This document shows, one piece after another, positions 1 to 64,000 of a stretch of DNA of 64,000 bases. Location of the stretch: assembly GCA_008632985.1 (NCBI GenBank), contig QPGO01000075.1, forward strand, positions 188,517 to 252,516. The letters run 5' to 3'. Each line of letters begins with the position of its first letter. Position 1 is the stretch's first letter. Position numbers and translations under genes: made by a program. The DNA is from Psammoneis japonica. Lineage: Eukaryota. A model generated the notes under the pieces. It ran no database searches. It saw only the letters and a list, made by a program, of their open reading frames with translations, and was not told the origin of the DNA.

Positions 1-1807
1 TACGACGTGAAACACGACGGTCGCCACAAGGCATGACTCGTAGCCGATGGGCACCTCACGGATGCACCCATCGACAGTGTCCACTCCGGAGCAGTCTCCC
101 TCCGTGGCCTTCGGCTGATGATTTTCCTGGCCGAACTCAACAAGTTGGAGACATGGGCCACCGACGTTGGCAATGCCTGCCTTGAAGCCACCACCAAGGA
201 GAAGCTCTACATTGTAGCCGGACCCGAATTTGGCAAACTCGAAGGACACATCCTTGTCATCCACAAGGCCCTGTGTGGGCTGCGCAGCTCCGGTCTCCGC
301 TGGCACGAGCGCTTCGCCGACTGCCTGCGAGCTGAAGGCTTCTTCCCCTGCCGTGCCGAACCCGACATTTGGATGCGCAGGAACGGCGACCACCATGAAT
401 GCATTGCCGTTTATGTGGATGACCTCGCCATTGCTGTGAAGGACCCTCAATCTTTCGTCGACACTCTCACGGAAAAGCACAAGTTCAAGCTCAAGGGCAC
501 GGGACCCATTGAGTTCCATCTGGGTTGCGACTTTTCCCGGGATCCCGACGGCACCTTGTGCCTGTCTCCGCGCAAGTACATCGAGCGCATGGTCGACAGC
601 TGCACCCGACTGTTTGGGGAGAAACCTGCCACCAACGCTCTGTCACCTCTGGAGAAGGGTGACCACCCCGAACTGGACACTTCCGAGCTGCTGGAGCCCG
701 ATGGCATTCACAAGTTCCAGTCTCTTGTTGGTTCACTCCAATGGGCAGTGTCCCTTGGTCGAATTGACATTGCCACGGCCGTCATGTCACTCTCTAGCTT
801 CCGAGCTGCACCCCGTCAAGGCCACTTGGATCGTGCCAAACGTGTCTGTGGGCACCTCTCCAAGATGCGACACGGCGCTCTCCGCGTTCGTATGGAAGAG
901 CCCGACTGTTCGGATCTCCCTGCTCCGGCCTGTGAATGGATGCATTCCGTGTGCGGTGAAGCAGAAGAGATGATCCCGAAGGACGCTCCACCACCCCTTG
1001 GCAAGTTCGTCACTGCCACCCACTACGTCGATGCAAACTTGTGCCATTGCATGCTCACCGGACGCTCTGTCATGGGAATGCTCCACTTCCTCAACAAATT
1101 CCCGGCTGATTGGTTCTCTAAGAAGCAAGCCACCGTGGAGACTGTGACCTGCGGGTCTGAATTTGTTGCCGCAAGGACTTGTGTCGAGCAGATTGTCGAC
1201 CTGCGCATCACCCTGCGCTGTCTTGGCGTCCCGATCCACAATGTCAGTTACATGTTCGGTGACAACAAGTCGGTTGTAGACAGTGCCACCATCCCGCACT
1301 CCAAGTTACACAAGCGACACACCGCACCATCGTTCCACCGTGTGCGCGAGGCAATTGCCTCTGGTTGCCTTGAGTTCCACTTCATCGAAGGCTCCCGCAA
1401 CCCTGCTGACATTCTCAGCAAACATTGGGGTTGCTCCCAAATCTGGGACCTTCTCCGCCCCCTCATGTTCTGGAACTTCATTCCATCCGAAGTCGAATCT
1501 GTTTCTGTGGCTCCTCAAGCAAACTGGGGAGTGACAAGATTTGAACAGGATTCAGGTGCGCGCGAAATGTCGCGCGCTGTTTAGTTTGCCGCGCACAGTT
1601 TTGTGTGCTTTAGTTCCGCACGTTTGCGCGCGATGCAGTTTGCTTTCGAGCCACAAGGCTCACAAGAACAACAACAGCAGCCCAATTGTACCGACTCACA
1701 CGTCTTTTGGCTCCTGCAGCGGTCTCTGAGCGGAGACTCATCTGCCATTTAGACAGCAGCAAGGAGTCATTGTTTGAATTCTTGCCATTTGCCTTCAATT
1801 TCTGTCA
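1..1807 (+). mobile_element. 3' part of a Ty1/copia (CoDi-like) LTR retrotransposon: RT, RNase H, polypurine tract and 3' LTR; inactivated
   Basis: Frame 1 reads YDVKHDGRHKA*LVADGH (TGA at 34-36 where Arg is expected), then copia RT motifs (KAL[C]GL, YVDD) and RNase H motifs (W.SKKQ..VE, DNKSVV, NPADILSK). Purine tract GGGGAG lies just before TG at 1532. Confidence 0.95.
1532..1807 (+). repeat. 3' LTR of the copia element
   Basis: Begins TGACAAGA directly after the purine tract and ends TCTGTCA, giving TGACA/TGTCA inverted termini. The 5' LTR is outside the window. Confidence 0.7.
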
Positions 1808-4800
1808 TTTGTGGTCATGAGGCAAAGGGGGAACAAGGAATCCACGTGACTAGACCCCTTGAAGGTGTGACACGATTTTGTGAAAATGTTCGGTTCTGAT
1901 TGGCTGAGGGGATCTGTGTGACGCAGTTTTTCAATCAGCTCCCCACGTGTTCTGTGGTGCAAATGTGCATGCACTGTTCTGGTGCAAACAAAAAATGTTG
2001 CATGCTCAGGTCGAGCTCCACAATCAATCTAAAATCATCTGCAACAATTGTGAGCTCCGCAGCTTTCAATGGTCTAAAATGGGCATTGGGAACGGCATCA
2101 GAAATGAGCCACAAAAGCAGCGGCTTTGTTGCCACTTAAGCAGCACATGAAGAACAGAGTCTCTCCTCTTCTGTGTTCTCTTTTTTTTCTCTTTTCTCTT
2201 CTTTCTTTTCCTTTTTGGTCTAAAATGTGCTCCAATGGCATGGTCTAAAAACCCATCCAGCACCATCATGCAAACAATCACAAGCACAACCAGGATGAGG
2301 TGCTCATGACAATCGGCACCACTCCTCACTGCTCGCTGACATTCTTCTCACCGGCAGTTGTCTCTCGAGGGAGGCATTGATGTTGAATGTTGAGGGCAGT
2401 CCAGCGCCAGTTCAGGATGTTTTGAAATCAGCCAAGGTTCGCCACTGCACCAATGCGCTCATTTCCAACATGTTGCCTCAACAAGGTTGTCAGTTTGGAG
2501 ACCCCAAGGGCAATGGGGCAGTGGCGACGGCTGTTTGCATGGACTGATCTACGCTGCGACAAACAATGTGAGCATCGAAGATAGTCAGACATGATTTTGA
2601 AAACAAAAGGACCCTTTTTCTTGAGCAAAGAGGAGTTGCAACAATGAGGGTGGGTCATGGGGACTGAAATGAATGGGGTGCTTGATGCCATGGGATCTCA
2701 AGTTTACAATCACGTTGGAAATGGGGTCTTTGCAAGCACTGGATTGACTCATGGTGGCATCATCCAACACTGCCAAACAACAGCTTAAACGCAGTGGTGT
2801 TGTCATGGAAGACAACACAGCAAGGCATCTCCTGAATGCATTCATCCTGCAGAAGAAGTTGCAGAGCACCACATTCAAGCAAATGAAGTGGAAAAAGAGG
2901 AAGACGAAAGTCACAAAAAGGCCAGACAATGAGAAGAAGAGATTCACAAATGAGGAGACAAATTGCGTGCTTTTGTTCAGGAAATGTTGGGGGACTTGTC
3001 ATCTGCTGGTGAGTTTGCAATTGCTTGCATTCAACTCATGTGTGTCCCAGCTTCCTGTTCTCTCATGTGTGCTGTGATTTGTTTTGAAGATGTCAAGATC
3101 CAGATGTCAAGGCTGAAATTGTTTGAGACAATGAAACAGGCGCTTCTCTCCAGTCTGACTTTGTCAAGTTTTCTGACCAGCAAACGTGTGTGTGGGGGCA
3201 TGCTTTTTAGGGAACAATGGGCTCATTGATGGCCTCCACACTGAGGTGGAAGTTTCACAGAGTGCAGCAAAAGTGTGGAACAAGTTTGCACAGTGAAATG
3301 AGAGCACCTGGAGGTGAAGCCACGACCCAATTAAAAGAGAAGCCATCCATGTTCTTTGCCAGAAAACATGATTCCATCAGCTGACATCTGCCAAGCAGTG
3401 GATGCCATTAACTGGCATCTGCCAAGCAGCAGTCATCATGTGCAGAAAGATGCCTCAAAGGGGGAGTTCATTGTTGACAGGGCTGACACTCAAATTGCAG
3501 TGCATGTGCGATTGATGATTGAGAGCCGCAGTCATCGGGCCACACAACCCGTTGTTGTGCATCGATCCATGCACGAATGAAAAAGTTGAAGTGTTCTCAA
3601 GCAACACATCTGAAGAAATCACTCCTTTCATCAAGAAAAGTCCAAGGCAAAGTTTCTGTCAAAAAGGGCCACCACAGGATCATGCCTGAGCTTGCACAGA
3701 AGTGGAAGTTTGCTGTCGACAGGGCAGATGCTTGAACCACAGATGCACGATTTAGAGCCATGCGTCATGGGGCCAGATGAACTTGTTGTGCATTGATCCA
3801 TGCACAGATGAAAATCAATGCATGAATGACGAAGTGCAATCTGAGGAAGCCACGCTTTTCATCAACAAAATCCAAGGGCAAAGATCATCGGAGGTCAACC
3901 ATTGCAAACCTGACTGTGTTTCACTTTGTTCCTGCTGCTGTGTTTTGTGACTTCTTGGAGAGTTGATCAAGCTGCAGCGACCCTGCATTTCTGCTTTTGG
4001 CTTCACTGGACCTTGTCTCGGATGTTGGACTCATTGTCCAGCACTTGATTGAGAAGCAGGAGGGAGGAGGATGGGGTGCATTTTTCATTGTCAGGTTTGC
4101 CTTTTGGTGCACACATCCATTCATTTGATTGACGCATGAATCCCTCTCTCTTTGTTGTGGCAAATCCCAGAAACAAGATGATTTGGAATGTGCTCTTAAT
4201 GTTGATTGTTGGTGTGGGTGTGGTGCATTGGGCACACCAGTTGGACTCGTTGCAACTTTCGAGAAGGTGTTGCGTCTTGCACCAGCTGTGCTTGATCCTC
4301 TCCTTGCACTTGGGTGCTTGAGTTCAACAGGAAAATGTGCCAGTCTTGTTGCGGAACATCTCTGTTGTTGTGCTGCGAGTGAACAGAAATTCATGTTGGC
4401 GCTTGTTCCCTCCCACTTTCTTGTTTGCCATGATGTGTTGATGACGGTCCTCGCTGGTGGACGTTGGAAGATTCAGCTTGTTGAATGGGAAGAAAAAACC
4501 AAGAAAGATTGACAAAGTGACTGCCTTTTGGAACCTTCACAGGTTGTTTCCCTGGTCATTGTTGAGGAACTCTTCGAGAATGTCGGCGGAGCACTCACGG
4601 CGATTGGACACTTCACACGGAATGTGGGGGTTCAGCCTTGACCACAATTTCCATCATCTTCACTGGCTTGTCAACAGTCGTTGAGACTGGCAAGTACATT
4701 GGAGACAGGCACAAGATTGAAGAAAGCAACAACAAAGAAGAAAACCAAAGCGATGACCTGTGAGGCTCTGTTCACAGAAATCTTGCATTCCGCTCAAATC

Positions 4801-5100
4801 TGACTCTGGATTGGGCTGTCCATGCTGTGTCTCTGCCACTGTGTTGCATGAGGTCATGACTTTCTGTTGGCACTCACAGCTCTGTCATGAATTGGTGTGG
4901 TCACAACTTGATCCCAAGCGGCTTGGGTGACTTTGACAAAGCCAGCCTCGGCAATGTGAAAGCTTTCCACAATGTCTCATGAAAGTTGGTCTTTAGAGAC
5001 TGTCTCTCTGGCCGGAGGATGATCTCGAACCCCATCACAATCCTAGTTCTCTGTAGAAGGGATGAATGTCTCTGTGCTGTATGAGTGCAATCAGCACATC
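1808..5100. other. Decayed repeat-derived tract, depleted of TpA and CpG
   Basis: Very few TA dinucleotides (survivors mostly TTAA, CTAA, TTAG), excess TG/CA, and no credible ORF. Confidence 0.7.
3460..3890 (+). repeat. Two diverged tandem units of ~240 bp
   Basis: gacagggc...gttgtgcat(c/t)gatccatgcac...tctga.gaa..cac....ttcatcaa.aaaa..ccaagg.caaag occurs twice. Boundaries are approximate. Confidence 0.6.
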
Positions 5101-5249
5101 TGCTCTCTACTAGAGTGCAACAGCAGAAAAATACTTCGAGAGCGGTACGAATGGAAGCCATGTTAGCACCGCGTGGTCGAATTTTTAGTCTTTCAGTCAC
5201 GAACACGGGAGTCAGTCACGAGTTCTTGTTGTCGCATTCATTCTCGGCC

Positions 5250-5936
5250 ATGGCGCTGTCGTCTCGTCGAATCTTGTCCCTAAACCGTGCATGGAGTGTG
5301 GTTGCTTTCATGGCGCTTCGAATATTGTGTAGCTCTGCGTTTGTACCAAGGGGGCTCGTGACTCCAAATCGAAGAAGCTATCTGACAACATCAACATACC
5401 GCGTGAATCCAAAATCACGCAAGACACATCAAACGTCTACGTGCCTCATGTCTACCAAAACAGCGGACGTTATTCCCCGTGCAGCTGTATCAGTTGTGGT
5501 ACGATGCGAAGTTGAGGAAGAACCCAAATATGTTCTGGTTCAGCGAGGCAAAGAACCCAATTATGGTATTTGGTCCTTACCTGGAGGCAAAATCGAGATT
5601 GGTGAAGCAACGATGGATGCCGCTCGACGAGAACTGCACGAAGAAACCTTACTGATGGAAGGCTTGAAATGGCACGACAGTCCGTTTCGTTCGAGTGATT
5701 CTATTCACAGAAAAGATGACAACGAGGTTTCATACCACTATGTCATTTCTCAATGCTTCTGCACAAGTTCCACGTTTAGCGAGCTCCACCCTTCCGATGA
5801 TGCTGCAGACGCAGCTTGGCTTACTCTGGAACAAATACGACAAAAGACAACAATGGGACACGTGACACCTGGTGTGGACGACGTGATTGCACATGCTGAG
5901 CGATTGTTTTCAAACGGAATGTTACCTTGTGACTAA
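5250..5936 (+). CDS. Nudix hydrolase, probably plastid-targeted
   Basis: Nudix box GGKIEIGEATMDAARRELHEET; signal peptide followed by SSAFVP (ASAFAP-like). Start at ATG 5250 is inferred. Confidence 0.9.
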   Translation: MALSSRRILSLNRAWSVVAFMALRILCSSAFVPRGLVTPNRRSYLTTSTYRVNPKSRKTHQTSTCLMSTKTADVIPRAAVSVVVRCEVEEEPKYVLVQRGKEPNYGIWSLPGGKIEIGEATMDAARRELHEETLLMEGLKWHDSPFRSSDSIHRKDDNEVSYHYVISQCFCTSSTFSELHPSDDAADAAWLTLEQIRQKTTMGHVTPGVDDVIAHAERLFSNGMLPCD

Positions 5937-5983
5937 CGATATAGAGAATGCAAGTGGACAACTTTGAAGCTACAGCGTTACTG

Positions 5984-7051
5984 TTATTCCAAAATAGTCA
6001 GCCCAGCCAACGAAGGATCACCAAGGACAGCAACCAGCAGACCATTGGTGCCGTACCACAAGAGTACGCCGCCTGTTAAAGGTGTTACCCACGGCGCGAT
6101 CTTTCCGTATACCGAATCTCCGCTACTGTCCTTGAGATTAGCGAGAGCTTGTCCGCCAGTTGCCGCAACCACCAGAAGCGGTGTCGAGTATCCAAGAGTG
6201 TAAATTAACAGGTACAATGTACCCAAAAGGGGATCTCGCGTATTTGCCACATAAGCCAAGATTGATGTCAAGACGGGAGTAGCACACGGCGAAGCCACCA
6301 GGGCTGATGAACCTCCGAGCAGAAATGTCCTAAGAAGTGATCCTCGTTCTTGTGCTTCTTCTTTGGATTTCATAATATTACCCTTGCCATCAATCAAGAT
6401 TTCACCATTCAAGTTGTTGCTATTGTTGTTTCCTAGCTCCAACGACGGCAACGGAAGATCCACCAAGTTGAGCAACTGTAATCCCATGGCCAAACACACT
6501 CCAGACGACAAAATTGCTACAGCCAATCCTCCGGGACCACTGTCGGCACTGGCTCCAAATACACCTCCCACCAAAGACGCAATCAAGCCAAGAGTACAAA
6601 AGACACTGGCCAATCCCGCCGCAAATGCAACGGTAGGAATGGTAGCTTGCTTGTCGGCTCGTTCACCTGCGGCAGTGGAAATGTACGACATTGTGATTGG
6701 TAACAGCCCCCAAACACAGGGAGAAACCGATGTCAAGAGACCTGCTCCATACATGATCGGCAAAGAAGTCAACGTCGACGATGGATCTTGTAGCGAGGTT
6801 GTGGCCAAGCTTGATGCCGCAGACTCTGCATTGTACAAGATTTGCTCCCAATCCATCGCGTTGAGTGCCGATATTCTCTTATCATGATTCGTTCTAACAT
6901 AACTTGCATGAAACGCTTTCCTTCTGTAGGCTGGCGAGACAAATGAATCGACAATCGCAAGATGCATGACAACAGCCACTATGATACAGAGAAATGTGCG
7001 ACGTGAAGATCGGCATGATGCGTGGCAGTTTCTGCGTGTCGGTCTCGACAT
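5984..7051 (-). CDS. ccdA: Cytochrome c biogenesis protein CcdA (DsbD transmembrane domain), plastid-targeted
   Basis: Redox Cys motifs AGLLTSVSPCV and ASPCATPVL, multiple hydrophobic helices, bipartite presequence (VDS-FVSP). Confidence 0.92.
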   Translation of the reverse strand: MSRPTRRNCHASCRSSRRTFLCIIVAVVMHLAIVDSFVSPAYRRKAFHASYVRTNHDKRISALNAMDWEQILYNAESAASSLATTSLQDPSSTLTSLPIMYGAGLLTSVSPCVWGLLPITMSYISTAAGERADKQATIPTVAFAAGLASVFCTLGLIASLVGGVFGASADSGPGGLAVAILSSGVCLAMGLQLLNLVDLPLPSLELGNNNSNNLNGEILIDGKGNIMKSKEEAQERGSLLRTFLLGGSSALVASPCATPVLTSILAYVANTRDPLLGTLYLLIYTLGYSTPLLVVAATGGQALANLKDSSGDSVYGKIAPWVTPLTGGVLLWYGTNGLLVAVLGDPSLAGLTILE

Positions 7052-7560
7052 TGATTCAGCGTGAGCTCTTGTCAGTTGTTTCTGCCTTATTCCACTCCCC
7101 TTTGTATCATAACAATAGCACTGGATAGATACTGCTTTGAATGGCAGAATTAAGGCGTCTTTCCCTCTCTCTGCTTTCTCTTTTCTCTCTCGCTTCTGCT
7201 CTCTTCATCTTTTTCACCGCACTTTCCCCGCGAAGCGATGAGTGAGTCAGTCGCGCGCGTTACGCGCAAAAAAGTCCATCCGACTTCGACTACTCCGACT
7301 GACTGTGACTGACTCACCCGCCAAAATTTGCGACGATGCGATCATCACAAAAATGTAGAAGAGTTCAACACGAGTAAAGGCCAACAACAGCCATACTTGG
7401 CATCATCTTTCAAAAGCGAGTGTGCCCCATAAAACGTTGCCTTGGGTAAACCACGGTACTTTACTTGATCTTCTTGTAACTTCTTTGCGTTTCTGAAACG
7501 AAACGAAAAGAATTGCTGCGGGTGTGGGACCACCAAACAAAGAACAAAAAGAAAACAAGA

Positions 7561-8496
7561 ATGAGGGTGTGTCAAATCGGATTTGCAGCGTTGGTTTCGC
7601 TGGCGTGCATGCCTTCTGCGACATCCTTCTCGCCAGTACCTATTAAGTCATCAAGAAACGGCTATACATTTCGCCATGAGCTATTCGCGACAGCAACGGA
7701 TTGTGTGGATGAGAGCCGTGTCGATGAAGCAACCATTTATTCGGGCGATCCCTCTCGAAAAGCGAGAAATTTGAATCCTCGAGAGGCGATTCGTTCGAGC
7801 AAGTTTTATACAGTCAATGGAGAGGAAACCAGTCTAGACAATCTCATTGGCGATCCTGACAGCAGTGGGATATCCATAGTGGTATTGCTACGAAGTTTTG
7901 GATGACCCTTGTGCCAGGAGCTTCTGCTGCAATACAGTCAACGCAGACAAGAGCTTCTGGCCAAGGGTATTGATTTGGTCATGATTTCGATTGGCAAACC
8001 CAATGTCGGACGGGAATTGTTGGATCACTTTGATTTGTTGCCAGACGGACAGGACTACCTCTTTGCCGACCCTGACAATGCAGTTCACAATGATTTGGAC
8101 GTGAATCGAGGCATTGCTACCTTGTTTGGGAAAATGTCAACTCCGTTGGCATTTCTAAAGCGATTTCAAAAGAAGGACGGTACTAAAGAATTGACCAAGG
8201 TGTTATCGAAATGGAGCAATGGTACGTGCTTGCGTGTGATTGGAGCAATTGCGTATTCTTGGCACATGTTTCTGACATGACGTATCTCACGCTGTGCCTG
8301 CCTATCTCTTTGTATATTAGCTGTTTACATTCCTCCCAAGCGTGGCCAGTCTACGATTCAAGGGGGGACGTTTCTTTTCGATGGACCAAATACAATCCTA
8401 GCTCACTTTGATGAGTCGGTCGCAGACCATGCCGATATCGATGAAGTGATTCAACTCGCCACGCAAAGGTTGGAATTGAAGCAGACGACAGAATAG
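7561..8496 (+). CDS. Peroxiredoxin-like (AhpC/TSA_2, SelU/PRXL2-type) selenoprotein; exons 7561-8221 and 8321-8496; TGA 7903-7905 read as Sec
   Basis: Reads VLLRSFG-TGA-PLCQE (UxxC) in frame. After GT-AG intron 8222-8320 the frame gives the family motif QGGTFLFDG...H.D....DH and stops at TAG 8494-8496. N-terminal signal peptide plus ATS-FSP. Confidence 0.88.
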
Positions 8497-8544
8497 AAGC
8501 CTGATCACTGATAGTACAATACACAGAGAGTTTGTTTCCTCTCT

Positions 8545-8600
8545 TGATAATGACGCTACTCAAGTCGGAGACCTCGTTCCTATTGTGTAGCTGACGCTAG
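8545..8600 (+). promoter_or_regulatory. Candidate SECIS element in the selenoprotein 3' UTR
   Basis: ATGAC (8550-8554), then stem GCTAC-t-CAA pairing with TTG-t-GTAGC, then TGAC (8592-8595): the kink-turn core geometry. Apical mini-stem GGA/TCC. No canonical apical AA and helix I is weak. Confidence 0.55.
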
Positions 8601-8705
8601 TTTCTTTGCATGGCAGAGGAATTCGAGAGGGAAACAATCACGGATGCGGATACTCTGGTTCCAGGCTTCAATTATAGTATGGCATTCTACTTTGTTGAAC
8701 CATTA

Positions 8706-8881
8706 TTGCGCAAGAAAATTAAAAGAGCTTGTCGTAAATTTAAATCTAGGGTGAGAATTTCGGTTTCCTGCTAGCGCAAAAATTTTTGGACCGTTTTTGC
8801 AAAAGAAAATTAAAAGAGCTTCTCGTAGGTTTAGATCGATTCTTTCCCTACTCTCTAGAGCGAGGGAATTTCGGTTTCCTG
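8706..8881 (+). repeat. Short imperfect direct duplication in intergenic DNA
   Basis: aagaaaattaaaagagctt.tcgta and gaatttcggtttcctg each occur twice. Confidence 0.7.
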
Positions 8882-9445
8882 AACGCCAGAATCATCATCA
8901 TCATGATAGGCGTGACGACAAGCAAACACGTCTGAGATCGAAAAACACGTGAGAATTCGCGCTCACGTATGCGCAAACAAAAAGATCTCATTGGCAGAAA
9001 TGAAACATCCACTCACGAAGCTCAAGGAAATTCTCAATCAAATCTTCATATATATCTTTGTAGATGACTATTACATATCTTTTTCTCAAACAGATGTGGC
9101 GATCCGAATCCAGCTGGTTCTGACCATGTCGTTGTGAACAGACGGCATCGACGCGTCTGCTTGTGTTGAATGACGCAAGTCAACTTGCTGATGGGTTTTC
9201 GTTGTTGGTGTGGGCATGATGTAGTAAAGAGAAGAAGTCGCCGTACGGAAAGCAAACTCTGACATCGCTGTTGCTAAAGCCTGTTTGTCTATTCGCTGAA
9301 CCTTTCATACTCTCTACTAGTAGAGTTCTCAACAATCAACATTTTTTTCTATTGAAATCATCAACTATTCTCTCTCTCTCTCTGTACAAAGAGGTCAATA
9401 CCTACAGTACTACTAACACTAAAGAGCATCTTCCACTAGCTTGGT

Positions 9446-10878
9446 TTACTTTCCAGAAACAGCATGAGCAATGTTCTCTCCAAGCTTCTTGACCATCTCG
9501 ACCGGTCCCGAATGCTTGGGATGGAATCCATAAAGCGGAAGACTGCCGGGTTCAGGCACTCGTGCCGGGTAGGTATCGACCGCATGAAGCTTGGACAAAC
9601 TGACCCCACACCTCTTAATCATGGACTCTTCTGCCTTGCGAATCCAGACACGCGGGTCGTAATTCTTCTTGTTTGGCTTGTCGGGTCCGTCGGGATTGCC
9701 AATCTGTCCCTGAAGATAGTCGTGCTTGGCGGCTTCAAATTCACGAAGACCGTCCCAGTAGGCCCACTGGGTGTCCGTGTCGATATTCATCTTGATGACA
9801 CCGTTCTTGACGGCCGTGGCGATTTCTTCATCGGTCGATCCCGATCCTCCGTGCATGACTAGGAAAATGGGCTTGTCGTTGTCCGACTTGAGTTGTTCCT
9901 TGGCATAGGCTTGGTGCTTGCCGAGACGCTCCGGCTGGAGCGTCACGTTGCCCGGCTTGTAGACACCGTGGACGTTACCAAAGGCGGCGGCAATGGAAAA
10001 CATGTTTCCAATCTTGCTGAGGCGGTCGTACACCGCATAGACTTGTTCGGGACTTGTGTAGAGTTTCTCCGGATCGACACTCTCGTTGTTGACGCCGTCT
10101 TCTTCTCCTCCCGTGATTCCAATCTCCATCTCGAGCCAGATCTTCATGGGAGCCATGCGCGTAAAGTACTGAGCGCAAATTTCAATATTCTCCTCGTCGG
10201 GTTCTTCCGAGAGATCCAACATGTGCGAAGAAAAGAGCGGCTCTCCATACTGCGCAAAGTACGCTTCGTCGGCTTGCATCATGCCGTCAAACCACGGGAG
10301 CAACTTTTTGGCACAGTGGTCCGAATGCAAAATGACGGGAACGCCATAGTAGGGAGCCACGGCACGGACGTGAAGCGCCATGGCCACCGCACCGGCTGCC
10401 GCAGCGTTGGGGTCCTTGCAGCCCTTGCCTGTGAAAAACGCAGCGCCGCCGTTGGAGACCTGAATTATCACGGCAGAGTTGTTGTCGCGGGCGGCTTGCA
10501 AGACGGCATTGCACGTGGAGGAACTGAGTTTTGAGAGAGAGAGAGAGAGAGCAGTGGGTGAGATGAGCATCTTCTTCAAACTCCTTCTGAAGAATCTTTT
10601 GCAGACAGAGAATTTCGCATATATCCCGACAACAATCCGACTTACCTGGTGCAGTTGAAGGCAGGAAGAGCATATCCGTGTTCGCGAGCATGACTTAGGA
10701 GTTTGACAACATCGTCTCCGGTGATTACACCTGGGGGAACATCGCAGGGGTTACCATGGTTGGAAAAAGAAGGTTGGAGTCGTGTTGTTGCACTTGTGGT
10801 GTCGTCGGGCACACGTTCTTTTTTTGTGGTGTTCTCGTCAACGACAGCGAAAAAATCTTTTCTCGCTTGCGGGAGCAT
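9446..10878 (-). CDS. fba: Class II fructose-bisphosphate aldolase; intron 10524-10645
   Basis: Motifs HSDHC, EMEIG, FGNVHGVYK, HGGSG, KMNIDTD. Splicing restores GVITGDD...PAFNCTSSSTCNAVL. Start codon is uncertain and no plastid presequence is evident. Confidence 0.95.
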
Positions 10879-11284
10879 GGACTTTGGTTCAAAGTAAGCT
10901 AAATTGTCGATACGTAAAATTTGTACTGATTGTATGTATGACGCCAGAGAAAGGATTCTTCAGTATTAAATTCATGTACAAGCTACGTCAGTATCGAATC
11001 TGCGTGGCATCTACGACTGCCTACAAACTTCCAAAACTTGGGTTTCGAGTTCTGAGGAGCGCGAGTCGCCTATCTGTTCCTCGTCCGTCTATCGATCAAC
11101 ATCATCTCGGCCGCTCATTCTTTTGACACAACATGACACATGACGCATCAACATGACCACCATGACGACGACGACGACGAGATGAGATTGAGCTTTGCCT
11201 TGTTCGAACAACGTGGGAGTGCAAAGACATGCAAGACCTACCTTGAATCTTTTTTAAGTTTTGAGAAACATCAAGAAATTCTCC

Positions 11285-14200
11285 ATGACGTACCGATACT
11301 TATTCTTTTGTTGTGTCCTGCTGTTGCCTGTGAATGTTCGTCAGGCAACCAGTCGGCCTGCTGACTTTGGATTAACTTCACCGCAAACAAAAGACTCCCA
11401 CAAGTCTTAATTTTGGATGTCGACAATACTCTGTATTGCGAAAAAGAAATCAAAACCCGTGCTGGACGAGGAATTGAAGAGCAAATTGTAAACAACATCC
11501 ACTCCTTTTGTCAACGACAACTCAACATGTCGCCGCAACAAGCTGACCAACTGCATTACGAATATGGGTCTACCATTGAAGGCATTCGACACGTGCTACT
11601 CGAAAACAAACGGGCTACGCCGCAGCAAGTATATCAGTTGCTGGACGACTTTTATCGCGAAGTTTATCAAGACATTGACGTGTCTCCTCTACTCGTCGAC
11701 ACGTCGTTATCCGACACTAAAAAGGATGATACGGGATATAGCCACGTTGCGCAAAATCAAGTCTTGGCCAATTTATTGCGCTCGGCTCCATGTCCCATTT
11801 ATCTAGCATCCAACTCGCCAAGTTGGCACGTGGCACGAGTGTTGCGGGCGTTGGGATTGGCAGATGTGGCCTTTGCCGGTTGGCTCACGCCCGACACGAT
11901 GAACAACAGGATGCTTCAACTCCCTATCCCACAAAGGTGCTTTCCAACGTCTTTTATCATCATTGTTGCAAAAACACAAAATTTGATTCTCTTGGATGAT
12001 TCCAAAGTAAATATCGAGCGTGCTGAACGGGATGCTGGAATCAAGGCATTTTCGTGTCGCACAACCATATTTCATTACACAGGCCTTGAGCATGGCATTG
12101 GGGCATTTAAACCAGAATACGACTTTTCAGAGATACGATACTTGGCTGCCAAAAATCTGGTGGATGCCCGTTCCATGCACGCCCCAACGTGGAACGAGGT
12201 TGGCAAGCGCTTGGCAGACATTCTCAAGACTACAGGCGATACAACACTTTGCATTGCCGATGTTGGCGCGGGCATTTTGTCCATGCTGGAACTCATTGTA
12301 ATGGGTCATGTGGAAACAAATCCGTCCTTGATTACTCTGTTGAAGCGTCAAGACGCAAACTATCGACAGCTGCACTACTATGCATATGAACCAAATCTTG
12401 GTCTGTTTCGTGGTTGTCACGCAACGCTTACTCGTTTGGGTTTTGTGAGCCAACCCACACAAAATGCTAACGCGGATACAGCACCAAATGCTGGCAGTGA
12501 ATACATTTATCGACATGAAACCATGGATATCACGGTTCATTTGCGAATGAGAGATTTTACGATAGATTCCGTAAAACAGGAGACATCTCCACCACACCTT
12601 ATTGTGGGATGCTGCTTTGCAGACCTCATGGACCCGAACAAGCTGGTCCAGTCAATGCATGATTTTCTTGATACTTGCAAAGGACCAACATCCAACATAC
12701 ACCACGAGGTCTTGGTGTACTTTCCAATTACATTTACCGGGACGACGCAGTTTGTTCCCCCACGGCCATTTGACTACAAAGAGTCAACCACACGGCGGCG
12801 GGGCGGATCCATTCCGTCGGATACGGCTGCCTTTACCATGTACGCACATGCTCTCCAACACAAGTATGGACACAATTTGAATCCCGACGCGTTGATTTCC
12901 GCAATGCAAAGCCATGGCAATCATCTCTTGGCGCGCGGTGCCTCGGATTGGGAGATTGACCCGATTCACAACTCGTACTTTTGGAATACAATGATGTACT
13001 TTTTCGGCACAGTTGCAGCACCCGAATTGGCAACCCATGGATGGGACGCAGCGGGCTGGGTCAATCGTGCCAGAGATACTCCAGCAGCTATCAGAGTGTC
13101 CAATGTGGACTTGCTCTTTGGTTTGAAGCCTTGGAAAGGCTCGTCGTGGGAAGCAACTATGGAGAGTGATGCGCCAACGTTGCACAATGAGGGATTCCTC
13201 AACATTCGAGAAATTCAATTTGTAGCTCCTTATCAAGTTACGACGAGAACCAAAACCGTAGATACACGGCATGCAGCGCACTTGGGACCGAACCAAGTGG
13301 AAGGTGAGCCGACTTTTCTTCCTTTACAATGCGTAAAAGTATTCTCTTCCCTCATGTTGCCGCTTACACTTTGTTTAAAGTCACGTCGGTTTGCTCGCTT
13401 ATCAGTTCTGGAACAGAGCTAAAGATATTCAAGGGTCTTTTTGATGATGCCGCTTTGGATGTCAACATCAAAGGCATGGATAAGGAGCGCATGGCGTATC
13501 CGCTTACCTATGGCTACAGTCTTGTCGGGCGAGTTACTCGTTGTGGAACAGACGTAAAGGACGCAGAAAGGTTGTTGGACAAGCTCGTCTTTTGTTTTTC
13601 TCCGCATGCGTCGCATACCATTGTAGACCGGGACAGCCTGCACGTGGTTCCGGATGGAATTGATGCACGGGATGCAATATTCATGCCGTCCGTCGAAACG
13701 GCATTGTCGCTTGTACATGATGCACACGTTCGTGTCGGCGAAAACGTGGCTGTCTTTGGACAAGGTCTTATCGGTCTACTCGTGACTTGTATCCTGAGCA
13801 AGCAGACTATCTCTGCTGCCTTTTGTAGTTCTTGCTTTGGGAGGTTCGGGACTACTACCGTGTTCGATACAATACCGGCACGACTAGCTGCTGCGAGTGT
13901 TATGGGCGCATCGGAAGCTCTAATGGCACAGGATGTAGATAAGGCAGGTCCGTTTGACGTGACCATTGAGGTGAGTGGTAACTCACGGGCACTACAGTCT
14001 GCAATCGATCACACTTCATCGGGAGGAAGAGTAATTGTCGGCTCTTGGTACGGAAATGCCGATGTTCGCTTGAAACTGGGAATCGACTTTCACAGAAGCC
14101 ACAAAACCATCATTACGTCCCAGGTTAGTGAACTTCGCGCAGAGTTGATGGGTCTATGGACAAAGCAACGACGCTTCAGCCTTGCTTGGGAACTAGTGAG

Positions 14201-14327
14201 GCAGATTCGCCCGTCACGGCTCGTCACGAAAACAGTGACACTTGACAATGTCCAAGAAGCATATGAGCTGTTGGAGAGAGGCTCAGAGATTGCGGTATGT
14301 TTTGACTACACTAGTCGATATTCGTAA
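11285..14327 (+). CDS. Fusion of HAD pyrimidine-5'-nucleotidase-like, SAM methyltransferase-like and MDR alcohol-dehydrogenase-like domains; intron 13304-13380; apparent frameshifts in the 5' part
   Basis: HAD motifs DVDNTLY, YGSTIEG, LLDDS; methyltransferase-like DVGAG; MDR motifs ISSGTE, YGYS.VG, GQGLIG, IEVSG, GSWYG. The GT-AG intron joins ORF 11413 to ORF 13329 in frame. The 5' end is uncertain. Confidence 0.75.
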
Positions 14328-14365
14328 TCGATCCGCTACCTTAGACTTTAGTGAAGGATTTTTTT

Positions 14366-17300
14366 CTAGTTGAACACTCGTCGGCGGTAGAAAAGAACAT
14401 ATGCAGCCGGAGAAACAACACCAAGACCGTCATTTCCGCCCCTCCCGTCTCCAACGCTCCTGACGCTGGAATCATCAAACAATGCCCAATCTTGGGACAT
14501 TCCCTCTTCATTCCATTTACGAGCAAAGGCTGTGTAATGCCCAAAGCCCAATCTACCATAGTGGTTTGTGACAGCAAACAAGTCATAAATTGCCGGGACA
14601 CCATCTTCCACGACGAAAACCGGCGACTGTTGATCGCCCGCATCATTGTTGGTCTCCGACTTTGCTCCATTTACCACTGACGCAGACGCGCAGTGCTTGC
14701 TCATGTCTAACCCGTCCAAAGGAAAGTCGACAAGTGTATCTAGCTTGTCTCGCCTCAGTGCGTGTTTGAATTCAAACCGCTTCAGGTGCACTACCAATAT
14801 GTTTGGTAACCTCCAGAGTTGCATCGTTTTCATGGCCCGCACGTGTTCCTTGCACCGTGAGCAATACCACTTGTTGTGTTCGTCTAGCCGTTCAGGTCTC
14901 GTAAATGTGTCAAAACACTGCTCAATAGTGACTCCCTTGAAACCATTCATCATCGCCCGTTGCTTCTGTAGTCCTTGAAGAAGACTTGGGTGGTCCACAA
15001 AAGACAAGAAACGATCTGTACTGTAGAAGGAAGGAACGTGACGATAAGGCTCTTCGCCATCGTCTTGTGTCAAAGTCGGGTCGCGCCACTCAAGATGCAC
15101 AAAAAGAAACCGATCCGTACAGTCCCTTCCAAGAAACTTGGTTAGTTTCTCATTCGAGTTTCGAGGGAGGATAGATGCGGCATCCACCACGCCCATGGTC
15201 TCCATGTTGGATAAGTCGTCGTCCAAGAAGACGGGACGAGGAATTCCAGCATTATCAACGATTCGAATTTTCAAAAGACTTTGCAAATACGCCTCGTATT
15301 GGATTTCTTCAGCTTGGCCCTCACCGTTTTGGACGCGATCCTCATCATCCCCAATCAAAAGTCGAACTTGATTCCACAAGCTATCCCAAACCTGCTTACA
15401 AGAAAGGTCCGCATCGAATGACGCTACAAACGGAAATCCAAACAATCCTCTGGTATCTTCAACTTCGTCGTCATCCAACTCGTCGTCAATCGTTGGCGGA
15501 GCTTTCAATGCGCTACAAGTGTTGGATGCAATAGTGTGGATAGATGTATTTGTGTAAGGATCAACTTCGTACGCTGTAAGGACGTCCGTTGCCTTGACCG
15601 TGGAAAGCGGTTTGCCATCCTGCAGAATTTCATACACAGCGTGCTCATAGATGTCACAGATTATGAAATGCGTAACGGGGATCCGGCAAAGCTCCGACAA
15701 GGCTCGTTTCAAATCACCCACAAACTCATTGCGCCGAACTGTAACACCGTATCGAGTTGGTATTTTGTTCATGGACGCTCCGCCAGCCGAAGGAACCACC
15801 AATACTGGTATCGTTCGTGTCGAGGTGTGAAACTGCGGTATTTCCAAACTGACATGATTGAAGGCGTCAAAGGAGACAGAAACGCGGTTGCAGTGTGGAC
15901 AGACGCAGGTGCTTTTGAACTGCCCGTAAAAAGTGTCCATTACAAGGCTATCGTTGCGAAGTCTGTGTGCATCCCAAGCTTCCGCGCCGGCAATAGCCAT
16001 GCACGGACCAACCGTGGGCATTTCCACGTAAGGAGCCTTGCGGATTCGATTCAAATCTTCGTGCAAGCCATCCAACAGATACGCCAAGAACTCCTGCGCA
16101 TCATGCTGCGAACAGCCCGCAAAACGAGGAGCAAACATGGCAATCGCACGCTTGAGAACAGTAGGGCTTGTACTAGAATGACCTCCTTTAGCCTGAGCCA
16201 TCCAAATATCCTTCATGACAACGTTGTAGGCATGAGCCAACTTGCCGCCAGTACCAAGGGGATTGGTTGCGTTGAGGTCAGCTTTGAATCCATTCGATAG
16301 AAAGTGTCTCGTCAGAGGGGTAGCGTGGCTCAGACATTGAAGCGCCGAGTTCATAAAGCACGTATTGCCCAAATTGTTTAGTCCCACTCTACCCAAGTTT
16401 TCACTCTCAAGCTCGTGAACTTCCATTGCAATCTGCTGCTGTTCTTTTGAAATGGTTTTGCAAGCAAATTTATGATATGGCCAATGACTCTCCTGGCAAG
16501 AACGGTCGCAATAATGTGCTGCAAGGCACCGAGTACACCGCGACTGGACATTGGGCTTGTGACAAGCGCAACAAATGTATCCTCCGAGCCGTCCTGGTGA
16601 CGGTCGTGTATGCTCTGGGTAAAGCTTAAGCACCGCCTTTGGTGGATCCATTACTACTTTGACTCGTCGACAAATACTGGGCGTGATCTCCCCATACCAG
16701 ACGCGGAGTGCAAAATATATTTCCCTCGGCAACAACTCATAGTGATAACCGCGGACCAAGTTCGGCAACAGCAACAAAGAACATCCGTCCTTGTCTTCTC
16801 GTTTCTGTTGTTGTAGGTGTGGATTCCATTGTAGATAATAGTCATGCAGAGGACTTGTCGTAGCTGTTTGAGGCGGTGAAACAAGCAAACAAGAATTATC
16901 AATCACGTCCGGTGGTCCAGATGTAGCCTGGGTCACTAATTCATCATCATCGCTATCGTCCGAATCGCTACTCGAAGTTGGCGAAGTTGATCTTGCTTTC
17001 TTCTTCTTCTCCATGATTGGTATAGAGGATCCTGGCGGTAACAATTTGAGAATCTCGATTTGTCGCTTTTCGATTGTAGTGGAGTTTTGCATGTAAAAGA
17101 AATCAGTGTAATGGCACCAGGCCATCCACCAAGACCAATTCAACAAAAAGAACGCTTCTCCGTCCAAAGGCATACCACGAGCTCCGTTCTTTTTCTTTTC
17201 TTGTATCTGTCGTGCCATAAAGAGTCGAAAAACATCTTTTCGTTGCTGTTGCGGGGGTGGCGGGCCACTGGTCCTATCCTGAGGAGGAGGTTCAGTTGCT

Positions 17301-18035
17301 TCTGTCTCTGTCTGCTTCTGTAGCTTCTCTTTGGTATTTTTCATTCGCTGCAAAGCCTCGCTCGCGGCCTTCATCATTTTTTGTTCAGCAGGGTTAGGCT
17401 TGGACGGAAAGAGCGATAAACATTGCTCCACATCGGAAACAGCTTGATCCAGGGCATTTTGATCATCTGCATGGCTGCTTAGTCCCTCTCTCGCAAGTCC
17501 TCGGCGATACCAAACTAGCAAAGACAAACGCGGAAAGGTAGCAAAAGTCCATAATGAGCAGAACAGAATCCGTGAAGCCCCACTACCGTTGACCTATCTT
17601 TAACGCACCTTTTGTATTGGTAGAGTCTAGTTGAATGGCCTTAGTACACTCCTCCTGAGCGTCAGAGTAGGCTTCAGATTTCAGAAGCACCATTGCACGA
17701 TTCGCGCGTAGCGCCACCTCTAGATCTATTGATTCCTGTCCGTTATCTGGTAGCCCTTCGAGATAATCCAGTCCCTCCTTATAGATTCGAGCAGCCTTCA
17801 CGTATTCTCTAGCAGCAAACAGAGAATTCCCTTGCGTTTTCAGTTGCACAGCCTGCTCAAACGAGGCGGAAGGACTGACTTTGTTGCTCTGTTCCTTTTC
17901 GTGAAGAGGAGCTGAATACCCGCTCTCTCCGTTTGGTGCATGACTACCTTCTACTCTATGAGGATCATCTGTCGTTGTGCCCTCCATAGTTGGTGTTGAA
18001 TCGTCACCGTTCTCGGACAACGGAGCAGCCGCCAT
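14366..18035 (-). CDS. Ubiquitin-specific protease (USP4/11/15-like) with TPR, DUSP-like and MYND zinc-finger regions; intron 17515-17608
   Basis: Cys box GLNNLGNTCFMNS, QHDAQEF, His box NHYG...GHYTA; MYND C..C...C..C....YC...CQ..HW..HK..C. Splicing gives TPR NTKVWYRRG. Confidence 0.93.
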
Positions 18036-18251
18036 GGTCAAAAGATGCTGTCTTGCTTCGTGCTTTGCTATGGAGTCCGCCCGACGCCCGACGTCCAACC
18101 AATCGAAATATGTCTGGTCATTGTGCGTAGAAGCTAACAGGAAACATATACGGCGCGATTTCATATGCGCGTCTCAGATTTGGCGGGAAGAGCGTCAGTC
18201 CAGCTGTCCGTCAAAGTTACACGTCATCATCGATCCAGATCTCTGTTCTCA

Positions 18252-19273
18252 CAGAAAACGTATCCGCGGTATGGTAAGTGCGGTCATAACGGCGGTATGG
18301 AAATCTGATTGGATAAACGACGTCAGCTAAGAACCTTGTTGTTCACAATAAGTAATGATGACATCATCCTTACCCCACCATCCGCCCCGCCGCCCGGCCC
18401 GCCGCGGCGATTTGCTGCGCCCCAACTTCAAAAGAAACATTCACAAGTCCCCAAGTAGAGACTCAGCAAGACAACACATCATGATACACAAACAGCACGA
18501 ACCGCCCATGACAGCGGAAACTTTCGGACTGGTGAGCATAAAAATAACACCATTAGAACCGCAGCCTTTTTGTTAGTACGTGTGTGTTGTTTCTCTTTTT
18601 GTTCAATGCAAGTGCGACCCTCTTATGGGACAATTTCAGCAACTTTCAAGTAGAAAGTTTTGCACCGTCCTTCTCGGGCCATTTAGTCTACCTACTCTAA
18701 AATCATTTAACTTACAAATAACAACGTTCAATCCGTCATATCTAAATTACTCTGTACGGTAGTTTCTGTGTCATAGAGATCTAGTTTAGGGACCTTATGC
18801 ATGGCTTTCTGCGATGCATGAAAAGACCTGAAAATTCTTGCAATACAACAGGTCCATTTTGGAAAGAAGTACGCAAAGCGTTACCATTTCCTTCTCTACA
18901 CATATCATAACTACTTCATATTATCGATTGATCCTACTTCTATAGTCATAAAGTCGAGAGAAGTTGTCCAAAACAACCACACACCGCCATGGCGACTTGC
19001 ACAAAAAACCACATCTCATTCCACGTACAATTCTACGTGCGGCTTCAGTACTTGACGTGATGCGTCTGATGCGAGTGCTACGTGCGCGTAGGGCCATCCG
19101 CCGGTACGTACTCGTACCTACATATCGGTAGATACTGGCAGGTGCTTGGGGGCAATAATGATGTCAACATTACTTATTGTGAAGAATAAAGTTCATAGCT
19201 GACGTCGTTTGTCCAATCAGATTTCCATACCGCCGTTATGACCGCACTTACCATACCGCAGATACGTTTTCTG
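18252..19273. mobile_element. Non-autonomous MITE, Mutator-like
   Basis: Terminal inverted repeats of ~120 bp (CAGAAAACGTATC.GCGGTATGGTAAGTGCGG...); 9-bp target duplication ctgttctca (18243-18251) and cttttctca (19274-19282); no coding capacity. Confidence 0.88.
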
Positions 19274-20320
19274 CTTTTCTCACTTTTTTCTTTAGGCACC
19301 ATGGCAACTGCAAGCGACGATAGCAAGGATGATGAACCGGATCTTCTAACGCCACCACCCAACTCAGATGTTTGCGATCGCCGTCTTAGTCGAGCGGCCC
19401 GATCGATTCTTGAACGACATGCTCTGCCAATATTAAATCATTACATGAGTGACAAAGTCGCTGCATCAGGCGAGACCAAATCCTTGGCTCCCGAGTCGTT
19501 GTGGCAGGCACTGCAAAACACTATTCAAAATCACGACACGTGCGTGCTCAACCCGACCCGAGATGTCTATTTTCTGTCGGAACGGAACGCCTTGTTGCAA
19601 GCTCAAGTGGGAGTACCTCGACAACAACTTCCGTATCGTAGCGTTAATTCCTTGTACGAGTGCGGGATTTGCGGAAAGACATTTTTGACGCGCTACTATC
19701 TGGATTTACACATGGATAGCAAGCACCACGATGAGTCAAGCAACAATAGCATATGTCCAGCCACGTCGTGGTGTCAATTTCTTGGTGGAGATGCGTCTTG
19801 CCGTGTTCAAGCCTTGGAGGACGAGCCTTATTACGGTCGCGGCAGTGGTGGACATGGTGTTGACTCGGCTAAGGTACGACGGGAATGGACCAAACAGCAC
19901 CAGGCACAACAGCATAGATGTCGGCAAGAAGATATGATTCTATCGCAACAACAGTGTCGACAAGTCATGCACCAATGTTTCTCGCACGATTTGGCAACAG
20001 ATCTTGTCCAAGCCCTCTGCGACGGCTTGACTTGCCAAGATGCTCTGCATCGACTCATGGGAGAAGCACACAGACATGTTCATTCATGGAGGCACGAATG
20101 GAATGTGAATCATCGTGTCAATTTCGGTTGGAGTGGCACGTTTGTCATTGCTTTCCTAGTCGTCTATTACTCATTCAGGGCGTTTTCAAAGCTTTACAAA
20201 TCACGCGCCCAAGCCAACACTGCCCACAAGTCATTTGCATCCGGGAAATCTACGCGCAAGAAACAAGAACAACTTAGGTTGAAACTTAAGAAAACCAGAA
20301 GCAAGAGTAAAGTGCAATAA
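19238..20320 (+). CDS. Cys-rich protein with one C2H2 zinc finger and a C-terminal transmembrane helix
   Basis: CGICGKTF....YLDLHMDSKH finger, many further Cys, hydrophobic TFVIAFLVVYYSF. Start is 19238 (inside the MITE TIR) or 19301. Confidence 0.8.
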   Translation: MTALTIPQIRFLLFSLFSLGTMATASDDSKDDEPDLLTPPPNSDVCDRRLSRAARSILERHALPILNHYMSDKVAASGETKSLAPESLWQALQNTIQNHDTCVLNPTRDVYFLSERNALLQAQVGVPRQQLPYRSVNSLYECGICGKTFLTRYYLDLHMDSKHHDESSNNSICPATSWCQFLGGDASCRVQALEDEPYYGRGSGGHGVDSAKVRREWTKQHQAQQHRCRQEDMILSQQQCRQVMHQCFSHDLATDLVQALCDGLTCQDALHRLMGEAHRHVHSWRHEWNVNHRVNFGWSGTFVIAFLVVYYSFRAFSKLYKSRAQANTAHKSFASGKSTRKKQEQLRLKLKKTRSKSKVQ

Positions 20321-20354
20321 AGCCGTCTACTACAACGAGCGATGCAACTATGAT

Positions 20355-22661
20355 CTACCCATCCAAGCTGAATTGTACAGCGCAACTGCCAGCGTCCTCC
20401 TTGGACTGAGTCGAGTGGCTGCTTCGATTTCCATCGGCAAAAGTGTCCGAGTCATTGGCAGCATGGACGTCTTCGTCACCCAGCTTACGCCCTCCTCGAC
20501 GCTTGAATCTTTTGGTGCGCATTCTGCGTAAACCGCGACCTTTCCATGTCTTTTTGGGTTTGTCCGCGTCCTCCAAGTCACGTTCTGAATGTTGAGCCAT
20601 GAGATTTCGTCGGCTTTCTTGAGAAAGCATCGGACCACCCATTTGTTGAGTTTGGTGGGTACGAAAAGACGCTCGGAAGCTAAAGTTCTTGTTCAAGCCT
20701 GGACGCTGCACCAAACGGTTCGTTTTTTCAGTGGCGGAACCACTCTGCCCATCTTGAACAGGCTTGACTCGGTGAAGGTAGACGGAATTGCGTAAATCGG
20801 GAATCTTATAGTATGGCAAGCAAGCCATGGAACTGCCTTCTTCCTTGACTTCTTGAGATGCTCGAGACAGCTCAACGTGCCATGCTGTCGATTCAGCGAC
20901 ATCGACAGAGGTGGCTCTCAACCCTGCCAAATGCAGTACAGCCGGAACGCCTGGTTCGTTTCCGAGTTGCTGTAGAAGCATTTTGATATCATCTTGTAAT
21001 TCTATTGGGGACAAGCTACAATCAAGCATCCTTGATAGACACGACAGTATTTCCAATCGCTCTTGAATTGCTTGGTCAGAATAAAAGCCAGCCCGTCCAT
21101 GATATTCAGTCAATTCCTCGCCAAAAAAGGACATTAGTGCCTGCCCATCGTGATGCAAGGCGCTAGAAGCCTTTTGTGGGTCTACAAGGCCTTTTGCCAT
21201 CGAATTGGAAAAGAAGGAATCGACGTACATTTCCAAGGTCAAATCAAAGCAGGTTTTGAGGCACTTGGCAAAGTAGTATTCTGGAATCCATTCTTCTGCG
21301 TCATCAAAGTAGTCGACGAGGGTGGCGATTGTTCTGGAAACAACGACGGATCCGCTCATATCTTCCTCTTCCCATTGCGAATCGCCAACGCGTGTAAGAA
21401 TGGGCTCTGGCTCCCGCAAGTCTTGAAAGATTCGTTCGCAGAGATACTTGGTGGCGTGCAAGGACAGTTCAATGAATTCTGTACACAAGTCTTGGCCCGC
21501 CTGAATGTGTTGCTCGCCTTTCAGATGTGTCTCATTATGCGATTCACATTGATCTGACAGCTTTGCTGCATCGTTGATGACCGAGCAGAGTCGAACGACA
21601 GCCATTGTTTTCCAACTGGATTCAATATCCAGCATGACGTTTCCAATCATGGCCCTCATCTCCTCGTTGCAAGCCGCGAGCACATGGCTGACACATTTCT
21701 GCGGCAAAACATTCTTGGCAACGGACAGTTGACCATTGATCATGAACTCAATGTCCAACGGCTGATAGGTTGAGAGTTGTCCATTATCGTCGGCTACAAT
21801 ATCTTGCTCCGAAGCCGACGATACGGGCGAAACGATGTTTTTCAGCATTCCTTGCACTGGTTCTCGAACGCCTCGCAGCAGGTATTCCTTCAGGAGTGTT
21901 TCTTGCAGGTTTGTTTGCGTTGAACTGCTGCTGCCATGAGTCATCATCGACAAGACGGGGTACGTCTGCCGCCACCGCTCAGAGCAATAATTCATCCACG
22001 AAATAGCATTTCCCAAGTCACCAGGCTTCATTTCTCGAATACGGTTGTCGCAAGATGGCTTAATGGTTTCCGAGATAATATATTTTGTGTACTCTTGGTG
22101 GGCCATTTGAACCAGAATAAAGAACTCTGGTTGAATCGTGGAGTCGAGCTTGCTGGCTTTCTGCAGTTCATCAAATACATAATTCAAGACGTGGTTTGCG
22201 GCCAAGAGCATAACGCTTGTGTGTGACTTTTCCTGCTCGTCGCGCTCATGTTCTTGCTTCTCAATTGTGGTGTAACTGTCGGTTATCGTCGTCGAGATCT
22301 GGATCTCTACTTTGTTTCGGATGTCCTGAATTTTTGTCTCGTCACCGTCATGTTCAGCCACACCTTTGAGAAGGCATAATGCGTCATCAAATACACTTGG
22401 CTCAACCGGCACTTCTTCTTCCTTTTCAGTGGGTTCAATTCCTTCTTCTGTGGGGTCCAACTCTATGCTCGGCGAAGTCGGCGGATCTTCCTTCTTCAGA
22501 TCGTCTTTGCTCGACTTTTCATCAGTTTTCGAATTGTCTGATGAACCCGGAAACAGAAACATTTTGTTCTGTATCTTCAAAAAGGCCGGGAGGCGCAGAT
22601 TAAGGAAGCTGTCGTCACCATGGAGGGAGAGAGACGGAAGCGGAAATGGACTCTTATTCAT
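20355..22661 (-). CDS. Exocyst component Sec6/EXOC3-like protein
   Basis: Long uninterrupted helical ORF. LCSVIND and TIATLVDYFDD resemble the Sec6 C-terminal region from memory of the family. Start is uncertain. Confidence 0.6.
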   Translation of the reverse strand: MNKSPFPLPSLSLHGDDSFLNLRLPAFLKIQNKMFLFPGSSDNSKTDEKSSKDDLKKEDPPTSPSIELDPTEEGIEPTEKEEEVPVEPSVFDDALCLLKGVAEHDGDETKIQDIRNKVEIQISTTITDSYTTIEKQEHERDEQEKSHTSVMLLAANHVLNYVFDELQKASKLDSTIQPEFFILVQMAHQEYTKYIISETIKPSCDNRIREMKPGDLGNAISWMNYCSERWRQTYPVLSMMTHGSSSSTQTNLQETLLKEYLLRGVREPVQGMLKNIVSPVSSASEQDIVADDNGQLSTYQPLDIEFMINGQLSVAKNVLPQKCVSHVLAACNEEMRAMIGNVMLDIESSWKTMAVVRLCSVINDAAKLSDQCESHNETHLKGEQHIQAGQDLCTEFIELSLHATKYLCERIFQDLREPEPILTRVGDSQWEEEDMSGSVVVSRTIATLVDYFDDAEEWIPEYYFAKCLKTCFDLTLEMYVDSFFSNSMAKGLVDPQKASSALHHDGQALMSFFGEELTEYHGRAGFYSDQAIQERLEILSCLSRMLDCSLSPIELQDDIKMLLQQLGNEPGVPAVLHLAGLRATSVDVAESTAWHVELSRASQEVKEEGSSMACLPYYKIPDLRNSVYLHRVKPVQDGQSGSATEKTNRLVQRPGLNKNFSFRASFRTHQTQQMGGPMLSQESRRNLMAQHSERDLEDADKPKKTWKGRGLRRMRTKRFKRRGGRKLGDEDVHAANDSDTFADGNRSSHSTQSKEDAGSCAVQFSLDG

Positions 22662-23055
22662 GTCAGCGCTTTGTCGACAATTCACTCCGAGTGACGAGGG
22701 CGTTTGTCTCTAGGTGCGGTTGCTTTGATTTCAATAATGATTTCTAGCTGACGCTTCCGACCACTGGGTCACGTCTCTGTGATATAGGGCCCTATGTTCA
22801 TCAATTGATCCTCTCGCTTTTCGGCGTATTGTGTTTCTATTTTGTCACTGTGTTTGGGAGGTTTTACACTTCAAAATGTGACGCTGGTTTCACTACCCGG
22901 CCGCAGTATTACGGACGCAAAATAGCTAGGGTATGTAAATATCCATACATGAAGACAATGAGTACGAGTACAAGAACATTTATGACAGCACGGCAGCTCA
23001 TTTTTGATTCCAGATATCTCCCCCCTTTTTCCACTCTACTGCCGCTGCTTTCACC

Positions 23056-23503
23056 ATGACGGACATCAAGATCAAGTTGCTATTCTTTGCATCGGCAAGA
23101 GAGGCTGTGGGAAACGTTAACTCATCAGATATTTATTTGAAGGCTGACTCCGATACAGCGCGGTTGCGGTGAGTCAGCCTTAAGTATTGATTGGAACTGC
23201 CTGTGTGTTTGTCGCCTCCTTTTGTTTTGCGTTTGCGAAATGCAGGTAGTTTATGTTGTTGGTCTCCCATCTACCACGTTCTATTGTGATCTGATCCGCT
23301 GATACGGTTAATTAATTTCAATGTGACGTGTTATTCATTTCAGAGAATTGCTGGCAGAAAAGTATCCCAAACTCGCATCAATGGTGCTTGACGAAGATAA
23401 AGTGACGTTGGCGCTAAATGAGGAATATCTATCGCCGGGTGAGCCAAAGAAGCTAAAAGATGGCGATACTGTCGCTCTCATTCCGCCTATAAGTGGTGGT
23501 TAA
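23056..23503 (+). CDS. MOCS2A: Molybdopterin synthase sulfur-carrier subunit (MoaD/ThiS fold); intron 23169-23343; absent from the ORF track
   Basis: Spliced product MTDIKIKLLFFASAREAVG...LALNEEY...LKDGDTVALIPPISGG* with the C-terminal GG. Confidence 0.93.
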
Positions 23504-23561
23504 AAATTCTATAGCCCAATTTCAAATTGTACAAGATTTCTTTTGGTCTCGTGTTGTTGTC

Positions 23562-25892
23562 TTATACTTCACCGACGCATGGATTGATAACGCATTGGTC
23601 GCCTGATTCAAAAGATGGAAACGCTCCCCTTTGTTCGTACCCATAATACGATAAATCCTCGCTGCTAAATGTATCATCTGGGCCATCTCGTTCACAGTCA
23701 TCTCCTTCTCGCTCCGCCTCGTCGAAGCTTCCAACGTCCCGTCTCAAGTCATCAACTAATCCGTCATATTCTCGTTCGTCCAAGCCGCTATCCATATCGG
23801 CAGTCGCAGGCGAGAAGAAATCATGGGCGTGGTTTTGATTCGTCAATAAAATGGAACATGTCATGCTTCCAGCCTCAGCCTCGGCGACAGCCACGTGTCT
23901 GTCATTGTCAATAGGCAATGAGGAATGTAGGTTACTAATTGGAGGGGATACAGGTTGAATCTCCATGTTTTCATGGTCGTCTTCTGAAACAATCCGTGTA
24001 AGTGGAGCGACTTGGGGTAAATATTGGGTGAAACCACTGACCAATGAAGTGATATCTGCAAGAGGAAGAGACATTAGCTGAAGATAGGATCGTTTGATTT
24101 CCTCCGTCGCCAAAATAGACTCCTTGGACGAGGATTTGTCAAACTTCATGAGCTGGTCACACGCAATAGTCATCTTCTGCAAAAGTGTGGCAGCAATTTC
24201 AAGAGTTCGACAAAGCTTGGATGTCTGGTGGACGCCAAAAGGGACAATGGCTGCCGATTGCCTTGATGTAATGGTGGTAGCAAAGCTGACATTCGAAGTA
24301 TGAGGCGTATCGCACGATTCGGAAGGGAGTGAAAAGCGAGAGGTGTCGCCACCATGAACCGACTCGGGGCTTTCTGGAAAAGCCTCTTCAATTCCAAGCG
24401 AGCTTCGTAGCCATGACTTAGCCACCCAACGTGGAGATTGTTCATTCACAGCACTGTGTGGTGAAGAGAATGCAAATCGCGATCCTGTGAGGGGTATATA
24501 CAAGCACACAAAACACAAGAAGGGATTTTAAGCGACTTACAGCTCGTCAGTTGCCATGTGATTCGAATCATCGTCCTGTGCAATAGCCGTACAAACGATC
24601 GAGTTGAGAAACTCGAGTGCCTGACGTAAGTCACTATGGGTTTCCGCCATCTGCGGGATGTTGGTGGGAGACATGAAAAATTCTTCTTGATGGGCGACAT
24701 CCATTTCGCTTAAAAGGTTGGCAATTGCGTTTAGAAGTTGGGTTTGCTTCTCCCTGTCATACCCCACCAACAGTCCTTCTTGGTCCAAGGGAGTCTTGCA
24801 AAACATTCGATTCAAGGTCTCGTCGCCATTATGCTTCTCTTGCACGTCGGCCACCAAGTCGGTGTTGTCTTGTAGTCGCTTCACCAAATCCACAACTAAA
24901 TGCTCTTTGCGATGTCGTTGATTGAGTGCCTTTCGTTGAAGCAAGGCGTCGTCCATGGCGTCTTGTTCATCAGCACAGCTGTCGACTTCCATAATCGACT
25001 GGTCCTCGTTCATAGCCCACGTCCACCTTTCCGTGGGAGCCCCCGTCGTACTGTGACTCATACCACTGACATTTGTCATTTGATCCGTAGCGGAAACGAC
25101 GTACTCTTGGCGACTATCACTGTCATCTCGTTGTTCAGGACAGATTGAGTTGAAGTTGTAGGGTTGACTCTGTCGATTCGCTCCATCTTGCACGAGGCCC
25201 AATCGTGAAGAAAAGCTGAGATTGACGTCTCCAGCTTGAGGCGGAGCGCGTTCGTAGCTTTCGTCTTGGTACTGTTGATATTGTCTCCAAGTAGAAGGAG
25301 ACGGGTGGATAGAACTCGCATCGACTGTTGTTGAAGAGGCACTTGGTTCGCTCAAAAAGGATCGACGGGCCCTACTGGGAGTAATCACCTCGAGACTGTC
25401 TTCGAGTCTATGGTACACCATGTTGTCTCCGTCGCCACTTTCATTAAGCCAATCTCTTGGTGGCAATACTCCGACATCCGACAAACGCTGTTGCGCTACA
25501 AGAGCGCCCACGGCAGTCCTGGCACGACCGACACTCAACTCGGGAGACTCCGCCACCAGAGTCGCTGCGTTGCGAGTATACACAGATGTCGGGCTTGCGT
25601 GAGAAGGTAAAGCTGGATGACGAGATGGCAGCATATTGGGAGTGACGTATGGTGGCAAATCCAACTGAACTCGTAGGTCTTCAAGAGATGAACGTGGTCG
25701 GAGTCCTTCTGGAGTTCTTGGCGCCGACGTGGACGCTGTGACAAACGACTCTTCCTGAGCTACGGACCCTGACGAGTCTGCGCTTATTGCAGCGGATACG
25801 GCGGGAGGTGAGTTGTCATTGATAATCCCACTCTCCCGGATCGATTCCGAGGCATTTCGGCGTCGTAATGCGTAGGCCAAGAACGATGACAT
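23562..25892 (-). CDS. Hypothetical protein; intron 24454-24540
   Basis: Two long ORFs (451 and 318 aa) join in frame through a GTAAGT...CACAG intron; no motif recognised. Confidence 0.7.
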
Positions 25893-27097
25893 GGTTCAAG
25901 AGGAGAAACGAAAAAAGTGTGTGCAGCAGTGTTGTTTGTAAGAGAAGTGAAGCAGTTGTTCGTTTTGGAATGGTCTTTTGAAACCGATTTTCAAAAGGAG
26001 TGCGTGTTACCGATGATAGTTCCTCGGCAATACTCAAGAGCAGTACGAGGTGCGCTTGCGACTGTGTATTCGGTTGGGTCTCTGTTAGCGACAACACGTG
26101 CCGATCAGAAGTTTATGAAGGCAACATGATGTTTTTGACGCGCTGTGGCGGATTTGAATTCACCGTGGATTCTCCGTACGTAGCCACGGTACAAACGGTA
26201 AATCTCACTCTCGACAGTTCGCAGACATCATTGAATTGTATATGTCTTTTAATATTTTAAATAAACTGTCGTCGTGATTGAGACATTCAACGGATGAAAC
26301 GGGGTTCGTTTTTGCCGAACCGTGTCGCCAACAAAGACTCCATCATCTCACAAAGTCAAGACGGTGCACCTTTCAATCACGATCTTGGTCGTGAAGGGCG
26401 ATTGGCGACGATTGAATCCAAATACATCCTATTTCTATGGATGACATTTACCAGCGCTAGGAACCCAGGCCTGGGGTTGAGACAAGGGACCACTTTTTTG
26501 CCAACAGCATCAGTGCTTTGCTGGCTCTGGATTTGTTTGCAGCTTGAGCCTAACTCTTGGTAAGAAGAGTATCTGTTCAAGGAAGAATAGCCCTGTCACC
26601 TCCTGCCTCTTCCAGGTGCCCACAAACTGTGCTCGAAATGCCGAAAATCAACTCAAGAATGTGGGCAAAACTGCTGGGTCATCGTGTGTGGGCCAGAGCT
26701 CACACTAACAGTGTAACCATGAAACTTAAAATTTCAAATTATTTTAATAGATACTCGTACGTCAGTTGCTAGGGCTCTACGATTCATCATGAGAGCATAA
26801 AGTTAGTCCTATTTTCCATCTCTGTAGCAGCTTTTCAGTTGCAGTTTTTTGTTCGTGCTTTGGCTCCCACGGCGTCTGTGCGTCACTCCACCACGAATGA
26901 ACAGTGGCTTCCACAAGCTTCCTGCGCCGGAAAAGTACGACATTGTACGGCCAGTACTGTCCTACGAGGGATCTACGGCTATGAAAGGAAGGGCGGAAAA
27001 AAAAATGAGGGAACAAAAAGCATGCAGCATCATGCCACATAATTTTGGACTCGTCATCGCATCGTTCTTTCATTGTTTCTGCTAACTTCCAGCAGCA

Positions 27098-30000
27098 ATG
27101 GATCCTGTTGAAAGGAACAACTACCCCGTTGAAGGAGATGACTTTGGGGAGAAACTTGATGAGCAGAATGCTGATGCCGAAAAGACTTCGGCAGAGTCAG
27201 ATGAGGAGAATCTCATGACAGATGGCGGCATAAAAGAAACAGTTGAGTATGATGACGATGAAGCTGCTGATAAGGTGGAGGACCCGAGCGACGCTGATGA
27301 GCTGAATGGTTTTTGGCAGAGAATAGCGAAGCGAATGGCGAGGTACCCCAGGATCCATTTTTGGGTTGCTTTTATTACATCTTTGACGATTGGAGTTGTA
27401 GGAATGGTGGTTGGCGAATTCTCGGTCGCTGCAAACAATGCCGGGTGGCAGTCACGTGGTACGCTTATTGCTGATCGGGAGTCGCAGAACGTTCTTGTAA
27501 GGATAAACAGGTTCGAACTGTTTACTGGAGATGAGAGTGTGTGGGAGAATTTGATCAACAATGTCCAGCCGGGCTGGGAGACGGATGATGATGCAACTGA
27601 TGATGATTATGATCGCATGTTGCTTCCCAACAGTCGTGTGAATATCCCTGCGACGCCATCTTCTTGGCGTGATATAATTGAGCCCAGAGCTTCGCCACTG
27701 GCTGAAGAAATCAAGCAAGAGCAAAAGCTGCCCTTTCAAATGACGGACCGTGCGAGACGTCGCTTACAGGAACAGAACGACACAGACCTTCTCGACGGTT
27801 GTGATCTTGAATGGTAAGCGAGGTCGAGATCGTATCACGCCTTCATATTCTGATTATGAGTAGCTCATCCTTTCTCTCTTGATGGCGCTTGTATTTCACT
27901 AGGTATGGAACAGCTGCAATGGTGCAAGACACGCACCTGTGGTCAGTATGGAAGACGCAGGATTCGACAAGCACCGCACTCGATCCCGAGCTTGTCAAGG
28001 ATCTCTGTGAGGCTGAAGAAAAGACGCAAGAGCACTTAGCCAAGGAAGGTCTCTGTATCACTTGTAGCGGTGGCGGTTGTCTTCCCCCTTACGGGCTGGT
28101 CTTTTACGCACGGCTATCCGTCGACAATGGGTTCTCAATGAATTGCGACGATCTCGCTGATGCATGGGCGGATTTTCAATCCGTTACTGAAGCCGAATGG
28201 GTGCCGTGTGTCCAAGATGTGAAGGATGATTTTGATTCGGATTCGTCGCAGCAGGATCTGCCCGAATCTTGTCCATTCGGTTTCTTTCCATCTCTGCTTG
28301 ATGAATTCTATGATTCCACCGTCCGTGTGGGTTATTCGTCCTCCATTTTTGCAACCATCGACGACGTGGACAAGCTGTTTGATAAGGTCTCTGGCTATGA
28401 CCGTGGTACCAGTCGTATCAAAGGAGCCTATGACACGAACAATTTAGATTTCGTTCAGAAACAGGTCGACAAATCCCTTGGTAATGATATGGCTCTGGCG
28501 CTGGGATCCGCCGTTATTACAGCACTTGCGATGCTTGTGCATACCCGATCTCCTTTCTTGACTCTCATTGGAATCATCCAGATCATTTTGAGTTTTCCCT
28601 TGGCCTACTTTGTATACACCTTTATTGCGAGATTGGAGTTCTTCCCTTTTCTCAATTTTATTGGGGTCTTTGTGGTGTTCGCCCTTGGAGCTGATGATGT
28701 GTTTGTAGCGGTTGACAAATGGAAGAACGTTCGACTCGATCATTGGGATAAGTCAACGGAGTATGTCGCTGCAAAGGCCCTGCCTGATGCAGGAGGTGCG
28801 ATGTTTCTCACCACAATAACTACTGCTGTGGTAAGTCTCTCTCTATCGTTTGGCGGCTTCTTGCATCTCCTGCCCTCGAATCTCAGTTCACTTGTCCTTT
28901 CGTGCGACTTGCTTGGGTCGAGTAGGCTTTCTTTGGAACAGCGATTTGTCCCGTTGCTCCTATCCTCTGTTTTGCCGTGTTTTGTGGACTCTTGATTGTC
29001 TTCGACTACGTCATGTGCGTAGTACTGGTCTTCCCCGCCCTTTGCATGTATGACCGAACCAGGGAGGAAAAGAAATGCTGCATGCGCTGCCATTGTTGTC
29101 ACAAGTTTGAAGCATCGGGTCCCCATGGTGCCGAAGACGACGAGAGGCCAAGTTTGATTCGCCGAATTTTACTGAAGTTCTATGAGATTCTCCATCGGTT
29201 CCGATGGGTCTCCTTTATTATTTGCATGGCTGGGTTGGGAGTTTCAGCGTACTTTGCATCGACGTTGCAGCTTCCCGAATCGTCTTCGGTCCGATTGTTG
29301 GATGCGAACAAATTTCAATACGAGCGAAACTACGAGTGGCGCTCGAACCTGCTCTACAACGTCCTTGTGAAGCAAGCAGGCAGTCAAGCGTACGTCATGT
29401 GGGGAACCAAAGCTGCTGACACCGGTAACGTCAACAACCCCGATTCATTTACGCAGCTCGTTCTGGACGATACATTTGAACCGTCTGAAGAAGACGTGCA
29501 AGTGTACATGCAAGGATTTTGTGACAAGCTGTTCGCGCAAGATTTTGCGACTAAGATTTCTCCCGATTACGTGTGCCCAATCAACGAGTTCGACTCGTGG
29601 TTGCAAGAACAGTCTCAGTCTACGAATCCTGACCGTGACTACACAGCAAACTGTGGTGGAGCGAGCGGTCTGCCTGTCGAGCAAAGTAATTTTAATGCTT
29701 GCATTATGTCATGGAGTCGACAAAAAGAGTTCGTTCCAGTACTCCCTCAAGGCGACGTTGTGAAGATAATGTATGTACCCTTCAGCAGCAAGGTGCGATT
29801 CGACAGTCCTTACGATGACCTAGATGATGAGTGGCACGAAATTGAAAGGTGGATGGACAATGAAAAGGTTGATGCGCCGAGCGGAGTCGGAGATTTCTTT
29901 CACACGTCGGTAAGTTGATTTTGACCACTCTTGTTTTGCTAGAGGTACCGAAGGAGTTTTCTAAGCAAGTTCGTTTTGATTTTGACATTCTCAACAATTC

Positions 30001-30840
30001 AGGAGGATTTCTGGTGGTATGACACTAACGGGCAAATGCTTAAGACTGCATATGGTGCAGCTGCTATTGCTTTGGCGATGGCAGGTGTTGTGATTTTGTT
30101 CTCTTCTCGCTCCGTTATGTTGACGATCTTCTCTGTTGTTACCATTGGGTTTATTCTGGTTGCCGTAACTGCTTGCCTAGTCGGATTTGAGTGGACGCTT
30201 GGGTTGTAAGTTCCTCTGATTTCGCCTCTGTGTGTGTGTGTGTGTGTGTGTGTACATGATGTGCATCTGGGCGTGTTCTGACGTTAGTTTCCGGTCCTCA
30301 CATGCTTGCTTTTCCAGTTTGGAGTCCGTGTGCTTCGCTATTTTGATTGGTATCAGTTGTGACTTTGTTATTCACTTCGCTCATGCGTACGCAGCTTTGC
30401 CTGGAATACATTCTCGCGGAGAACGCACAAAGCATGCCCTTATTCTAATGGGCCCCTCAATTCTCGCCGCGGCGTTCACAACGATTGCTGCTGCGATTGT
30501 CATGTTGTTTACTGTAATCAGCTTCTTTGAGAAGTTCGCCACTATCCTGTTCCTCACCGTTGTCCTCTCAACTGTGGGTTCGTTCATTGTATTCATCACT
30601 TTGGCTGACTGTATCGGCCCTACAAATCCAACTTTCTTAATGGATTTGATGATTGCAAAATGCATGAAGTGCTGCAGAAAAAAGAGCGTGACTGACAAAG
30701 AAGACGCAACTAGAGAGCATGGCGAGTTGAGCGAAGAGGATCCTTCCGCTTCCGAGGAGGAACGACCTGGTGACTTCCAAGAGCCGAGTGCATCTAGGAG
30801 AATGTTGGTGAAGGCGGTTTCTTCCATGACCGCGAAATAG
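27098..30840 (+). CDS. Patched/Dispatched-like (RND, sterol-sensing domain) membrane protein; introns 27814-27902, 28831-28925, 29910-30002, 30206-30317
   Basis: ALGADDVFV and GISCDFVIH motifs, two transmembrane bundles; four GT-AG introns keep the frame. Confidence 0.92.
30228..30253. repeat. (TG)n microsatellite in an intron
   Basis: Direct reading of the sequence. Confidence 0.9.
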
Positions 30841-32279
30841 CATGATTCTCCAGAAGATTTCGTTCGCCACCGAAGCAGCCAAACTAACCTTTTGTAAATA
30901 ATAGGTTTGATTTTTCTTCATTTCCTCTTCGTAACTTTCTAATGCATGGAATGGACAGCGCGTCATGAGGTCGGGAGGACGGTACCTGTCATGGCGAGGA
31001 GCTTCTAGCTAGCAAATCGATTTGGTCGAGGTGTTGAGCTTCTAAGAGGTTGTCGATCGATCGAGTGATGAGGTGTGACAGTGACTTGTCGAAAAGTGGT
31101 GCATTTGCGTGTCACCTGGCACACTTAAGTGTGGACAAACATTAAGACAAAATTGGGGATCGAAGCATCCAGCTGCGAATGTTCCCTCTTGTGCCAGTGG
31201 GGGCTCTGCGTGCATCAGTGCTGTAAGAGAATGAGCGGCGGGAGGGCTGCAGCACAAAAAAAAGAGTTTGTGGTTTGTGGTGGCCGTACAAAAATTCAAG
31301 GGCAGGGCACATTCACAGACATCCAGCACTGATGCACAACATTTGCACACTGACATGCTGTCATTGATGTTGTGTCTGCAGACTTTACAGAGCTTTGGTT
31401 GGGTTTGGCTTTGTTGGTGGCAACTTTGAACAACAATGTTGTGAAACAACCGCAGCACATGTGTGCTTGGCATGGAGTGAGATGCACTTGTGCAACAACT
31501 GCTGAAGCAGTGCTGTCAACCATCATGACATCATGTCCACTGTTTTGAGTGTGACAGGTGGAAATCAAGCCAAGGAAAACCAAGTGCAGCATGCTTTGTG
31601 GCAAGAATTTGATGAGAACAAAGTGGGGGGGGGGGGGGGCAGCTGGAGCAGGAGGCAAGAGATTCTTGCACTGGTTGCCTCAAAATGGACAGACACATGG
31701 AGGCGCCAACACAGCAAAAGAAAGGAAAATGGCATGTGAGCAAGATCAAAATTTAGAAGGTTCTCTGGGGCCATTGAGAGGCAGAACAATGGTTGAGAGA
31801 GCATGGCACAGGGGCCAGATTTTGTGGGTCTTTCCTCTGAAGAAGTGTGCTTCAGGTGCTCCATCTTTTCAAATTTCTGGCTCTGGGAATGGTGCTGGAT
31901 TTTCAATGTTGTGGGATGATGGCTTCACAAGAGTGACATTGGTGGATTGTTTTGCTTTGGTCACACATCAGGCCCACCCCTGACCACAGGGGGGCACAGA
32001 ACTGTGGGTGATGTGGCAGCCCATTTTTGCCCAATGAGGGCAGATTTTACACACAGCACTGTGTCCAGTTCCATGGGCACATCTCTTTTGCAGACACTGA
32101 CTTTTCTTGTGCTTTCAGTGAGAAATGATTTTTGCAATCTAAGTTGCTCATGTGTCATGTGAGTTGATGCAACCAAAATGGACAAAACAACAAAGCATGC
32201 TCTGGTCGAACTCAAAGATTTCACATCAATTCATTTGACCCCAAATGGAGCATGTGAGGTGCACAGCTCATGATCTCTT

Positions 32280-33400
32280 TTTTAAACAGCAGAGCAGCTG
32301 CAGCAGACAGAAGCAACACACTGCTGAAATGTTGGAGCTTAAATCACAACAAAACCAAGAAGCAAAAAGGCTGAGCTCTGGCTGGCTTCAATGCAACTTC
32401 AGCATGTGTGGCTGCCCTCATGGCCAGCCATCATGAGGTCACAAACACCAGCCATCACAATGTCATTTCAGCTCCACATTTGGCATTTGTGCCTGTGCTG
32501 GTCTCATTGTGCCAGCAGCTGGCTCTGTTTGTTGGGGCACCAGGAAGCAGTCATTTGCACAGTCTGCAGAGGACAAATGGAGACATGTTTTGGCAAAAAT
32601 GAGCTTGAGGCATGCCGCATTGTGCCCTCTTGCATGCATCACAAGTCATCCCAAATTGCAGAAATGACAAGCTTTGGGTCAATGGACTTGGCCCACAGAC
32701 TCAGCCTTGGGCCTGTGAACACTCAGGTCATGGTGCTGCACTCTGTCTTGTCTTTGGCCTCTGCAAACTCTTGGCTTCTGCTTCTCTCAGACAACAAGAA
32801 CAGCAAACATCTTCAAAGGGAAAACCACTCAATTGTTGACCATCATCATCATGTGCCTGTCAATTTTCTGCTGCCCCCTGACAAAAAAATGTTTTGAGCA
32901 AAAACCTTGCTTGGCTGCACGTGCATCTGCAGAGGAGTGCTGTCATTTGCTTGCTTGGAAGCTGTGTGCTGGCCCATTTGACTCTCACACAAGGAGGTGA
33001 TGCTGGCTCAAAATCTGCTGCATGCAAAAGTTGTGCAGGGCTTTGGTTGCTTGAAATCAAAAAATGACAGCAAACAAGTGTGAACTCTTTTCATGCAATG
33101 AAAATTGTGGAGCTGGACATCTCAGGTGGCATCACCCCATGCACGCACTTGCTGCTTGTCCCTTTTGGGGGCTGACAGGTGTGCATCTGCAAGATCATTG
33201 ATGCCAACTCTCTTGAGCAAGAACAGCACATCTGCTTTTGCACCAGTGCAGCATGTGGACAGCTTCTCAGTGCAAGCTGTGACATTTTCTTCAAATGTGG
33301 TGCAACTCACACAAAGTGCAACTCAGCCAGCTCTCTGCAAAGCCGAGGTGTGCAAAACAACTTTGTGAAGAATGCTCACAGAAAAGTGTGCATGGCTTTT
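32280..33400 (+). repeat. Dispersed repeat, copy 1 (copy 2 at ~62780-63850)
   Basis: Collinear blocks cagcagagcagc...cagacagaa, ctcagccttggg, tgcctgt.aattttctg, ctcaaaatctg, gggctttggttg, cccttttg.gggctg. Confidence 0.75.
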
Positions 33401-33519
33401 GTGCAACGCATGAAAAAAATTGCTCCATTGCAGCTCAGCACTGCAAGACCCTGCCCAGAGCTGGAACAATGTCAGGAGAAGCAGCCGATCCTTCTGAGCC
33501 ACAGCCTCTGCACCACTGG

Positions 33520-33800
33520 TGACCAGCCAGATGATGCCACTTGAGACTGGCCAGATGACACCACTTGAGACCAGCTCTCTGGGTGATGCCAATTGAGGCC
33601 AGACATGCACTGATTGAGAGGACACACCACTTGAGACTGGCTGGATGATGCCGCTTGAGACCAGATGTTTGCCACCACTTGAGATGACACGCCACTTGAG
33701 ACTGGCTGGACAACGCCATTCAACACTGGCGCTGGGCAATGCCAGCTGCTTGATGCCAGCCAGATGACACCATTTGAGACCAGATGTTTGCTGCTGGAGA
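33520..33800. repeat. Irregular minisatellite built on gatgacaccacttgagac(c/t)
   Basis: The core (cca)cttgagac recurs several times with variable, related spacing sequence. Confidence 0.8.
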
Positions 33801-36593
33801 CAACACCATGATCAACAATGCATGTGTCATCTTCTTTCTTGCTTGCTTGCTTTCTTCCCTTTTCTAGAGCAAAAATTGCAAGAATGATCAATGGCTTCAA
33901 GACTGACATGTTCATGGAATGAAGAAAGAAAAGTGGGTGGGCACCAAACAACCAAGGTGGAGTTGCCCAAAGCAGGTGCTGGCAGTGCCTGCTGGGTTCT
34001 TGAAGAGTGCAGCACAGTGGTGGCAATCATGACAATGGCACTCATCAGGCAGGTCACCTTTTCTTTTGCTCTGATGGAAAGAGTTGGAGCTTCCAGTTTT
34101 CACCACAATCAGGGGGCTCTGTGATCTTCAATCTGTCAAGCACAAACCAAAACTGAAATGAGAAAGTTGTGAGAACTGAGTCTGAGTCACAGCAAAATCA
34201 CAGGAAGAAGCTTTCAGCCAATTTTGGATTTCTCTCACCCATCTTTTCATGGATGCACTCATGAGAAAGAAGTGTGTCATGTCACACAATGGCACTTCTG
34301 GTGGGAAAGGTTTGGCAGCAAAATGGAGCATTGGTTCTTGTTGCTGTGCAAGTTGTGAGAATCAGGTGAGAACTGCCACAAAATTGCAGGAAGGATTTTC
34401 CACCCATTTTGGGTTTTCTCTCACCTCTCTTTTAAGTGGTGCACTCATCAGAGAAAAGTGCAGAATGTCATGCGTGCACATTTTTTGCAGGAAAAGTTTT
34501 GTTGACAAAATCAAGCAGCAGCTGTTGCTGCCGCCATGGTTGTTTTTTGAGATGTGTCAGGGGCCAAAGGGTGCTCAGACAGTCATCAGCACAAAGGCAC
34601 ACAGAAAGCTCAAGGAACACCATCAAAAAAGTCTTGGCACTGTTTCACCACACACCATTGTTGGGCTGGATAAAGGACATGTGTCAGCCGAAACCAAGCG
34701 GAAACATCATGGTGTTGCTGCATTCCAACATCAAACGGGAATCATTGGTCTTGATCAATTTGGTTGCTTTTTGATGCTTTGATGGATGTTTGTGTGGGTC
34801 AGGAAAGTTCACATTGTTTCCCATGCACCACACTTTGTCTTTTTGTCTTTCTCAAATGTGTCTTTTTACAAACAAAAATGCAGCAGCTGCAATGGATCCA
34901 CACCTGCTCAGCACCCCTGCTCTGTGGCAAGCATTGCATCCACTGCTGATTGCAACAAGAGCCAGCTGATCTGTTGGTTGATCAACGAGACCTGCCTTGG
35001 CACTGATGTGAGTGTGTTCAGAATTTTGTGTTGCAACATTCTCTTTGGAGAGCCTCCTCAGGGTTCAGGACTGTGGCCAGTCACTCTTGTTGTCCCGGTT
35101 CCTTGCCCTCTTTTGGATGCTGTTTGGCTGTCATGTCATTGAATGGTGCATGTCAGCAGGCTGCATGTTTGGGCACAATGGTCAATCCATCAGCATTGTT
35201 GGGAAACCCAGAGAACAGCTGTCAATCCAAAGTGCTCTCCAGCATCCATTGAAGCTCCCTGGAGAATCAGAGTGACAGGTGTGCCACCTGAGATTGCTTC
35301 CAGTTGCACAAAATTCAGAACACAGATCCACCAACTTTCCACAAAGGACTCATCATCATCTTTTGTCTTCCATGCAAAGCATCCCGCAACCACCATGGGG
35401 ATCACTGACAAAAGGATCATTGGGCAACAAGGAAGGTGGCAGGGTTGTTGGTCTGACACTCTCCAACAGCCTTGTGCTGAGTGATGCTGTCAGTCTCACA
35501 ACAAACTCAATCAAGAGGGTCAATCATGGTCCAGAGGACAAGAACCACAATCATCACAACAAAAGAAATGTGCTGGCCCCACCACTTGTTGAAGTTTGAC
35601 CCTGCGACTGTTGAGTTGAAGGACTTTGTGTGCCTGCATCATCTTGTCAAACAAATCTCCATGTGCCATCATGTGTCTCAGCACAACAAGCCCCAGAGTT
35701 GCCATGCATGCCTTTCTGGGTTGGCTTTCATTCCAGCCAGCCTGCTCCTTTGTCAAAGGAGATGGTGAGTGTTGCTGAGGCTGTTGACAAGGAATCAAAA
35801 AGATCAGGCAAAGGAGGAGTGGTGGCTGTGAGGTCGTGATGACATGGTGACATCTTCAAAGAAAGCCAAACAAGCCTGAAACAGTCCCAGCTGCTGCTGC
35901 AATTAACATGAGAGACAAGCCCATGGCACTGAGAAGGCACTCAGACAGCTCTGCACCGTTGGCATGCACGAAAGGAGGCTCAGCACCTGAAGACAGGCTC
36001 CAGTCCCAGGTGGGACTCATGTGACATTGGGCCTGCAGATCTCCACGTGCGAGCTCTGCAGTGCGAGAATTTAATTGATGGGTGCATTTGCCTTTGACAT
36101 CAAACAAACGACCAAGTTTGCAGTGCACATGCACCTGTCCACACTCAAAGTTTTTGAACAACCACCTGCCCCACACCATTCTAAGGCATTTGAGATTGGC
36201 GCAGAAGAAAAAAAGATTGTCAAAAGTTGTTGAATGGGGATGGCCCAACAACTGCACTGGAAAATGATGCAAAGTTCTACCAAAGTCATGCAGCCATCTG
36301 TGCACACAACATGCGGCACGATCCAAAAAACTTTTGATGTCACAGTTCAGTGGCACGAGGTCCAACCTGGAGCTGGAGCTTGTCCAAAGCACAATTCCAT
36401 CAGTCACCTTGGTTTTTCCAGATGGGCAAAAGGCAGTTGATGATGGTTGCATTTCCTTGCCATTGACAAACATTCCATGCGGCCCACAACAACATCCTTT
36501 CTTGCTGAGCTCCCTTTGAATGGCTTGCTAATGACTGCCCCCGACACTTTTCTGTCTTCCACTTGAGCTTGGCAAGCTCTGAGTCCTGGAGCC

Positions 36594-36795
36594 AGGACTG
36601 CATTGCACATGAAACCTGGAACAATGGTGCCACACAATGTCAAAGGTGTGAGAGTCAAGAGTGCCAACACAAATGGCCAAAAGTGACTTTGAAGAGGACT
36701 GCATTGCACATGAAACCTGGAACAATGGCGCCACACAATGTCAAAGGTGTGAGAGTCAAGAGTGCCAACACAAATGGCCAAAAGTGACTTTGAAG
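36594..36795 (+). repeat. Near-perfect 101-bp tandem duplication
   Basis: aggactgcattgcacatgaaacc...gtgactttgaag at 36594-36694 and 36695-36795; I see one difference (ggtgcc versus ggcgcc). Confidence 0.92.
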
Positions 36796-39484
36796 CAAAG
36801 AGAATCACTGGATCTGTGCTCAGGACAAGCACTCTAGAAAAAATCATCAGATGCAAACACATGGCCCGGTTGACTGGGCAAGATTGGGTTGATGCTGTTC
36901 AGCCATTCCATGCTCTCTTTTCCCTGCCATGACCAAGCTGCTTCAAAGGATGGGCCAGCAAAGTCAAGAGGAAAAACCCAAGCTGACACTGTGCTGCAAC
37001 TTGTGTGGTGTTTTTGTTGTCCTTTAAGGCATGACTTCCTGATGTTGCCCTTGGTTTGAATTTGTCAAAAAATCATCCAGAAGCAGTCTCCTTGATTCAT
37101 TGCTGATGTCTCTGCTGCATCTGCAATCTCTTCAAGCTCTTAGAATGGATTTTCCACAATCACCGCTGCAGTCCAATGTCCGTTCCCATCAACTTTGTGA
37201 AGATCCTCCAGTGTGCTCTGGTCTTTTGTTGCAAAGGCACTCAACTGCTGATGCAGCAACAGTGGGGGGCAGCAGAATGCCCAACTTCATTCTCGTCCAA
37301 ATGGACATGCAGCACCTTGCAAATCTGAAAGTTTGCATCTGACAGGGTGTGAAGGAAAGCAACACTGTCAGTTTAGCTCCCTTGTGTTGCAAAAAGTCCA
37401 CCAGAATCCATGAGGCTTTGACCATGTCTGCACAGACCCAAGCGGTGAACCCACTGAAGCAGTCCAAGATTGTGGGGCTTGATGATGTGCTGCCATGGGA
37501 AACTCTGCATCTTGAGCCATCGCAGCAAGCTCTGGGGCACTGGTTGAACATCAAAGGCCCATGCAATGGCTCAAGGAGTTTTGCCAGCTTGAGACAGTGA
37601 CTGGCTTGTGAGTTTTGTCAAAAGTGCCCTTGTCATCAGCTGATGCATTCCCAGCAATTCTCATTGATCAGAAACTGCATCTGTGAAAGTCACAAAGAAA
37701 AAGGTTTGTGAGCAGAAGGTTGTGAAGAACAAATCCACATCAGCCACAAAGGGTGCAACTTTGATCTCTCCTTCCAAGTCAACATTGTCTCAAGACTGGA
37801 CAAACAAAATGCACTCAGCCAATGTTGGAGAATGGATTCAATCACACAAGACATTGTGCACGCTGTGCTTGCAAGATGCTTCTGCAAAAGATCTGGCAAA
37901 GATTCTTGCTTCAACTGCAAGCACTTGCACATGCTTTTGTTGAACAGCAGTGCCTCCCACAATGCACGCATTTGGAGTTTTGTGACATTGCCATTCACAG
38001 GAAGATGTTGCACTGAGCATTCCTTGTTGTGTGGCAGCCCACACCCCCTGCAAATGGAAAGAAAATGGCTCACAAGAAGGCAGGTTTCTTGACTGCACAT
38101 CCTTTTGCCTTGTGTCCAAAGATGTCATTGAGGTCAACATCCAAGAGCCAATGCAGTGATGCCACAAACCTGATGACAAGCACAATCAACCCCAAAAATG
38201 CAGCTGCAAAGTGAGCGCAGGTGTCAAAGGGAATGAGCACCTGACTCAAGCAGCAGTTCTGTCTCCTGTGTAAAATGTCAGCTTGGCATGGATGTGAGGT
38301 GACAGCTGCTTGCTTGCTTCTTTGCTTGTGTTTTCATTTTCAATGTTTTTTGGGATTTCCACATCTGCCAACATCTCCATTTTTGATTTTTTGCAACACC
38401 TCATTGTCCCTTTTGTCCCAAGTGAGGGCTGTGAAATGACAGATTTCAGATTGCTCTGCCAGCCCGCTTTGTCCTTTTGCCAGCCACCCACTTTTTCCAT
38501 GCAGCGTGTCTGCCCATTTGTTTTTGTTGCAGATTTGTCATGCAGAGACTTTGTTGGCTGCAAGAGCCAATCACAGAAACAACTGTTCCTCCATGTGTGC
38601 AGTGGAAGGATTGCACTGTGTGGAGTGCAGCAGCATTGTCAGCAGTTGTGGCTGCCATCACTGCAAGGCAGGTTTGGGGGGCGAGTCTGGACAGCATTGT
38701 TCATGCCAGGGTCAGTGATGGAGAGGCAGAGGTGGTGGCAGAGGTGGTGTTGGTGGCTGCAGCAACCCTGGCATCAGCTTCAGTGCAATGAGTTGGTTGC
38801 AGGGGCTTTGGATGATCCGTTGGCCAGAACAGAGCTGCAAGAAATGACAGCTGAACAACTGCAATCTTGGACACAACAACCACAAGCCCTTTTTCTCACT
38901 TCCATTTCATGTCACGGTGTCATGCTGGTGTGGTGGTTTCTTGCTGGCTGAACCTCACAGAATGATGATTTCCCCTGACATCATGGATCACTCATGGCAA
39001 TCCACAGCAAATGCTTTGCAGCTGCCTCCTTGGAAACTCTGCTGGCGTGTTGCTGGACAAACAGATGTTGATGATGCAAAGGTTGTTCTCAAGATGCCAT
39101 TTTGTTTGCTGCTGTTTAGACGTGGGTGATCACGTTCGCTTTTCTGGCTTGGCACGCGTTTTACATGCTCACAGAATGAACTTTTCGAGATCGAGGCTTA
39201 CGTCCTCATGCACATTAGAAACGCCGGTCGAACAATCGACAGCGAAGAAAGGCTCCAACTAGTCAATCCCTTTGATTGAGGTTGGAGGATCGCACCGTCG
39301 CCTCCTTTCGTCCCAACGACAACATGCCAAAGCCAAAAAGATCGTCGACATTGATCCCCTGAACGCCGGCCCCCTTTTAGAATCAAAGTTTCTACACAAG
39401 GCTGATTCTATATCGTTCAGTCCTACGTTACTCTGAGGCCACTCTGGCTGCGAACACTAAGGCTGATGATGCTGTTGCTGCGAC

Positions 39485-40850
39485 TTAGTTGACTTCTTTT
39501 GTCGGCTTGATAGAAAAATGAAACAGCCATCGCGTTCCAAAAGCACCATCTCTGTCTTGCATCCCATGTCTTACACGATCAAAAGTTACTCCTTTTGTGT
39601 AAAGGGTGGCTTTCACACCCTTCAACCGCATCACATGCATGTCATCCTCCAATCGGCACCGAAGCACGCGTCCTTTACCGCAAGCCGTCAACACATCTTC
39701 TCCTATGGCCGCCTTGAGCGGACGAATTACATCTTGTGGCTGAAGGTAGCAGAACATGCCAGCAGAAAACACTGACAGTGTGAATTCCTTTTGGTTACAG
39801 AAGCAGGTCAGTTGAGCAACAGTGCAATGGCGCAAGTTTCTCCAAATGTTTACAAATATCAGCCTCCCCTGTATTTGGCACAACTAACAGGGGCCAGTGC
39901 GCGAGAAACCCTGTAGCTCGTCAAAACGGGATAGCTTCATGGCAACCTTTGGCTATTCGGTAGCTAATGCCATCTTTTGGAAGGATCGCAAGAGCGTTAG
40001 AGTTATCCGCCCCATGCCAGTTGGTAACATCTATCTCGTAAAAGCCGTCATCGTCGCGGAATTGTTCTAACGATGCCAACCCCATAGAGTGATGTGGCAG
40101 CAGCACCTGTCGAATAGACATGCTCGAATTGTAGTTGCTCTTCACGCTTGCTTGTCTCCGGATGAAGTAGTCGAAATCACCTGGAAACAGGGTACCCAAA
40201 ATTGGAGAGAAAACGGGAAGAAGGTTTCACGTTCTTCCAAGCAAGAGCAGTTTCCACAGTGCAGCACAGCATGGTGTGCAATTCGCCCGCAAGCGTCCAT
40301 GAAGTAAGACTCAAACCAAGCTTTTCTCCTTGGGACAACTATCCTTCGCGGCTGTTGTTCGAACTGGCGCATGAATCGTCTCGACATTCCAGCAGAAACA
40401 CAAGCGACATATGACTCTTGCAGGTAAGCTCGTGCGTGTCATCCGATCATATCAACCGCCACGAAACTTAAATCTTCCCTGTGTTCGACAATTGTACCTG
40501 GACCATATGGTGTCGCGTAGTCATCACCGGGCGTAAACGATACTTTGTTGCTGCTTTCCGCACCCCAGGAAGAGAACAGGGAGGCTCCTTCCTGAAGCTT
40601 TGGAAGCGTGGGGGGGTTGTACCTTGAAATGTCCCTGCCGTGAATTCGGGCATAAATCGGCTTCCAATTACGAATTTCACCGGTCACGTCATCGCCCGCA
40701 TGGCTCTGCGCCTTTCCCTTTCCGTCGACGTCTCCGCTGTCGTTTAAGGCACCATCCTTCCTCTTGTGCACGACGTTGCTTTGGCTCTTTAAGTGCGATG
40801 AATTCGTGGTAGTCGCATGAGGATCAGCATCAATTTCTGCATCTTGTAGT
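39485..40850 (-). pseudogene. Fragmented host-type gene with repeated T[P/A]YGxG modules
   Basis: ATPYGPGTIVEHR and VLTACGKGRVLRCR modules lie in ORF pieces broken by frameshifts and stops. Confidence 0.55.
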
Positions 40851-41180
40851 CATTCAAGGAAGGTGCGGGAACAATGATGTCGTATTGCGGACTTTCTGCA
40901 ATCAGCTCTGGCTAAAAAAACTCACTGTTGTGAGTCGATGCATCCTCGGTCACTTCAGTTTCAAGGACCGACTCTAGAGCCGCATTCTTGTTTCGCGAGC
41001 GGTATTTGCGGCTACCTCTGTCTTCTACCGGTACTGAGATGCAAGCTCGCTTACCTGCACGCCCAGAGGCCGCCAGTCGAGTGCTACCTCATACATGTTG
41101 AAAATTGGATCAAATGACTTAATGGTTGCAATCCCATATGGCGTTCTTACTTTTGGGATCATCCGGCTTTTGAGTGACGA

Positions 41181-42070
41181 TCATAGATTATGACCCTGAG
41201 CGATATAGACCTCTGCGGAGTCTTTGCCTTCATCCGTTGTGCTGGCCATACCTCCCTTCGGAGAGGGCAAACCTGTAATTTCAATGTTGGAAATGGGAGA
41301 GTTGCTGAGTGTCTTAGCTACCTTGTTCATTGGTGCGGCATTATCCTTAAATTTTGGAAGACGGGATAGGTTTGCAAAAGCCTTGTGGCGCTGCGCGCCT
41401 CGGGGGAGGGAATCGAGATGACGGTCTGGCAGTAGAGGACGGTGGCGTCGGATCACCAATTGACTTCATCGTGTCTTTCTGCAGAGTCGTCGGGTTGCCT
41501 CGTCGAGACGCTGACTTGTTTGATGTCTCTCTAGAGCTTTGCAGTACTCACTTTGGTGGTACTGCAATTAACTGTTCCAACTGCAGAAACGACAAGTTTA
41601 GAAGTGTGAGATATTAAAAATCGACTAATCATGAAGATCGAGGCGCGTCAAACGACTTACCACCATAATTTCATTGCGACACCATATCCATCCCCAGTAA
41701 CAACACCGTTGATCCCCGCACCAATTACTTTAGCTCCTACTATGCTTGTTGCATCTTCAACACCTTATTGTCTCAGAGCCCCTGTCACAGCACTGAGGCT
41801 ATCACCCAAACCTGCTCCTAAATTTTTCAACACATACCATGCAGCAGAACCCACAACATTCCCAGTCAGAAGCACGTACTGGTAGTCGCCTTCTTTACAG
41901 TTCTCGTCGCCTTCACACGATATAGTACCAGATACTTCCATTCTTGAATGCTCACCGCTGTCATCAACGTGACGAATTTCAGGCAACCGAAAAGAAAATG
42001 TCGCAAAACGTGAGAGACGACAGTCATTTTCTCGAACAAATTCACTTCGGCACGGTTTTCTTACCTTGAT
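41181..42070 (-). pseudogene. Gene remnant with intron-like signals and an internal stop
   Basis: Coding-like run ...GAGLGDSLSAVTGALRQ*GVEDATSIVGAKVIGAGINGVVTG followed by a GTAAGT donor. Product is unknown. Confidence 0.4.
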
Positions 42071-43089
42071 TTTTGCAGGCCGTATTCTGCCGAGTAGAGA
42101 GACAACGTCTTGCTGACGGGCATGTCTCCATCGCCCTCGAGTGAATCACTGTTATTGAAGGTGATTCCACTCTTGACGTGTTGAGGGCTGGCATGAGCTC
42201 CACACTCAACAGGTTTAGCTCTGTCATAATGTTGGACAAGGCCAAAATCTCGAGGGGCTTCAATAGGAAGTCCAAGACAGAGTCGCAAGGGATCGCCACG
42301 AAACATTCCGCTTTCAATCGGCTAGACGGTAAGGCTGGCATTCGCCGACACGTTGAGTCCCTCATTTGAAATTACAGTAGATACCTCCCACATTTCTCAT
42401 CAATTCGACTTTGGATTGCGTATCGAGTCCTCCCAATTGGATTTCACCAATCACAATGTGATGTCATGGAAAAATATTCACGGTCTGGTTAGTCAATAGT
42501 CGTGTTGTTGTTGGCATTTCCATAAAAGTCCAGCCAATCCAGCGCCAGACCATTGCTAAGGTACCGACCCAGGACGACTTGATTGAGTACGTACGACGCC
42601 CACAGCATTGGAGTATCACGAGCAAAATCAACAAGATGACTTGAATGCAAAACAACAGCGAGTTCTGTTTGATTTTTTGGAATAGGACTTGTTATGCAGT
42701 CATTCCAAGTGTCGACGACGTGTACTTGGCCAGAGGTAGGTTGAGAGAGCAAATCGATAAATTTTGCGGAAATGCTCCCCGAAAAGTGAATACCGGGACC
42801 TCGATACCCGGCATAATACACGAACCGATACGAGTGGATGGGTTGGAGGTATGATTAAAAACAGGTAAAAGTAGAAGCATGCGTCAGAGCAAAGCATACT
42901 TTGCTGCAATCAAATGCTTTTTCTGTCAAGCTCAACAATCAACAACACTCAACGTACTACGGAAAAGGTTTCTTTTTCACTTTCTTCGTTGGGAATACAA
43001 TATCAATCGACACAAACAACACGCCAACGCATCCTGTCGACTACTGTGGTCTGTGATGATCTCAATCCGGAGCTTTGTCATCGTCGCGT

Positions 43090-43620
43090 CATGCTGAATG
43101 CCGTGTTTGTGGCATGATGTTTGAGCTCGGACCTCGACAACGAAGACGTCACCTTGGCGACATTTTTTTCGTTTTCCACGGTTACCGTAAAGCGTACGTA
43201 GGAATTAGTAATAATTTGGAAAGTACCGAGTTCCCACGAATCTTTTACATACAAAATCATGGTACAGTAGGAATTCTACACGGATACACGAAAATGACAG
43301 TGATTGAGAAATTTAGCAACGGTCACGACACAAACAAAAACTCTCACGCTTTTTCTTTCGCGCTGTTTCGATCACAACTCGTCGTCTCGCACGATGTGTT
43401 GTTGTTCGCCAAGCAACGATTGCCGCGATCGCCCAGGATGGCTCGCCCTTCTTGCGGACAACAGAGAGCCAGCTCTTGTTTGGTGTTCCACAACTCATCA
43501 TGCTTGTTGACGTGTTGTCTCCAGGTGGCGCAGGTGTTGCCCAGTTGAGTCCAGAGGTCGGGGCAAATTGAGTGCGTCTCTCCCAGCCTTGAGTCCATGT
43601 CACTCTCGTGTCTTTGAGTG
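43090..43620 (+). repeat. Dispersed repeat copy A; the 5' half retains TpA and CpG
   Basis: 43090-43345 aligns with 48326-48596, and 43365-43520 aligns with ~49440-49710. Confidence 0.88.
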
Positions 43621-45778
43621 CAGGAAGTTGCCTGTTCGCTTGACCCGTCAGGTCACGGCTGTTGAAACAAACAGCAGCGTTCGTCTGTGAAGCAGCAAGA
43701 GCTCGCCGAGCAGATCATGCTGTTGACGGAACACAGGTTTGGGGTTCTGTCGCATCAGTGGCATGATGCGGCAAGTCTTCACTCACAGGGAGTGTTGATT
43801 TAGAGTGCGGTTGACTCGCAAGTTTTCTTGTTGTCTCCGCAGCACGCCCCCCCCCTTTCACTTTTTTTGGGTGACATTTTGTCACTCTGAAGATGTGCAA
43901 AAGCTTGAGCGCTGTCTTTTGATGACGCTCTTGAGGCAATGTTACCCCACGCTACCAACCCACATCAACTTTTGATTGGTGTGTCTCAAATGTTTGAAAC
44001 ATGCTTTGAATCCTTTTCCAATGGATGTGGAAAGACTGAAAGCACAGCACAGCAGTCTTTGTTGGCGTGTCATTCATTCCGCACGTGCGTCAATGGACTG
44101 CGATGGCGGTCGAAGCGCTTGCGATGTCGTTGCATGCTTTTTGTGCCGCCAACACCCCACTGCATCGGGTGGTGAACTGACACAAGCAACGATGAAAGGA
44201 AACTAGAAAATGGAAAACCTCTCTCTAGTCCAATTGCATGTTGTCGTCTCTGCAACACTCTGTAGAAAAAAGGAAGGGTCCTGTTCACTGCCAGGTCCCG
44301 ACCAGGCTTTGATTTTGCTGTGCTGATGACGAATGACGTCATCGCCTGGCGGCCATCATCTCATCATTCCTTTCATTGCTCCATCATGACGATTTCATCA
44401 GCTTGATCTTGTTTGTCATTCCCCAAATTGAACGTTGATGTCTCTCGGTTTTCACCTGCAACATGAGTCATGACTTGGTCCCAGAAATGACACACCGGCA
44501 GTTTCAGAGGATTGAAAGAGGAAAGTCGAGAACATCCGCGTTCAAAGCCATTCCCATCCACACAATTTCACACTTGTTGTCCGGATTTAACATCTTCACT
44601 TTCTTTGAGGCAAACACTCAAAAGCTGCCTCAAGGATTGTCTCTCTCATGCTTGATCTGCTCATTTCTTTCCGTTCGATTCTTGATGCAAAAATGCGTCC
44701 ACATGCGACAGTCACGTCAGCTCTGGTTTCCACAGTGGCCTGGTTTGCCCCATGCATTCTTTCCGTGCCAACCAGTTGTGGCATTCAACTCTAGCCATGT
44801 TGTGGCAATCCTTGCAGTGTGCAACGGCCCGGCTTCAACACACTTCACAGTGCGTGATTCACTGCACTCATGCCAAGCGGTCAGCAAAGCATGCAACCTT
44901 GTGCTGCAACAACCACTCACCAAGACGCAATCTTTTACAAAAGCAAGTCGACAGAAGCACCCATTTGCAAAACGTTGGTCCATGGATCCATTTCTGCTTG
45001 GCTGTGTGCAATTTGATTTGTGGTGCAGGCCCAATGTGGCAGGTTGAGGGAGAGGTTGACTCGATCAAGCTCTTGCATTTTTGCAAAGCTCGTCGGGATT
45101 TCGTCACACCGTTTGCAGGGCATGTTGTCTCCAAACAGCAGCTTCAATTTTCGAAGAGACTGCCAAGACGAGTTGACGGCAAATGGGTTTGTTTCTTCAT
45201 TTTCGCTGCTGGCTTGGTCCAGTTGCTCTGCAAATTGCTTGACTGTTTGCAGCTCACTGGTGCTGGTGGTGCAATGCGGAACAACCGCAACGGATTCTGA
45301 TGGCTGCCAGTGCACCCTGCAACAAAAACGTCACCCGTGCAACCCCACAGTGAATCCGTAATGAGTGGCTCAACCGTCTGCAGCTCGAAATCCTTTTGCA
45401 TGAATTCAGTTGGCAAGAACAATTGTGCAAACCAACCACATTTCATGAGACAAAAACCAGCTTCACAATGACACCCCAACTCCAAAGCACCACACCACAC
45501 TCACCTCATTCGATTCTTGTTGTTCAACAGCAACTTGAAGATGCGGCAGAGGGTTGCCTCCTTCGACATTGTGCTTTGCGAGTGACGACTCATGGAGAAA
45601 TCCCCCATCATGCCAATTGGCCGTGACTTCTCCCACGGTAAGAGGTCCACTTCCTTGCCTGTTGGTGCGTCATTGTGTCTGTTGTTTTGTCGTAGTCGAT
45701 GGATGGAACTTGGGAAGCAAACTTTCCCGTTCGTCCCGCGGATCCTCCCTCGTCTAATTCTTGCTCTTCCAAAAACAG

Positions 45779-46200
45779 TCAAGCCAACAAGGCGCACTCG
45801 CATCCCAAGCTAGATCCCGGTCGACTTGCAAGCATGTGAGACAAGATTCCAAGCTTGTTGTAAAGCCATTGCTGGTCGTCGTCATTGTCACCAGTCATTT
45901 CTCGCAACGTTGGCCACGTGTCCAACGCGGCCACTGCACCCTGTTGTGTTCTCCACATGGATGCATCAGCAACGCTGCCGTCAAAGGAAATCACAAAGAC
46001 GTTTCTGTGGGACACTGCTTGGAGTCGCGTTGTTGCACGTCCTCGCAGCATTGGTCTCTTGTGCAGATTTCCGAGCAATCGATTTGCAATGAAACACGAT
46101 GATGCGATTGCTGGGGTTGGATTCGAACAGAGCAATGAGAACACTGCTGGCCACCAAGCGAAAAGAACAGAAATCATCCTCCGATGACTTGTTGTAAAAC
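45779..46200 (-). pseudogene. Possible captured HAD-hydrolase-like gene fragment
   Basis: VFVISFDGSVAD resembles a degenerate HAD motif I; the fragment is TpA-depleted and flanked by stops. Confidence 0.35.
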
Positions 46201-47299
46201 AGCAATGACAAATGCAACAAGGGAGCACTTTTGTTGGAGGAATCATCGTCACGATGTGCCATGCAGCATCGTCACGATGCACCATGCAGCACCGGTGGGA
46301 TGGAGAATTGCGGTTGTTGCGATGACGCAAGAAGTTGAAGTCGCAAGATTGCTGATGCGAAGTTATCACGACTGACTGATCATGTGTTTCCACCACCAAC
46401 GGAAAGATTTTTGCGCGAAAGTTTGTGTCCCTGCTTGTGTTTGCCGCACGAGCTTGAGACCATCCGTGCAGGCGACAGTGCACAGATGGTCTCTGGAGAC
46501 CATCTGTGCACAAGCAGGGACATGCAACCCTGTGGTTCTTTGCAATGCAGTGATGGCTGGTGTGGATCGTCGCACCATTCGCAACTGGTGGGTGGCGAAG
46601 CTTTCAGATGTCACGTCTTTGCGCGTCAAAGACAAGATTGGCAAGGGATTTGGTGCGGGCGATGGGTGGAGTGCCGCAGGATGCCACTTCTTCACTTGGC
46701 TCTATGACTGGCCTTGGCCAAATGATGAAACCAAGGAGGTGGAGGCGTTGAGTGCATTGCTGGCTTTTGCGCCATTCTTGGATGAAGCTGCCCAGAACGC
46801 GAAGTTGAAGGCCAAGTTCCTCGTGGCCACGTGCGAGTGGTGTGGTCTTGATGCATCCTTGGGTGACCTTGTTGCTGCTGCCATGGACAACACTGACACC
46901 AGCCAATCCCAAGTCCACCCGGGGCCTTGACCCACTGTGATGGCATTCGTTGGCGCTCTTTGCCGCCCAGCCAATCTTGCATGCAAAGAAGAGATTGAAC
47001 ATGACACCAGTCCAGCTGAGTTTGTTGACAAATGCAGTGCAACACAAAAGAAGTTGAGTGGGTCATTGAACAACTGGGGCAAGTCAAGAGAGAAAGGAGT
47101 CAGGCTCAGCCCAAGCCTCCACAGTGCAGCTCACTCGGTGGACAGGAAAAGTGGCGCAAGTGTTCTGCTCTGAGTGTGCTGCATTCATTGTGGTTGCTGT
47201 CACCTGTCACTGACTCTGCCATTCTGTGTTCTCTCTGCATGCAACTGAACTTGTGTGCAAACTGACGTGGTGCACCAATCACTGGAAAAAACTGAGATC

Positions 47300-47990
47300 T
47301 TTGATGATGATGTGCCCCCGTCATTCTGGAAAAGGAGGCAGATGGCACTCCCAAGAAACAGTCTGAGAAGAGTGTGGTGGCTGTGATGCACCTCCCAACA
47401 TCAAAAACCATCTTTGATGACCTGCTTGCAGAAGCACCCCATGAATTCTGTCACACAGGCTGAAGAAGTGAACGACAGCAAAGATTTTCACCACTGGCTG
47501 ACAACTGACCCCACACCTTGGTGAAGTCACCTGAGTTCAAGCGATGCGTCATCAAGACTCTGGCAGCCAAGGAGCACACTCTGATGGAATCTGAACAGGA
47601 GGCATGCAAAGTCCTCTTGAAGAAAGACTGGATGCATGTCTGTCTGTCATGGAGGCTGAAGATGATGCCAGCAGCACTCCAGCATTGGACCATCCCTTGA
47701 AGGTGGCAGAAGATGCAAAAGCTCGGAAGAAAGCAAGGCATGGCAGCAAGCACATAGATCCTTCTGTGATCCGTGCCATGACTGTGGAGGCAGAAAGGCT
47801 TTTCAGTCTTGCATCTAAAGTGCTGGCTGATGATCGGAAGAACATGGAGCCACATCTCTTGGAAGCTGTCATGATGCTCAAGGCAAACCCACGCTGGTGG
47901 GACAGGGAACCAGTCAAACAAATGGTGAGTGGTCACTGGGATGAGAAACTCAAGGTGGCAAATCTTGATGCAGAGGAAGAGCTTCCACTG
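47300..47990 (+). mobile_element. hAT-superfamily transposase remnant (C-terminal dimerization region)
   Basis: EAERLFSLASKVLADDRKNMEPHLLEAVMMLKANPRWW matches the hAT dimerization pattern; the upstream frame is broken by stops. Confidence 0.75.
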
Positions 47991-48325
47991 AATCTGGAGG
48001 CCATGAACCTGTCAGAGCATGAGACCATGGCTGATTGGAGACACAAAACTGAACCGCGGCGCAAGTGGTGTTGTGAGCAGTTGGTGCAAAAAGCATCAGT
48101 GACAGCAGCAATCAATTGCCATTGGCAGAAAGAGCCACACATTGGTTTTGGTTGGCACAGCACACTGGTGCACCCTGCAGCACAGCAGATTTGAGCTCTC
48201 GGAGCTCACTCTGTGGCGACATCATCACTCACTCATTCACTTGTTCTGACAAAGCATCAACTTGTGTCTGTTCACTTAAATCCAAAATTTTGAGAATGAA
48301 TGAAAAATGGAACAATGTGCAAGCC

Positions 48326-48596
48326 CATGCTGAATGCCGTGCTGTGGCATGATGTGTTGTGCCACCTGCCAGCTCTTTTGAGCTTGGACCTCAACAATGA
48401 AGACGTTGCTTTGGCAACATTTTCATGCATTTTCTACAGATGCCATGAAGTGCATGCAGAAGCTGGCAACATTTTGGAAAGTGCTGAGTTCCCACAAATC
48501 TTTTGCATGCAAAATCATGGCATCAATTCTGCAAAGATGCACAAAAATGACAGTGACTGAGAAATTTAGCAACGGTCACAACACACAAAATCTCTC
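48326..48596 (+). repeat. Dispersed repeat copy B, hypermutated; continues at ~49440-49710 after an ~0.8-kb insert
   Basis: Collinear with 43090-43345; differences concentrate at TA and CG sites. Confidence 0.88.
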
Positions 48597-49816
48597 GGAA
48601 ATTCTTTCTCAATTTTGAGGACCGGCTAAATGTGCAGTGCACATTTTTGAGGTTTTGGGTCCAACAGCAATCATTGGGGTCCTGAGAGTCATCATGCAGA
48701 AATTGTGCAGGAGCACACCAGCGCCTGCCAAAAACAATTGTTGTCAGTCTGTCCATCCACTCCATGTGTGAATGTCAACAACTTCTCGGAAAATCAATTG
48801 AAATGCCATCTGATTGACAGCATTTTGACTCACATGGTGAAGGCCAACACCGTCAATCACATGGCATTTCAATTCAGCTCCCAAAAAGTTGTTGGCTCCA
48901 ATCACTCTCTCGCATGACATTGTGTGCATTTCCACACGATTTTGTTTTTTTTCTTTTGTGAAATGTTGATTGTGACCAATGTGACATTTTTGAATGATTC
49001 CTGTTGCACTTTGTGCCAAATGCACAAAAATGCACTGCTGCATGGAAACATGCCAGGATTCTGTGTGGCGTCACACACCAAAACGTTGCAGCGCACTCGT
49101 GATGAGCTTGCAACTGCAACAGAAGCAATTGGCCCTCTAGAGACAGGAAGCGACAGCCACAAAACTCACCACCACATGCATTTGCAACTGTCACCTGCTC
49201 AAGCAAGCAACAGTGCTTGCTGTTCAGTTGCTCAAACACGCAGATCTCAACAAGGTTGCGCGGGATTTCAGCCATGGCTGTGGAAGCTCACGGCAGCCGC
49301 AGACAGTGCGCACAGGGTTGGAGGGAGGCTGTGACATCATCCATCAGCGCTGCATCTGTGCAGATTGCATGCAGCCATTTTTTGTGCATTTTGGTGTGCA
49401 AAATCTGCTTTGGATGAGCACATTTAGCTGGCCCTTGCTCAACTTGGATCACAGCTTGTCATTTTGCATGATGTGCTTGTTTTTGCTGACCGCAATGTCG
49501 CAATCACCAAGGATGGCTTGCCGTTCTGGTTCAGCATGTGAGAGAAGTGAAGAAGAAAATCATGGTGGCAGAAAGTGTCTGCACCATTTGCACATTGGAT
49601 GCCCCCCCCCATCAGACCAAATCTGAGCTTCTCCTTTGGCTTCACCCAAGACATGGTTTTCTCTTGTTTGGCATTCCACAACTCATTGTGCTTGTTGGCA
49701 TGTTGTCTGAATCCCCTTGACCAACACATTCAATGTTGTCAAGTTGAGGAGTCAACTTGTCTTGGACAAGGCCACCTGCATGAGCCATGTGCAGGGGTCA
49801 TGAGTCCCGAAAAACA

Positions 49817-50223
49817 GGGTTTGGGCCGATTTCTGGTGCAAAACTCACGTAGAAAATTCGCGTAGAATATTTTGTTCGTCGTGCTTTTCCCGTGCTTTGC
49901 GAAAAATAGGCCACGACCTCAAGGAATCGATTTCAGTCATAACGGTTGACACTTTGCGTACTCACTTTTTGATGACAAACACGACGATGTCCACCGTTCG
50001 GCAAAATTCCATCATTGGAAAATGTTCACCGTGGTGGGACTGTAGTGAAGTGTTGATCGAATTTCTGAAAATGGAATTTTGAAGTGTTCACGCACAGAAT
50101 AGTGTTGCTCATGTAAAAGTCATCATGCAAAGTGTCAATGGTTTCAGGGGAAAACGATTCCTTGAGGCGTCGGTGGAGCAGAGAAGCACGGTAGAAGCAC
50201 GAGAAAAAAATCGGCCCAAACCC
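49817..50223. mobile_element. Small MITE-like element with inverted termini
   Basis: GGGTTTGGGCCGATTT and AAATCGGCCCAAACCC termini, plus internal inverted motifs cgtgctt/aagcacg and cctcaaggaatcg/cgattccttgagg. Confidence 0.7.
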
Positions 50224-53200
50224 TAATTTCTATAATTTTTTCTACGTAAAATTTCTACGTGATTTTTGCACTAGTGCACATGGCTTGTTGGACCAGCCTT
50301 GAGCCATGGGATCCATCGGAAAAAACCGAGCAGCATGGTCAGCCAGCAAGTGGTCACTGGACGTGTCCAAATGAGCAACCATTCATTCAAAGACCAAGTG
50401 CGTGTTGCTGTTTGAGTGATCCATTTGTTCTTGGCATCAAAAAGAAAGTGTTGCCCTTGCTGGGGCCACTGGTTTGTGGCAGCTGCGGCAGTGACTTCAT
50501 CACGAAAGAGCTGCATTTGATTTGACATTTGGTGTGTCGTTGATGTTGTGACGAGCTTGACAACAATTGTGCAAGATTGTTTTGAGGCTCTCAGAAAGGC
50601 TCTTCAGCGATCCTTCACAGTTGAAATGAGGGCTGAGATGCACCAGCAATGTTGGAAAATGGATTCTCTGGAAGACAACATTGTTTGTTGTCGATCCAAA
50701 AAATGATGGCTTGCACAGTCTTGGGTGCAAATGTCTGCTCTCTGTCCTGGAAAACAGGCTTGCTCTTCAACACCCATCACTTTGAACCACCTCATCCTTT
50801 TGTGATCTTCTTGAGAGAGAGTGCAGCAATGCTGCTCATCTGCATGGAAGAAATGGGGCATTGTGAGCTCATTTGCTGACTGCAAGCTGAGGCAGCATGC
50901 CAGCAAGCATGTTGACACCAACAAAGAATCCTTGGATTGGCAAACTTTGTCAATGGTTGCCTTGACAAGAGTGACTTCATTCAGAAGGGCCATGACGATG
51001 TGTCCTTCGGACTGCCGCCAAAATGCCAGAATGTCTTCTCGATGCCACAGCATCACCTTTCATTGGATTGCCATCTCTGAAGCCCTTCTTGCCTGCCATG
51101 CAGCTGCAATGTGCCACATGATTGGTTGTGGGTTGTGATCTGTGCCATCACTGACTGTGCCTTTGGCAGGCACCCTGTCATGCTCTGCAGCGGTGCTGTC
51201 CCAAACAACCTTGCACCAACAAAATCAACTCTTCCAAGAACACAAGATGCAAATGGATTGGACTTGTGTCTTGAAAAAGGAAATGGCGGATGTTGTGAGA
51301 TTGATGTGCAACAGTTGAGAGAGTGAGGACACAGATGCACCCACCTGCAGAAATTCTCAGACTTTGCCAAAGATCCATGTCACCATGTGTTTTGCAATTT
51401 CAGCAGTTGGTTCATGCCATGCCACTGCACTTTCCATTTGGTGTCTGGCAAGCCCAGCATCTTGGCGCGGATTTGCAATCAGAGCAGGCCACATGATGGG
51501 GTGACTTTCTTCCTCAACAGCCTTGTTGACAGTGCCAAGCAACTGCGCAACAAACACACTTGTCTCGACCGCCAAAGCAGCAAGTCCCTCCCAAAATTTG
51601 CCAATGAGTGGGATGAAATGCTCCACTTCCATTTGCTTGAATGCACGAGGAAGAAAGATCCAATTTGAGCAACACCAAAAGGCATCTTTGATGGGAAGTT
51701 TTCTTGGCATTTTTGAAGTTGACAAAGATTCCTTGGGCTGTCCTCAGCCTTGGACAGGCAGCAGACGATCCATTTGCATCAACGCCAACACCGTTTTGAA
51801 ACAAAAGATTAAAATCACAAAGCGTGCAGTCAAAGCATGCTGTCTGCTGGTGAGCAATGGGATTTGCTGCATTTCCTCCTCCGTGGTTTGGCAAATTCAT
51901 GAAAACTGAACATCTTGATTGGAGTTCCTTGTGTGTCTTTTGTTTTTGGCTGCTTCTCAGCATGTTTCTTTGCAGACTTGACTGCATCTTTGCAGCTGCC
52001 TTCCTGCTTCCTGAGCACAGACATTGCCTGAAGTTTCTCCGCTTTCTTTCACCACGATTGTAGAAAAACAAGCTGATCAGCACAAAAACGCAGCTTTGTC
52101 TCCTTGCAATCCACAATTGGGTCCAAGAGTCCATCCAAATGGCTTGCAAGATTAACAAGTGCCATGTGTGAGAATCCAACAGCTTCCTTTCAAACATTGT
52201 GCAATGTGCTGTTCCACACACTTGACACACTTGTCTGAGCTCTTCCAATTTGTAAGATTGCATGAATGATGCAAGCATCCGGCCCCACAACATGTTGCCA
52301 ATGAGTTGCAAAGCTGCTCCGCCACAAGTCCCTGGTTTTTTCTTGAGCTCACCTCCCATCAAATCACAATTGTGAAATCCTGTGCATCCATCACAAGCAA
52401 CAAACATTTCTGGTGCAGGGAAAACAGCACAGAGAATGCGGAGCCTGTGATGGCTTGTTGTTGCAGTTAATTGCAAACAAGGCCTGCATCATGACAACTC
52501 CAAAGCAAGCGGCATGGAAATGGACTTCACATGGAGAGATGGAACAAAACAGAGTCCAGGAGAAGCAGCAAGCTGAAGACAGATGCAACATCATCTTCTG
52601 TTGTGGTGGTTGCAAGCCAAGGCCCAGAATGGGAGGCGTCTTTGGAAGTGAGATTGTCGAAGGCGGTCTGATTGCCAGTGCATTTGGGGGTCTTCCCAGT
52701 GCAATTTGCATGCAAAAGCAAACACATGGGATCTGTCCAGTGTCGCCAAATGCCCTGATTGCACTGATTGACAGACTGTTTTAGTGCAAATTCTGTGCAA
52801 CTTTCTTCGACAGTCTTGCTTCCAAAGATGCCCCCCCAAAAAAGATTTTTTGGATTCCAAAAAAGATGTCAAAGGGAGTTGCAACATTTGTGATTGCATG
52901 CTGCAAATTGCTGAACACTCTTGTCCCTTTTTGTGCATGAAGCGCCTTGGATTGCCCTGAAGAGGAAAATTTCCATTCGTTGCAATTTTGCACCAGAGCC
53001 ACGCAGAAATTTACAGAGCCACATCTTGCTGCTTTCCAATGCTCCTCCCACCTCCAATCTTGACCTCCAACAAAAACACAGTGAAACACGGGGATGTGTC
53101 CGACAATGGCAGCACCCATTGTCGTCAACTCTGCTGATTTTCACAAATCTTCCATGCTTCAGCATGCTCTTCATGGCAACAAAAGAGAGCTTTCTTGTTT

Positions 53201-53517
53201 GCTCAGTTTGGCCCCACTGGCATCAGAGTGCACGAAATGTTAAAAATGTGCAGATTTGCATGATGACAATTTGTCAAAACATTGCAAAAAATCATTGTCA
53301 TGTGATGAAAGGCCAACCTCTGGTTGCAAGTTTGGTGCACCAATGTTGCAATGACTTGTTGAGAATTGTGCATGCTGTTTTTCACTGTGTCCACATCGCT
53401 GTTTCTGCCTCCACCTTGTTGCCATGTGCCAATGCATGATTGCATTGCCACACAATCCTTGGTTTGTTAATTTTCGTAAACATCATTTTAAACAAGAAAA
53501 GCATTTCATCGGTTGAG

Positions 53518-54930
53518 TCAATCCCTTGTTGCGTCTGCAGTGCAATGACCAAGTGCTGTGTTGACTGTGCACACATTTTCTTGCTGCAACTCTCTCAAAC
53601 GAAGCTGACGATCATCATCGGACTCGTCTCCATTGGACTTGTCTCCTCCGTCGTCCGTTTTGCCTTTTGCACCTTCCTCCCACTCATCGTCGTCACTGTC
53701 ATCGTCCCTGCTGCTCTCCACCATCAGGCTGTTCATTGCCTTCACCTTCTCCGTGTCACCGGTCGGTGCTTTCTTCTTCTTCTTTTTTGCTTCTCCGGAC
53801 TTCTTGCACTCGCTTTTCTTGATCTCCGCATGCCACTTTTCAAACTCCTTGCCCTCCTTGGAGTCTCCATCTTTCGTCACCTCTTTGCACAAATCGTTGA
53901 ACCGATTGATTCCGTCGTCTCCCCAAGACACTCGTTGTTTCTTTGGCTTCATGTGCCGAGGGGCAGGCCTTGTTTTCGAGCTCCATTTCCTCACCCAATT
54001 CTTCCGCCGCCTCCTCCTTGTTCCTGCATGCCCACACCTGCCAACAATTCTCCACAGCCAATGGCGCCAAAGCTTCGTCACCGACCATGAACAACTGTGA
54101 GACCTGTGCATTCCCAGTTTTGACGGCGCTGCTCCATGCCTGCTTTTGCTTGGTTTGAGGCAGCATGTGATCACAGAACCACTTGCATGCCTGCTTGTTC
54201 CTTTGTTTGCCGCCGGTGACAGTGTCCAGGCTGAACGGATCCCATGTCGGCACAAACGGGATGTCATTCTCTTCATTCTTGTCACGGCTTGACTTCCTGC
54301 CTTGCTTTTTCCTCCTGACTGCCGCCTTGAGTTTCTTTTCTTTTTCCTTTCCCTCTTCCTTGGTGACAACGCCTGTGTGGACAAAGCATCACCGTCATCT
54401 TCTTGTGAGATGCGCGCAACTCTCGAATCACACACATTGGTCACTTGACTTGCGGGCCATTGCCTCCGCCCCAACAGCCGAACACACCGTGTTTCTGCGA
54501 TTGTCAACTTGCCTTTTTACCGCCTTTTTTGCCCATTCCTCCCAAGTTCCTGACCAATTTGAAGTGTCCATGTTGTCACCAGCAATCTGTTTCTTGACAA
54601 ACATTGAGACGCTCCCATTGCTTGCCAATTCTGATGGACTGAGAAACTTCACCTGTGGAAAGAGATCATTTCTGGCCACCTTCTCTGCTTCTGATTTCAA
54701 TGCACCATGCGCTGCCTGCGTGCCCGTTCTCTTCAACACTGCCTGAAGTCTCGGGCTCATTGGCTTGACAGTCTCATTTTTCTTTCTCTTCTTTGCCGGT
54801 GGTGCTGGAGACAACATCTTGATCTTTTCACGGCAACAATGAGAGGAGCAGCACTGTTCGACAGTGCAACCGTCATTTGGGTCGTGTTGAGACAGCCAGG
54901 CACTCCATTTTTCTCTGTGACATTGCACAA
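53518..54930 (-). pseudogene. Decayed transposon accessory ORF divergent from the Plavaka-like transposase
   Basis: DEALAPLAVENCW and WGDDGINRFNDLCKEV segments in different frames; pattern recalled from transposon-associated ORFs. Confidence 0.5.
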
Positions 54931-55497
54931 ATTGTTGTCAGCAACACATGCATTTGAAAACACATTTGCATGTGACAACAAACAGTCCAACTCACTTTTT
55001 GACATGGCTGTCATTGCGTTTCAACGGAGACAACATCCTGCATTTTGATGGCAAACAACAGCACAATGTTCATTGTGAATGCCAGATAAAAAATCAAAAT
55101 GCAGACACATCATGCCTGTGAGAATCATCCAAATCTGCAAGACAATGCAATGTTTGCCAATTTCCCGCCATTTTTTCCACAAGACAAGGACAACGAGCAT
55201 GAGTCTTGATGAAGGCCCTGTCAATGTTGTCTGATTGACAATGGACAGAAACCCTCTTCTCTGTCCCGGTTGTGGCCAAAGTTTTTTGCGAATGGCCTGC
55301 CATTGGAGACACTCACCAACGTGTTGCTCAGTTGCCCAAGAGTTGCAAACCCAAGATCCAATCCCAGATCAAAGCGACATTCCTGCCACAACAGAGGGGC
55401 CACCCATGAAGAAAGCGGCAGTTCTTCCTCTTCGTCCTCTGATGATGACAAATCCCATCCGAGGCGATCTGCTTGCAGCAGATTCCCAAGATCTTCA

Positions 55498-58400
55498 ATG
55501 AGTGATCAGAGCAGCAGCCCCTTGTTCCCCTCCCCGGATGACGCACCACACGGAATGGACGACATGTCCTCCATTTCATCAAACCACAGCATGCATGGAG
55601 TTGAACTTTCAGCAATGAATGATTTGGATGTTGGCGGTGGTCAATCCTTTGCTGCAGTGTTGGACGTGACAATGGAGGAGGAAGAGGACATTCACGATGA
55701 GGATCAACGTTTGGGGATCAGGTGTGACGCTCCTGCAGAAGAGGCCTTGGCTTCTACTCCCTCTTTGACAAATCTTGACGGAGCTTTCGTAGAGTTGTGC
55801 AAGAAGATCATGGACACACGTGGTGCTCCCCTGGAATTGCACGACTGCATTGTTGATTTCATTGAGAGGCACACTGGCAACAGCAACATTGAGCTTGGTG
55901 CAGCTCTGCCAAGGAGAAAAGAGTTGATGCGCACCTTAACTGAGCATTTCCCTCTTCCACCCAGCGAGTCCATTCCTGTCACTCTAGAAACCAAAAATTT
56001 CAAAACCGGTTTGCCAAAACGAGTGTCAGTGCCAAGATGGGATTTCACAAAGGTTTGGGAATAATTTTTACTCGATCCTCACCTGTGGTGCAGCAGAGAG
56101 AATGTGGCCGATCCAGACAATCCTTTTGGGGAGTGCAAAGCGAAGGGACCGGATGACAAGTGCCTTTTGGCGGGTGAGTGGTGCAGGCGTAGTTACGAAG
56201 AACGGACAACTGACCCGGAGAAACAATTTCTCGAGTGCAATGTCATTCACCTTGACAAGACTGGTGGGACACAAGGGATGGGATCACATTGCGGAGAACC
56301 AGTGATCATGACCTCTGTGCATGTTGCCTTCAACAAATGGTTGGACAAGAGTGTCTGGAAACCAATTGGTTGTCTCCCGGATTTGGAAAAGATGTCTCAT
56401 CTGCGGCAAAGAATCTCTCAAACAATCGCAAGGCGGAGAAGGGACGCTCGTCAAGAGACTGCCACACTTGCTTGCGTGTTGTTTTGGAGCCACTTTTGGA
56501 AGTCATGAGAAAAGGAGGCATGAAAACATGTGCGCAACAAGGGGATGAGATGCGATGCCTCCACGTGATCCCACTGATTGTTCTGATCACAGGAGACGCA
56601 AAAAGTGGCAACTGTCTCGTCGGACGATGCGGAGGTCACAACTGTCGTCAACGTTGCTGTCGTTTTTGCCTCACTGGCTTCAACAAACTGGACGACCCAT
56701 GGATTGAATGCGAGTTTGTCCGAGGACTGGATCTCCACCAAGTGCAAACTAAGGCCAACGACGACAACAGATCAGACCAAGAAAGGAAGCACTGGTTGGG
56801 CATCTTGCATTGCCTCAAGCAACACAACGCACCCACCAACTGTCTTTTTGAGGCAGACTTTGGCGCACAACCATGCGGCGCCACCCTTGCGACAGCAAGT
56901 GACATGATGCATCTCTTTGAAAATGGCACCTTGAAAAGGGCAGTCAATTCATTTGTAGACAGCATGACACCTGTGGTCGCAAGTGAGGTGGACAGCACAG
57001 TGGAAAGGATTTTCAGCAATCACCGGTCAACTTGCAAAGCATCCTTTTTGCGAACAAACTTCAAAGGAGGAGCAACGTCGCTCACCTTCCTCAACTCTCA
57101 CCACTGGGCTGGAATGGCTTTTGTTTTCTACCTTCTCCTGTCAACCAGCGAGGGACGAAATGCATGTGAGTCATGCTTCCTTGACGAGGACGCAGACGAA
57201 CCCATTGTTCCAGAGAATCGCAAGACACCCAAAGCAAACTTTGAGAGTTGCTGCCAACCTGGTGAGTGCTTGGACTCTGACGATGAAAGGTCAGAGGAGT
57301 CGAAGAGGGTGACTGGGACGAAAATGAGGATGAGAAAGAGGAGAGTGAGGCTGAGGATGGTGACGACAACCAAAAAAAGAAAAAATGCAAGGGAAAAAGA
57401 CTTGACTGCAGCGTCCGGCAATTCATTCAATTGCTCGAGGACCTTCTTGTCTTCCACGCATGGCACAGGCTGGGCAATCCACCCATCACAAGCGCAACTC
57501 CCAGTTCATCTGTTCAGAAAACAAACAAGAAAATCCGTCTCCTCATTGACCGGATGGTGCAATTCGTCCCGCGAACAGAAGGATGTGGGAGGAAGCTTCA
57601 AAAGCTTCATGAAACTCTCCATCTCCCAGTGTTTCTTTGTTGTTGCCGACATGCGATGAACTTTGACACAGGCTTGGGGGAGTGTCTCTTGAAAGACTTT
57701 TTCAAGCTGCCATCATCTGCCGCACAACAACGCAACCTCGACAGTTTTCTGAAGCAGGTCGTGTCGCGCATGGAGGACCAAATGAGGCTCAACGCTGCAA
57801 TTTCAGCTGACAGTTGGATTTTGCCAACTGGGAAAAAGGAATCATCAAGAGTCAGGATGGACAATCACACGCTGGGAGGAAGTGCATTCACTCTCACCTG
57901 CAATCGAGGGATCGGCGCTGTGACGTTTGAGTGGAACAGCTTGCATGCTGTTGCCAAGTTCATCCTGTGTTGCTGAACTTCATGTCGGAAAAGTGGGAGG
58001 ATTGTGTTGGTGAAGACAGTGAAAACACACACCTGACTTGTAAGACAGAGTTTTACAATGCAAATGGGAGGGATGCGTGCCGTGCACACCCCAGTTGCAA
58101 AAGCAAAGGACCATGGCATGACTTTGCCTGTGTGACCTTTGGCACAAAAAGGGCGATCAACAGTTTCCCTCCCGTTTGCTGTGTTTCTTTGAACAGGAAG
58201 ACACAGGATCGATTTTTGCAGTGGTCCATCCAACCACTTGTCAAGCTGACCAGAGAACTGTGAGGCAACGGTGTCAGCATGCAGACTTGGTTGGTCGCTG
58301 GCAGCTTGATCACAAACGAAACAACTGGCTTTTTTCAATGCCTGAGAAGACTCAGTGTTTACCTGAGTTGCGTGTTGTCCCTGTCGAAGCAATTGGGGAC

Positions 58401-58520
58401 AATGTTTTGGTTTATGAAGAATGTCCAGGAGCAGCAGAAGCACAAGAAAAGGCCCCATTTGTTTGGGCTGCACAGGACAGAAGGAAGTGTTGGTCAGATT
58501 TGTTTCTAAAACAGGGTGCG
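55498..58520 (+). mobile_element. Plavaka-like transposase pseudogene
   Basis: DKT...EPV, WKPIG.LPDL, R..H.CL, ITGDAKS...GR, D.MH.F..G, KLHE..H and RAHP.....PW.D segments spread over several frames with stops. Confidence 0.7.
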
Positions 58521-61500
58521 CGTGTCAATCCATCATTCACTCACAGTGATTTCCCAACTCTTTCTTGCAAACATGATGAATTTGATCCTTTCAGAATTGG
58601 CAAAGTCATTGTGGTGCACGTGAAGCAGTGCGGTGCGAGCACCTTCCATTGCTTTCGTTCTGATGTCTTCTTCTGAAACTCCAAGATGAGCTTCTTCCTG
58701 ATCGGAAGGCTTTCCCAACCACCGACACGACAGGAAACTCTCGATGCATCAGATGTGTGCAGTTTTAGAGCAATTGCTTCCTCACAGATTCTATGCAGTG
58801 TCCACTCACACGGTCCACCCAGTCATCCTGTGCCATGAAATGTTCCCTGGCAGCCACAATTGCCTGCTGAAAGTCGGGCGCTGTGGTCAGGCTGGTTGAC
58901 AGCCACCAATTGTGCCTCGATTTGCAATGTCAGCTGCAGGACCCTTTCTCTTGCCACGGCTTCTTTGTCCACAGCCCGGATCGCGGTCCATGTCCCTCCC
59001 CGCATTTGATCTGTGCCTGGCCTCAGATCATGCAAAGCTTGCCACTGTCGCTGCAAGGCAACATCTTTCCTTGTCAAACAGTCGAGGGCCTCGTGGAGCA
59101 ACGTGATTGTGTCCTTCAGGACGCGCTGTGGCTGTGTTAGATGTCGCCTTCGAAGGAGTGGCACGGCACGGCGGTGGATGGATTTGTCAATGCTGTTAAT
59201 CGCAGATTGCTCCCTCTCCACTCTTGTGGCATCTGTGTCAGAATTTGCCCTGAGGCTTCTCAGAAGCAACGTCGAGTCACAGCTGTGCAGCATGTGCAGC
59301 CTGCATTCTGATTTTTGATGTCCTGCAACGGAGATTGGGAGCCCCAGTTCTTTTGCGTCAAATGCGTTGCCGCGAAGAAAGTGTTGGAAACTCATTTCTG
59401 CTTTGCTGCAACTTTCCACTGCAACAACACAGTCATTGTCTGAATGATGTGTCTTGATCGATGACTCAATGCACTGCGCACAGATGTGCTTAAATTCGTG
59501 AGTGGCTGTTGCTTGATTTAACAAAGCACTCTCAAGTGCGGTCGTTGCAGCCACACCAGCACGACGGGCTTCTGCCATTGCTTCCGCCAATCTTGACACA
59601 GCAGCCTTTGCATCCTTTGCTCTCTGTTCCTCTGAACAATGAGCAGCATCAGCATGAACAAAACCATCAATTGTCTCCATCATCCGGCGATGGAAATCCT
59701 CATCAGCGGATGGACGGAGTTCATCTGACATGGTTTTCTTCCAATGCTCTGATTGTTGTGGTCATGGGTCCGCCATTGCATTCACCAGATTGGTCGTGCG
59801 TCAGTCACAAAATTCTGGTTTCTGTGGAAATGTGCCAGAGTGGTGCGTGGGAGAAGTTGCATGCACGCCTGGTGGGATTTGGAGTTTTAAACACAAAAAC
59901 CCACCAGACGCGTGTGTGACTTCTCCCAGGGAAATCCTGCATGAGATTGCACCGGGAAAGGGCAGTGCAGAGTGCAGAATTGATGGAAGAAAACATTGTG
60001 CGAACATGCATCAGGAGAAAGGGTGCATGCACTGGAAAACAACATGGATTTCTACATGCGCATTAAGGTGCGTGAAGAACACGTGGGTGCCTTCAAGTGA
60101 CGCATGCAAACAATCACAAAGAAACATTTGGAAATGGAGACAGCATGGAGAGAAGTCAGAAACATGGATCCAAAACAAAGTGACACACGATGAAGGCGAC
60201 GGCTGCAGGATCAATGAAAAAGAAGGATTCGGATGGAAAGACGCCGGAGACGGTGAAAACAGGCGGTGCCAAGACGAAGAAGGAAGAGAAAAACAGGACG
60301 GGCAAAATGAAGAAAGAGAAAAAGAAGCAGACTGCACGACGTCAAGAGGGGAGCAGCGACACGATTCTGCATTTCGAGGGACCTCTTCCTCTCAATGATG
60401 TTCACCCAAATGCAAGAAATGCAGTGTGGCTTTTTTGGAACGGTGATGAGGAAACATCCAACGCGGCAGCGGCGTGTTTGAAATTCTTGCAAGAGAGCAG
60501 ACAAGACATGTGGAATGAAGAGGACGATGCAGACGAACAGGCTATTGGAGCACAGTTGTTGACCAAATGATTGGTGCACACTTTGCATGATGAAAATTTC
60601 ATTGCATGCAATTGCAATGTTTGGCTTGTCGTTAAAGATCGTCAGTTGTTGAGAAAAAGACAGAGCACAAAAATTAAAAAGCATCTGTGTTCAAACATGA
60701 AGAACAGCAGGAGATTGACAATTGACCAAACAACAAAAACCGTCATGTGCAGACAAGCAAATTTTACAATGTGGCAATGTGATTTTATCATGCATGCAGA
60801 TGTTACGATGTCGTGCACTCTGATGTGTGGGACTCCCGAAAATTCCCCGGGATTGCTGCCTTTTGCCACAATTTTTGCGGGAAGTGTAAATTCCCGGGGA
60901 ATCACCATGAATGATGCCACGTCATGCACACACTTCACACATGCACAAAAATTTGTGCATTGGAAATTCCCGTGCTTCCCCTCTCATGCATTTCCATGTG
61001 CACTTTCTGCAGTGCGTGCAGGGATGTGCGGAGCCAGACAATTGATCAACCACAACAAAAACAGGCAACATGCCATGGCATGCTCACGTCCCATTTATCA
61101 TGATGGCTTTTGCCCATCAATCATGACACCATTCAATGCACTCAACAATGTGGTTGAATGGGATCCACAGCAGCACAAAACATGGGATGAAATGTGGTTG
61201 CTCATGTGCAGAATGTCAGCATGATTGATTGTCAGCTGTTGGTTGTCATTTTGTGGTGCAGTCTCAAATGTGAGCCATGAGGCATGCAGTGAAGGCCAGG
61301 GCAAAAGCAGAGTCATGCACAGCCAACAATGACAATGAGGTGGATTGCATGGTCACCCTTGCTCTTCCAATTGTTGTGTCACATGTGCAGAATGAAGCAC
61401 ATCGTCCAAATCACTCTTGTGTCATGCAGTCACAAATGCAAGCCATGAGGCATCTGGGGTGAAGGATGAGGCAAATCACAGCCACACATGCCTGACAAAA

Positions 61501-62779
61501 ATGTGGTGGATTGATTGCACACAGGAAATGAGATCAACCCATGTTGCGCAACGTGACAGGGGAGTGAAATTGACACATTGGGTGTCCTCTGTCATGAGCT
61601 CCTCACGATTTCACCATGTGCACATCTTGGGGGGTTTGCACACATGTTGGGGGTTTGCACGCATGTTGAGGGAGTGCATGTCACATGACCCCCTGCATGC
61701 ACACCCCATGCATGCACCTGTGCACGTCATGCCCATGTCATCACGGACACCTTCCAAGGTGCTTTGCATCATCACAACTGCGTTGCCCTCCCTGCATCAT
61801 CCTGACATCATGATGTTTCAATGTTTGACCATCAAAACAACTGCTCTGCTTCACCAATTGCAGCACACCGTCTTTTCAACATCGTTTTTTACAAATGCAT
61901 GCAGGATCTTCCCTGACGTCAGTGACAACAGATGCCATGGCAGTGCCCATTGCTGCAGCAGGTTCTTGCCATTGTGCAAAAGTTTCTTTGTGCTTTTTAG
62001 CCGCAACAAAGAGGGCTGTTGAGCACTGTTGCATTTGACAGAAATGTGTCGCTGCCCAAAGAACTGACAACTGTCATCCCACACCAACTGAACAAGCTGC
62101 CACAGCCTGCTCAAAACATTCTCCTGCACAACAACCTTGATTTTTTCTGTCGCACAACCACACTTTTTTCTTGTTGTTCTTTTTCCACTTGCAGCCACAC
62201 CCATCTTTCTTGCACACTAAACCCACAACTTCCCACCAACTCTCACAAAGACAGAAATGATCCTGGTTTTTGTGATCATGACAATTGCACTTCAAACTGT
62301 TCTCAATTGCAAGTCATCATGCACTTGCTGGCTTTCTTGAGCTCCAACAGCTGCTGGCAAGCCAGAGTTGGTGGTCAGAGGTGTGGCAAACTGCACTGGG
62401 GCAGTTTGCTCTTGCACAGCAGGCTTGCATCTTTTTTGCTTGACCAGAGCCCTTCAGTCATTCTGGCTTTGACCACCTCTTTTTGCTGTGGAAAAGCTCT
62501 TTTGCATTTTTCTTTCATTCTCTTCCAACTTTTGCAATGATGTTCATTTTTAATTTTCTCCCTCTTGAATGGCCATGGGTGTTGTTTGCCAAGCATGGCA
62601 AAATCAGCATTGATTTTTTATCTGCAACTTCAAGAAAATTGCTGCAGGCACACAGTGGCTGGCTTTGCAAGGCTGCAGACCTCCCCAACTTTGACACACA
62701 CAAACAAAGATTTCACATCTCACATGACCCCAAGTCAATGAGGGACAATGCAAGGAACATTGCTGCTCATGATTTCCAT

Positions 62780-63850
62780 TTTAGACAGCAGAGCAGCAAC
62801 AGACAGAAAAAACACATGCCAGATGCAAGAAGGTGAGAGCTGCAGCTTCCTCAACCAATGCTGGAGAGAAATCTGGCCCTTCTTGCCTTCAACCCAAACA
62901 GAGCCAGTGGGTGCACAAAAAGAGGCAGCTGAGCTGTGGCTTCAACACAGTGTCACCAGCACGTGCAGTTGTCCTTGTGATGAATCTGTGCCAGATCATC
63001 ACAAGTGTCAGTTGTCACAAAGCCATTTTGGCTCCATTTTGCACATCTGCACTTGTGCTGGTGGTGCATCTCATTGTGCCAGCAGTGCCCCAGTTGTTGC
63101 TGCTGATTGCAGCTCTTGGGCTGTCATTGCAATGGAAGAAAAGCTGCAAGCTCTGTTTGGGGCCAGAGGAAGCAGTCATTTGCACAAGGTAAATCAAGGT
63201 GGTGTTTTTGCCAAAAAATGAAAATTGGGTGTGCTGTGCTGTGTCATGTCCATGGGCTCAGCCTTGGGTCCATCAACTCGTGTTTTTTTTCTTCTGTTGT
63301 TGGGCAAAACAGCTGCAAACAAAGGGGCATTTCTCAGTTGTCAATCATCTTCATCACACATGCCTGTTAATTTTCTGACCCACAAAAATGTTTTTTTTAG
63401 CAAGCTTGGTTGGCTGTGCACATGTGTGCATGCAGACGAGCATTGTTGTTTGCTCCACATTGAAGTGTGTCAGTCAATTTGATCTGTGTCTAAAGGAGAC
63501 AGCATTGACTCAAAATCTGTGACATGCAAGAGTTGCTTGTGCGGGGCTTTGGTTGTTCATAAATCAAAAACAACAGCAAGCAAATGTGACTTGAAATTTG
63601 TGGAAAATGAAAGCATGGAGCAGGATGTCTCTTGCTGGGACACATTGTCTCATGCACACACACCTGCCACTTGCCCCTTTTGAGGGCTGGCAAGGCCACA
63701 TGCACAAGGTTGTCAGTGTCCTCTCTCTTGCAAGCTGAGTGAGTGAGAATGGCATGCCAGCTTTTGCACCAAGGCAGCTTGTGAACAGGGCAGCTTCTCA
63801 ACTCTGCAATGTTTTCTGCAAATGTGCTGACAAACAGTGTGCAAAACAAC
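62780..63850 (+). repeat. Dispersed repeat, copy 2 (copy 1 at ~32280-33400)
   Basis: Same collinear blocks as copy 1; both copies are TpA- and CpG-depleted. Confidence 0.75.
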
Positions 63851-64000
63851 AAAACACACCTGACAGCAGTGCTTCTTTTGGATGACAGGGAAGAAAAACT
63901 TGTGTTGGTCACAAATGAGGGACATTTTGCATTCCCCATGGAGCCTTTTCTCAATGTTGCCCCTTTGTGTGCTGCTGCCATTTCCATTCCGGCGTGCCAC

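Follow-up and report, generated by a model that had tools for sequence, protein, structure and literature searches.

A diatom contig segment of 64,000 nucleotides from Psammoneis japonica, analyzed here in full and referred to as the window, opens with a copia-type pol frame in which residues that are normally Tyr repeatedly read Cys or His. The locus raises the question of whether these residues are native to the element or record a mutational process and, if the latter, which DNA that process affects.

Tyrosine loss in the copia pol fragment

On similarity to known proteins, positions 1..1584 (forward strand, frame 1) hold the 3' part of a Ty1/copia pol, truncated at the window start and running from an RVT_2-type reverse transcriptase through RNase H to the C-terminus. 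The frame 1 translation matched Pfam RVT_2 (PF07727; E 3.8e-20), and the RNase H part was assigned from collinear alignment to the C-terminus of 66 homologues, without a Pfam match. Relatives of this pol include a Cylindrotheca fusiformis sequence. The original prediction described the frame as free of indels. Alignment to the homologues revealed no frameshift up to about residue 480, and the natural stop is at 1582-1584, but the frame is interrupted by a premature TGA at 34-36. This codon is Arg in the homologue family, and its first base, 34, is C in other copies within the organism.

The noncoding tail of the element (1585..1807, forward strand) probably holds the 3' LTR. At 1807 (...TGTCA) the high-copy repeat stops, its last two bases being CA, and the integrase and 5' LTR side lies upstream of the window. 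Comparison within the organism relied on contigs of four runs (X1 to X4) from one sample in one study. Their summed depth fell from about 197,000 in the bin 1335-2001 to 111 in the bin 2002-2668, and loose contig ends of X2, X3, and X4 all fell at 1807. X2 depth was 0 over 1-1334, which was not taken as evidence on expression. There was no second copy of the copia element within the 64-kb window.

All seven motifs predicted to have lost Tyr were confirmed (DSV[H]SG, GNA[C]LEA, KAL[C]GL, H[H]E[C]IAV, T[C]GSEF, LR[C]LG, and WG[C]S), and every bracketed residue is Tyr in the consensus of the 66 homologues. At columns at least 80% conserved among the homologues, 12 of 16 Tyr positions had changed (8 to Cys, 3 to His, and 1 to Phe), compared with 20 of 273 non-Tyr positions (Fisher p 5.5e-10), and TGY or CAY now stands at 11 of these 12 Tyr codons. 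With the conservation threshold at 60%, Cys or His occupied 13 of 20 Tyr columns. Thirteen Tyr codons in the fragment read TGY or CAY, giving 9 Cys and 4 His. Tyr content was 0.97%, versus a homologue median of 4.51%, and Cys content was 3.69%, versus 1.19% in the homologues, while deviation at non-Tyr positions was 7.3%, versus a homologue median of 5.3%.

The direction of these changes, predicted to be loss of TA, is established by comparison with relatives. Of 80 related loci from metagenomes, 77 retain Tyr, with 0 to 2 Cys or His at the 16 Tyr columns and a TA observed/expected ratio (o/e) of 0.48-1.14, and the codons therefore moved from TAY to TGY or CAY. For the same reason, inheritance of Cys and His as family residues was rejected; their sharing by active relatives, named beforehand as an observation that would count against the prediction, was not what the relatives displayed. 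Identity to the nearest relative is no higher than 72% for DNA and 75% for protein, and changes can be polarized at conserved amino acids only.

Among the other changes at conserved columns, V19A (GCA), L431P (CCA), I348M (ATG), and I231V (GTT preceded by T) also fit TA>CA or TA>TG. I44V is the sole candidate A>G change outside TpA. As far as conserved columns can tell, the changes are specific to TpA, and almost no sites besides TA ones appear to have moved. The Cys and His products are interleaved, with His120 and Cys122 just 6 nt apart, and Cys:His was 25:23 summed over four hypermutated copies (this one and three described below). Read in this way, the products place the hits on both strands.

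TpA o/e in 1-1584 was 0.19, and TA density was 7.8 per kb, whereas the 77 normal relatives have a median of 48.9 per kb. The G+C content of the copy was 57%, versus the relatives' median of 47.5%, an excess greater than TA loss alone explains. The expectation that TA mutation outruns CpG loss was borne out: only 1 of 22 Arg CGN codons had changed, compared with 13 of 20 Tyr codons (p 3.9e-5), a difference that places TpA loss before CpG loss. The further claim that CpG was largely intact held for abundance (CpG o/e 0.84) but not throughout. T286M and T346M (both ATG) and A370V (GTG) would be CpG losses, and CG in other copies corresponds to TG or CA in the window copy at seven or more sites (bases 48, 63, 354, 604, 893, 1238, and 1684). 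Decay of CpG to TpG or CpA would explain the TGA stop at 34-36 together with the substitutions T>M and A>V. The copy, which the original prediction took for a young insertion, thus already bears a stop and several CpG losses private to it.

TpA-poor islands and host-gene DNA

The TA-loss signature is not restricted to the copia element but is present in all transposon islands of the window, which total about 31 kb. Island A (1808..4990), beside the copia element and without a recognizable gene, has 1-5 TA per 500 bp, and its CpG is also low. Island B (31250..39100) is the most decayed of the three, with 0-4 TA and 1-9 CG per 500 bp. Island C (43480..64000) reaches the window end and has 0-7 TA per 500 bp, with 1 to 29 CG per 500 bp, differing between sub-blocks. 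The host-gene region 5000..31000, in contrast, has 10-36 TA per 500 bp and a CpG o/e of about 1. The host genes, which include NUDIX, DsbD/CcdA, class II aldolase, UCH-MYND, and Sec6, are diatom-like. TA amounts to 4.6 per kb in the islands versus 38 per kb in genic DNA. The o/e values in the islands were 0.06 for TA, 1.73 each for CA and TG, and 0.38 for CG, compared with 0.56 for TA, 1.20 for CA, 1.18 for TG, and 1.01 for CG in genic DNA. By composition, TpA loss is regionally confined, and the island edges, at about 4994, 31290-31390, 39117, and 43314, are sharper than 500 bp. The TA-poor sequence is not an assembly artifact, because X1 contigs (depth about 59) match 1902-3933 of the window, in island A, with 0-1 differences.

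A Pfam scan of 148 island open reading frames returned only a hAT dimerization match and sub-threshold matches, a read-through Pfam scan of a smaller set of island frames added no further domains, and a tRNA scan of the 64-kb window found none. The hAT-like match (PF05699, 22.2 bits, E 1.3e-4) lies in island C at 47595..48191 (forward strand) and corresponds to the C-terminus of a DNA transposase. This remnant had 203 protein matches at E<=1e-3, to the C-termini of proteins of 620-710 aa. The same Pfam domain was found at E<=1e-3 in 5 of 10 such matches that were scanned, 2 of these 5 reaching the curated cut-off. Only 2 TA persist in its 597 bp, and its changes at conserved columns, Y>H (CAC), V>A (GCA), L>P (CCA), and T>M (ATG), are of the kinds seen in the copia copy.

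Homologue comparison identified a second protein-like sequence in island C, a long open frame at 56256..57656 (forward strand) for an unclassified, weakly Plavaka-like transposon protein, with 3 TA and 56 CG in 1401 bp. Tyr had changed in all seven columns where at least two homologues agree, twice to Cys, but with only three homologues and a poor alignment this frame supports the pattern weakly. Also within island C, a small foldback element with nested inverted repeats (49811..50274) keeps TpA and CpG, with 17 TA between 49850 and 50272, and forms an unmutated enclave.

Proposed process and its alternatives

The three remaining metagenome loci (L042, L066, and L033) carry 12, 13, and 5 Cys or His, respectively, with TA o/e of 0.01-0.26. 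They belong to separate sub-lineages at 64-73% nucleotide identity and have differing Cys-versus-His patterns, L033 having His products only (5 His to 0 Cys). A protein from another source (P0029) also carries the Tyr-to-Cys/His pattern. Copies in the same organism were compared at 40 of 170 variants. Among the variants listed, Tyr16 is TAC in other copies (64% of depth), Tyr120 is CAT in the window copy and TGT in other copies (98% of depth), and Leu431 is CCA in the window copy and CTG in other copies (99% of depth). By their codons, the Tyr120 and Leu431 variants each go back to a single ancestral TA that was converted in alternative ways. Copies thus differ from one another at the sequence level, and these alternative products, the three metagenomic copia copies, and the hAT-like remnant indicate changes that are DNA level and at least partly copy specific. 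However, a single product (TG) in 98-99% of other-copy depth at two TA-derived sites means that some changes might be inherited. Some TA changes may have spread through amplification of already mutated copies, or they may be convergent through local sequence context.

We consider it probable that the copia fragment represents a dead copy of a Ty1/copia element that is abundant in the diatom genome, lying within an island where DNA-level conversion of TpA to TpG or CpA runs much faster than methylated-CpG decay. The process would consist of A:T>G:C transitions on either strand: a hit on the sense-strand A would turn TAY into TGY (Tyr to Cys), and a hit on the antisense A would turn TAY into CAY (Tyr to His). 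It would be limited to transposon-derived DNA, sparing the adjoining host genes, and would also have struck the hAT-like remnant in the window and, on other metagenome contigs, independent copia copies. Two small multi-copy or inserted elements in the window, the foldback in island C and a MITE-like element in the host-gene region, nevertheless escaped mutation. Slower methyl-CpG decay would then follow TpA loss.

The nearest counterpart is found in Bigelowiella natans, in which A>G/T>C mutation only at TpA is described for integrated viral DNA, at about 6e-7 per site per generation (Mettrop et al., bioRxiv 10.64898/2026.01.13.699255). In mutation-accumulation lines the rate was raised about 1,000-fold, and the process was on in 11 of 15 lines; its authors propose an ADAT/TadA-like deaminase (10.64898/2026.01.13.699255). 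As far as the preprint's account extends, the two cases are alike in that TpA is the sole target, giving TpG or CpA according to strand with a bias towards G+C, and in that mutation is confined to foreign-derived silent DNA beside normally mutating host DNA. Both also have clusters of TpA-depleted, CpA+TpG-enriched 1-kb windows, which in B. natans carry reverse-transcriptase and DDE domains; in the diatom, 31 of 64 1-kb windows, in 4 clusters, were of this kind under thresholds set on another genome, a rough transfer. The cases differ in host, a diatom (Stramenopila) versus a chlorarachniophyte (Rhizaria), and in target, an LTR retrotransposon, a hAT-like remnant, and unclassified repeats versus NCLDV and virophage inserts. 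The diatom islands are far more eroded (rho TpA 0.06, versus the 0.45 given for the B. natans NCLDV region) and, unlike B. natans, also show slower CpG decay. Mutations in B. natans were measured de novo, whereas the diatom changes come from comparison. By analogy, we infer that the diatom process is of the same kind as that in B. natans, and its chemistry could conceivably be enzymatic, with an ADAT/TadA-like deaminase acting on adenines that stand in a 5'-TA context.

An alternative that we regard as unlikely is a slow, passive regional bias in methylated silent chromatin, with the copia copy decaying towards local equilibrium. Repair might over-correct T:G mispairs towards C:G, or oxidized thymine (5hmU or 5fU from a TET/JBP-type enzyme) might mispair with G. 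CTAG depletion in Escherichia coli is ascribed to such over-correction by very-short-patch repair. TpA and CpG are depleted in the same blocks, both ending as CA/TG, genic TA o/e is itself lowish (0.56), and diatom transposons are described as CpG methylated (PMC2806351, PMC9998398), all of which favor such a bias. However, sub-blocks with a near-normal 17-37 CG per 500 bp are already down to 0-5 TA, which gives a per-site TA rate about 14 times the CpG rate. The sharp island edges and the unmutated foldback within island C are likewise at odds with a passive bias, as is the activity of the B. natans process in only some of the lines, which the authors read as regulation.

Editing during retrotransposition is somewhat less probable still. 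Deamination of U-following adenosines in element RNA or single-stranded cDNA in each cycle would produce copies that are born mutated, with changes accumulating along the family lineage. The summed depth of the copia family, three orders of magnitude above single-copy depth, is in keeping with this possibility, as are the His-only locus L033 and the presence, among the variants listed, of one product in nearly all other copies at two sites. A resemblance to ADAR and APOBEC3 editing in animals also exists, in that these host deaminases riddle retroelement copies with transitions and ADAR favors a 5' U. Yet the substrate of ADAR and APOBEC3 is RNA or one strand of cDNA, their single-polarity clusters lie in retro-copied sequence only, and ADARs are, to our knowledge, known only from animals. 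The changes seen here form no such single-polarity A>G clusters and are not limited to retro-copied sequence: noncoding flanks and the hAT-like DNA transposon remnant are equally depleted, and cut-and-paste transposition passes through neither RNA nor cDNA. The presence of both polarities within 6 nt in a single copy, as the original prediction had argued, also speaks against one-strand editing of RNA or cDNA. ADAR prefers a 3' G, contrary to the finding that TAG and TAA are the best-surviving TA contexts. A 5' U preference is attributed to RNA deaminases of both the ADAR and ADAT kinds in the discussion of the B. natans preprint (10.64898/2026.01.13.699255), but the B. natans signature, as presented there, arises in single-copy integrated DNA. 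APOBEC-type C>U editing was rejected as involving the wrong base.

Modified bases can give systematic miscalls in long-read data, and single-base indel differences from X1 contigs indicate that the window is probably from a long-read assembly; nevertheless, a sequencing or base-calling artifact, or a family in which Cys/His is normal, is very improbable and largely refuted by the Tyr kept in 77 of 80 relatives, the agreement of X1 contigs with the TA-poor sequence, and the same pattern in three metagenome contigs and P0029 from other sources.

Other hypermutation systems and implications

A DNA-level TpA process would resemble repeat-induced point mutation (RIP) of ascomycete fungi in being a transition-only, in-place DNA hypermutation that disables transposons and affects both strands in sharp-edged blocks. 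RIP, however, is a C:G>T:A change, mostly at CpA, that raises TpA and lowers CpA/TpG. Canonical RIP was rejected because the indices point the opposite way: TpA/ApT was 0.22 in the copia fragment and 0.07 in the islands, and (CpA+TpG)/(ApC+GpT) was 1.38 and 1.90, respectively. With regard to duplication versus mutation, the copia family has very high summed depth, the MITE-like element at 18252-19273 has escaped mutation despite its multiple copies, and the island flanks are near single-copy depth. Deamination of 5-methylcytosine explains the CpG>TpG/CpA part of the changes and the low CpG of older sub-blocks but cannot yield TpA loss.

A literature search found TpA hypermutation in diatoms unreported, the B. 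natans preprint being the only report of such hypermutation that the search returned; its main text mentions neither diatoms, stramenopiles, nor retrotransposons (10.64898/2026.01.13.699255). The copia fragment, as a diatom Ty1/copia pol, can be set beside the CoDi elements by description (Maumus et al. 2009, PMC2806351). In the text of the CoDi article, the word "dinucleotide" is absent, and "mutation" and "transitions" each appear once, in an unrelated sense (PMC2806351). To the B. natans case the diatom adds more advanced erosion, LTR retrotransposon and DNA transposon remnant targets, and a Tyr-to-Cys/His protein footprint. Occurrence of the signature in both hosts suggests that a TpA process extends widely through the SAR supergroup and helps shape the repeat landscape of a major group of primary producers.

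It is quite possible, if somewhat doubtful, that the islands reflect an active, targeted diatom genome defense that converts TpA to TpG/CpA element by element in newly arrived transposons, outpaces methyl-CpG decay, and is the same system as that of the rhizarian alga. If so, the system would be ancient and shared across SAR, a counterpart to fungal RIP whose chemistry (A:T>G:C) runs the other way, and it would probably be driven by a DNA-acting ADAT/TadA-like adenine deaminase preferring ATA/TAT.

There are also practical consequences. Islands without TAA and TAG stops yield long false open reading frames, the transposons within them evade domain searches, and transposon ages taken from overall divergence would be badly wrong. 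Tyr-to-Cys/His change at conserved columns offers a simple screen for the TpA process in other genomes.

The choice between Cys and His was unrelated to the preceding base (p 0.56). A flank model in which RTAY is most mutable and YTAR is resistant appeared strong against the genic baseline, but against a proper baseline it was a trend only (chi-square p 0.08, 43 surviving TA).

Tyrosine codons in the copia element and its relatives

The 3' part of a copia pol gene occupies 1-1584 of the forward strand; an in-frame TGA at 34-36 comes just before an open frame that starts at base 37 and ends in a stop codon at 1582-1584. Its 515-residue product matched RVT_2 (PF07727), the copia-type reverse transcriptase family (E value, 3.8e-20), and had thousands of homologues at no more than 70% identity, among them a sequence labeled Cylindrotheca fusiformis, which is a diatom. 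The 64-kb window contains the element only once. Conserved columns were scored on an alignment of the fragment with 66 homologues. Where Tyr was at least 80% conserved, 12 of 16 columns were changed (8 to Cys, 3 to His, 1 to Phe), versus 20 of 273 equally conserved non-Tyr columns (Fisher P = 5.5e-10). At a 60% threshold, the 20 Tyr columns comprised 13 with Cys or His (9 and 4, respectively), 2 with Phe, and 5 with Tyr. Each motif quoted in the original prediction was found. Non-Tyr conserved columns deviated at 7.3%, versus a homologue median of 5.3%, and, judged from its sequence, the protein looks almost intact apart from Tyr. Substitutions V19A (GCA), L431P (CCA), I348M (ATG), and I231V (GTT after a T) are compatible with TA-to-CA or TA-to-TG changes, and T286M and T346M (ATG), A370V (GTG), and the TGA at 34-36 are compatible with CpG-to-TpG changes.

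The observed/expected (o/e) ratio over 1-1584 was 0.19 for TpA and 0.84 for CpG. The loss of TA was indeed fast relative to that of CpG, as had been proposed for a putatively young insertion, because 13 of 20 Tyr codons but only 1 of 22 CGN Arg codons were changed (P = 3.9e-5), a difference of about 14-fold in the per-site rate. In positions 37-1581, 21 of the 22 Arg residues retained at Arg-consensus columns had CGN codons. The G+C content of this region was 57%, compared with a median of 47.5% in relatives, an excess greater than TpA loss alone explains. The same pressure may already have shaped silent sites of the active copia lineage.

That the direction of change was loss of TA agrees with related loci from metagenome contigs. 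Tyr was kept in 77 of 80, with Cys or His at only 0 to 2 of the 16 Tyr columns, and their TA o/e ratios were 0.48 to 1.14; TAY was, on these sequences, the ancestral state of the family. Median TA density in these 77 normal relatives was 48.9 per kb, versus 7.8 per kb in the window copy. The other three loci were hypermutated like the window copy: L042 (Cys or His at 12 Tyr columns; TA o/e, 0.01), L066 (13 columns; 0.15), and L033 (5 columns; 0.26). A homologous protein, P0029, had the same pattern. The choice of Cys or His varied column by column among the hypermutated relatives, and the three loci represent separate sublineages, with 64 to 73% DNA identity to their nearest relatives. Therefore, the same event arose independently several times. 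CpG was far better preserved than TpA in all three loci, as in the window copy. The closest unmutated relative, L001 (75% protein identity), matched the query at two places of a single 8-kb contig (1-569 and 6593-8022), which suggests two elements in tandem or nested.

Comparison of the LTRs had been proposed as a check for mutation after insertion. Its equivalent was a comparison of copies, in which contigs from four runs of one sample of the same organism (X1 to X4) were aligned to window 1-20000. Single-copy parts of the window had an X1 depth of about 59. Over bases 1-2001, contigs at least 90% alike had a summed depth of 72,000 to 197,000, which is not a copy number but points to a very abundant copia family with its edge at 1807. 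The window copy differed from other X1 copies mainly by transitions (A>G, 30; T>C, 46; C>T, 26; G>A, 25; transversions, 37). Among the 40 variant rows listed of 170, the TGA at 34 was private to the window copy (C in other copies); Tyr16 had T (TAC) in 64% of the depth; Tyr120 was CAT in the window copy versus TGT in 98%; Leu431 was CCA versus CTG in 99%; base 891 retained TA versus CA in 97.5%; and positions 48, 63, 354, 604, 893, 1238, and 1684 had TG or CA versus CG elsewhere. Different copies thus carry alternative products of one ancestral TA, so at least part of the change took place after the copies separated. The near-uniform TG at two sites may mean that copies already mutated went on to proliferate, or that the surrounding sequence guides which product forms.

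TpA-poor islands and the transposons within them

TA counts per 500-bp bin were 10 to 36 in gene regions versus 0 to 8 in three blocks, islands A (1 to about 4990), B (about 31250-39100), and C (about 43480-64000). The sole higher island bin (11 TA at 50001-50500) contains an unmutated foldback element. Block edges were sharp; for example, 38500-39116 had no TA, followed by one TA every 15 to 120 bp. With the copia fragment excluded, island o/e ratios were 0.06 for TA, 1.73 for both CA and TG, and 0.38 for CG, versus 0.56, 1.20, 1.18, and 1.01, respectively, in genic DNA, with no change in base composition. CpG was near normal (17 to 37 per 500 bp) in the copia element and at 43.5-47, 53.5-54.5, and 56-60.5 kb, and almost absent at 31.5-39 and 61-64 kb. 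TA was gone from CpG-rich and CpG-poor sub-blocks alike, which indicates that TpA was lost first and CpG later. The process swept every transposon island of the window, and the copia element is only one of the sequences that it hit.

The near absence of TAA and TAG leaves the islands with many long false open reading frames (ORFs), stop free on both strands, and gene finders would predict false genes there. Such frames, in 1-5000, 31250-39100, and 43480-64000, made up many of the 95 ORFs with 130 or more amino acids. At 36594-36795, where decay is the most advanced of the three islands, a 101-bp unit occurs twice (99% identity) and marks a recent local duplication within old mutated DNA.

Few recognizable domains were found in the islands. 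The forward-strand ORF at 47595-48191 encodes a hAT-like transposase C terminus (PF05699, 22.2 bits). Its 203 library matches were located at the C termini of proteins of 620 to 710 amino acids, and 5 of 10 scanned matches had PF05699 at an E value of 1e-3 or lower, 2 of them above the curated cutoff. Its conserved columns had the signature changes seen in copia: Y to H (CAC), V to A (GCA), L to P (CCA), and T to M (ATG). Cut-and-paste elements have no RNA or cDNA stage, and this remnant therefore points to mutation of DNA in place. A weakly Plavaka-like forward-strand ORF at 56256-57656 (3 TA and 56 CG in 1,401 bp) had only three homologues. Every one of the seven Tyr columns shared by two or more homologues was changed, only two of them to Cys, but this ORF counts for little because the alignment is poor.

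Two elements escaped. The MITE-like element at 18252-19273, roughly 1 kb long and with 125-nt terminal inverted repeats that are 92% complementary, lies between host genes and retained normal TA (20 to 36 per 500 bp); its summed depth was 640 to 1,270, versus about 59 for single-copy DNA. The 460-bp foldback element at 49811-50274 (nested inverted repeats with arms of 22, 35, and 66 nt) retained 17 TA and normal CpG inside TpA-free island C; either it inserted very recently or the process cannot act on it. Thus, neither island position nor repetition alone is sufficient for targeting. The alternatives are that both elements are very recent, that short ones are spared, or that the process is episodic.

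Origin of the TpA changes

The 153 TA sites surviving in the islands were enriched for TTAA, CTAA/TTAG, and CTAG, and ATAT, ATAC/GTAT, and GTAC were almost absent, compared with genic DNA. A better baseline was the same coding region in the four hypermutated versus 77 normal copia copies, in which TA survival rose from 0.08 in RTAY through 0.17 in mixed contexts to 0.20 in YTAR, and was 0.063 for TAT versus about 0.19 for TAC, TAA, and TAG. The context trend, on 43 surviving TA, had a P value of 0.08, and whether Cys or His arose was independent of the base before the site (P = 0.56). The preference for ATA/TAT should be taken as a lead rather than a result.

These patterns are probably the outcome of a DNA-level change of TpA to TpG or CpA targeted at transposon DNA. 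Adenine deamination by an ADAT/TadA-like enzyme would be a candidate chemistry. A passive, chromatin-linked bias is unlikely in view of the sharp edges, the unmutated foldback element within island C, and the roughly 14-fold higher rate at TpA than at CpG. Editing during retrotransposition could draw on the near-uniform TG at two sites among the 40 variant rows listed of 170, which allows for multiplication of mutated copies. However, it is improbable, and editing of the RNA or cDNA of retroelements by ADAR- or APOBEC-type enzymes does not fit, because the two polarities are interleaved, flanks and a DNA transposon remnant are affected, and TAG and TAA survive. The argument in the original prediction that both strands were hit, rather than one edited, is borne out by the same interleaving, remnant, and flanks. 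Methyl-CpG deamination accounts for the CpG part of the changes only. Canonical RIP, which raises TpA and lowers CpA and TpG, was excluded by opposite indices here (TpA/ApT, 0.07 to 0.22; [CpA+TpG]/[ApC+GpT], 1.4 to 1.9).

No report of TpA hypermutation in diatoms was found in the literature searched, including parts of PMC2806351, PMC9998398, PMC12730594, and 10.1101/2025.10.24.684338. Diatom DNMT4 is described as a relative of RID, the RIP enzyme of fungi, and as having an unknown function (PMC9998398). A preprint describes mutation-accumulation lines of Bigelowiella natans in which two integrated viral regions mutate at a rate near 6e-7 per site and generation. The changes, nearly all of them A>G or T>C, fall on TpA without exception and occurred in 11 of 15 lines; the enzyme proposed for them is a DNA adenine deaminase of the ADAT2-like kind (10.64898/2026.01.13.699255). 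Its thresholds, set on another genome, were passed by 31 of 64 1-kb windows here, in four clusters. The words "diatom," "stramenopile," and "retrotransposon" do not occur in its main text (10.64898/2026.01.13.699255). The targets there are integrated viral regions, whereas here the host is a diatom and the targets are transposons. The diatom transposons would be a new instance of a kind of process known from a single, very recent description in a different supergroup branch.

Assembly quality and host genes

Island A had 0 or 1 differences from X1 contigs (depth, about 59) over 1902-3933. This agreement makes a sequencing artifact very unlikely, as do the three hypermutated loci and P0029, which come from other data sets. 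In the genes, X1 contigs agreed with the window apart from single-base indels. X1 contigs had six single extra bases, after 10746, 10782, 10903, 11270, 11396, and 11899. The stretch at 10746-11899 probably holds long-read deletion errors, and these could disrupt gene models, for example the ORF at 11365-13422.

The host genes are intron poor and include those for NUDIX, DsbD/CcdA, a class II aldolase, a UCH-MYND protease, and Sec6. X2 contigs omitted 8221-8319 and 13301-13377, both with GT..AG ends; X2 thus behaves like RNA, and these segments are host-gene introns. The aldolase shared 77 to 84% identity with sequences labeled Triceratium, Odontella, Attheya, Thalassionema, and Cylindrotheca, which marks the organism as a diatom. 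X2 depth peaked over the aldolase gene, at about 1,000.

Follow-up and report, generated by a model that had tools for sequence, protein, structure and literature searches.

What rule governs the loss of TA from dead transposon DNA? The question is raised by a 64,000-nucleotide stretch of the Psammoneis japonica genome (the window), in which TA steps in such DNA have nearly all become TG or CA. A first-pass annotation had noticed that the surviving TA sites are mostly YTAR, a motif that holds 5′-TAY on neither strand, and had read this as a preference of the mutator for 5′-TAY that stops short of an absolute rule.

TA-erased tracts and their surroundings

Three TA-erased tracts (T1, T2 and T3, 33.3 kb in total) were analysed, with 30.5 kb of genic DNA, comprising the gene island and 39050-43400, as the baseline (Table 1). 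Products encoded in the island are NUDIX, DsbD/CcdA, class II aldolase, UCH protease, Sec6 and a Patched-like protein. The borders between tracts and genes are sharp at 250-bp resolution. A Copia relic occupies the left end of T1, which also contains the interval 1580-5100. TA remains at 155 sites in the tracts versus 1159 in genic DNA; the tract/genic density ratio is 0.12 for TA and 1.43 for CA/TG, and G+C is 48% in both compartments. T2, the most decayed tract, is CG-poor as well, and T3 retains part of its CG at 43.5-47 kb and 53-61 kb. CG o/e in the tracts ranges from 0.05 to 0.7, and CG loss differs between tracts whereas TA loss does not. The tracts thus carry the CG to TG/CA change in repeats that is typical of CpG methylation-deamination decay, a separate process without explanatory power for the TA pattern. 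A+T content is constant in the tracts because the A to G changes at TpA are compensated by the C to T changes at CpG.

Most of the tract DNA has no recognisable origin. Only 6 of 150 tract reading frames match any Pfam family at E <= 0.01, and Pfam's own cut-off is passed by two domains, the Copia RVT_2 and a hAT dimerisation domain, the other matches being weak and at chance level. Since so few frames match, protein-based ancestral inference is limited to the Copia relic. Proxies for the ancestral state were the neighbouring genes and foreign Copia elements.

Table 1. Features of the window discussed in the text
Feature	Position	Strand	Details
Dead Copia-type reverse transcriptase ORF, partly TA-erased	37..1581	+	Pfam RVT_2, E 3.8e-20
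TA-erased tract T1	1..5050	.	TA o/e 0.04-0.19 per kb vs 0.41-0.76 in genes
Interval named in the first-pass annotation	1580..5100	.	22 TA = 17 YTAR + 3 mixed + 2 RTAY
Gene island, unmutated baseline	5100..31200	.	TA o/e 0.41-0.76; CG o/e ~1
TA-erased tract T2	31250..39000	.	TA o/e 0.02-0.14; CG o/e 0.05-0.27
TYTARA example TCTAGA	36833..36838	.	second at 55983-55988
Short repeat, nearly unmutated copy	43120..43345	+	gene-island edge; 14 TA sites
TA-erased tract T3	43500..64000	.	TA o/e 0.01-0.15
hAT dimerisation relic	47595-48191		within T3; Pfam
Short repeat, mutated copy	48377..48596	+	77.5% identity to 43120-43345 (self-BLAST)
TA-rich island within T3	49800..50300	.	17 TA, mixed classes

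Survival of TA depends on its flanks

The predominance of YTAR among surviving sites holds beyond the interval where it was noticed: 17 of 22 sites there and 75 of the 155 in all tracts are YTAR, with 73 mixed and 7 RTAY, versus 181, 615 and 363 among the 1159 genic sites. By tract, the YTAR, mixed and RTAY counts are 19, 11 and 4 in T1 (34 TA), 14, 6 and 1 in T2 (21) and 42, 56 and 2 in T3 (100). The bias appears separately in four of four tract segments when each is compared with genic DNA (chi-square p 1e-6 to 4e-9). The TA-rich island in T3 contains an inverted repeat (arms 49917-49982 and 50102-50167); with 49800-50300 and 55740-56200 removed, 71 YTAR, 54 mixed and 5 RTAY sites are left. 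Individual sites cited earlier are present, namely TTTAGA at 1750, CTAGAC at 1851, TCTAAA at 2075, CTTAAG at 2137, TCTAGA at 36835 and 55985 inside an identical 10-mer, and TTTAGC in both copies of the short repeat.

Length-normalised survival falls from 0.56 for TTAA to 0.005 for ATAC/GTAT, and depletion across NTAN classes is far from uniform after normalisation (likelihood-ratio chi-square 139-144, 3 df). YTAR itself is depleted about 3-fold, so that the counts bear out a preference and not an absolute rule. The ranking of classes is unchanged when normalised by the tracts' own dinucleotides or set against a second baseline of 12,393 TA in 67 unmutated Copia loci. A different NTAN make-up of the tract ancestors could in principle mimic such a ranking, and the obscure origin of most tract DNA leaves room for it. 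Such a baseline artefact is nevertheless the least probable of all the explanations weighed here. The two unrelated baselines agree (16/53/31% YTAR/mixed/RTAY in genes and 16.7/50.1/33.2% in the Copia loci), tetramer losses and gains are balanced, and flank-specific survival spans only 2.4-fold for CG and 2.0-fold for TG versus about 75-fold for TA (about 100-fold over ten NTAN classes). At the protected extreme, hexamers of the form TYTARA are not depleted, with 21 in the tracts and 18 in genic DNA (survival ratio 1.07 against the genic and 1.11 against the Copia baseline).

The two bases following TA set the rate on each strand

The counts were fitted by Poisson models over 136 hexamer classes that treat hits on the two strands as independent and let the two bases after the A fix the rate on each. 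The additive two-half-site model fits (deviance 125, 120 df, p 0.36). Half-site hazards, in ln units, are 2.4, 1.5, 0.7 and 0.3 when the base following TA is T, C, G and A, respectively. Adding this +1 base to the null model gains a chi-square of 139/144 (3 df), and adding the +2 base gains a further 78/102 (3 df), an effect visible in four of four segments. The +2 base weighs about as much as the +1 base, hence the protected unit is the half-site TARA and not YTAR as such. The hot half-sites are TAT, TACY and TAGG, and TARA is approximately immune. Hazards taken from the four palindromic classes predict five of the six mixed classes at 0.38, 0.16, 0.108, 0.079 and 0.053 (observed 0.342, 0.162, 0.125, 0.080 and 0.053); the sixth, ATAC/GTAT, is predicted at 0.023 and observed at 0.005, a single site versus about 4 expected.

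Forward simulation on genic DNA lowers the misfit over 36 central-YR tetramers from 339 under a context-free process to 131 under the +1 rule, although the +1+2 rule does no better on these central tetramers (158 vs 131). The simulation over-predicts ACAN/NTGT products and under-predicts GCAC and TGCA. AAAA/TTTT occurs in the tracts at 1.4 times the simulated expectation, and the fitted hazard of TAAA is slightly negative (-0.26 and -0.38). The tract ancestors were probably richer in A-runs, so that TAAA looks more immune than it is, by some 0.2-0.3 ln units.

Direction of change

The earlier proposal that TAY becomes TGY and RTA becomes RCA is supported by product balance, by a repeat pair and by the Copia relic. 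About 86-90% of YTAY losses yield YTGY. The strand-pooled YTGY share is 0.86 (bootstrap interval 0.70-1.09), with none of 1000 resamples at or below 0.5, and it lies at 0.70-0.99 in five segments against the Copia baseline; to cancel it, YCGY would have to become YTGY 83% of the time. Losses and gains balance within each flank class (18.1 vs 17.3, 18.9 vs 20.8 and 11.8 vs 9.2 per kb). TG and CA outcomes indicate equal attack on the two strands at the level of single sites. No strand-coordinated patches, the sign of a processive single-strand attack, were found along the tracts, where TG/CA autocorrelation is about 0.

The window offers few repeats and only one usable polarised pair (226 bp plus 48 bp), the short repeat of Table 1. 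Two other pairs, 32213-33302 / 62705-63829 and 3517-3652 / 3749-3883, were left out; both copies are mutated and too far diverged (65-73%). In the mutated copy of the short repeat 13 of 14 TA have changed, eight to TG and five to CA, only ttTAgc being kept, and 15 CG have changed as well. Seven of eight one-sided sites changed in the predicted direction; the exceptions to the rule in this pair are a cgTAaa that became TG and one mutated TTAG.

The Copia relic shares 63-70% identity with diatom-type relatives. Among 17 columns with a conserved Tyr, it has Cys at nine, Tyr at four, His at three and Phe at one. Its 42 differences from the consensus include 17 of TA type and four of CG type, the former being 17 of the 33 single-step differences, and its one-sided sites favour the predicted direction by seven to two. 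When its nucleotides are aligned to 64 unmutated Copia relatives, no more than 20-23 columns hold a conserved TA; most of these are Tyr codons, and the number is insufficient for a context table. Five of the 12 TA left in the ORF persist at such columns and seven lie outside them.

These seven sites suit a reading in which the survivors tell nothing of the mutator's preference, most YTAR and TARA having been created anew by background C to T and G to A change at the abundant CA and TG, or inherited from an A-rich ancestry. The slightly negative TAAA hazard, the TYTARA survival ratio above 1 and the excess of A-runs in the tracts point the same way. Biased creation is improbable even so, as the direction tests are independent of survivors and yield the identical rule, and TTTAGC is retained in both repeat copies. 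New TA would moreover persist only where destruction is slow, which adds to a preference and does not replace it.

A polymerase like Pol eta makes A to G errors at WA motifs during error-prone repair synthesis, TA being the hottest of them. Such synthesis could account for the minority of changes at the A of TA that are transversions (three versus 12 A to G transitions in the Copia relic). The first-pass annotation had named AA to AG as the accompanying change to look for, and the result is negative: AA is not depleted (tract/genic ratios 1.06 for AA, 1.04 for AG and 0.95-1.21 for AAN trinucleotides, versus 0.12 for TA), single-step AA to AG is absent from the 42 Copia differences, and A to G at AA occurs once among 48 differences in the repeat pair. 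A Pol eta-like origin is accordingly very improbable.

One environmental relative, L073, is strongly TA-erased, the only one that is, and lacks the direction rule. Its one-sided sites are split five hot-side to six cold-side, three of them at a TAGA half-site, and its YTGY/YCAY ratio is 0.79 versus 1.13-1.48 in the tracts of the window.

Proposed mechanism and candidate agents

The YTAR bias is probably the footprint of a context-dependent mutation process that acts on DNA and converts TpA A:T pairs to G:C in silenced repeats. The data show that attack on one strand is independent of attack on the other, and that its rate depends on the NN of 5′-T-A-N-N-3′ or, seen from the opposite strand, on the two bases preceding the T. 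Rates rank as TAT > TACY, TAGG > TACR, TAGB > TAAB >> TARA, with TARA near zero. TYTARA, with TARA on both half-sites, is effectively immune; RTAY, attacked from both sides, vanishes; and at one-sided sites the pair changed is the one adjoining the pyrimidine flank. The agent may be an enzyme that modifies bases as a monomer and covers positions -1 to +2. The best candidate, put forward tentatively and at a little under an even chance, is a nucleic-acid adenine deaminase working on DNA, converting A to inosine, which is read as G.

Oxidised thymines mispair with G. The T of 5′-R-T-A-3′ might be the base modified or oxidised, for example by TET/JBP-like hydroxylation to hmU or formyl-U or by a glycosylase whose repair is biased; the outcome would be T to C, with a footprint from -2 to +1. 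Adenine deamination at TAY and thymine modification at RTA change the identical base pair and are inseparable by sequence, and the footprint -2 to +1 is as plausible as -1 to +2. Nothing in the sequence favours thymine chemistry over deamination, and the only published analogue, in the text available, proposes the latter (10.64898/2026.01.13.699255); the thymine-directed route is considered unlikely, the strongest of the rivals all the same.

Two known types of adenine deaminase, TadA/ADAT2 and ADAR, can be compared with the rule. For the TadA/ADAT2 type the natural site is U33-A34-C35-G36, with contacts from -1 to +2. Eukaryotic ADAT2/3 has tRNA-Ser AGA as a natural substrate, the anticodon loop of which matches TAGA; TAGA is nonetheless immune in the window. 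This group favours an A that follows a pyrimidine and precedes a C, the TadA-derived editor ABE8e A48E being described as preferring 'YAC' in the part of the source available (PMC13109818), and TAC is hot in the window (1.5). However, TAT (2.4) is hotter than TAC, and the +2 position favours any base except A, not G in particular.

ADAR-type editing of transposon dsRNA, fixed in DNA through reverse transcription, would share the A to G outcome and the preference for a 5′ U/T (PMC11334849, as far as its available text goes), and Copia elements do replicate through RNA. ADAR requires dsRNA and prefers a 3′ G, its favoured site in the same text being 5′-UAG-3′ (PMC11334849). In the window the 5′ T is found and the 3′ G is unfavourable: TAG has a lower hazard than TAY (T 2.4, C 1.5, G 0.7, A 0.3), and that of TAGA is about 0. 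Erasure extends alike to the hAT DNA-transposon relic and to DNA that cannot be classified, the two strands are attacked equally at single sites, and tract edges against genes are sharp. RNA editing of this kind has very little probability, on a par with Pol eta.

Relation to known hypermutation systems

The nearest counterpart comes from Bigelowiella natans, where hypermutation restricted to TpA affects the integrated DNA of giant viruses and virophages (Mettrop et al., bioRxiv 10.64898/2026.01.13.699255). According to the available text of that preprint nearly all changes are A:T to G:C at TpA and produce TpG or CpA according to the strand, and its authors propose genome defence and suggest an adenine deaminase (10.64898/2026.01.13.699255). 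In both cases, as far as that text goes, only foreign or repeat DNA is affected, with TpA depleted and CpA and TpG enriched. In the window, changes almost confined to A:T to G:C at TpA are found in the repeat pair and the Copia relic, and the Copia and hAT relics lie within the tracts while the neighbouring genes are spared. B. natans is a rhizarian, whereas the window comes from a diatom-type stramenopile; the evidence there, on the available text, is of de novo mutations in accumulation lines and here of fossil composition. The main text, in the form available, treats the dinucleotide only; the words 'context', 'flanking' and 'trinucleotide' occur zero times, and a 4-base preference with TARA immunity is not described there.

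The tracts also resemble those left by RIP in being sharp-edged products of a dinucleotide transition mutator aimed at repeats. RIP changes C:G to T:A, mainly at CpA, creating TpA and leaving sharp-edged tracts of skewed composition. In the window, by contrast, TpA is destroyed, CpA/TpG are created and G+C is kept. Fungal RIP itself therefore does not fit, the density ratios (TA 0.12, CA/TG 1.43) running in the opposite direction. In ascomycete fungi it is known, in the source text available, as a dinucleotide-specific transition mutator of repeats (PMC2621366). In the literature searched on diatoms, TpA and TpG/CpA, transposable elements, A to G change and genome defence, nothing beyond papers on fungal RIP and the preprint on B. 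natans turned up; in the P. tricornutum chromatin paper PMC4504042 the sole 'TpA' match was 'Tpase'.

Significance

TpA-specific hypermutation of invading DNA has been reported once so far, in a preprint on an unrelated alga. The quantitative context rule sets out, in a form that can be tested, what a candidate enzyme should do, speaks against mechanisms of the ADAR, unmodified ADAT2/3 and Pol eta kinds, and predicts which TA sites are lost first in a new insertion and what they become. It also lets annotators reverse the damage computationally (TGY and RCA to TA) in decayed diatom repeats, and a fingerprint of about four bases could help identify the enzyme. It is possible, with somewhat less confidence than is given to the deaminase, that the tracts record an undescribed DNA-editing genome defence of diatoms, a 'reverse RIP' in which an enzyme acts at 5′-T-A-N-N-3′ on both strands of silenced repeat DNA and spares only TARA, with a fingerprint specific enough to single it out from the other deaminases or thymine-modifying enzymes encoded and to tell lineage variants apart. 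If so, L073 would represent a second variant with a different flank rule.

Layout and composition of the window

The window is eukaryotic and dense in genes, with long reading frames that are poor in introns. Its gene products include a UCH protease with MYND and DUSP domains, Sec6, a class II aldolase, a DsbD/CcdA protein, a NUDIX protein and a Patched-like protein. Cylindrotheca, a diatom, is the source label on one close relative of the Copia-type relic listed in the table. Three tracts are nearly erased of TA, with observed/expected ratios of 0.01-0.19 for TA and 1.5-2.2 for TG and CA; in the gene islands between them TA stands at 0.41-0.76 and CG near 1. Base composition is equal, A and T each making up 0.258 of the tracts vs 0.261 of the genes (A+T content 51.6% vs 52.2%). 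A G+C profile alone would miss the tracts, because A->G at TpA and C->T at CpG cancel. CG depletion in the tracts is uneven (observed/expected 0.05 to 0.85). It is 0.46-0.76 at 43500-47000 and 53000-61000 vs 0.05-0.27 at 31250-39000, and TA loss is equally deep throughout, so that the two decays are uncoupled.

Features of the window, with side observations
Feature	Position	Remarks
TA-erased tract	1-5050	
TA-erased tract	31250-39000	
TA-erased tract	43500-64000	
Copia-type reverse transcriptase relic	37-1581 (+)	nearest relatives 63-70% identical
Inverted repeat in unmutated gene island	18252-18376 / 19149-19273	125 nt, 92% complementary, 772 nt between arms; possibly a small transposon, still intact, that escaped erasure
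Tandem units in the most decayed tract	36594-36795	two 101-bp units, 99% identical; duplicated after erasure, or homogenised
Repeat pair, nearly unmutated copy	43120-43345	
Repeat pair, mutated copy	48377-48596	
TA-rich island within the third erased tract	49800-50300	17 TA of mixed classes; by its appearance a more recent, unmutated insertion, for example a MITE
Inverted repeat in this island	49917-49982 and 50102-50167	arms 74% complementary
Second, smaller TA-retaining patch in the third tract	55740-56200	7 TA; adjoins the frame below
Weak Plavaka-transposase-like frame	56256-57656	E 0.004, below the Pfam cut-off

Surviving TA sites and the half-site rule

The first-pass annotation had described the TA left in 1580-5100 as mostly YTAR, implying a preference for 5'-TAY. 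All the sites it quoted are present in the sequence, and 17 of the 22 TA in that stretch are YTAR. Over all tracts YTAR accounts for 75 and RTAY for 7 of 155 TA, vs 181 and 363 of 1159 in genic DNA, and four tract segments taken one by one all show this shift (p 1e-6 to 4e-9). The YTAR class itself is still ~3-fold depleted, in keeping with the preference, rather than a rule, that had been proposed. Length-normalised survival falls from TTAA (0.56) through CTAA/TTAG (0.34), CTAG (0.26), GTAA/TTAC (0.16) and CTAC/GTAG (0.125) to ATAA/TTAT (0.08), ATAG/CTAT (0.053), GTAC (0.046), ATAT (0.011) and ATAC/GTAT (0.005). The order is unchanged under normalisation by the tracts' own dinucleotide frequencies; by dinucleotide normalisation, genic DNA is YTAR-short and RTAY-rich, the opposite of the tracts. 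It is likewise unchanged with a second baseline of 67 unmutated Copia loci from metagenomes (12,393 TA), where the YTAR, mixed and RTAY shares are 16.7/50.1/33.2% vs 15.6/53.1/31.3% in genic DNA. Across flanks the tract/genic ratio of TA varies 75-fold, vs 2.4-fold for CG and 2.0-fold for TG, the controls for ordinary compositional differences.

In the half-site model the rate of hits on each strand of a TA depends on the base that follows A. The four palindromic classes give rates of 0.29 (A), 0.68 (G), 1.54 (C) and 2.25 (T) in ln units. Among the six mixed classes, five have a predicted survival of 0.38, 0.16, 0.108, 0.079 and 0.053 vs 0.342, 0.162, 0.125, 0.080 and 0.053 observed (arithmetic from class survival); for the sixth, ATAC/GTAT, it is 0.023 vs 0.005 (1 site; ~4 expected). 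Poisson fits were run on 136 strand-collapsed hexamer classes. Moving from the null to the +1 model gives a chi-square of 139 (3 df; 144 with the Copia baseline), and adding the +2 base a further 78 (3 df; 102 with the Copia baseline), the second base after A carrying about the same weight as the first. The +2 effect is found in four of four tract segments, and for the full additive half-site model with the Copia baseline the residual deviance is 125 (120 df, p 0.36).

Hazards of half-sites (TA and the two bases 3' of A) fitted with the Copia baseline
Half-site	Hazard (ln units)
TATN	2.4-3.2
TACT	2.7
TAGG	2.5
TACC	2.0
TACG, TAGC, TAGT, TAAG	about 1.1-1.3
TACA, TAAC, TAAT	about 0.9
TAGA	0.07
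TAAA	-0.38

TYTARA hexamers are undepleted (21 in the tracts vs 18 in genic DNA, ratio 1.07; 1.11 against the Copia baseline) and the +2 base matters, which makes the half-site TARA the protected unit. The 5'-TAY preference is thereby supported and refined, with TARA replacing YTAR. At the +3 position after TARA, A is enriched (44% vs 25%). The apparent immunity of TAAA is partly inflated by the richness of the tracts in A-runs. The hazard of TACG (1.3) lies below those of TACC and TACT, though CG decay also removes TACG; the C that follows A in TACG, presumably methylated, may impede the TA process.

Direction of change

At one-sided sites the rule predicts that YTAY becomes YTGY and not YCAY. 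Strand-pooled tetramer gains and losses balance inside each flank class, and the gains in the Y..Y class are 11.6 per kb for TG and 5.7 for CA. With CG loss split evenly, YTGY takes 86% of the TA-derived gain (bootstrap interval 70-109%; none of 1000 resamples as low as 50%). Cancelling this excess would need YCGY -> YTGY in 83% of cases; arithmetic on the CG-poor vs the CG-retaining tracts points to a split of about 57:43. In five segments, the YTGY share calculated with the Copia baseline is 0.70, 0.85, 0.99, 0.87 and 0.93.

Changes at individual sites run the same way. Between the two copies of the repeat pair 13 of 14 TA are altered (8 to TG, 5 to CA), with ttTAgc as the sole survivor, and the predicted side is altered at 7 of 8 one-sided sites, the exception being cgTAaa -> TG. 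The 17 Tyr columns of the Copia relic that are conserved in 68 relatives now hold 9 Cys, 3 His, 4 Tyr and 1 Phe; at the nucleotide level 7 of its one-sided sites changed as predicted vs 2 (these sites overlap the Tyr columns). Forward simulation on genic DNA gives misfits of 339 (context-free), 131 (+1) and 158 (+1+2) for the 36 central-YR tetramers, and of 1120, 706 and 629 for all 136 tetramers. It is too high for ACAN/NTGT and too low for GCAC, TGCA, AAAA and CCCC, which is probably due to ancestral composition.

Environmental relatives of the Copia relic

Among 80 environmental Copia relatives only the locus L073 is TA-erased, together with L072 in part (TA observed/expected 0.33), so TA erasure is not general to these elements. 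In L073 (L073:1-2766, on a metagenome contig) the ratio is 0.02, and 3 TA remain in 2766 bp. Ten relatives (L004, L005, L006, L012, L021, L032, L056, L058, L059, L070) have a CG observed/expected of 0.10-0.27 with ordinary TA (0.46-0.84). CpG decay is thus common and TA erasure rare in this set. The direction rule fails in L073, with 5 hot-side vs 6 cold-side changes, three of them at a TAGA half-site. Its strand-pooled YTGY/YCAY ratio is 0.79 (median of 78 other loci 0.89; window tracts 1.13-1.48), and its composition-based YTGY share is 0.03 with a poor mass balance. The discordance may reflect another lineage with a second flank rule, or noise from 2.7 kb.

Mechanism and nearest precedent

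The A:T pair at TpA is converted in a context-dependent and strand-independent manner with a four-base footprint. Along the tracts there is no strand coordination of TG and CA outcomes (autocorrelation about 0; TG ~ CA per kb), and hits therefore look independent site by site. The agent is probably a monomeric enzyme that modifies bases. A Pol eta-like WA mutator, for which the first-pass annotation had suggested AA->AG as a check, is unlikely because AA is undepleted (density ratio 1.06; AG 1.04, AAN 0.95-1.21, TA 0.12) and AA->AG nearly absent: single-step AA->AG accounts for none of the 42 amino-acid differences of the Copia relic, and A->G at AA for 1 of the 48 differences of the repeat pair. 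Fungal RIP changes DNA in the reverse direction from the TA erasure seen here (PMC2621366). ADAR prefers 5'-UAG-3' (PMC11334849), whereas here G after A is unfavourable and TAGA immune; it also fits poorly with a hAT DNA-transposon relic that is as erased as the remaining tract DNA.

Modification of the thymine in 5'-RTA would be formally equivalent, looking the same in sequence as adenine-directed attack at TpA. For the adenine-directed reading, TadA contacts the tRNA loop from -1 to +2; the natural context of ADAT2/3 is TAGA, which in contrast is spared here. The leading candidate for the agent is an adenine deaminase with DNA as its substrate. These TadA contacts match the footprint, and a TadA-derived editor has a reported preference for YAC (PMC13109818), although TAT exceeds TAC here.

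In integrated viral DNA of Bigelowiella natans, de novo A:T->G:C mutations are reported only at TpA, and an ADAT2-like DNA adenine deaminase has been proposed (10.64898/2026.01.13.699255). The de novo mutations in that study number 231. The main text of that preprint holds no flanking-base analysis; its supplementary Table S2 may bear on flanks. The TpA erasure seen here is a variant of the phenomenon described in this one preprint, to which the present analysis newly contributes the +2 dependence, the additive two-strand fit, the second baseline and the negative tests.

Follow-up and report, generated by a model that had tools for sequence, protein, structure and literature searches.

The closest described system is found in the chlorarachniophyte Bigelowiella natans, in which a 2026 preprint by Mettrop et al. 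reports A-to-G hypermutation of integrated viruses at TpA only (bioRxiv 10.64898/2026.01.13.699255). Two integrated viral regions there acquired 231 de novo mutations, of which 230 are A>G or T>C changes, every one at TpA, and the de novo mutation rate of cultured lines is raised approximately 1000-fold, in some lines only (bioRxiv 10.64898/2026.01.13.699255). The preprint proposes an ADAT2-like deaminase, cites one report of amphioxus ADAT2 editing DNA, and mentions in its discussion that ADARs prefer a U before the edited A (bioRxiv 10.64898/2026.01.13.699255). As far as that source goes, mutation-based treatment of mobile DNA at TpA has been seen experimentally in this one unrelated alga only. 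Repeat-induced point mutation (RIP) is characterised by dependence on duplication above a length threshold, a RID-type enzyme, and a premeiotic stage. Among adenine deaminases, TadA and the early base editors favour a T before the target A. An earlier note on the DNA studied here knew of no prior description of such a process in diatoms; our literature searches found no report of TpA hypermutation in diatoms, but TpA-only hypermutation has been measured in B. natans. The note had missed this precedent, as well as the CpG depletion that runs in parallel at our locus.

The window is the whole stretch of DNA that we analysed, 64,000 nucleotides of the diatom Psammoneis japonica (GCA_008632985.1 QPGO01000075.1:188517-252516). 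It consists of three TA-depleted tracts and two gene islands, given here with their observed/expected (O/E) ratios.

1..4990, unstranded: tract T1, TA O/E 0.11, CG O/E 0.58.
5050..31040, unstranded: gene island 1, unmutated and serving as internal control, TA O/E 0.56, CG O/E 1.01.
31390..39110, unstranded: tract T2, 19 TA in 7721 bp (O/E 0.04), CG O/E 0.12, with a left edge graded over 31043-31386.
39120..43310, unstranded: gene island 2, unmutated, TA O/E 0.58, CG O/E 1.00.
43320..64000, unstranded: tract T3, 100 TA in 20,681 bp (O/E 0.07), CG O/E 0.49.

The near-total loss of TA in the tracts is real. Together they (33,392 bp) contain 152 TA, an O/E of 0.07, where approximately 1279 would be expected at the gene-island rate, and 823 CG (O/E 0.42), with TG at 1.71 and CA at 1.70. 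The gene islands, which total 30,182 bp, contain 1156 TA (O/E 0.56), with CG at 1.01, TG at 1.18 and CA at 1.20. These values bear out the earlier description of tracts nearly free of TA and rich in TG and CA, next to a 5.1-31 kb gene island with normal TA. In 500-bp windows, TA O/E ranges from 0.00 to 0.29 in the tracts (n = 65) and from 0.32 to 0.86 in the genes (n = 58), with zero overlap, and the longest run without any TA spans 1538 bp (50272-51810). The difference of tract minus gene, per 1000 dinucleotides, is -33.8 for TA, -33.0 for CG, +33.0 for CA and +31.7 for TG; the losses of TA and CG are matched by the gains of TG and CA, in clustered blocks that cover over 33 kb. G+C is level across the two classes (0.484 in tracts, 0.478 in genes), AA shows no depletion (O/E 1.24 versus 1.15), and TAA and TAG are among the sequences removed. 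The tract borders are at approximately 4994-5044, graded over 31043-31386, at 39117, and at 43314. They lie near genes and not at element ends, and the loss of TA halts within approximately 100-350 bp of expressed genes. Among the genes of island 1 are NUDIX, DsbD-like, class II aldolase, UCH protease and Sec6.

Inside the tracts and islands we distinguish the following elements.

1..1584, plus strand: C-terminal part of a Copia polyprotein (reverse transcriptase and downstream), one open frame of 515 codons.
18252..19273, unstranded: inverted-repeat element of approximately 1 kb inside gene island 1, with 125-nt inverted repeats that are 92% identical.
36594..36795, unstranded: tandem duplication inside T2, 2 x 101 bp, 99% identical.
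43120..43345, plus strand: repeat copy at the edge of T3, with TA and CG retained, sister of 48377-48596.
47595..48194, plus strand: possible remnant of a hAT dimerisation domain, marginal (Pfam PF05699, 22.2 bits; cut-off 21.4).
48377..48596, plus strand: mutated repeat copy, sister of 43120-43345.
49833..50274, unstranded: MITE-like insertion of approximately 440 bp nested in T3, with 35-nt terminal inverted repeats that are 86% complementary.
55519..58556, plus strand: remnant of a Plavaka/KDZ (class II) transposase, identified through homologues.

The blocks are mobile DNA, with Copia and KDZ remnants, adjoining normal host genes whose TA is unaffected. The Copia frame matches Pfam RVT_2 (E 3.8e-20), and it aligns by tblastn with residues 1353-1848 of the 1859-aa P0122 at 75% identity. 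Of the three element classes that had been named as affected, Copia and Plavaka/KDZ stand, and hAT remains marginal; a search for homologues of the possible hAT remnant found none. In T2 (31.4-39.1 kb), none of 23 ORFs has a Pfam match, and we recognise no element there. The tandem duplication within T2 arose after the loss of TA.

The Copia and KDZ remnants and a pair of sister repeats give the direction of the change, which is from TA to TG or CA and is restricted to TA. Compared to 119 homologues, the Copia copy of the window departs at 34 of 301 conserved columns. Its 16 conserved tyrosine columns have become 9 cysteines (TAY to TGY), 3 histidines (TAY to CAY) and 1 phenylalanine, and 3 are kept; in 48 of 51 related metagenome Copia loci, tyrosine-to-cysteine changes occur in at most 0.08 of the aligned cells and tyrosine-to-histidine in at most 0.06. 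We also polarised the Copia copy at the DNA level, using ancestral states from 24 outgroup loci and 5 loci as controls. Of the 22 ancestral TA, the copy retains 5; 9 have become TG, 5 CA, 2 TT and 1 CG. The 5 controls retain 0.78-0.87 of theirs. Ancestral CG is retained at 0.86 (control range 0.76-0.95), and GA, CA, AA, GC and TT are kept at control level, such that TA alone is lost beyond the controls. The loss of TpA is far faster than CpG decay and background change. In the sister repeats, 13 TA and 13 CG of 43120-43345 appear as TG or CA in 48377-48596, and the reverse occurs once. The polarised Copia and sister-copy evidence supports the proposal of the earlier note that TpA becomes TpG or CpA on both strands, confined to tracts of mobile DNA. 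The products TG and CA are randomly interspersed in the three tracts (runs-test z of -1.0, -0.4 and +1.05). Sister copies are struck independently: loci L028 and L030, which are 94.5% identical, differ at 99 columns, 40 of which form 20 adjacent exchanges of CA and TG, and another 25 are exchanges between TA and TG or CA. In the KDZ remnant, the positions where 12 relatives have tyrosine hold cysteine in 26 of 74 cells and tyrosine in 2 of 74 (cells share columns, and are not independent). Its 467-codon ORF (56256-57659) has 0.2% tyrosine versus 2.8% in relatives, and 5.8% cysteine versus 2.3%. The process acts on DNA, because the remnant of a class II transposase is nearly tyrosine-free too; both element classes and non-coding DNA are affected. 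The proteins are disabled by missense changes, through the loss of tyrosine, without new stop codons.

Survival of TA depends on the flanking bases. It is highest in TTAA (0.58), followed by CTAA (0.34) and CTAG (0.23), and lowest in ATAT (0.01) and ATAC (0.00), with ATAC, ATAT and GTAC all within 0.00-0.04. In general, RTAY flanks have the greatest loss and YTAR flanks the least, and a nearly identical order is obtained when three mutated metagenome loci are compared with 48 normal loci. Some of the surviving contexts could be new TA created by other mutations. A single-strand deaminase with a preference for the 3' neighbour predicts that the favourable flank picks the base that changes; at polarised sites we count 20 changes on the flank-favoured side and 17 on the other, which does not agree with that prediction. 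The flank effect seems to belong to the duplex site and not to a single strand.

The choice of domains may not depend on repetition, which the earlier note had proposed. The word depth of T2 is mostly that of single-copy DNA (approximately 52-80, matching the flanking genes), which speaks against a simple dependence on repeats. The change has passed over three short repeats or elements (0.23-1 kb): the element at 18252..19273, which is rich in TA and CG and unmutated, the copy at 43120..43345, and the MITE-like insertion at 49833..50274, where 17 TA amount to normal density and CG is also retained. That the 440-bp insertion inside T3 is unmutated could reflect a young age or an escape of short elements. 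We infer that the domains are chosen by chromatin or methylation state, and not by repeat homology.

CpG decay to TpG and CpA is a separate and slower layer over the same domains. In 31.4-39.1 kb the CG O/E falls to 0.12; it is 0.49 across 43.3-64 kb and 0.58 across 1-5 kb, versus 1.01 in the genes, and the borders of CG loss nearly coincide with those of TA loss. The two layers are separable, as in the Copia copy 17 of 22 ancestral TA are gone while CG is still at control level; in six related loci, CpG loss occurs by itself. As general background, diatom transposons are CpG-methylated. CpG decay explains the CG half of the gain in TG and CA only.

We propose that the host would direct a region-specific mutational process at silent, transposon-rich DNA, by which A:T pairs of TpA steps would turn into G:C (as TpG or CpA), either strand being struck at random until almost no TA remains, with ordinary CpG decay to TpG and CpA proceeding more slowly on the same domains. 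The chemistry may be an enzymatic deamination of adenine to hypoxanthine at duplex TpA sites, and the process could be identical to the TpA hypermutation of B. natans. That a targeted mutational process at TpA is the cause, we consider very likely. The full account, region-specific TpA mutation of silent DNA plus a slower CpG decay, is our best explanation and probably right. An adenine deaminase is the leading candidate for the enzyme, as the earlier note had suggested, and we name it tentatively, with slightly less than an even chance of being correct.

Two readings do without any mutational process. If the tracts were TA-poor by origin (foreign DNA, or the composition of an element itself) or by selection against TA, a mutational history would be unnecessary, and for the greater part of the tracts (31.4-39.1 kb and much of 43-64 kb) we identified no relatives from which to read an ancestral state. 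Against this, Copia relatives of the same family have ordinary TA in 48 of 51 loci (O/E 0.52-1.02) and keep tyrosine in most aligned cells, unrelated element classes share the depleted state, a TA-normal sister copy exists (43120-43345), losses and gains offset each other relative to the gene islands, and catalytic-domain tyrosines are replaced, which means that no selection for function is at work. This reading is largely refuted and would revive only if active master copies were TA-free; we give it hardly any credence. An artefact of sequencing or assembly, with a modified base misread in the tracts, is just as improbable. The platforms of the assembly and of run X1 are not on record, and X1 may be the source data of the window assembly, so that it does not count as independent support. 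Contigs from a DNA run, at even depth (approximately 55-62), cross the borders from gene to tract in agreement with the window and carry the TA-free tract with few differences (5 other letters in 31625-34136). Within 31.4-39.1 kb, there are 33 differences between the window and X1 among those listed (40 of 352 listed), including 3 CA/TG doubles, 4 exchanges between TA and TG or CA, and 13 between CG and TG or CA, and these haplotype-like differences show separate TG and CA outcomes at one site. The signature, loss of TA together with tyrosine turned into cysteine or histidine, also occurs outside this assembly: we see it in 3 of the 51 related Copia contigs, which come from metagenomes in other assemblies, and a public protein library includes 3 KDZ relatives, out of 150, that carry it.

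Other readings accept the mutation of TpA and change its agent. TpA is palindromic, and a change of A therefore looks the same as a change of T on the other strand, so that all our results would fit equally well a thymine target, modified in silent DNA (for instance by TET/JBP-type oxidation to 5-hydroxymethyl- or 5-formyluracil) and mispairing with G to give T-to-C. Thymine is hydroxylated at TpA in kinetoplastid telomeres and dinoflagellate DNA, 5-formyluracil is mutagenic towards T-to-C, and the flank effect, acting like a property of the duplex site, also agrees. To our knowledge, no such outcome of thymine modification is documented at this intensity, and the scanned ORFs of the window include no Tet_JBP domain, which has little bearing on the rest of the genome. 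We regard a thymine target as unlikely, yet the most serious of the rivals. Biased repair or error-prone synthesis in heterochromatin, either a T:G glycosylase or very-short-patch-like repair towards G:C or a Pol eta acting from WA to WG, is considerably less probable. T:G mismatch repair should be busy in tracts that are also CpG-decayed, and E. coli very-short-patch repair is held to deplete CTAG by turning TA into CA or TG; here CTAG is among the best survivors, and a bias towards C:G should have protected CpG, which is lost. Pol eta-type mutagenesis of A:T has WA as its motif, with AA and TA both targets, and the undepleted AA argues against this candidate of the earlier note. Approximately three quarters of the Copia TA are lost without measurable excess change elsewhere, which is hard to obtain from replication errors alone. 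Finally, ADAR-like A-to-I editing of double-stranded transposon RNA, later copied into DNA, would agree with a retrotransposon such as Copia and with the U preference of ADARs given in the discussion of the preprint. The change is not restricted to elements that pass through RNA: the class II KDZ remnant is equally affected, as is non-coding DNA between elements. It also fills whole domains up to borders near genes rather than element ends, it leaves AA intact, and editing of transcripts would not give near-total conversion on both strands, all of which makes this route extremely unlikely.

Perhaps diatoms and chlorarachniophytes have in common an ancient "adenine editor" defence at the DNA level, which could extend across the SAR supergroup, with an enzyme that would read duplex TpA (RTAY best) in chromatin-marked silent DNA and rewrite it to G:C. 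Transposons and integrated viruses would be killed through the loss of their tyrosine codons and TA-containing signals, without new stops. We offer this as a conjecture with a smaller chance of being right than of being wrong. If true, it would imply a natural double-strand DNA adenine deaminase, or else a new thymine-directed mutator, and the two lineages would make the enzyme findable by phylogenetic profiling.

Compared with known systems, the locus shares with RIP (Neurospora and other ascomycetes) a burst of dinucleotide-specific transitions in mobile DNA, with adjacent genes intact and copies mutated independently. The direction is the opposite: RIP changes C to T at CpA and creates TpA, drops G+C and makes stop codons, whereas here TpA is destroyed while CpA and TpG rise, G+C is level, and TAA and TAG are removed. 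APOBEC3/AID is also a host hypermutation of deaminase type aimed at mobile or viral DNA, but its target is C, which it changes to U within TC or WRC motifs of single strands, in strand-coordinated clusters, whereas the changes here are at TpA and do not cluster by strand. Through deamination of 5-methylcytosine, CpG decay turns CG into TG or CA within these tracts, and it is unable to remove TA. TadA, ADAT2-3, ADAR and the engineered adenine base editors have in common with our proposal an A-to-I change read as A-to-G, with T or U favoured before the target A; the natural substrates of adenine deaminases are RNA, whereas here the flank effect resembles a duplex-site property and AA is untouched. 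The closest match is B. natans, as far as it is described in the preprint. There too, A>G and T>C occur at TpA only and yield TpG and CpA, and blocks of foreign or mobile DNA adjoin normal genes as TpA-depleted clusters enriched in CpA and TpG. We also count as likenesses that reverse transcriptase and DDE domains are enriched among TpA-poor coding sequences in B. natans, and that its hypermutated NCLDV block is single-copy and silent. The differences are several. The host there is a rhizarian and here a diatom (a stramenopile); the targets there are giant-virus and virophage inserts, and here Copia and KDZ remnants plus DNA of no recognised kind. CpG decay runs alongside here, and the main text of the preprint has no mention of CpG; relative to that text, the dependence on RTAY versus YTAR flanks and the sparing of short elements are described here only. 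A raised mutation rate was measured in B. natans, whereas here recent activity is suggested indirectly, by the exchanges between TA and TG or CA and between CA and TG that separate the window from X1. The NCLDV block has a rho of 0.45, and O/E here is 0.04-0.11, a near-total loss; the diatom tracts are a far more extreme case of the kind of TpA hypermutation just described in that alga.

Two islands of ordinary host genes lie among three tracts from which the dinucleotide TA has almost disappeared.

1-4990, TA-depleted tract T1, with its border at ~4994-5044
5.05-31.04 kb, gene island 1, ordinary host genes
31390-39110, TA-depleted tract T2, with a graded border at 31043-31386 and another at 39117
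39.12-43.31 kb, gene island 2, ordinary host genes
43320-64000, TA-depleted tract T3, with its border at 43314

The earlier note had described TA-poor, TG/CA-rich tracts beside a normal gene island, and both observed/expected ratios (O/E) and window counts confirm that description. Per 500-bp window, TA O/E is 0.00-0.29 in the tracts (65/65 windows) and 0.32-0.86 in the genes (58/58). Together the three tracts (33,392 bp) hold 152 TA, where the gene-island rate would predict about 1279, and the longest TA-free run is 1538 bp. CG O/E is also low, unevenly so (0.12 in T2, 0.49 in T3, 0.58 in T1), and O/E reaches about 1.7 for TG and for CA. Per 1000 dinucleotides, the tracts differ from the gene islands by -33.8 TA, -33.0 CG, +33.0 CA and +31.7 TG. 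Minor shifts (GC higher; AT, GT and TC lower) are probably neighbour effects of the TA and CG conversions. GC-biased gene conversion was dropped as an explanation, because G+C is equal in tracts and gene islands and, among the steps containing A or T, TA alone is lost.

The same change affects stop codons. TAA and TAG, counted on both strands, fall from about 16 per kb to 3-4 per kb in the tracts, and TGA increases. The process strips stop codons and does not create them, so that the tracts contain many long meaningless ORFs and a 515-codon Copia frame is still open. With TGA the sole remaining stop, TA-free tracts swell ORF predictions, and in diatom genomes they skew gene and repeat finders based on dinucleotides.

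The window is nuclear diatom DNA. A class II fructose-bisphosphate aldolase lies at 9446-10579 and shares 84% identity with a Triceratium transcript and 80% with an Odontella aurita protein; protein comparison found no identical protein on record. Besides the aldolase, the two islands encode NUDIX, a DsbD-like membrane protein, a UCH protease and Sec6. The window yielded no tRNA genes. Two introns are supported by X2, a sequencing run that behaves like spliced cDNA, and both lie in the gene that adjoins T2 on its left.

29908>30002, GT..AG intron (93 nt), skipped by X2 contigs
30205>30318, GT..AG intron (112 nt), skipped by X2 contigs

X2 covers the gene islands, with nothing at 31.0-39.0 kb and almost nothing at 44.3-49.0 kb, blanks that are no evidence on expression. 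Long gene-island ORFs without a Pfam family (11413-13422, + strand, 669 aa; 23562-25892, - strand, 318+451 aa; 27098-27817, + strand, 239 aa) may be diatom-specific genes.

The direction of change can be read from a Copia element in T1 and from a pair of sister repeats.

37-1584, open frame for the C-terminal portion of a Copia polyprotein (Pfam RVT_2 at E 3.8e-20; 75% identity to P0122, a protein of 1859 aa)
43120-43345, repeat copy just outside T3
48377-48596, its sister copy inside T3

Four independent polarisations agree: protein, control loci, DNA outgroups and sister copies. The TA-poor state is therefore derived, and TA loss has outpaced CG loss and, by far, every other change. Of 301 columns conserved among 119 homologues, the Copia frame departs from 34. 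Among the 16 conserved Tyr columns, 9 have become Cys, 3 His and 1 Phe, and 3 are kept; further substitutions of the same type are V>A, I>M, T>M, R>H and A>V. Where homologues have Tyr (2670 cells), the window Copia has Cys in 1207, His in 524 and Tyr in 517, while in the control Copia loci (48 of 51 related loci from metagenome assemblies) Cys takes at most 0.08 and His at most 0.06 of such cells. At 22 TA sites ancestral by 24 outgroup loci, the window Copia has 5 kept, 9 TG, 5 CA, 2 TT and 1 CG; five control loci retain 0.78-0.87 of ancestral TA. Retention of ancestral CG is 0.86 against 0.76-0.95 in controls, and that of five other dinucleotide classes is at control level. Between the sister repeats, 13 TA and 13 CG of the outer copy read TG or CA in the inner one, and the reverse occurs once. 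Self-comparison within the window gave 4 repeat pairs only, one of them informative for family analysis.

The process acts on DNA, and in more than one element class. T3 includes a second affected element.

55519-58556, Plavaka/KDZ transposase remnant, placed by tblastn

At E <= 0.001, 562 relatives match its ORF 56256-57659; the best is 46% identical, and one shares 72% over 155 residues. Six of the 10 relatives scanned pass the Pfam Plavaka cut-off. The ORF contains 0.2% Tyr against 2.8% in relatives, and 5.8% Cys against 2.3%. At the 74 Tyr cells of 12 relatives, which share columns and are not independent, the ORF has Cys 26 times and Tyr twice. The other long ORFs are less informative. 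Between 43 and 64 kb they result mostly from missing TAA and TAG, and a Pfam scan of 71 stop-to-stop ORFs there gave only a marginal hAT match, a sub-threshold Plavaka match and two sub-threshold, chance-like matches. At 31-39 kb none of 23 stop-to-stop ORFs matches Pfam, leaving T2 without recognisable relatives; a search of viral contigs for relatives of one T2 ORF came up empty. Of the classes that the earlier note listed as affected, copia and Plavaka-like elements are upheld by homologues; the hAT assignment is marginal, and no homologue of the hAT-like ORF turned up in a search.

TG and CA products are randomly interspersed (runs-test z of -1.0, -0.4 and +1.05), and the test found no strand-coordinated clusters in the three tracts. 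There were thus no long strand-coordinated bursts, unless many rounds have blurred them. Relative to gene-island density, TA survives best in TTAA (0.58), CTAA (0.34) and CTAG (0.23), less with mixed flanks (0.05-0.15) and least in GTAC (0.04), ATAT (0.01) and ATAC (0.00). Nearly the same order recurs when three mutated metagenome loci are compared with the 48 normal loci of the same Copia family. A single-strand model, in which the target A is followed by a pyrimidine (TAY), fits the survivor counts and fails on the outcomes at polarised sites, where the favoured side has 20 changes against 17. Since the favoured flank did not settle which base changed, the flank effect appears to belong to the duplex site, with RTAY hit more than mixed and mixed more than YTAR. 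Surviving CG also depends on context: CCGG and GCGC keep 0.81-0.83 of their gene-island numbers, against 0.35-0.39 for TCGN, so CpG decay is quickest with A/T flanks.

The affected domains take in DNA between recognisable elements and reach to within about 100-350 bp of the gene islands. The borders of CpG loss and TA loss coincide on three sides; at the 43.3 kb border TA loss begins about 0.6 kb ahead of CG thinning. The Spearman correlation between TA and CG O/E is 0.77 over all windows and 0.42 within tracts. The earlier note had proposed repeat-targeted hypermutation of TpA to TpG/CpA. The polarisations establish the conversion itself; the targeting of repeats is unproven, with most of T2 at single-copy-like depth. 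In X1, a DNA sequencing run, word depth over most of T2 is about 52-80, the same as over the flanking genes, so repetition as such is apparently not what sets the process off. Very high X1 depth occurs near 35.7-37.0 kb, around a tandem unit. TA and CG are normal in three short elements, namely the 226-bp repeat copy near 43.1 kb and two elements with inverted ends.

18252-19273, ~1-kb element in gene island 1, with 125-nt terminal inverted repeats (92% identical) and ends rich in TA and CG
36594-36795, 101-bp unit in two tandem copies, 99% identical and both TA-free
49833-50274, MITE-like insertion of ~440 bp nested in T3, with 35-nt inverted ends (86% complementary)

The three spared elements either postdate the last mutation round or fall below the length that can be hit. 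The MITE-like insertion holds 17 TA and many CG, lies between two stretches without TA (425 and 1538 bp) and may serve to date the last round. The tandem unit duplicated after TA loss, given that its near-identical copies are both TA-free.

Copies of the same Copia family have been hit independently. L028 and L030, mutated copies from different metagenome assemblies, are 94.5% identical and differ at 99 columns: 40 form 20 adjacent CA<->TG doubles, 25 are TA<->TG/CA, 8 are CG<->TG/CA, and the rest are 14 other transitions and 12 transversions. CA<->TG doubles are expected where the two copies took hits on different strands of a single ancestral TA (or CG). Between the window and X1 we examined only the best-supported 40 of 352 differences, 33 of which fall at 31.4-39.1 kb; these comprise 3 CA<->TG doubles (6 places), 4 TA<->TG/CA, 13 CG<->TG/CA, 3 other transitions and 7 transversions. 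They look like differences between haplotypes or near-copies, allelism being unproven, and their types suggest that TA and CpG decay are both still running.

That the signature is an assembly artefact is close to excluded. X1 contigs at an even depth of about 55-62 span genes and tract in close agreement (5 other letters and 2 gaps over 31625-34136). X1 is possibly the source data of the window, and we place heavier weight on cases from metagenomes and the protein library. Three of the 51 metagenome Copia loci are mutated, with TA O/E of 0.13, 0.27 and 0.31 and the same pattern of Tyr to Cys or His. Among 150 KDZ relatives in a public protein library, three (P0319, P0371 and P0328; 1127-1290 aa, mutual identity 28-39%) have 0.1% Tyr and carry His or Cys in place of their relatives' Tyr, with a leaning to His in two and to Cys in one, which may reflect strand bias in single copies. 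Six other Copia loci (L006, L010, L038, L048, L049 and L050) have CG O/E of 0.13-0.27 and ordinary TA of 0.52-0.72, so the two decays are separable in other organisms.

As a mechanism, we propose that an enzyme would convert A:T to G:C at duplex TpA in DNA that would be silent and chromatin-marked. Background for weighing the chemistry comes from the neighbour preferences of TadA, ADAR, Pol eta, very-short-patch repair and thymine hydroxylases, and from diatom CpG methylation. Adenine deamination to hypoxanthine ranks as the most likely chemistry, tentatively, at a little less than an even chance. Its main rival, modification of the TpA thymine instead, is unlikely by comparison, although the two leave the same trace, TpA being its own complement. 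Biased repair or synthesis by Pol eta, the latter an option of the earlier note (WA->WG), fits poorly: AA is untouched, CTAG is well preserved and CpG has no protection.

Two further explanations have very little room left. Editing of transcripts followed by reverse transcription would suit Copia alone; class II transposons have no RNA stage, and the KDZ remnant is affected too, which comes close to excluding this route. An intrinsically TA-poor composition of the tracts is nearly excluded as well, because the control Copia loci keep their Tyr and the sister repeat copy keeps its TA. Adenine deamination remains our leading candidate.

Programmed mutation of mobile DNA was long held to be peculiar to fungi (RIP) and animals (APOBEC). 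A search of the full-text literature, with some subscription journals outside its scope, revealed no account of either TpA depletion or TpA hypermutation from diatoms. Among the literature found, only a 2026 preprint on integrated viruses of the rhizarian alga Bigelowiella natans (bioRxiv 10.64898/2026.01.13.699255) describes this signature. The earlier note knew of no description in diatoms; a comparable case is on record outside them, and the diatom case belongs to a very recently described kind. As the preprint's main text gives it, the mutation rate of two integrated viral regions in mutation-accumulation lines is about 1000-fold that of the remaining genome, in some lines only; 230 of 231 changes are A>G or T>C, these 230 all at TpA, and an ADAT2-like DNA adenine deaminase is put forward. 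CpG, flank context and diatoms are absent from that main text (bioRxiv 10.64898/2026.01.13.699255).

Near completion in a diatom, the signature suggests that the system is widespread among marine protists, and the traces in environmental contigs agree. A natural A:T to G:C editor of duplex DNA, if real, would interest both genome-defence biology and base editing, and two distant lineages offer a comparative route to its gene and enzyme. To the known phenomenon the window adds a diatom host, a flank rule, independence from CpG decay, the sparing of short elements and inactivation without stops. The signature is of the same kind as in B. natans and appears here in a second, distant lineage; it differs in its depth, with TA O/E of 0.04-0.11 in the diatom against 0.45 in the B. 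natans main text, and in lying on transposons, layered over CpG decay.

Follow-up and report, generated by a model that had tools for sequence, protein, structure and literature searches.

One repeat occurs twice within the window (the whole 64-kb stretch of DNA analysed here), and the two copies differ in a way that raises the question of whether they represent an unmutated and a mutated state of the same sequence and, if so, in which direction and by how many processes the bases were changed.

Two copies of one repeat in different states

The original prediction was built on two 47-nt strings, which are indeed present at 43218-43264 (copy A) and 48476-48522 (copy B). They differ at exactly six positions, comprising all four TpA and both CpG steps of copy A, and each of these reads TpG or CpA in copy B. 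BLASTN aligned 43120-43345 with 48377-48596 at 77.5% identity over 227 columns, and MAFFT lengthened the pair to 43089-43345 (the left part of the repeat unit of copy A, + strand) and 48325-48596 (copy B, + strand). There were 45 mismatches in the MAFFT block, 39 transitions and 6 transversions, and 26 of the 45 were TpA or CpG in copy A and TpG or CpA in copy B. Eight of the 15 TpA steps of copy A read TG and five CA in copy B, one was unchanged and one stood opposite a gap, and among its 17 CpG steps five read TG, eight CA and one AA, while three were unchanged, so that the aligned block of copy B retains 2 TpA and 3 CpG. As a control class we used the aligned TG/CA steps of copy A with a YpR partner in copy B (n = 32; those turned into non-YpR steps were excluded). 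Only 2 of these 32 steps were changed in copy B, vs 27 of the 31 TA/CG steps (Fisher p = 2e-11). When written in a purine/pyrimidine alphabet, 43183-43265 is identical to 48441-48523 across 83 nt, and thus only transitions occurred in that stretch. The difference originally described between the two copies is confirmed.

The description of copy A as unmutated holds for its left part, which has the dinucleotide make-up of genic DNA, but not for the whole copy. From 43317 rightward copy A is TA-depleted, and its repeat unit passes from the unmutated into the depleted state somewhere between 43286 and 43459. In addition, site 43150-51 reads CA in copy A and TG in copy B, which suggests that copy A was also hit there. 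The homology goes on past the part originally quoted: the continuation of the unit in copy A (43346-43520, + strand) keeps its CpG steps, and 43370-43520 matches, in the same order, the continuation of copy B at 49447-49708 (+ strand). Copy B further includes some 0.8 kb (48618-49435) that copy A lacks; this segment is depleted of both TA and CG and flanked on both sides by an 18-nt inverted repeat.

Direction of the changes

Comparison of two copies does not by itself give the direction of change, and fungal RIP creates TpA from CpA. A RIP-like process could thus have made TA (from CA or TG) and CG in a TG/CA-rich ancestor, and copy A would then be the derived one. We examined four lines of evidence on this point. 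The first is a Copia-type reverse transcriptase/RNase H frame (RVT_2) of 515 codons without a stop at 37-1581 (+ strand), which lies in a TA-depleted block and has relatives at 65-70%, one of them named as diatom-derived. Tyrosine makes up 1.0% of this frame vs 4.5% in the homologues. At 21 conserved tyrosine columns the frame reads Cys nine times, His three times, Tyr four times and Phe once, with four gaps, whereas 65 of 80 external homologues have no Cys or His in these columns and 12 of the 80 have one.

The second line comes from another repeat, with depleted paralogues at 32150-33350 and 62640-63880 (both + strand). The naive count of TG-CA swaps between them (42) did not exceed that in controls with a deliberate misalignment (mean 36.1, maximum 54), and we replaced it by a restricted test that sets YpR steps against an RpY control class. 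Among the aligned YpR steps of the two paralogues 103 were the same, 30 were swapped between TG and CA and 5 differed by a single transition, while the RpY class of the same pair had 57 single-transition vs 13 double differences. The swaps show that the two paralogues were mutated independently.

The third line, which only approaches a family-wide consensus, is a comparison with contigs of one public sequencing run, possibly from the sample of the assembly itself and hence not independent. Among the 40 variant places listed, of about 501, 25 have TG or CA in the window and TA (10) or CG (15) in the contigs, six show the reverse and nine are of other kinds. Differences in which the contigs read TA or CG and the window TG or CA occur in the adjoining part of the repeat unit of copy A (43459-43786) and further right; positions 43459 and 43462 are TA in the contigs, and 43619 and 43785 are CG in more than 90% of the summed contig depth. 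All 40 listed places fall outside the 43089-43345/48325-48596 pair. The fourth line is saturation, since copy B is saturated while the composition of copy A resembles that of genes and 30 of its TG/CA steps are retained. The outgroup, the swap test and the run contigs all put TA/CG in the ancestor, as originally proposed, and none of the four lines places TG/CA there at the TA/CG sites of copy A. We also know of no single process that yields both TA and CG from TG/CA, and we regard the derivation of copy A from a TG/CA-rich ancestor as extremely improbable.

The same contigs bear on whether the depleted state might be a sequencing or assembly artefact, such as miscalled modified bases, or the native composition of foreign (for example viral) DNA. 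In its unique parts the window departs from the contigs at about 1% of positions, mostly with TG/CA in the window and CG in the contigs (across the 40 places listed, of about 501, this kind accounts for 15), and the run possibly derives from the sample that was assembled. However, contigs with a word depth of about 42-60 reproduce over 90% of the depleted state, and a 909-nt piece had 8 differences from the window and a 507-nt piece 2. Furthermore, conserved residues were altered in the way expected from the genetic code (Tyr to Cys or His), one repeat is present in both states, paralogues were altered independently, and what the blocks contain is remnants of Copia and hAT elements rather than viral genes. 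An artefact or a foreign origin is accordingly very unlikely.

Depleted blocks with sharp edges

An HMM divided the window into TA-normal segments, with 38-40 TA per kb, and four sharp-edged, transposon-rich TA-depleted blocks, with 2.8-6.6 TA per kb, that add up to about 33 kb and in which TpA is at 2-10% of expectation. Total YpR is unchanged at about 241-250 per kb and GC content is about 48%, the loss of TA being matched by the gain of TG and CA. The first block (1-4987; 6.6 TA per kb) contains the Copia frame and keeps CpG at 3-1731, with CpG depletion at 1739-5124. The second (31148-39113) is depleted of both steps, with 2.8 TA, 7.2 CG and 231 TG+CA per kb, and gave no Pfam match. The third (43317-49848) keeps CpG to 46834 and is depleted of it from 46838, and includes, just upstream of copy B, a weak match to the hAT C-terminal dimerisation domain (47595-48191, + strand; E = 1.3e-4). 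In the fourth (50275-63998; 4.2 TA per kb) sub-blocks with CpG kept and CpG depleted alternate. Within this depleted territory lies an island at 49811-50274 with inverted repeats and normal content (40 TA and 59 CG per kb), which is probably a later insertion.

The genes at 4994-31143 have normal TA content, so that host genes are spared within this one 64-kb window. The genes of the TA-normal parts are long frames without introns and encode eukaryotic and plastid-related domains; among them is a class II aldolase whose best named matches are in diatoms, at up to 84% identity. No host-type domains were found in the depleted blocks of the window, which hold RVT_2 and hAT remnants. The window is DNA of a diatom nuclear genome, and its depleted part is transposon-rich and gene-free. 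Two stretches, 43068-43334 and 49743-50000, have very high summed contig depth (which is not the same as copy number) and are nevertheless unmutated. They fall on the left part of copy A and on the island, and the targets may thus not be chosen simply by repetition.

TpA and CpG losses as two processes

As originally proposed, TpG/CpA is the end point of TpA and CpG alike, but the changes are better read as two separable processes, a near-saturating change of TpA to TpG/CpA and a variable decay of CpG, because 10.6 kb have lost TA and retained CG (39-69 per kb). Both steps were lost in 22.4 kb. In the CG-depleted blocks the residual was 15-27% in each of CGA, CGC, CGG and CGT, with no flanking-base preference. 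Among related Copia loci from metagenomes, CpG rho was below 0.5 with ordinary TpA in 17 of 80. Strong TA depletion was found in none of these 80 loci (minimum rho 0.33), which came from a search with peptide patterns that required Tyr or Phe and was therefore biased against mutated copies.

A single enzyme or pathway might still act on both palindromic YpR steps, either as a dual A/C DNA deaminase or through deamination of methylated bases at both. All CG-depleted segments of the window do fall inside TA-depleted blocks, and both changes are near saturation in copy B. Moreover, amphioxus ADAT2 edits A and C in DNA, as described in a preprint on the chlorarachniophyte Bigelowiella natans (Mettrop et al., bioRxiv 2026; 10.64898/2026.01.13.699255). 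Against one pathway stand the 10.6 kb in which CpG was largely kept, the sharp switches between CG-kept and CG-lost DNA inside TA-depleted territory and the Copia loci that lost CpG without TpA; the term CpG has no occurrence in the main text of that preprint. We consider one pathway for both steps quite unlikely, and treat the TpA and CpG changes as two processes.

A 5′-TAY-3′ motif

The TpA change has an extended motif, with a pyrimidine on the 3′ side of the edited A (5′-TAY-3′). We classed TA sites by the number of strands (0, 1 or 2) that read TAY and counted 181, 616 and 364 sites, respectively, in TA-normal DNA and 71, 60 and 5 in depleted DNA (chi-square 118.6, p = 2e-26). The corresponding residual TA was 33-37%, 7-14% and 0.7-2.4%. 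The ancestor could be inferred for 23 sites, where editing had hit TAC 15 times, TAT 5 times, TAG twice and TAA once, and the TAY strand was the edited one in 12 of the 13 informative sites (p = 0.003). In the blocks that lost only TA, the loss of TAC (10.48 per kb) was equalled by the gain of TGC (10.75 per kb). Both strands were affected, and a runs test found no strand runs of edits (z = -0.57).

Comparison with known systems

The textbook cases of targeted hypermutation of selfish DNA are only fungal RIP and animal APOBEC and ADAR. RIP changes C to T, mostly at CpA, and thereby creates TpA and lowers GC content. The changes described here resemble ascomycete RIP in that dense transitions with dinucleotide specificity are limited to transposon-rich DNA with sharp boundaries, both strands are acted on and paralogous copies are mutated independently. 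Their polarity is the opposite, however: TpA is destroyed and CpA/TpG gained by A:T to G:C changes, with GC content unchanged. The window gives no clear support to a dependence on duplication, as stretches of very high contig depth, a measure other than copy number, remain unmutated.

Decay of CpG through 5-methylcytosine is known for methylated transposons of vertebrates and plants, and diatoms also methylate transposons. The change of CG to TG/CA fits such decay, as it has no flanking-base preference, occurs in transposon DNA and is seen also in related Copia loci, but it does not explain why TA was lost, and of the two losses that of TA is both stronger and more uniform. Clustered transitions in selfish elements are likewise produced by ADAR hyper-editing and APOBEC3, both of which are deaminase-driven. 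These act on RNA or single-stranded replication intermediates and would mark retroelements only, whereas here hAT-like, inverted-repeat and non-coding DNA was also hit. ADAR has a 3′ G preference, in contrast to the 3′ pyrimidine preference found here. On the other side of the edited base the two are alike, ADAR favouring a 5′ U (Discussion of Mettrop et al., 2026).

The only match that we found in print was that 2026 preprint, and we found no report from a diatom in the literature. It measured de novo, TpA-only A:T to G:C hypermutation of integrated viral DNA, reported an excess of reverse-transcriptase and DDE-endonuclease genes in the TpA-depleted coding sequences, and proposed, without proof, an adenine deaminase (Mettrop et al., 2026). 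As in B. natans, TpA is converted in the window to TpG or CpA according to strand, an A:T to G:C change, and selfish DNA is hit while host genes are spared, here within one 64-kb window. The host is, however, a diatom (a stramenopile) rather than a rhizarian, and the targets are transposon remnants rather than giant virus and virophage DNA. The depletion is near saturation (rho 0.02-0.1, vs 0.45 reported for the B. natans NCLDV region), and in part of the DNA it is joined by CpG loss, which the main text of the preprint does not mention for B. natans. That main text also contains no trinucleotide or flanking analysis with which our TAY preference could be compared. Finally, ongoing mutation was measured in B. 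natans, while the window displays an end state.

Proposed mechanism

We assign a probability of roughly 0.8 to the reading as a whole, namely a targeted, near-saturating hypermutation of TpA to TpG/CpA in diatom transposon DNA together with a separable loss of CpG. From the pattern we infer an enzyme that attacks either the A of the step or the paired T, a choice of targets and possibly a role of methylation. The change of TpA to TpG or CpA is an A:T to G:C change on either strand, with the edited A within 5′-TAY-3′. Most likely, adenine in the DNA would be deaminated to hypoxanthine, which the following round of replication would treat as G. A second, slower process removes CpG in a subset of the TA-depleted blocks, probably because 5-methylcytosine is deaminated where transposon DNA is methylated. 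The left part of copy A was spared by both processes and copy B went through both, so that the pair represents the states before and after for one sequence.

Alternatively, the thymine of TpA could be the base attacked, in a 5′-R-T-A-3′ context. It would be modified (for example to a 5-hydroxymethyluracil-type base), then mispaired or misrepaired, giving T-to-C with no deamination of adenine. The motif, written as RTA, and the copy A/B changes fit this equally well, and the sequence outcome is identical, as TA-to-CA on one strand is TA-to-TG on the other and A-to-G and T-to-C thus look the same. Dinoflagellates have a modified thymine concentrated at TpA. To our knowledge no modified thymine is known from diatoms, though, and one that still pairs with A would not by itself give T-to-C. 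The authors of the sole measured precedent read it as adenine deamination, likewise without proof (Mettrop et al., 2026). We hold the attack on thymine to be unlikely, and favour deamination of adenine.

Implications

A TpA-specific A:T to G:C process has so far been the subject of one report, the 2026 preprint on a rhizarian alga. If true, the near-saturating signature in a diatom would mean that the process is not confined to one lineage and that it acts on ordinary transposons besides integrated viruses. With somewhat less than even confidence, we suggest that diatoms have a DNA-editing genome defence that rewrites 5′-TAY-3′ to TGY over whole transposon domains, in effect RIP with reversed polarity. 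As the TpA signature also occurs in a chlorarachniophyte, and hence in another supergroup of eukaryotes, such editing of TpA in selfish DNA could be an immune mechanism that is widespread among eukaryotes, old, or evolved more than once. It is possibly coupled to 5-methylcytosine heterochromatin, and its enzyme would be a natural editor of adenine in double-stranded DNA. Such an editor of chromosomal DNA would be of interest to base-editing technology. The window newly contributes the TAY motif, which narrows the search for the enzyme, and an internal before/after pair as well as untouched islands, from which the activity can be dated or its limits drawn. Without TpA, two of the three stop codons and most codons for Tyr disappear; spurious long frames and transposons that can no longer be recognised would follow, which matters for the annotation of diatom genomes.

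Two copies of a repeat differ mainly at TA and CG steps

The original prediction contrasted two copies of one repeat, copy A and copy B, of which A was taken as unmutated and B as mutated at TA and CG. The 47-nt stretches on which it was based were found at 43218-43264 in copy A and 48476-48522 in copy B, and they differ at six positions, namely the four TpA and two CpG that copy A has there; each reads TpG or CpA in B. The similar region extends beyond the quoted stretches: BLASTN aligned 43120-43345 with 48377-48596 (77.5% over 227 columns) and MAFFT extended the pair to 43089-43345 and 48325-48596. The block contains 45 mismatches (39 transitions and 6 transversions), and an 83-nt stretch is the same in both copies when written in the purine/pyrimidine alphabet. 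Copy B carries a change at 13 of the 15 TpA of copy A (8 to TG, 5 to CA) and at 13 of its 17 CpG (5 to TG, 8 to CA). Altogether 27/31 TA/CG steps of copy A are altered in B, versus 2/32 TG/CA steps, counting for the latter only those with a YpR partner (TA, CG, TG or CA) in B (Fisher p = 2e-11). The observation is confirmed and lies far beyond chance.

Over its full extent, 43089-43520 of copy A is colinear with 48325-48596 plus 49447-49708 of copy B, which has an extra 0.8-kb segment (48618-49435) bounded by an 18-nt inverted repeat; this segment is depleted as well. As copy B lies directly downstream of a hAT-like frame (47595-48191), the repeat may represent subterminal sequence of a hAT-type element. 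We found no terminal inverted repeat for this element: the right end common to both copies recurs in inverted form only at the two known places. A degenerate core pattern, blind to mutational state, had 0 matches to further copies in metagenome contigs. In contigs of one public sequencing run that match the window, the summed depth over 43068-43868 is ~50-130x that of neighbouring stretches, which suggests a many-copy family, although summed depth is not a copy number. C runs of 8-10 nt occur near both copies, at 43840-43850 (A) and 49604-49613 (B).

The unmutated state of copy A ends at ~43286-43314 and, from 43317, TA is absent from its unit until 43801, so that the state switches inside one repeat unit. 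Within this depleted part the run contigs read TA at 43459 and 43462. The switch may reflect a domain boundary of the process, gene conversion or the junction of two insertions.

TA and CG are the ancestral states

Four lines of evidence (outgroup, paralogues, run contigs and saturation) agree in supporting TA and CG as ancestral. The predicted direction from A to B thus stands, but copy A proved only partly pristine.

For the outgroup comparison we aligned the Copia reverse transcriptase (RVT_2) frame at 37-1581 on the forward strand with 80 homologues from a protein collection, all 63-70% identical by BLASTP except two at 56-57%. Counting columns conserved in 80% or more of the homologues, the frame has 33 private changes, including 8 Tyr to Cys and 3 Tyr to His, and its Tyr content is 1.0% versus 4.5% in the homologues. 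The 21 conserved Tyr columns hold 9 Cys, 3 His, 4 Tyr, 1 Phe and 4 gaps in the frame. At the same columns 65 of the 80 homologues have no Cys or His and 12 have one, while 2, 5 and 7 were found in one homologue each. A change of Tyr to Cys or His, TAY to TGY or CAY, is exactly a change of TA to TG or CA.

The second line comes from two TA-poor paralogues of another repeat family, at 32150-33350 and 62640-63880. A first count of 42 TG/CA swaps in their global alignment (61% identity) was uninformative, as misaligned controls gave a mean of 36.1 and a maximum of 54. We then restricted the comparison to 676 of the 1329 columns, where purine/pyrimidine identity was at least 87% in 31-nt windows, a criterion that is blind to transitions. 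Of 139 YpR steps, 103 were the same, 30 were swapped between TG and CA, 5 were one transition apart and 1 was TA in both copies; the RpY control class gave 68 same, 57 single-step and 13 double changes. Steps that are the same or swapped, and rarely one transition apart, are what is expected if ancestral TA/CG was saturated in each copy independently, and a TG/CA-rich ancestor does not give this pattern.

Among the 40 variant places listed of 501 between window and run contigs, 25 have TG/CA in the window and TA (10) or CG (15) in the contig, 6 show the opposite and 9 are of other kinds; over all places in the run, transitions make up 349 of 462 changes. In the high-depth part of the copy A unit, CG accounts for >90% of the summed depth at 43619 and 43785, and TA for ~45-50% at 43621, 43772 and 43786. 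This run is the only public one with this stretch and possibly stems from the very sample that was assembled; it thus backs the sequence without being independent of it. In the unique parts of 42000-50000, ~1% of positions differ from the run, mostly with TG/CA in the window and CG in the contig and with a few of the reverse; these differences resemble CpG polymorphism between alleles or strains in transposon DNA, or errors left in the assembly.

As to saturation, hardly any substrate is left in copy B and in the depleted blocks, and the make-up of copy A is that of genic DNA. Repeat-induced point mutation (RIP) was ruled out, because its polarity is the reverse.

Depleted blocks form a sharp mosaic with normal DNA

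By dinucleotide odds ratios, the 1-kb windows fall into two classes, ordinary (TpA 0.4-0.76, CpG ~1) and depleted (TpA 0.01-0.19, TpG/CpA 1.5-2.2). A two-state HMM over YpR steps called TA-depleted blocks at 1-4987, 31148-39113, 43317-49848 and 50275-63998, with 2.8-6.6 TA per kb, versus 38-40 TA per kb in the TA-normal DNA at 4994-31143, 39117-43314 and 49850-50272. The edges of the blocks are sharp, as far as the spacing of TA sites can resolve them. The total of YpR steps is conserved, with ~245 per kb in normal DNA, 241 per kb in 31148-39113 and 250 per kb in 43317-49848, and GC is near 48% in both classes, as predicted by transitions among YpR steps.

The original prediction treated TA and CG changes together. 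Both were indeed seen, but they are better taken as two processes, since CpG loss is confined to part of the TA-depleted DNA (1739-5124, 31248-39113, 46838-49801, 50260-53596, 54530-55407, 57928-58617 and 60538-63998), and 10.6 kb of TA-depleted DNA (3-1731, 43317-46834, 53600-54521, 55416-57924 and 58619-60534) largely keep CpG.

The depleted blocks contain the RVT_2 frame (37-1581; Pfam E = 4e-20) and a weak Pfam match to a hAT dimerisation domain (47595-48191); no other Pfam family was recognisable in them among 146 frames of at least 90 aa. Sub-threshold matches to Plavaka, NOB1, Clathrin link and Cwf15 were treated as chance. Purine/pyrimidine-alphabet seeds revealed no LTR pair in these blocks, seeds of 26-29 letters being at chance level. 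The TA-normal parts have long intron-free frames encoding a ubiquitin hydrolase with a MYND finger, exocyst Sec6, NUDIX, a class II aldolase and a CcdA/DsbD-type membrane protein; the best named relatives of the aldolase are from diatoms, with identity up to 84%, which marks the host as a diatom.

An island of 460 bp with inverted repeats (49811-50274) has normal TA and CG inside depleted DNA, for which a later insertion is the simplest explanation. In that case the process would not act all the time on everything in the domain, and a high copy number would probably not be enough to set it off.

In the depleted blocks TAA and TAG are erased and TGA is the sole stop left, which explains their long open frames; gene callers would probably over-predict genes there. 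Frames of 300-470 codons without a family match were seen on both strands, for example at 51517-52488, 53521-54516 and 56256-57656.

Loss of TA follows a 3′-pyrimidine rule

We classed TA sites by the number of strands (0, 1 or 2) that read 5′-TAY-3′. The counts were 181/616/364 in normal DNA and 71/60/5 in depleted DNA (chi-square 118.6, p = 2e-26), with residual TA fractions of 33-37%, 7-14% and 0.7-2.4%, respectively. An ancestor could be inferred for 23 edit sites, 13 from the A/B pair and 10 from contigs, with the edited contexts TAC (15), TAT (5), TAG (2) and TAA (1). Of these 23 sites, 13 were informative as to strand, and 12 of them were edited on the TAY strand (p = 0.003). In TA-only blocks the loss of TAC (10.48 per kb) matches the gain of TGC (10.75 per kb), and gains of TGA, TGG and TGT are far below losses of TAA, TAG and TAT; these figures are approximate, because gene DNA is compared with transposon DNA. 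The 9 Cys to 3 His of the reverse transcriptase fit the rule, since every Tyr codon reads TAY on the sense strand. TG and CA outcomes showed no clustering (20 runs versus 21.8 expected; the 13 A/B-pair sites were also inspected), so there is no sign of long single-strand tracts. For CpG loss a flank preference comparable to TAY was absent.

Within the 64-kb window, the data show a TAY-specific, directional A:T to G:C process that is confined to transposon-rich DNA, acts on both strands and independently on paralogues, and is separable from CpG decay. ADAR or APOBEC editing of replication intermediates was ruled out, because the changes extend to DNA elements and non-coding DNA and fall on both strands.

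The TA process would be enzymatic adenine deamination in DNA, with inosine read as G. A thymine-directed version, with a modified T in RTA, has an identical sequence outcome, and we consider it unlikely. Alongside adenine deamination, CpG decay would reflect 5-methylcytosine deamination in methylated transposons. The former is probably fast and the latter slow, as the reverse transcriptase block combines an open 515-codon frame and ~80% TA loss with 69 CpG per kb, and the doubly depleted blocks are without recognisable proteins. Fungal ADAT2/3 mRNA editing prefers a purine on the 3′ side, which would be at odds with TAY. We do not claim the ADAT/TadA family as the source of the enzyme; the link consists of substrate preferences and of a proposal in a preprint on Bigelowiella natans.

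A precedent in Bigelowiella natans

According to the main text of that preprint (bioRxiv 10.64898/2026.01.13.699255), 231 of 302 nuclear single-nucleotide mutations in mutation-accumulation lines fell in integrated giant-virus and virophage regions, and 230 of these 231 were A-to-G or T-to-C, all stated to be on TpA. It further describes reverse-transcriptase and DDE-endonuclease domains as enriched in TpA-depleted coding sequences, and proposes, without proof, an ADAT2-like deaminase; the words "trinucleotide", "flanking", "CpG" and "diatom" are absent from its main text (10.64898/2026.01.13.699255). From its numbers (211 mutations, 6169 TpA, 3132 generations) we calculated ~1e-5 mutations per TpA per generation; by our arithmetic, not the paper's, saturation at this rate would be reached within roughly 10^5-10^6 generations.

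As far as its main text describes it, that system and the window have the defining signature in common. They differ in lineage, here a diatom, and in the targets, which in the window are transposons. Depletion is also stronger here (TA odds ratio, rho, 0.02-0.1 versus 0.45 in the NCLDV region there), and the 3′-pyrimidine rule and the accompanying CpG loss are features of the window. The B. natans preprint was the sole relevant match in the literature on this hypermutation, and no diatom report was found. The window is a new, strongly marked diatom instance of a targeted hypermutation with a single description so far, from another supergroup, and it contributes details of the mechanism.

Related Copia elements and other features of the window

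None of 80 related Copia loci in metagenome contigs had strong TA depletion (minimum rho 0.33), but the search patterns required Tyr or Phe and thus disfavoured mutated copies, so that absence of the signature is not shown. CpG rho was <0.5 in 17 of the 80. The locus with the minimum TA rho (L032, a 2561-nt contig from another data set) is partly depleted, with 1-3 TA per 320 nt in 961-1600; CA is in excess over TG, and the conserved Tyr columns hold 5 His and no Cys in its protein (P0062). A second homologue, P0031, has 7 Cys/His at these columns (4 Cys and 3 His). Both hint that the process may operate in other organisms.

The 4.2-kb stretch at 39117-43314 has normal composition and is flanked by depleted blocks on both sides. 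It is without a frame of at least 150 aa and without a Pfam match (46 frames in 38.9-43.6 kb gave none), and summed contig depth over part of it (42000-43067) is 4-12x that of unique DNA. At 33521-33796, in the purine/pyrimidine alphabet only, we saw a cluster of short direct repeats (seeds of 29-42 nt, spacing ~65-235 nt), possibly a degenerate tandem array with transitions between its units. A 101-nt tandem duplication at 36594-36795, in a TA/CG-depleted block, is 99% identical, with a single T/C difference at 36628; both units are without TA and CG, and the duplication is therefore later than the hypermutation. In the gene-rich TA-normal region, a 125-nt inverted repeat pair, 92% identical and ~1 kb apart (18252-19273), looks like a small DNA-transposon-like element that is not hypermutated.
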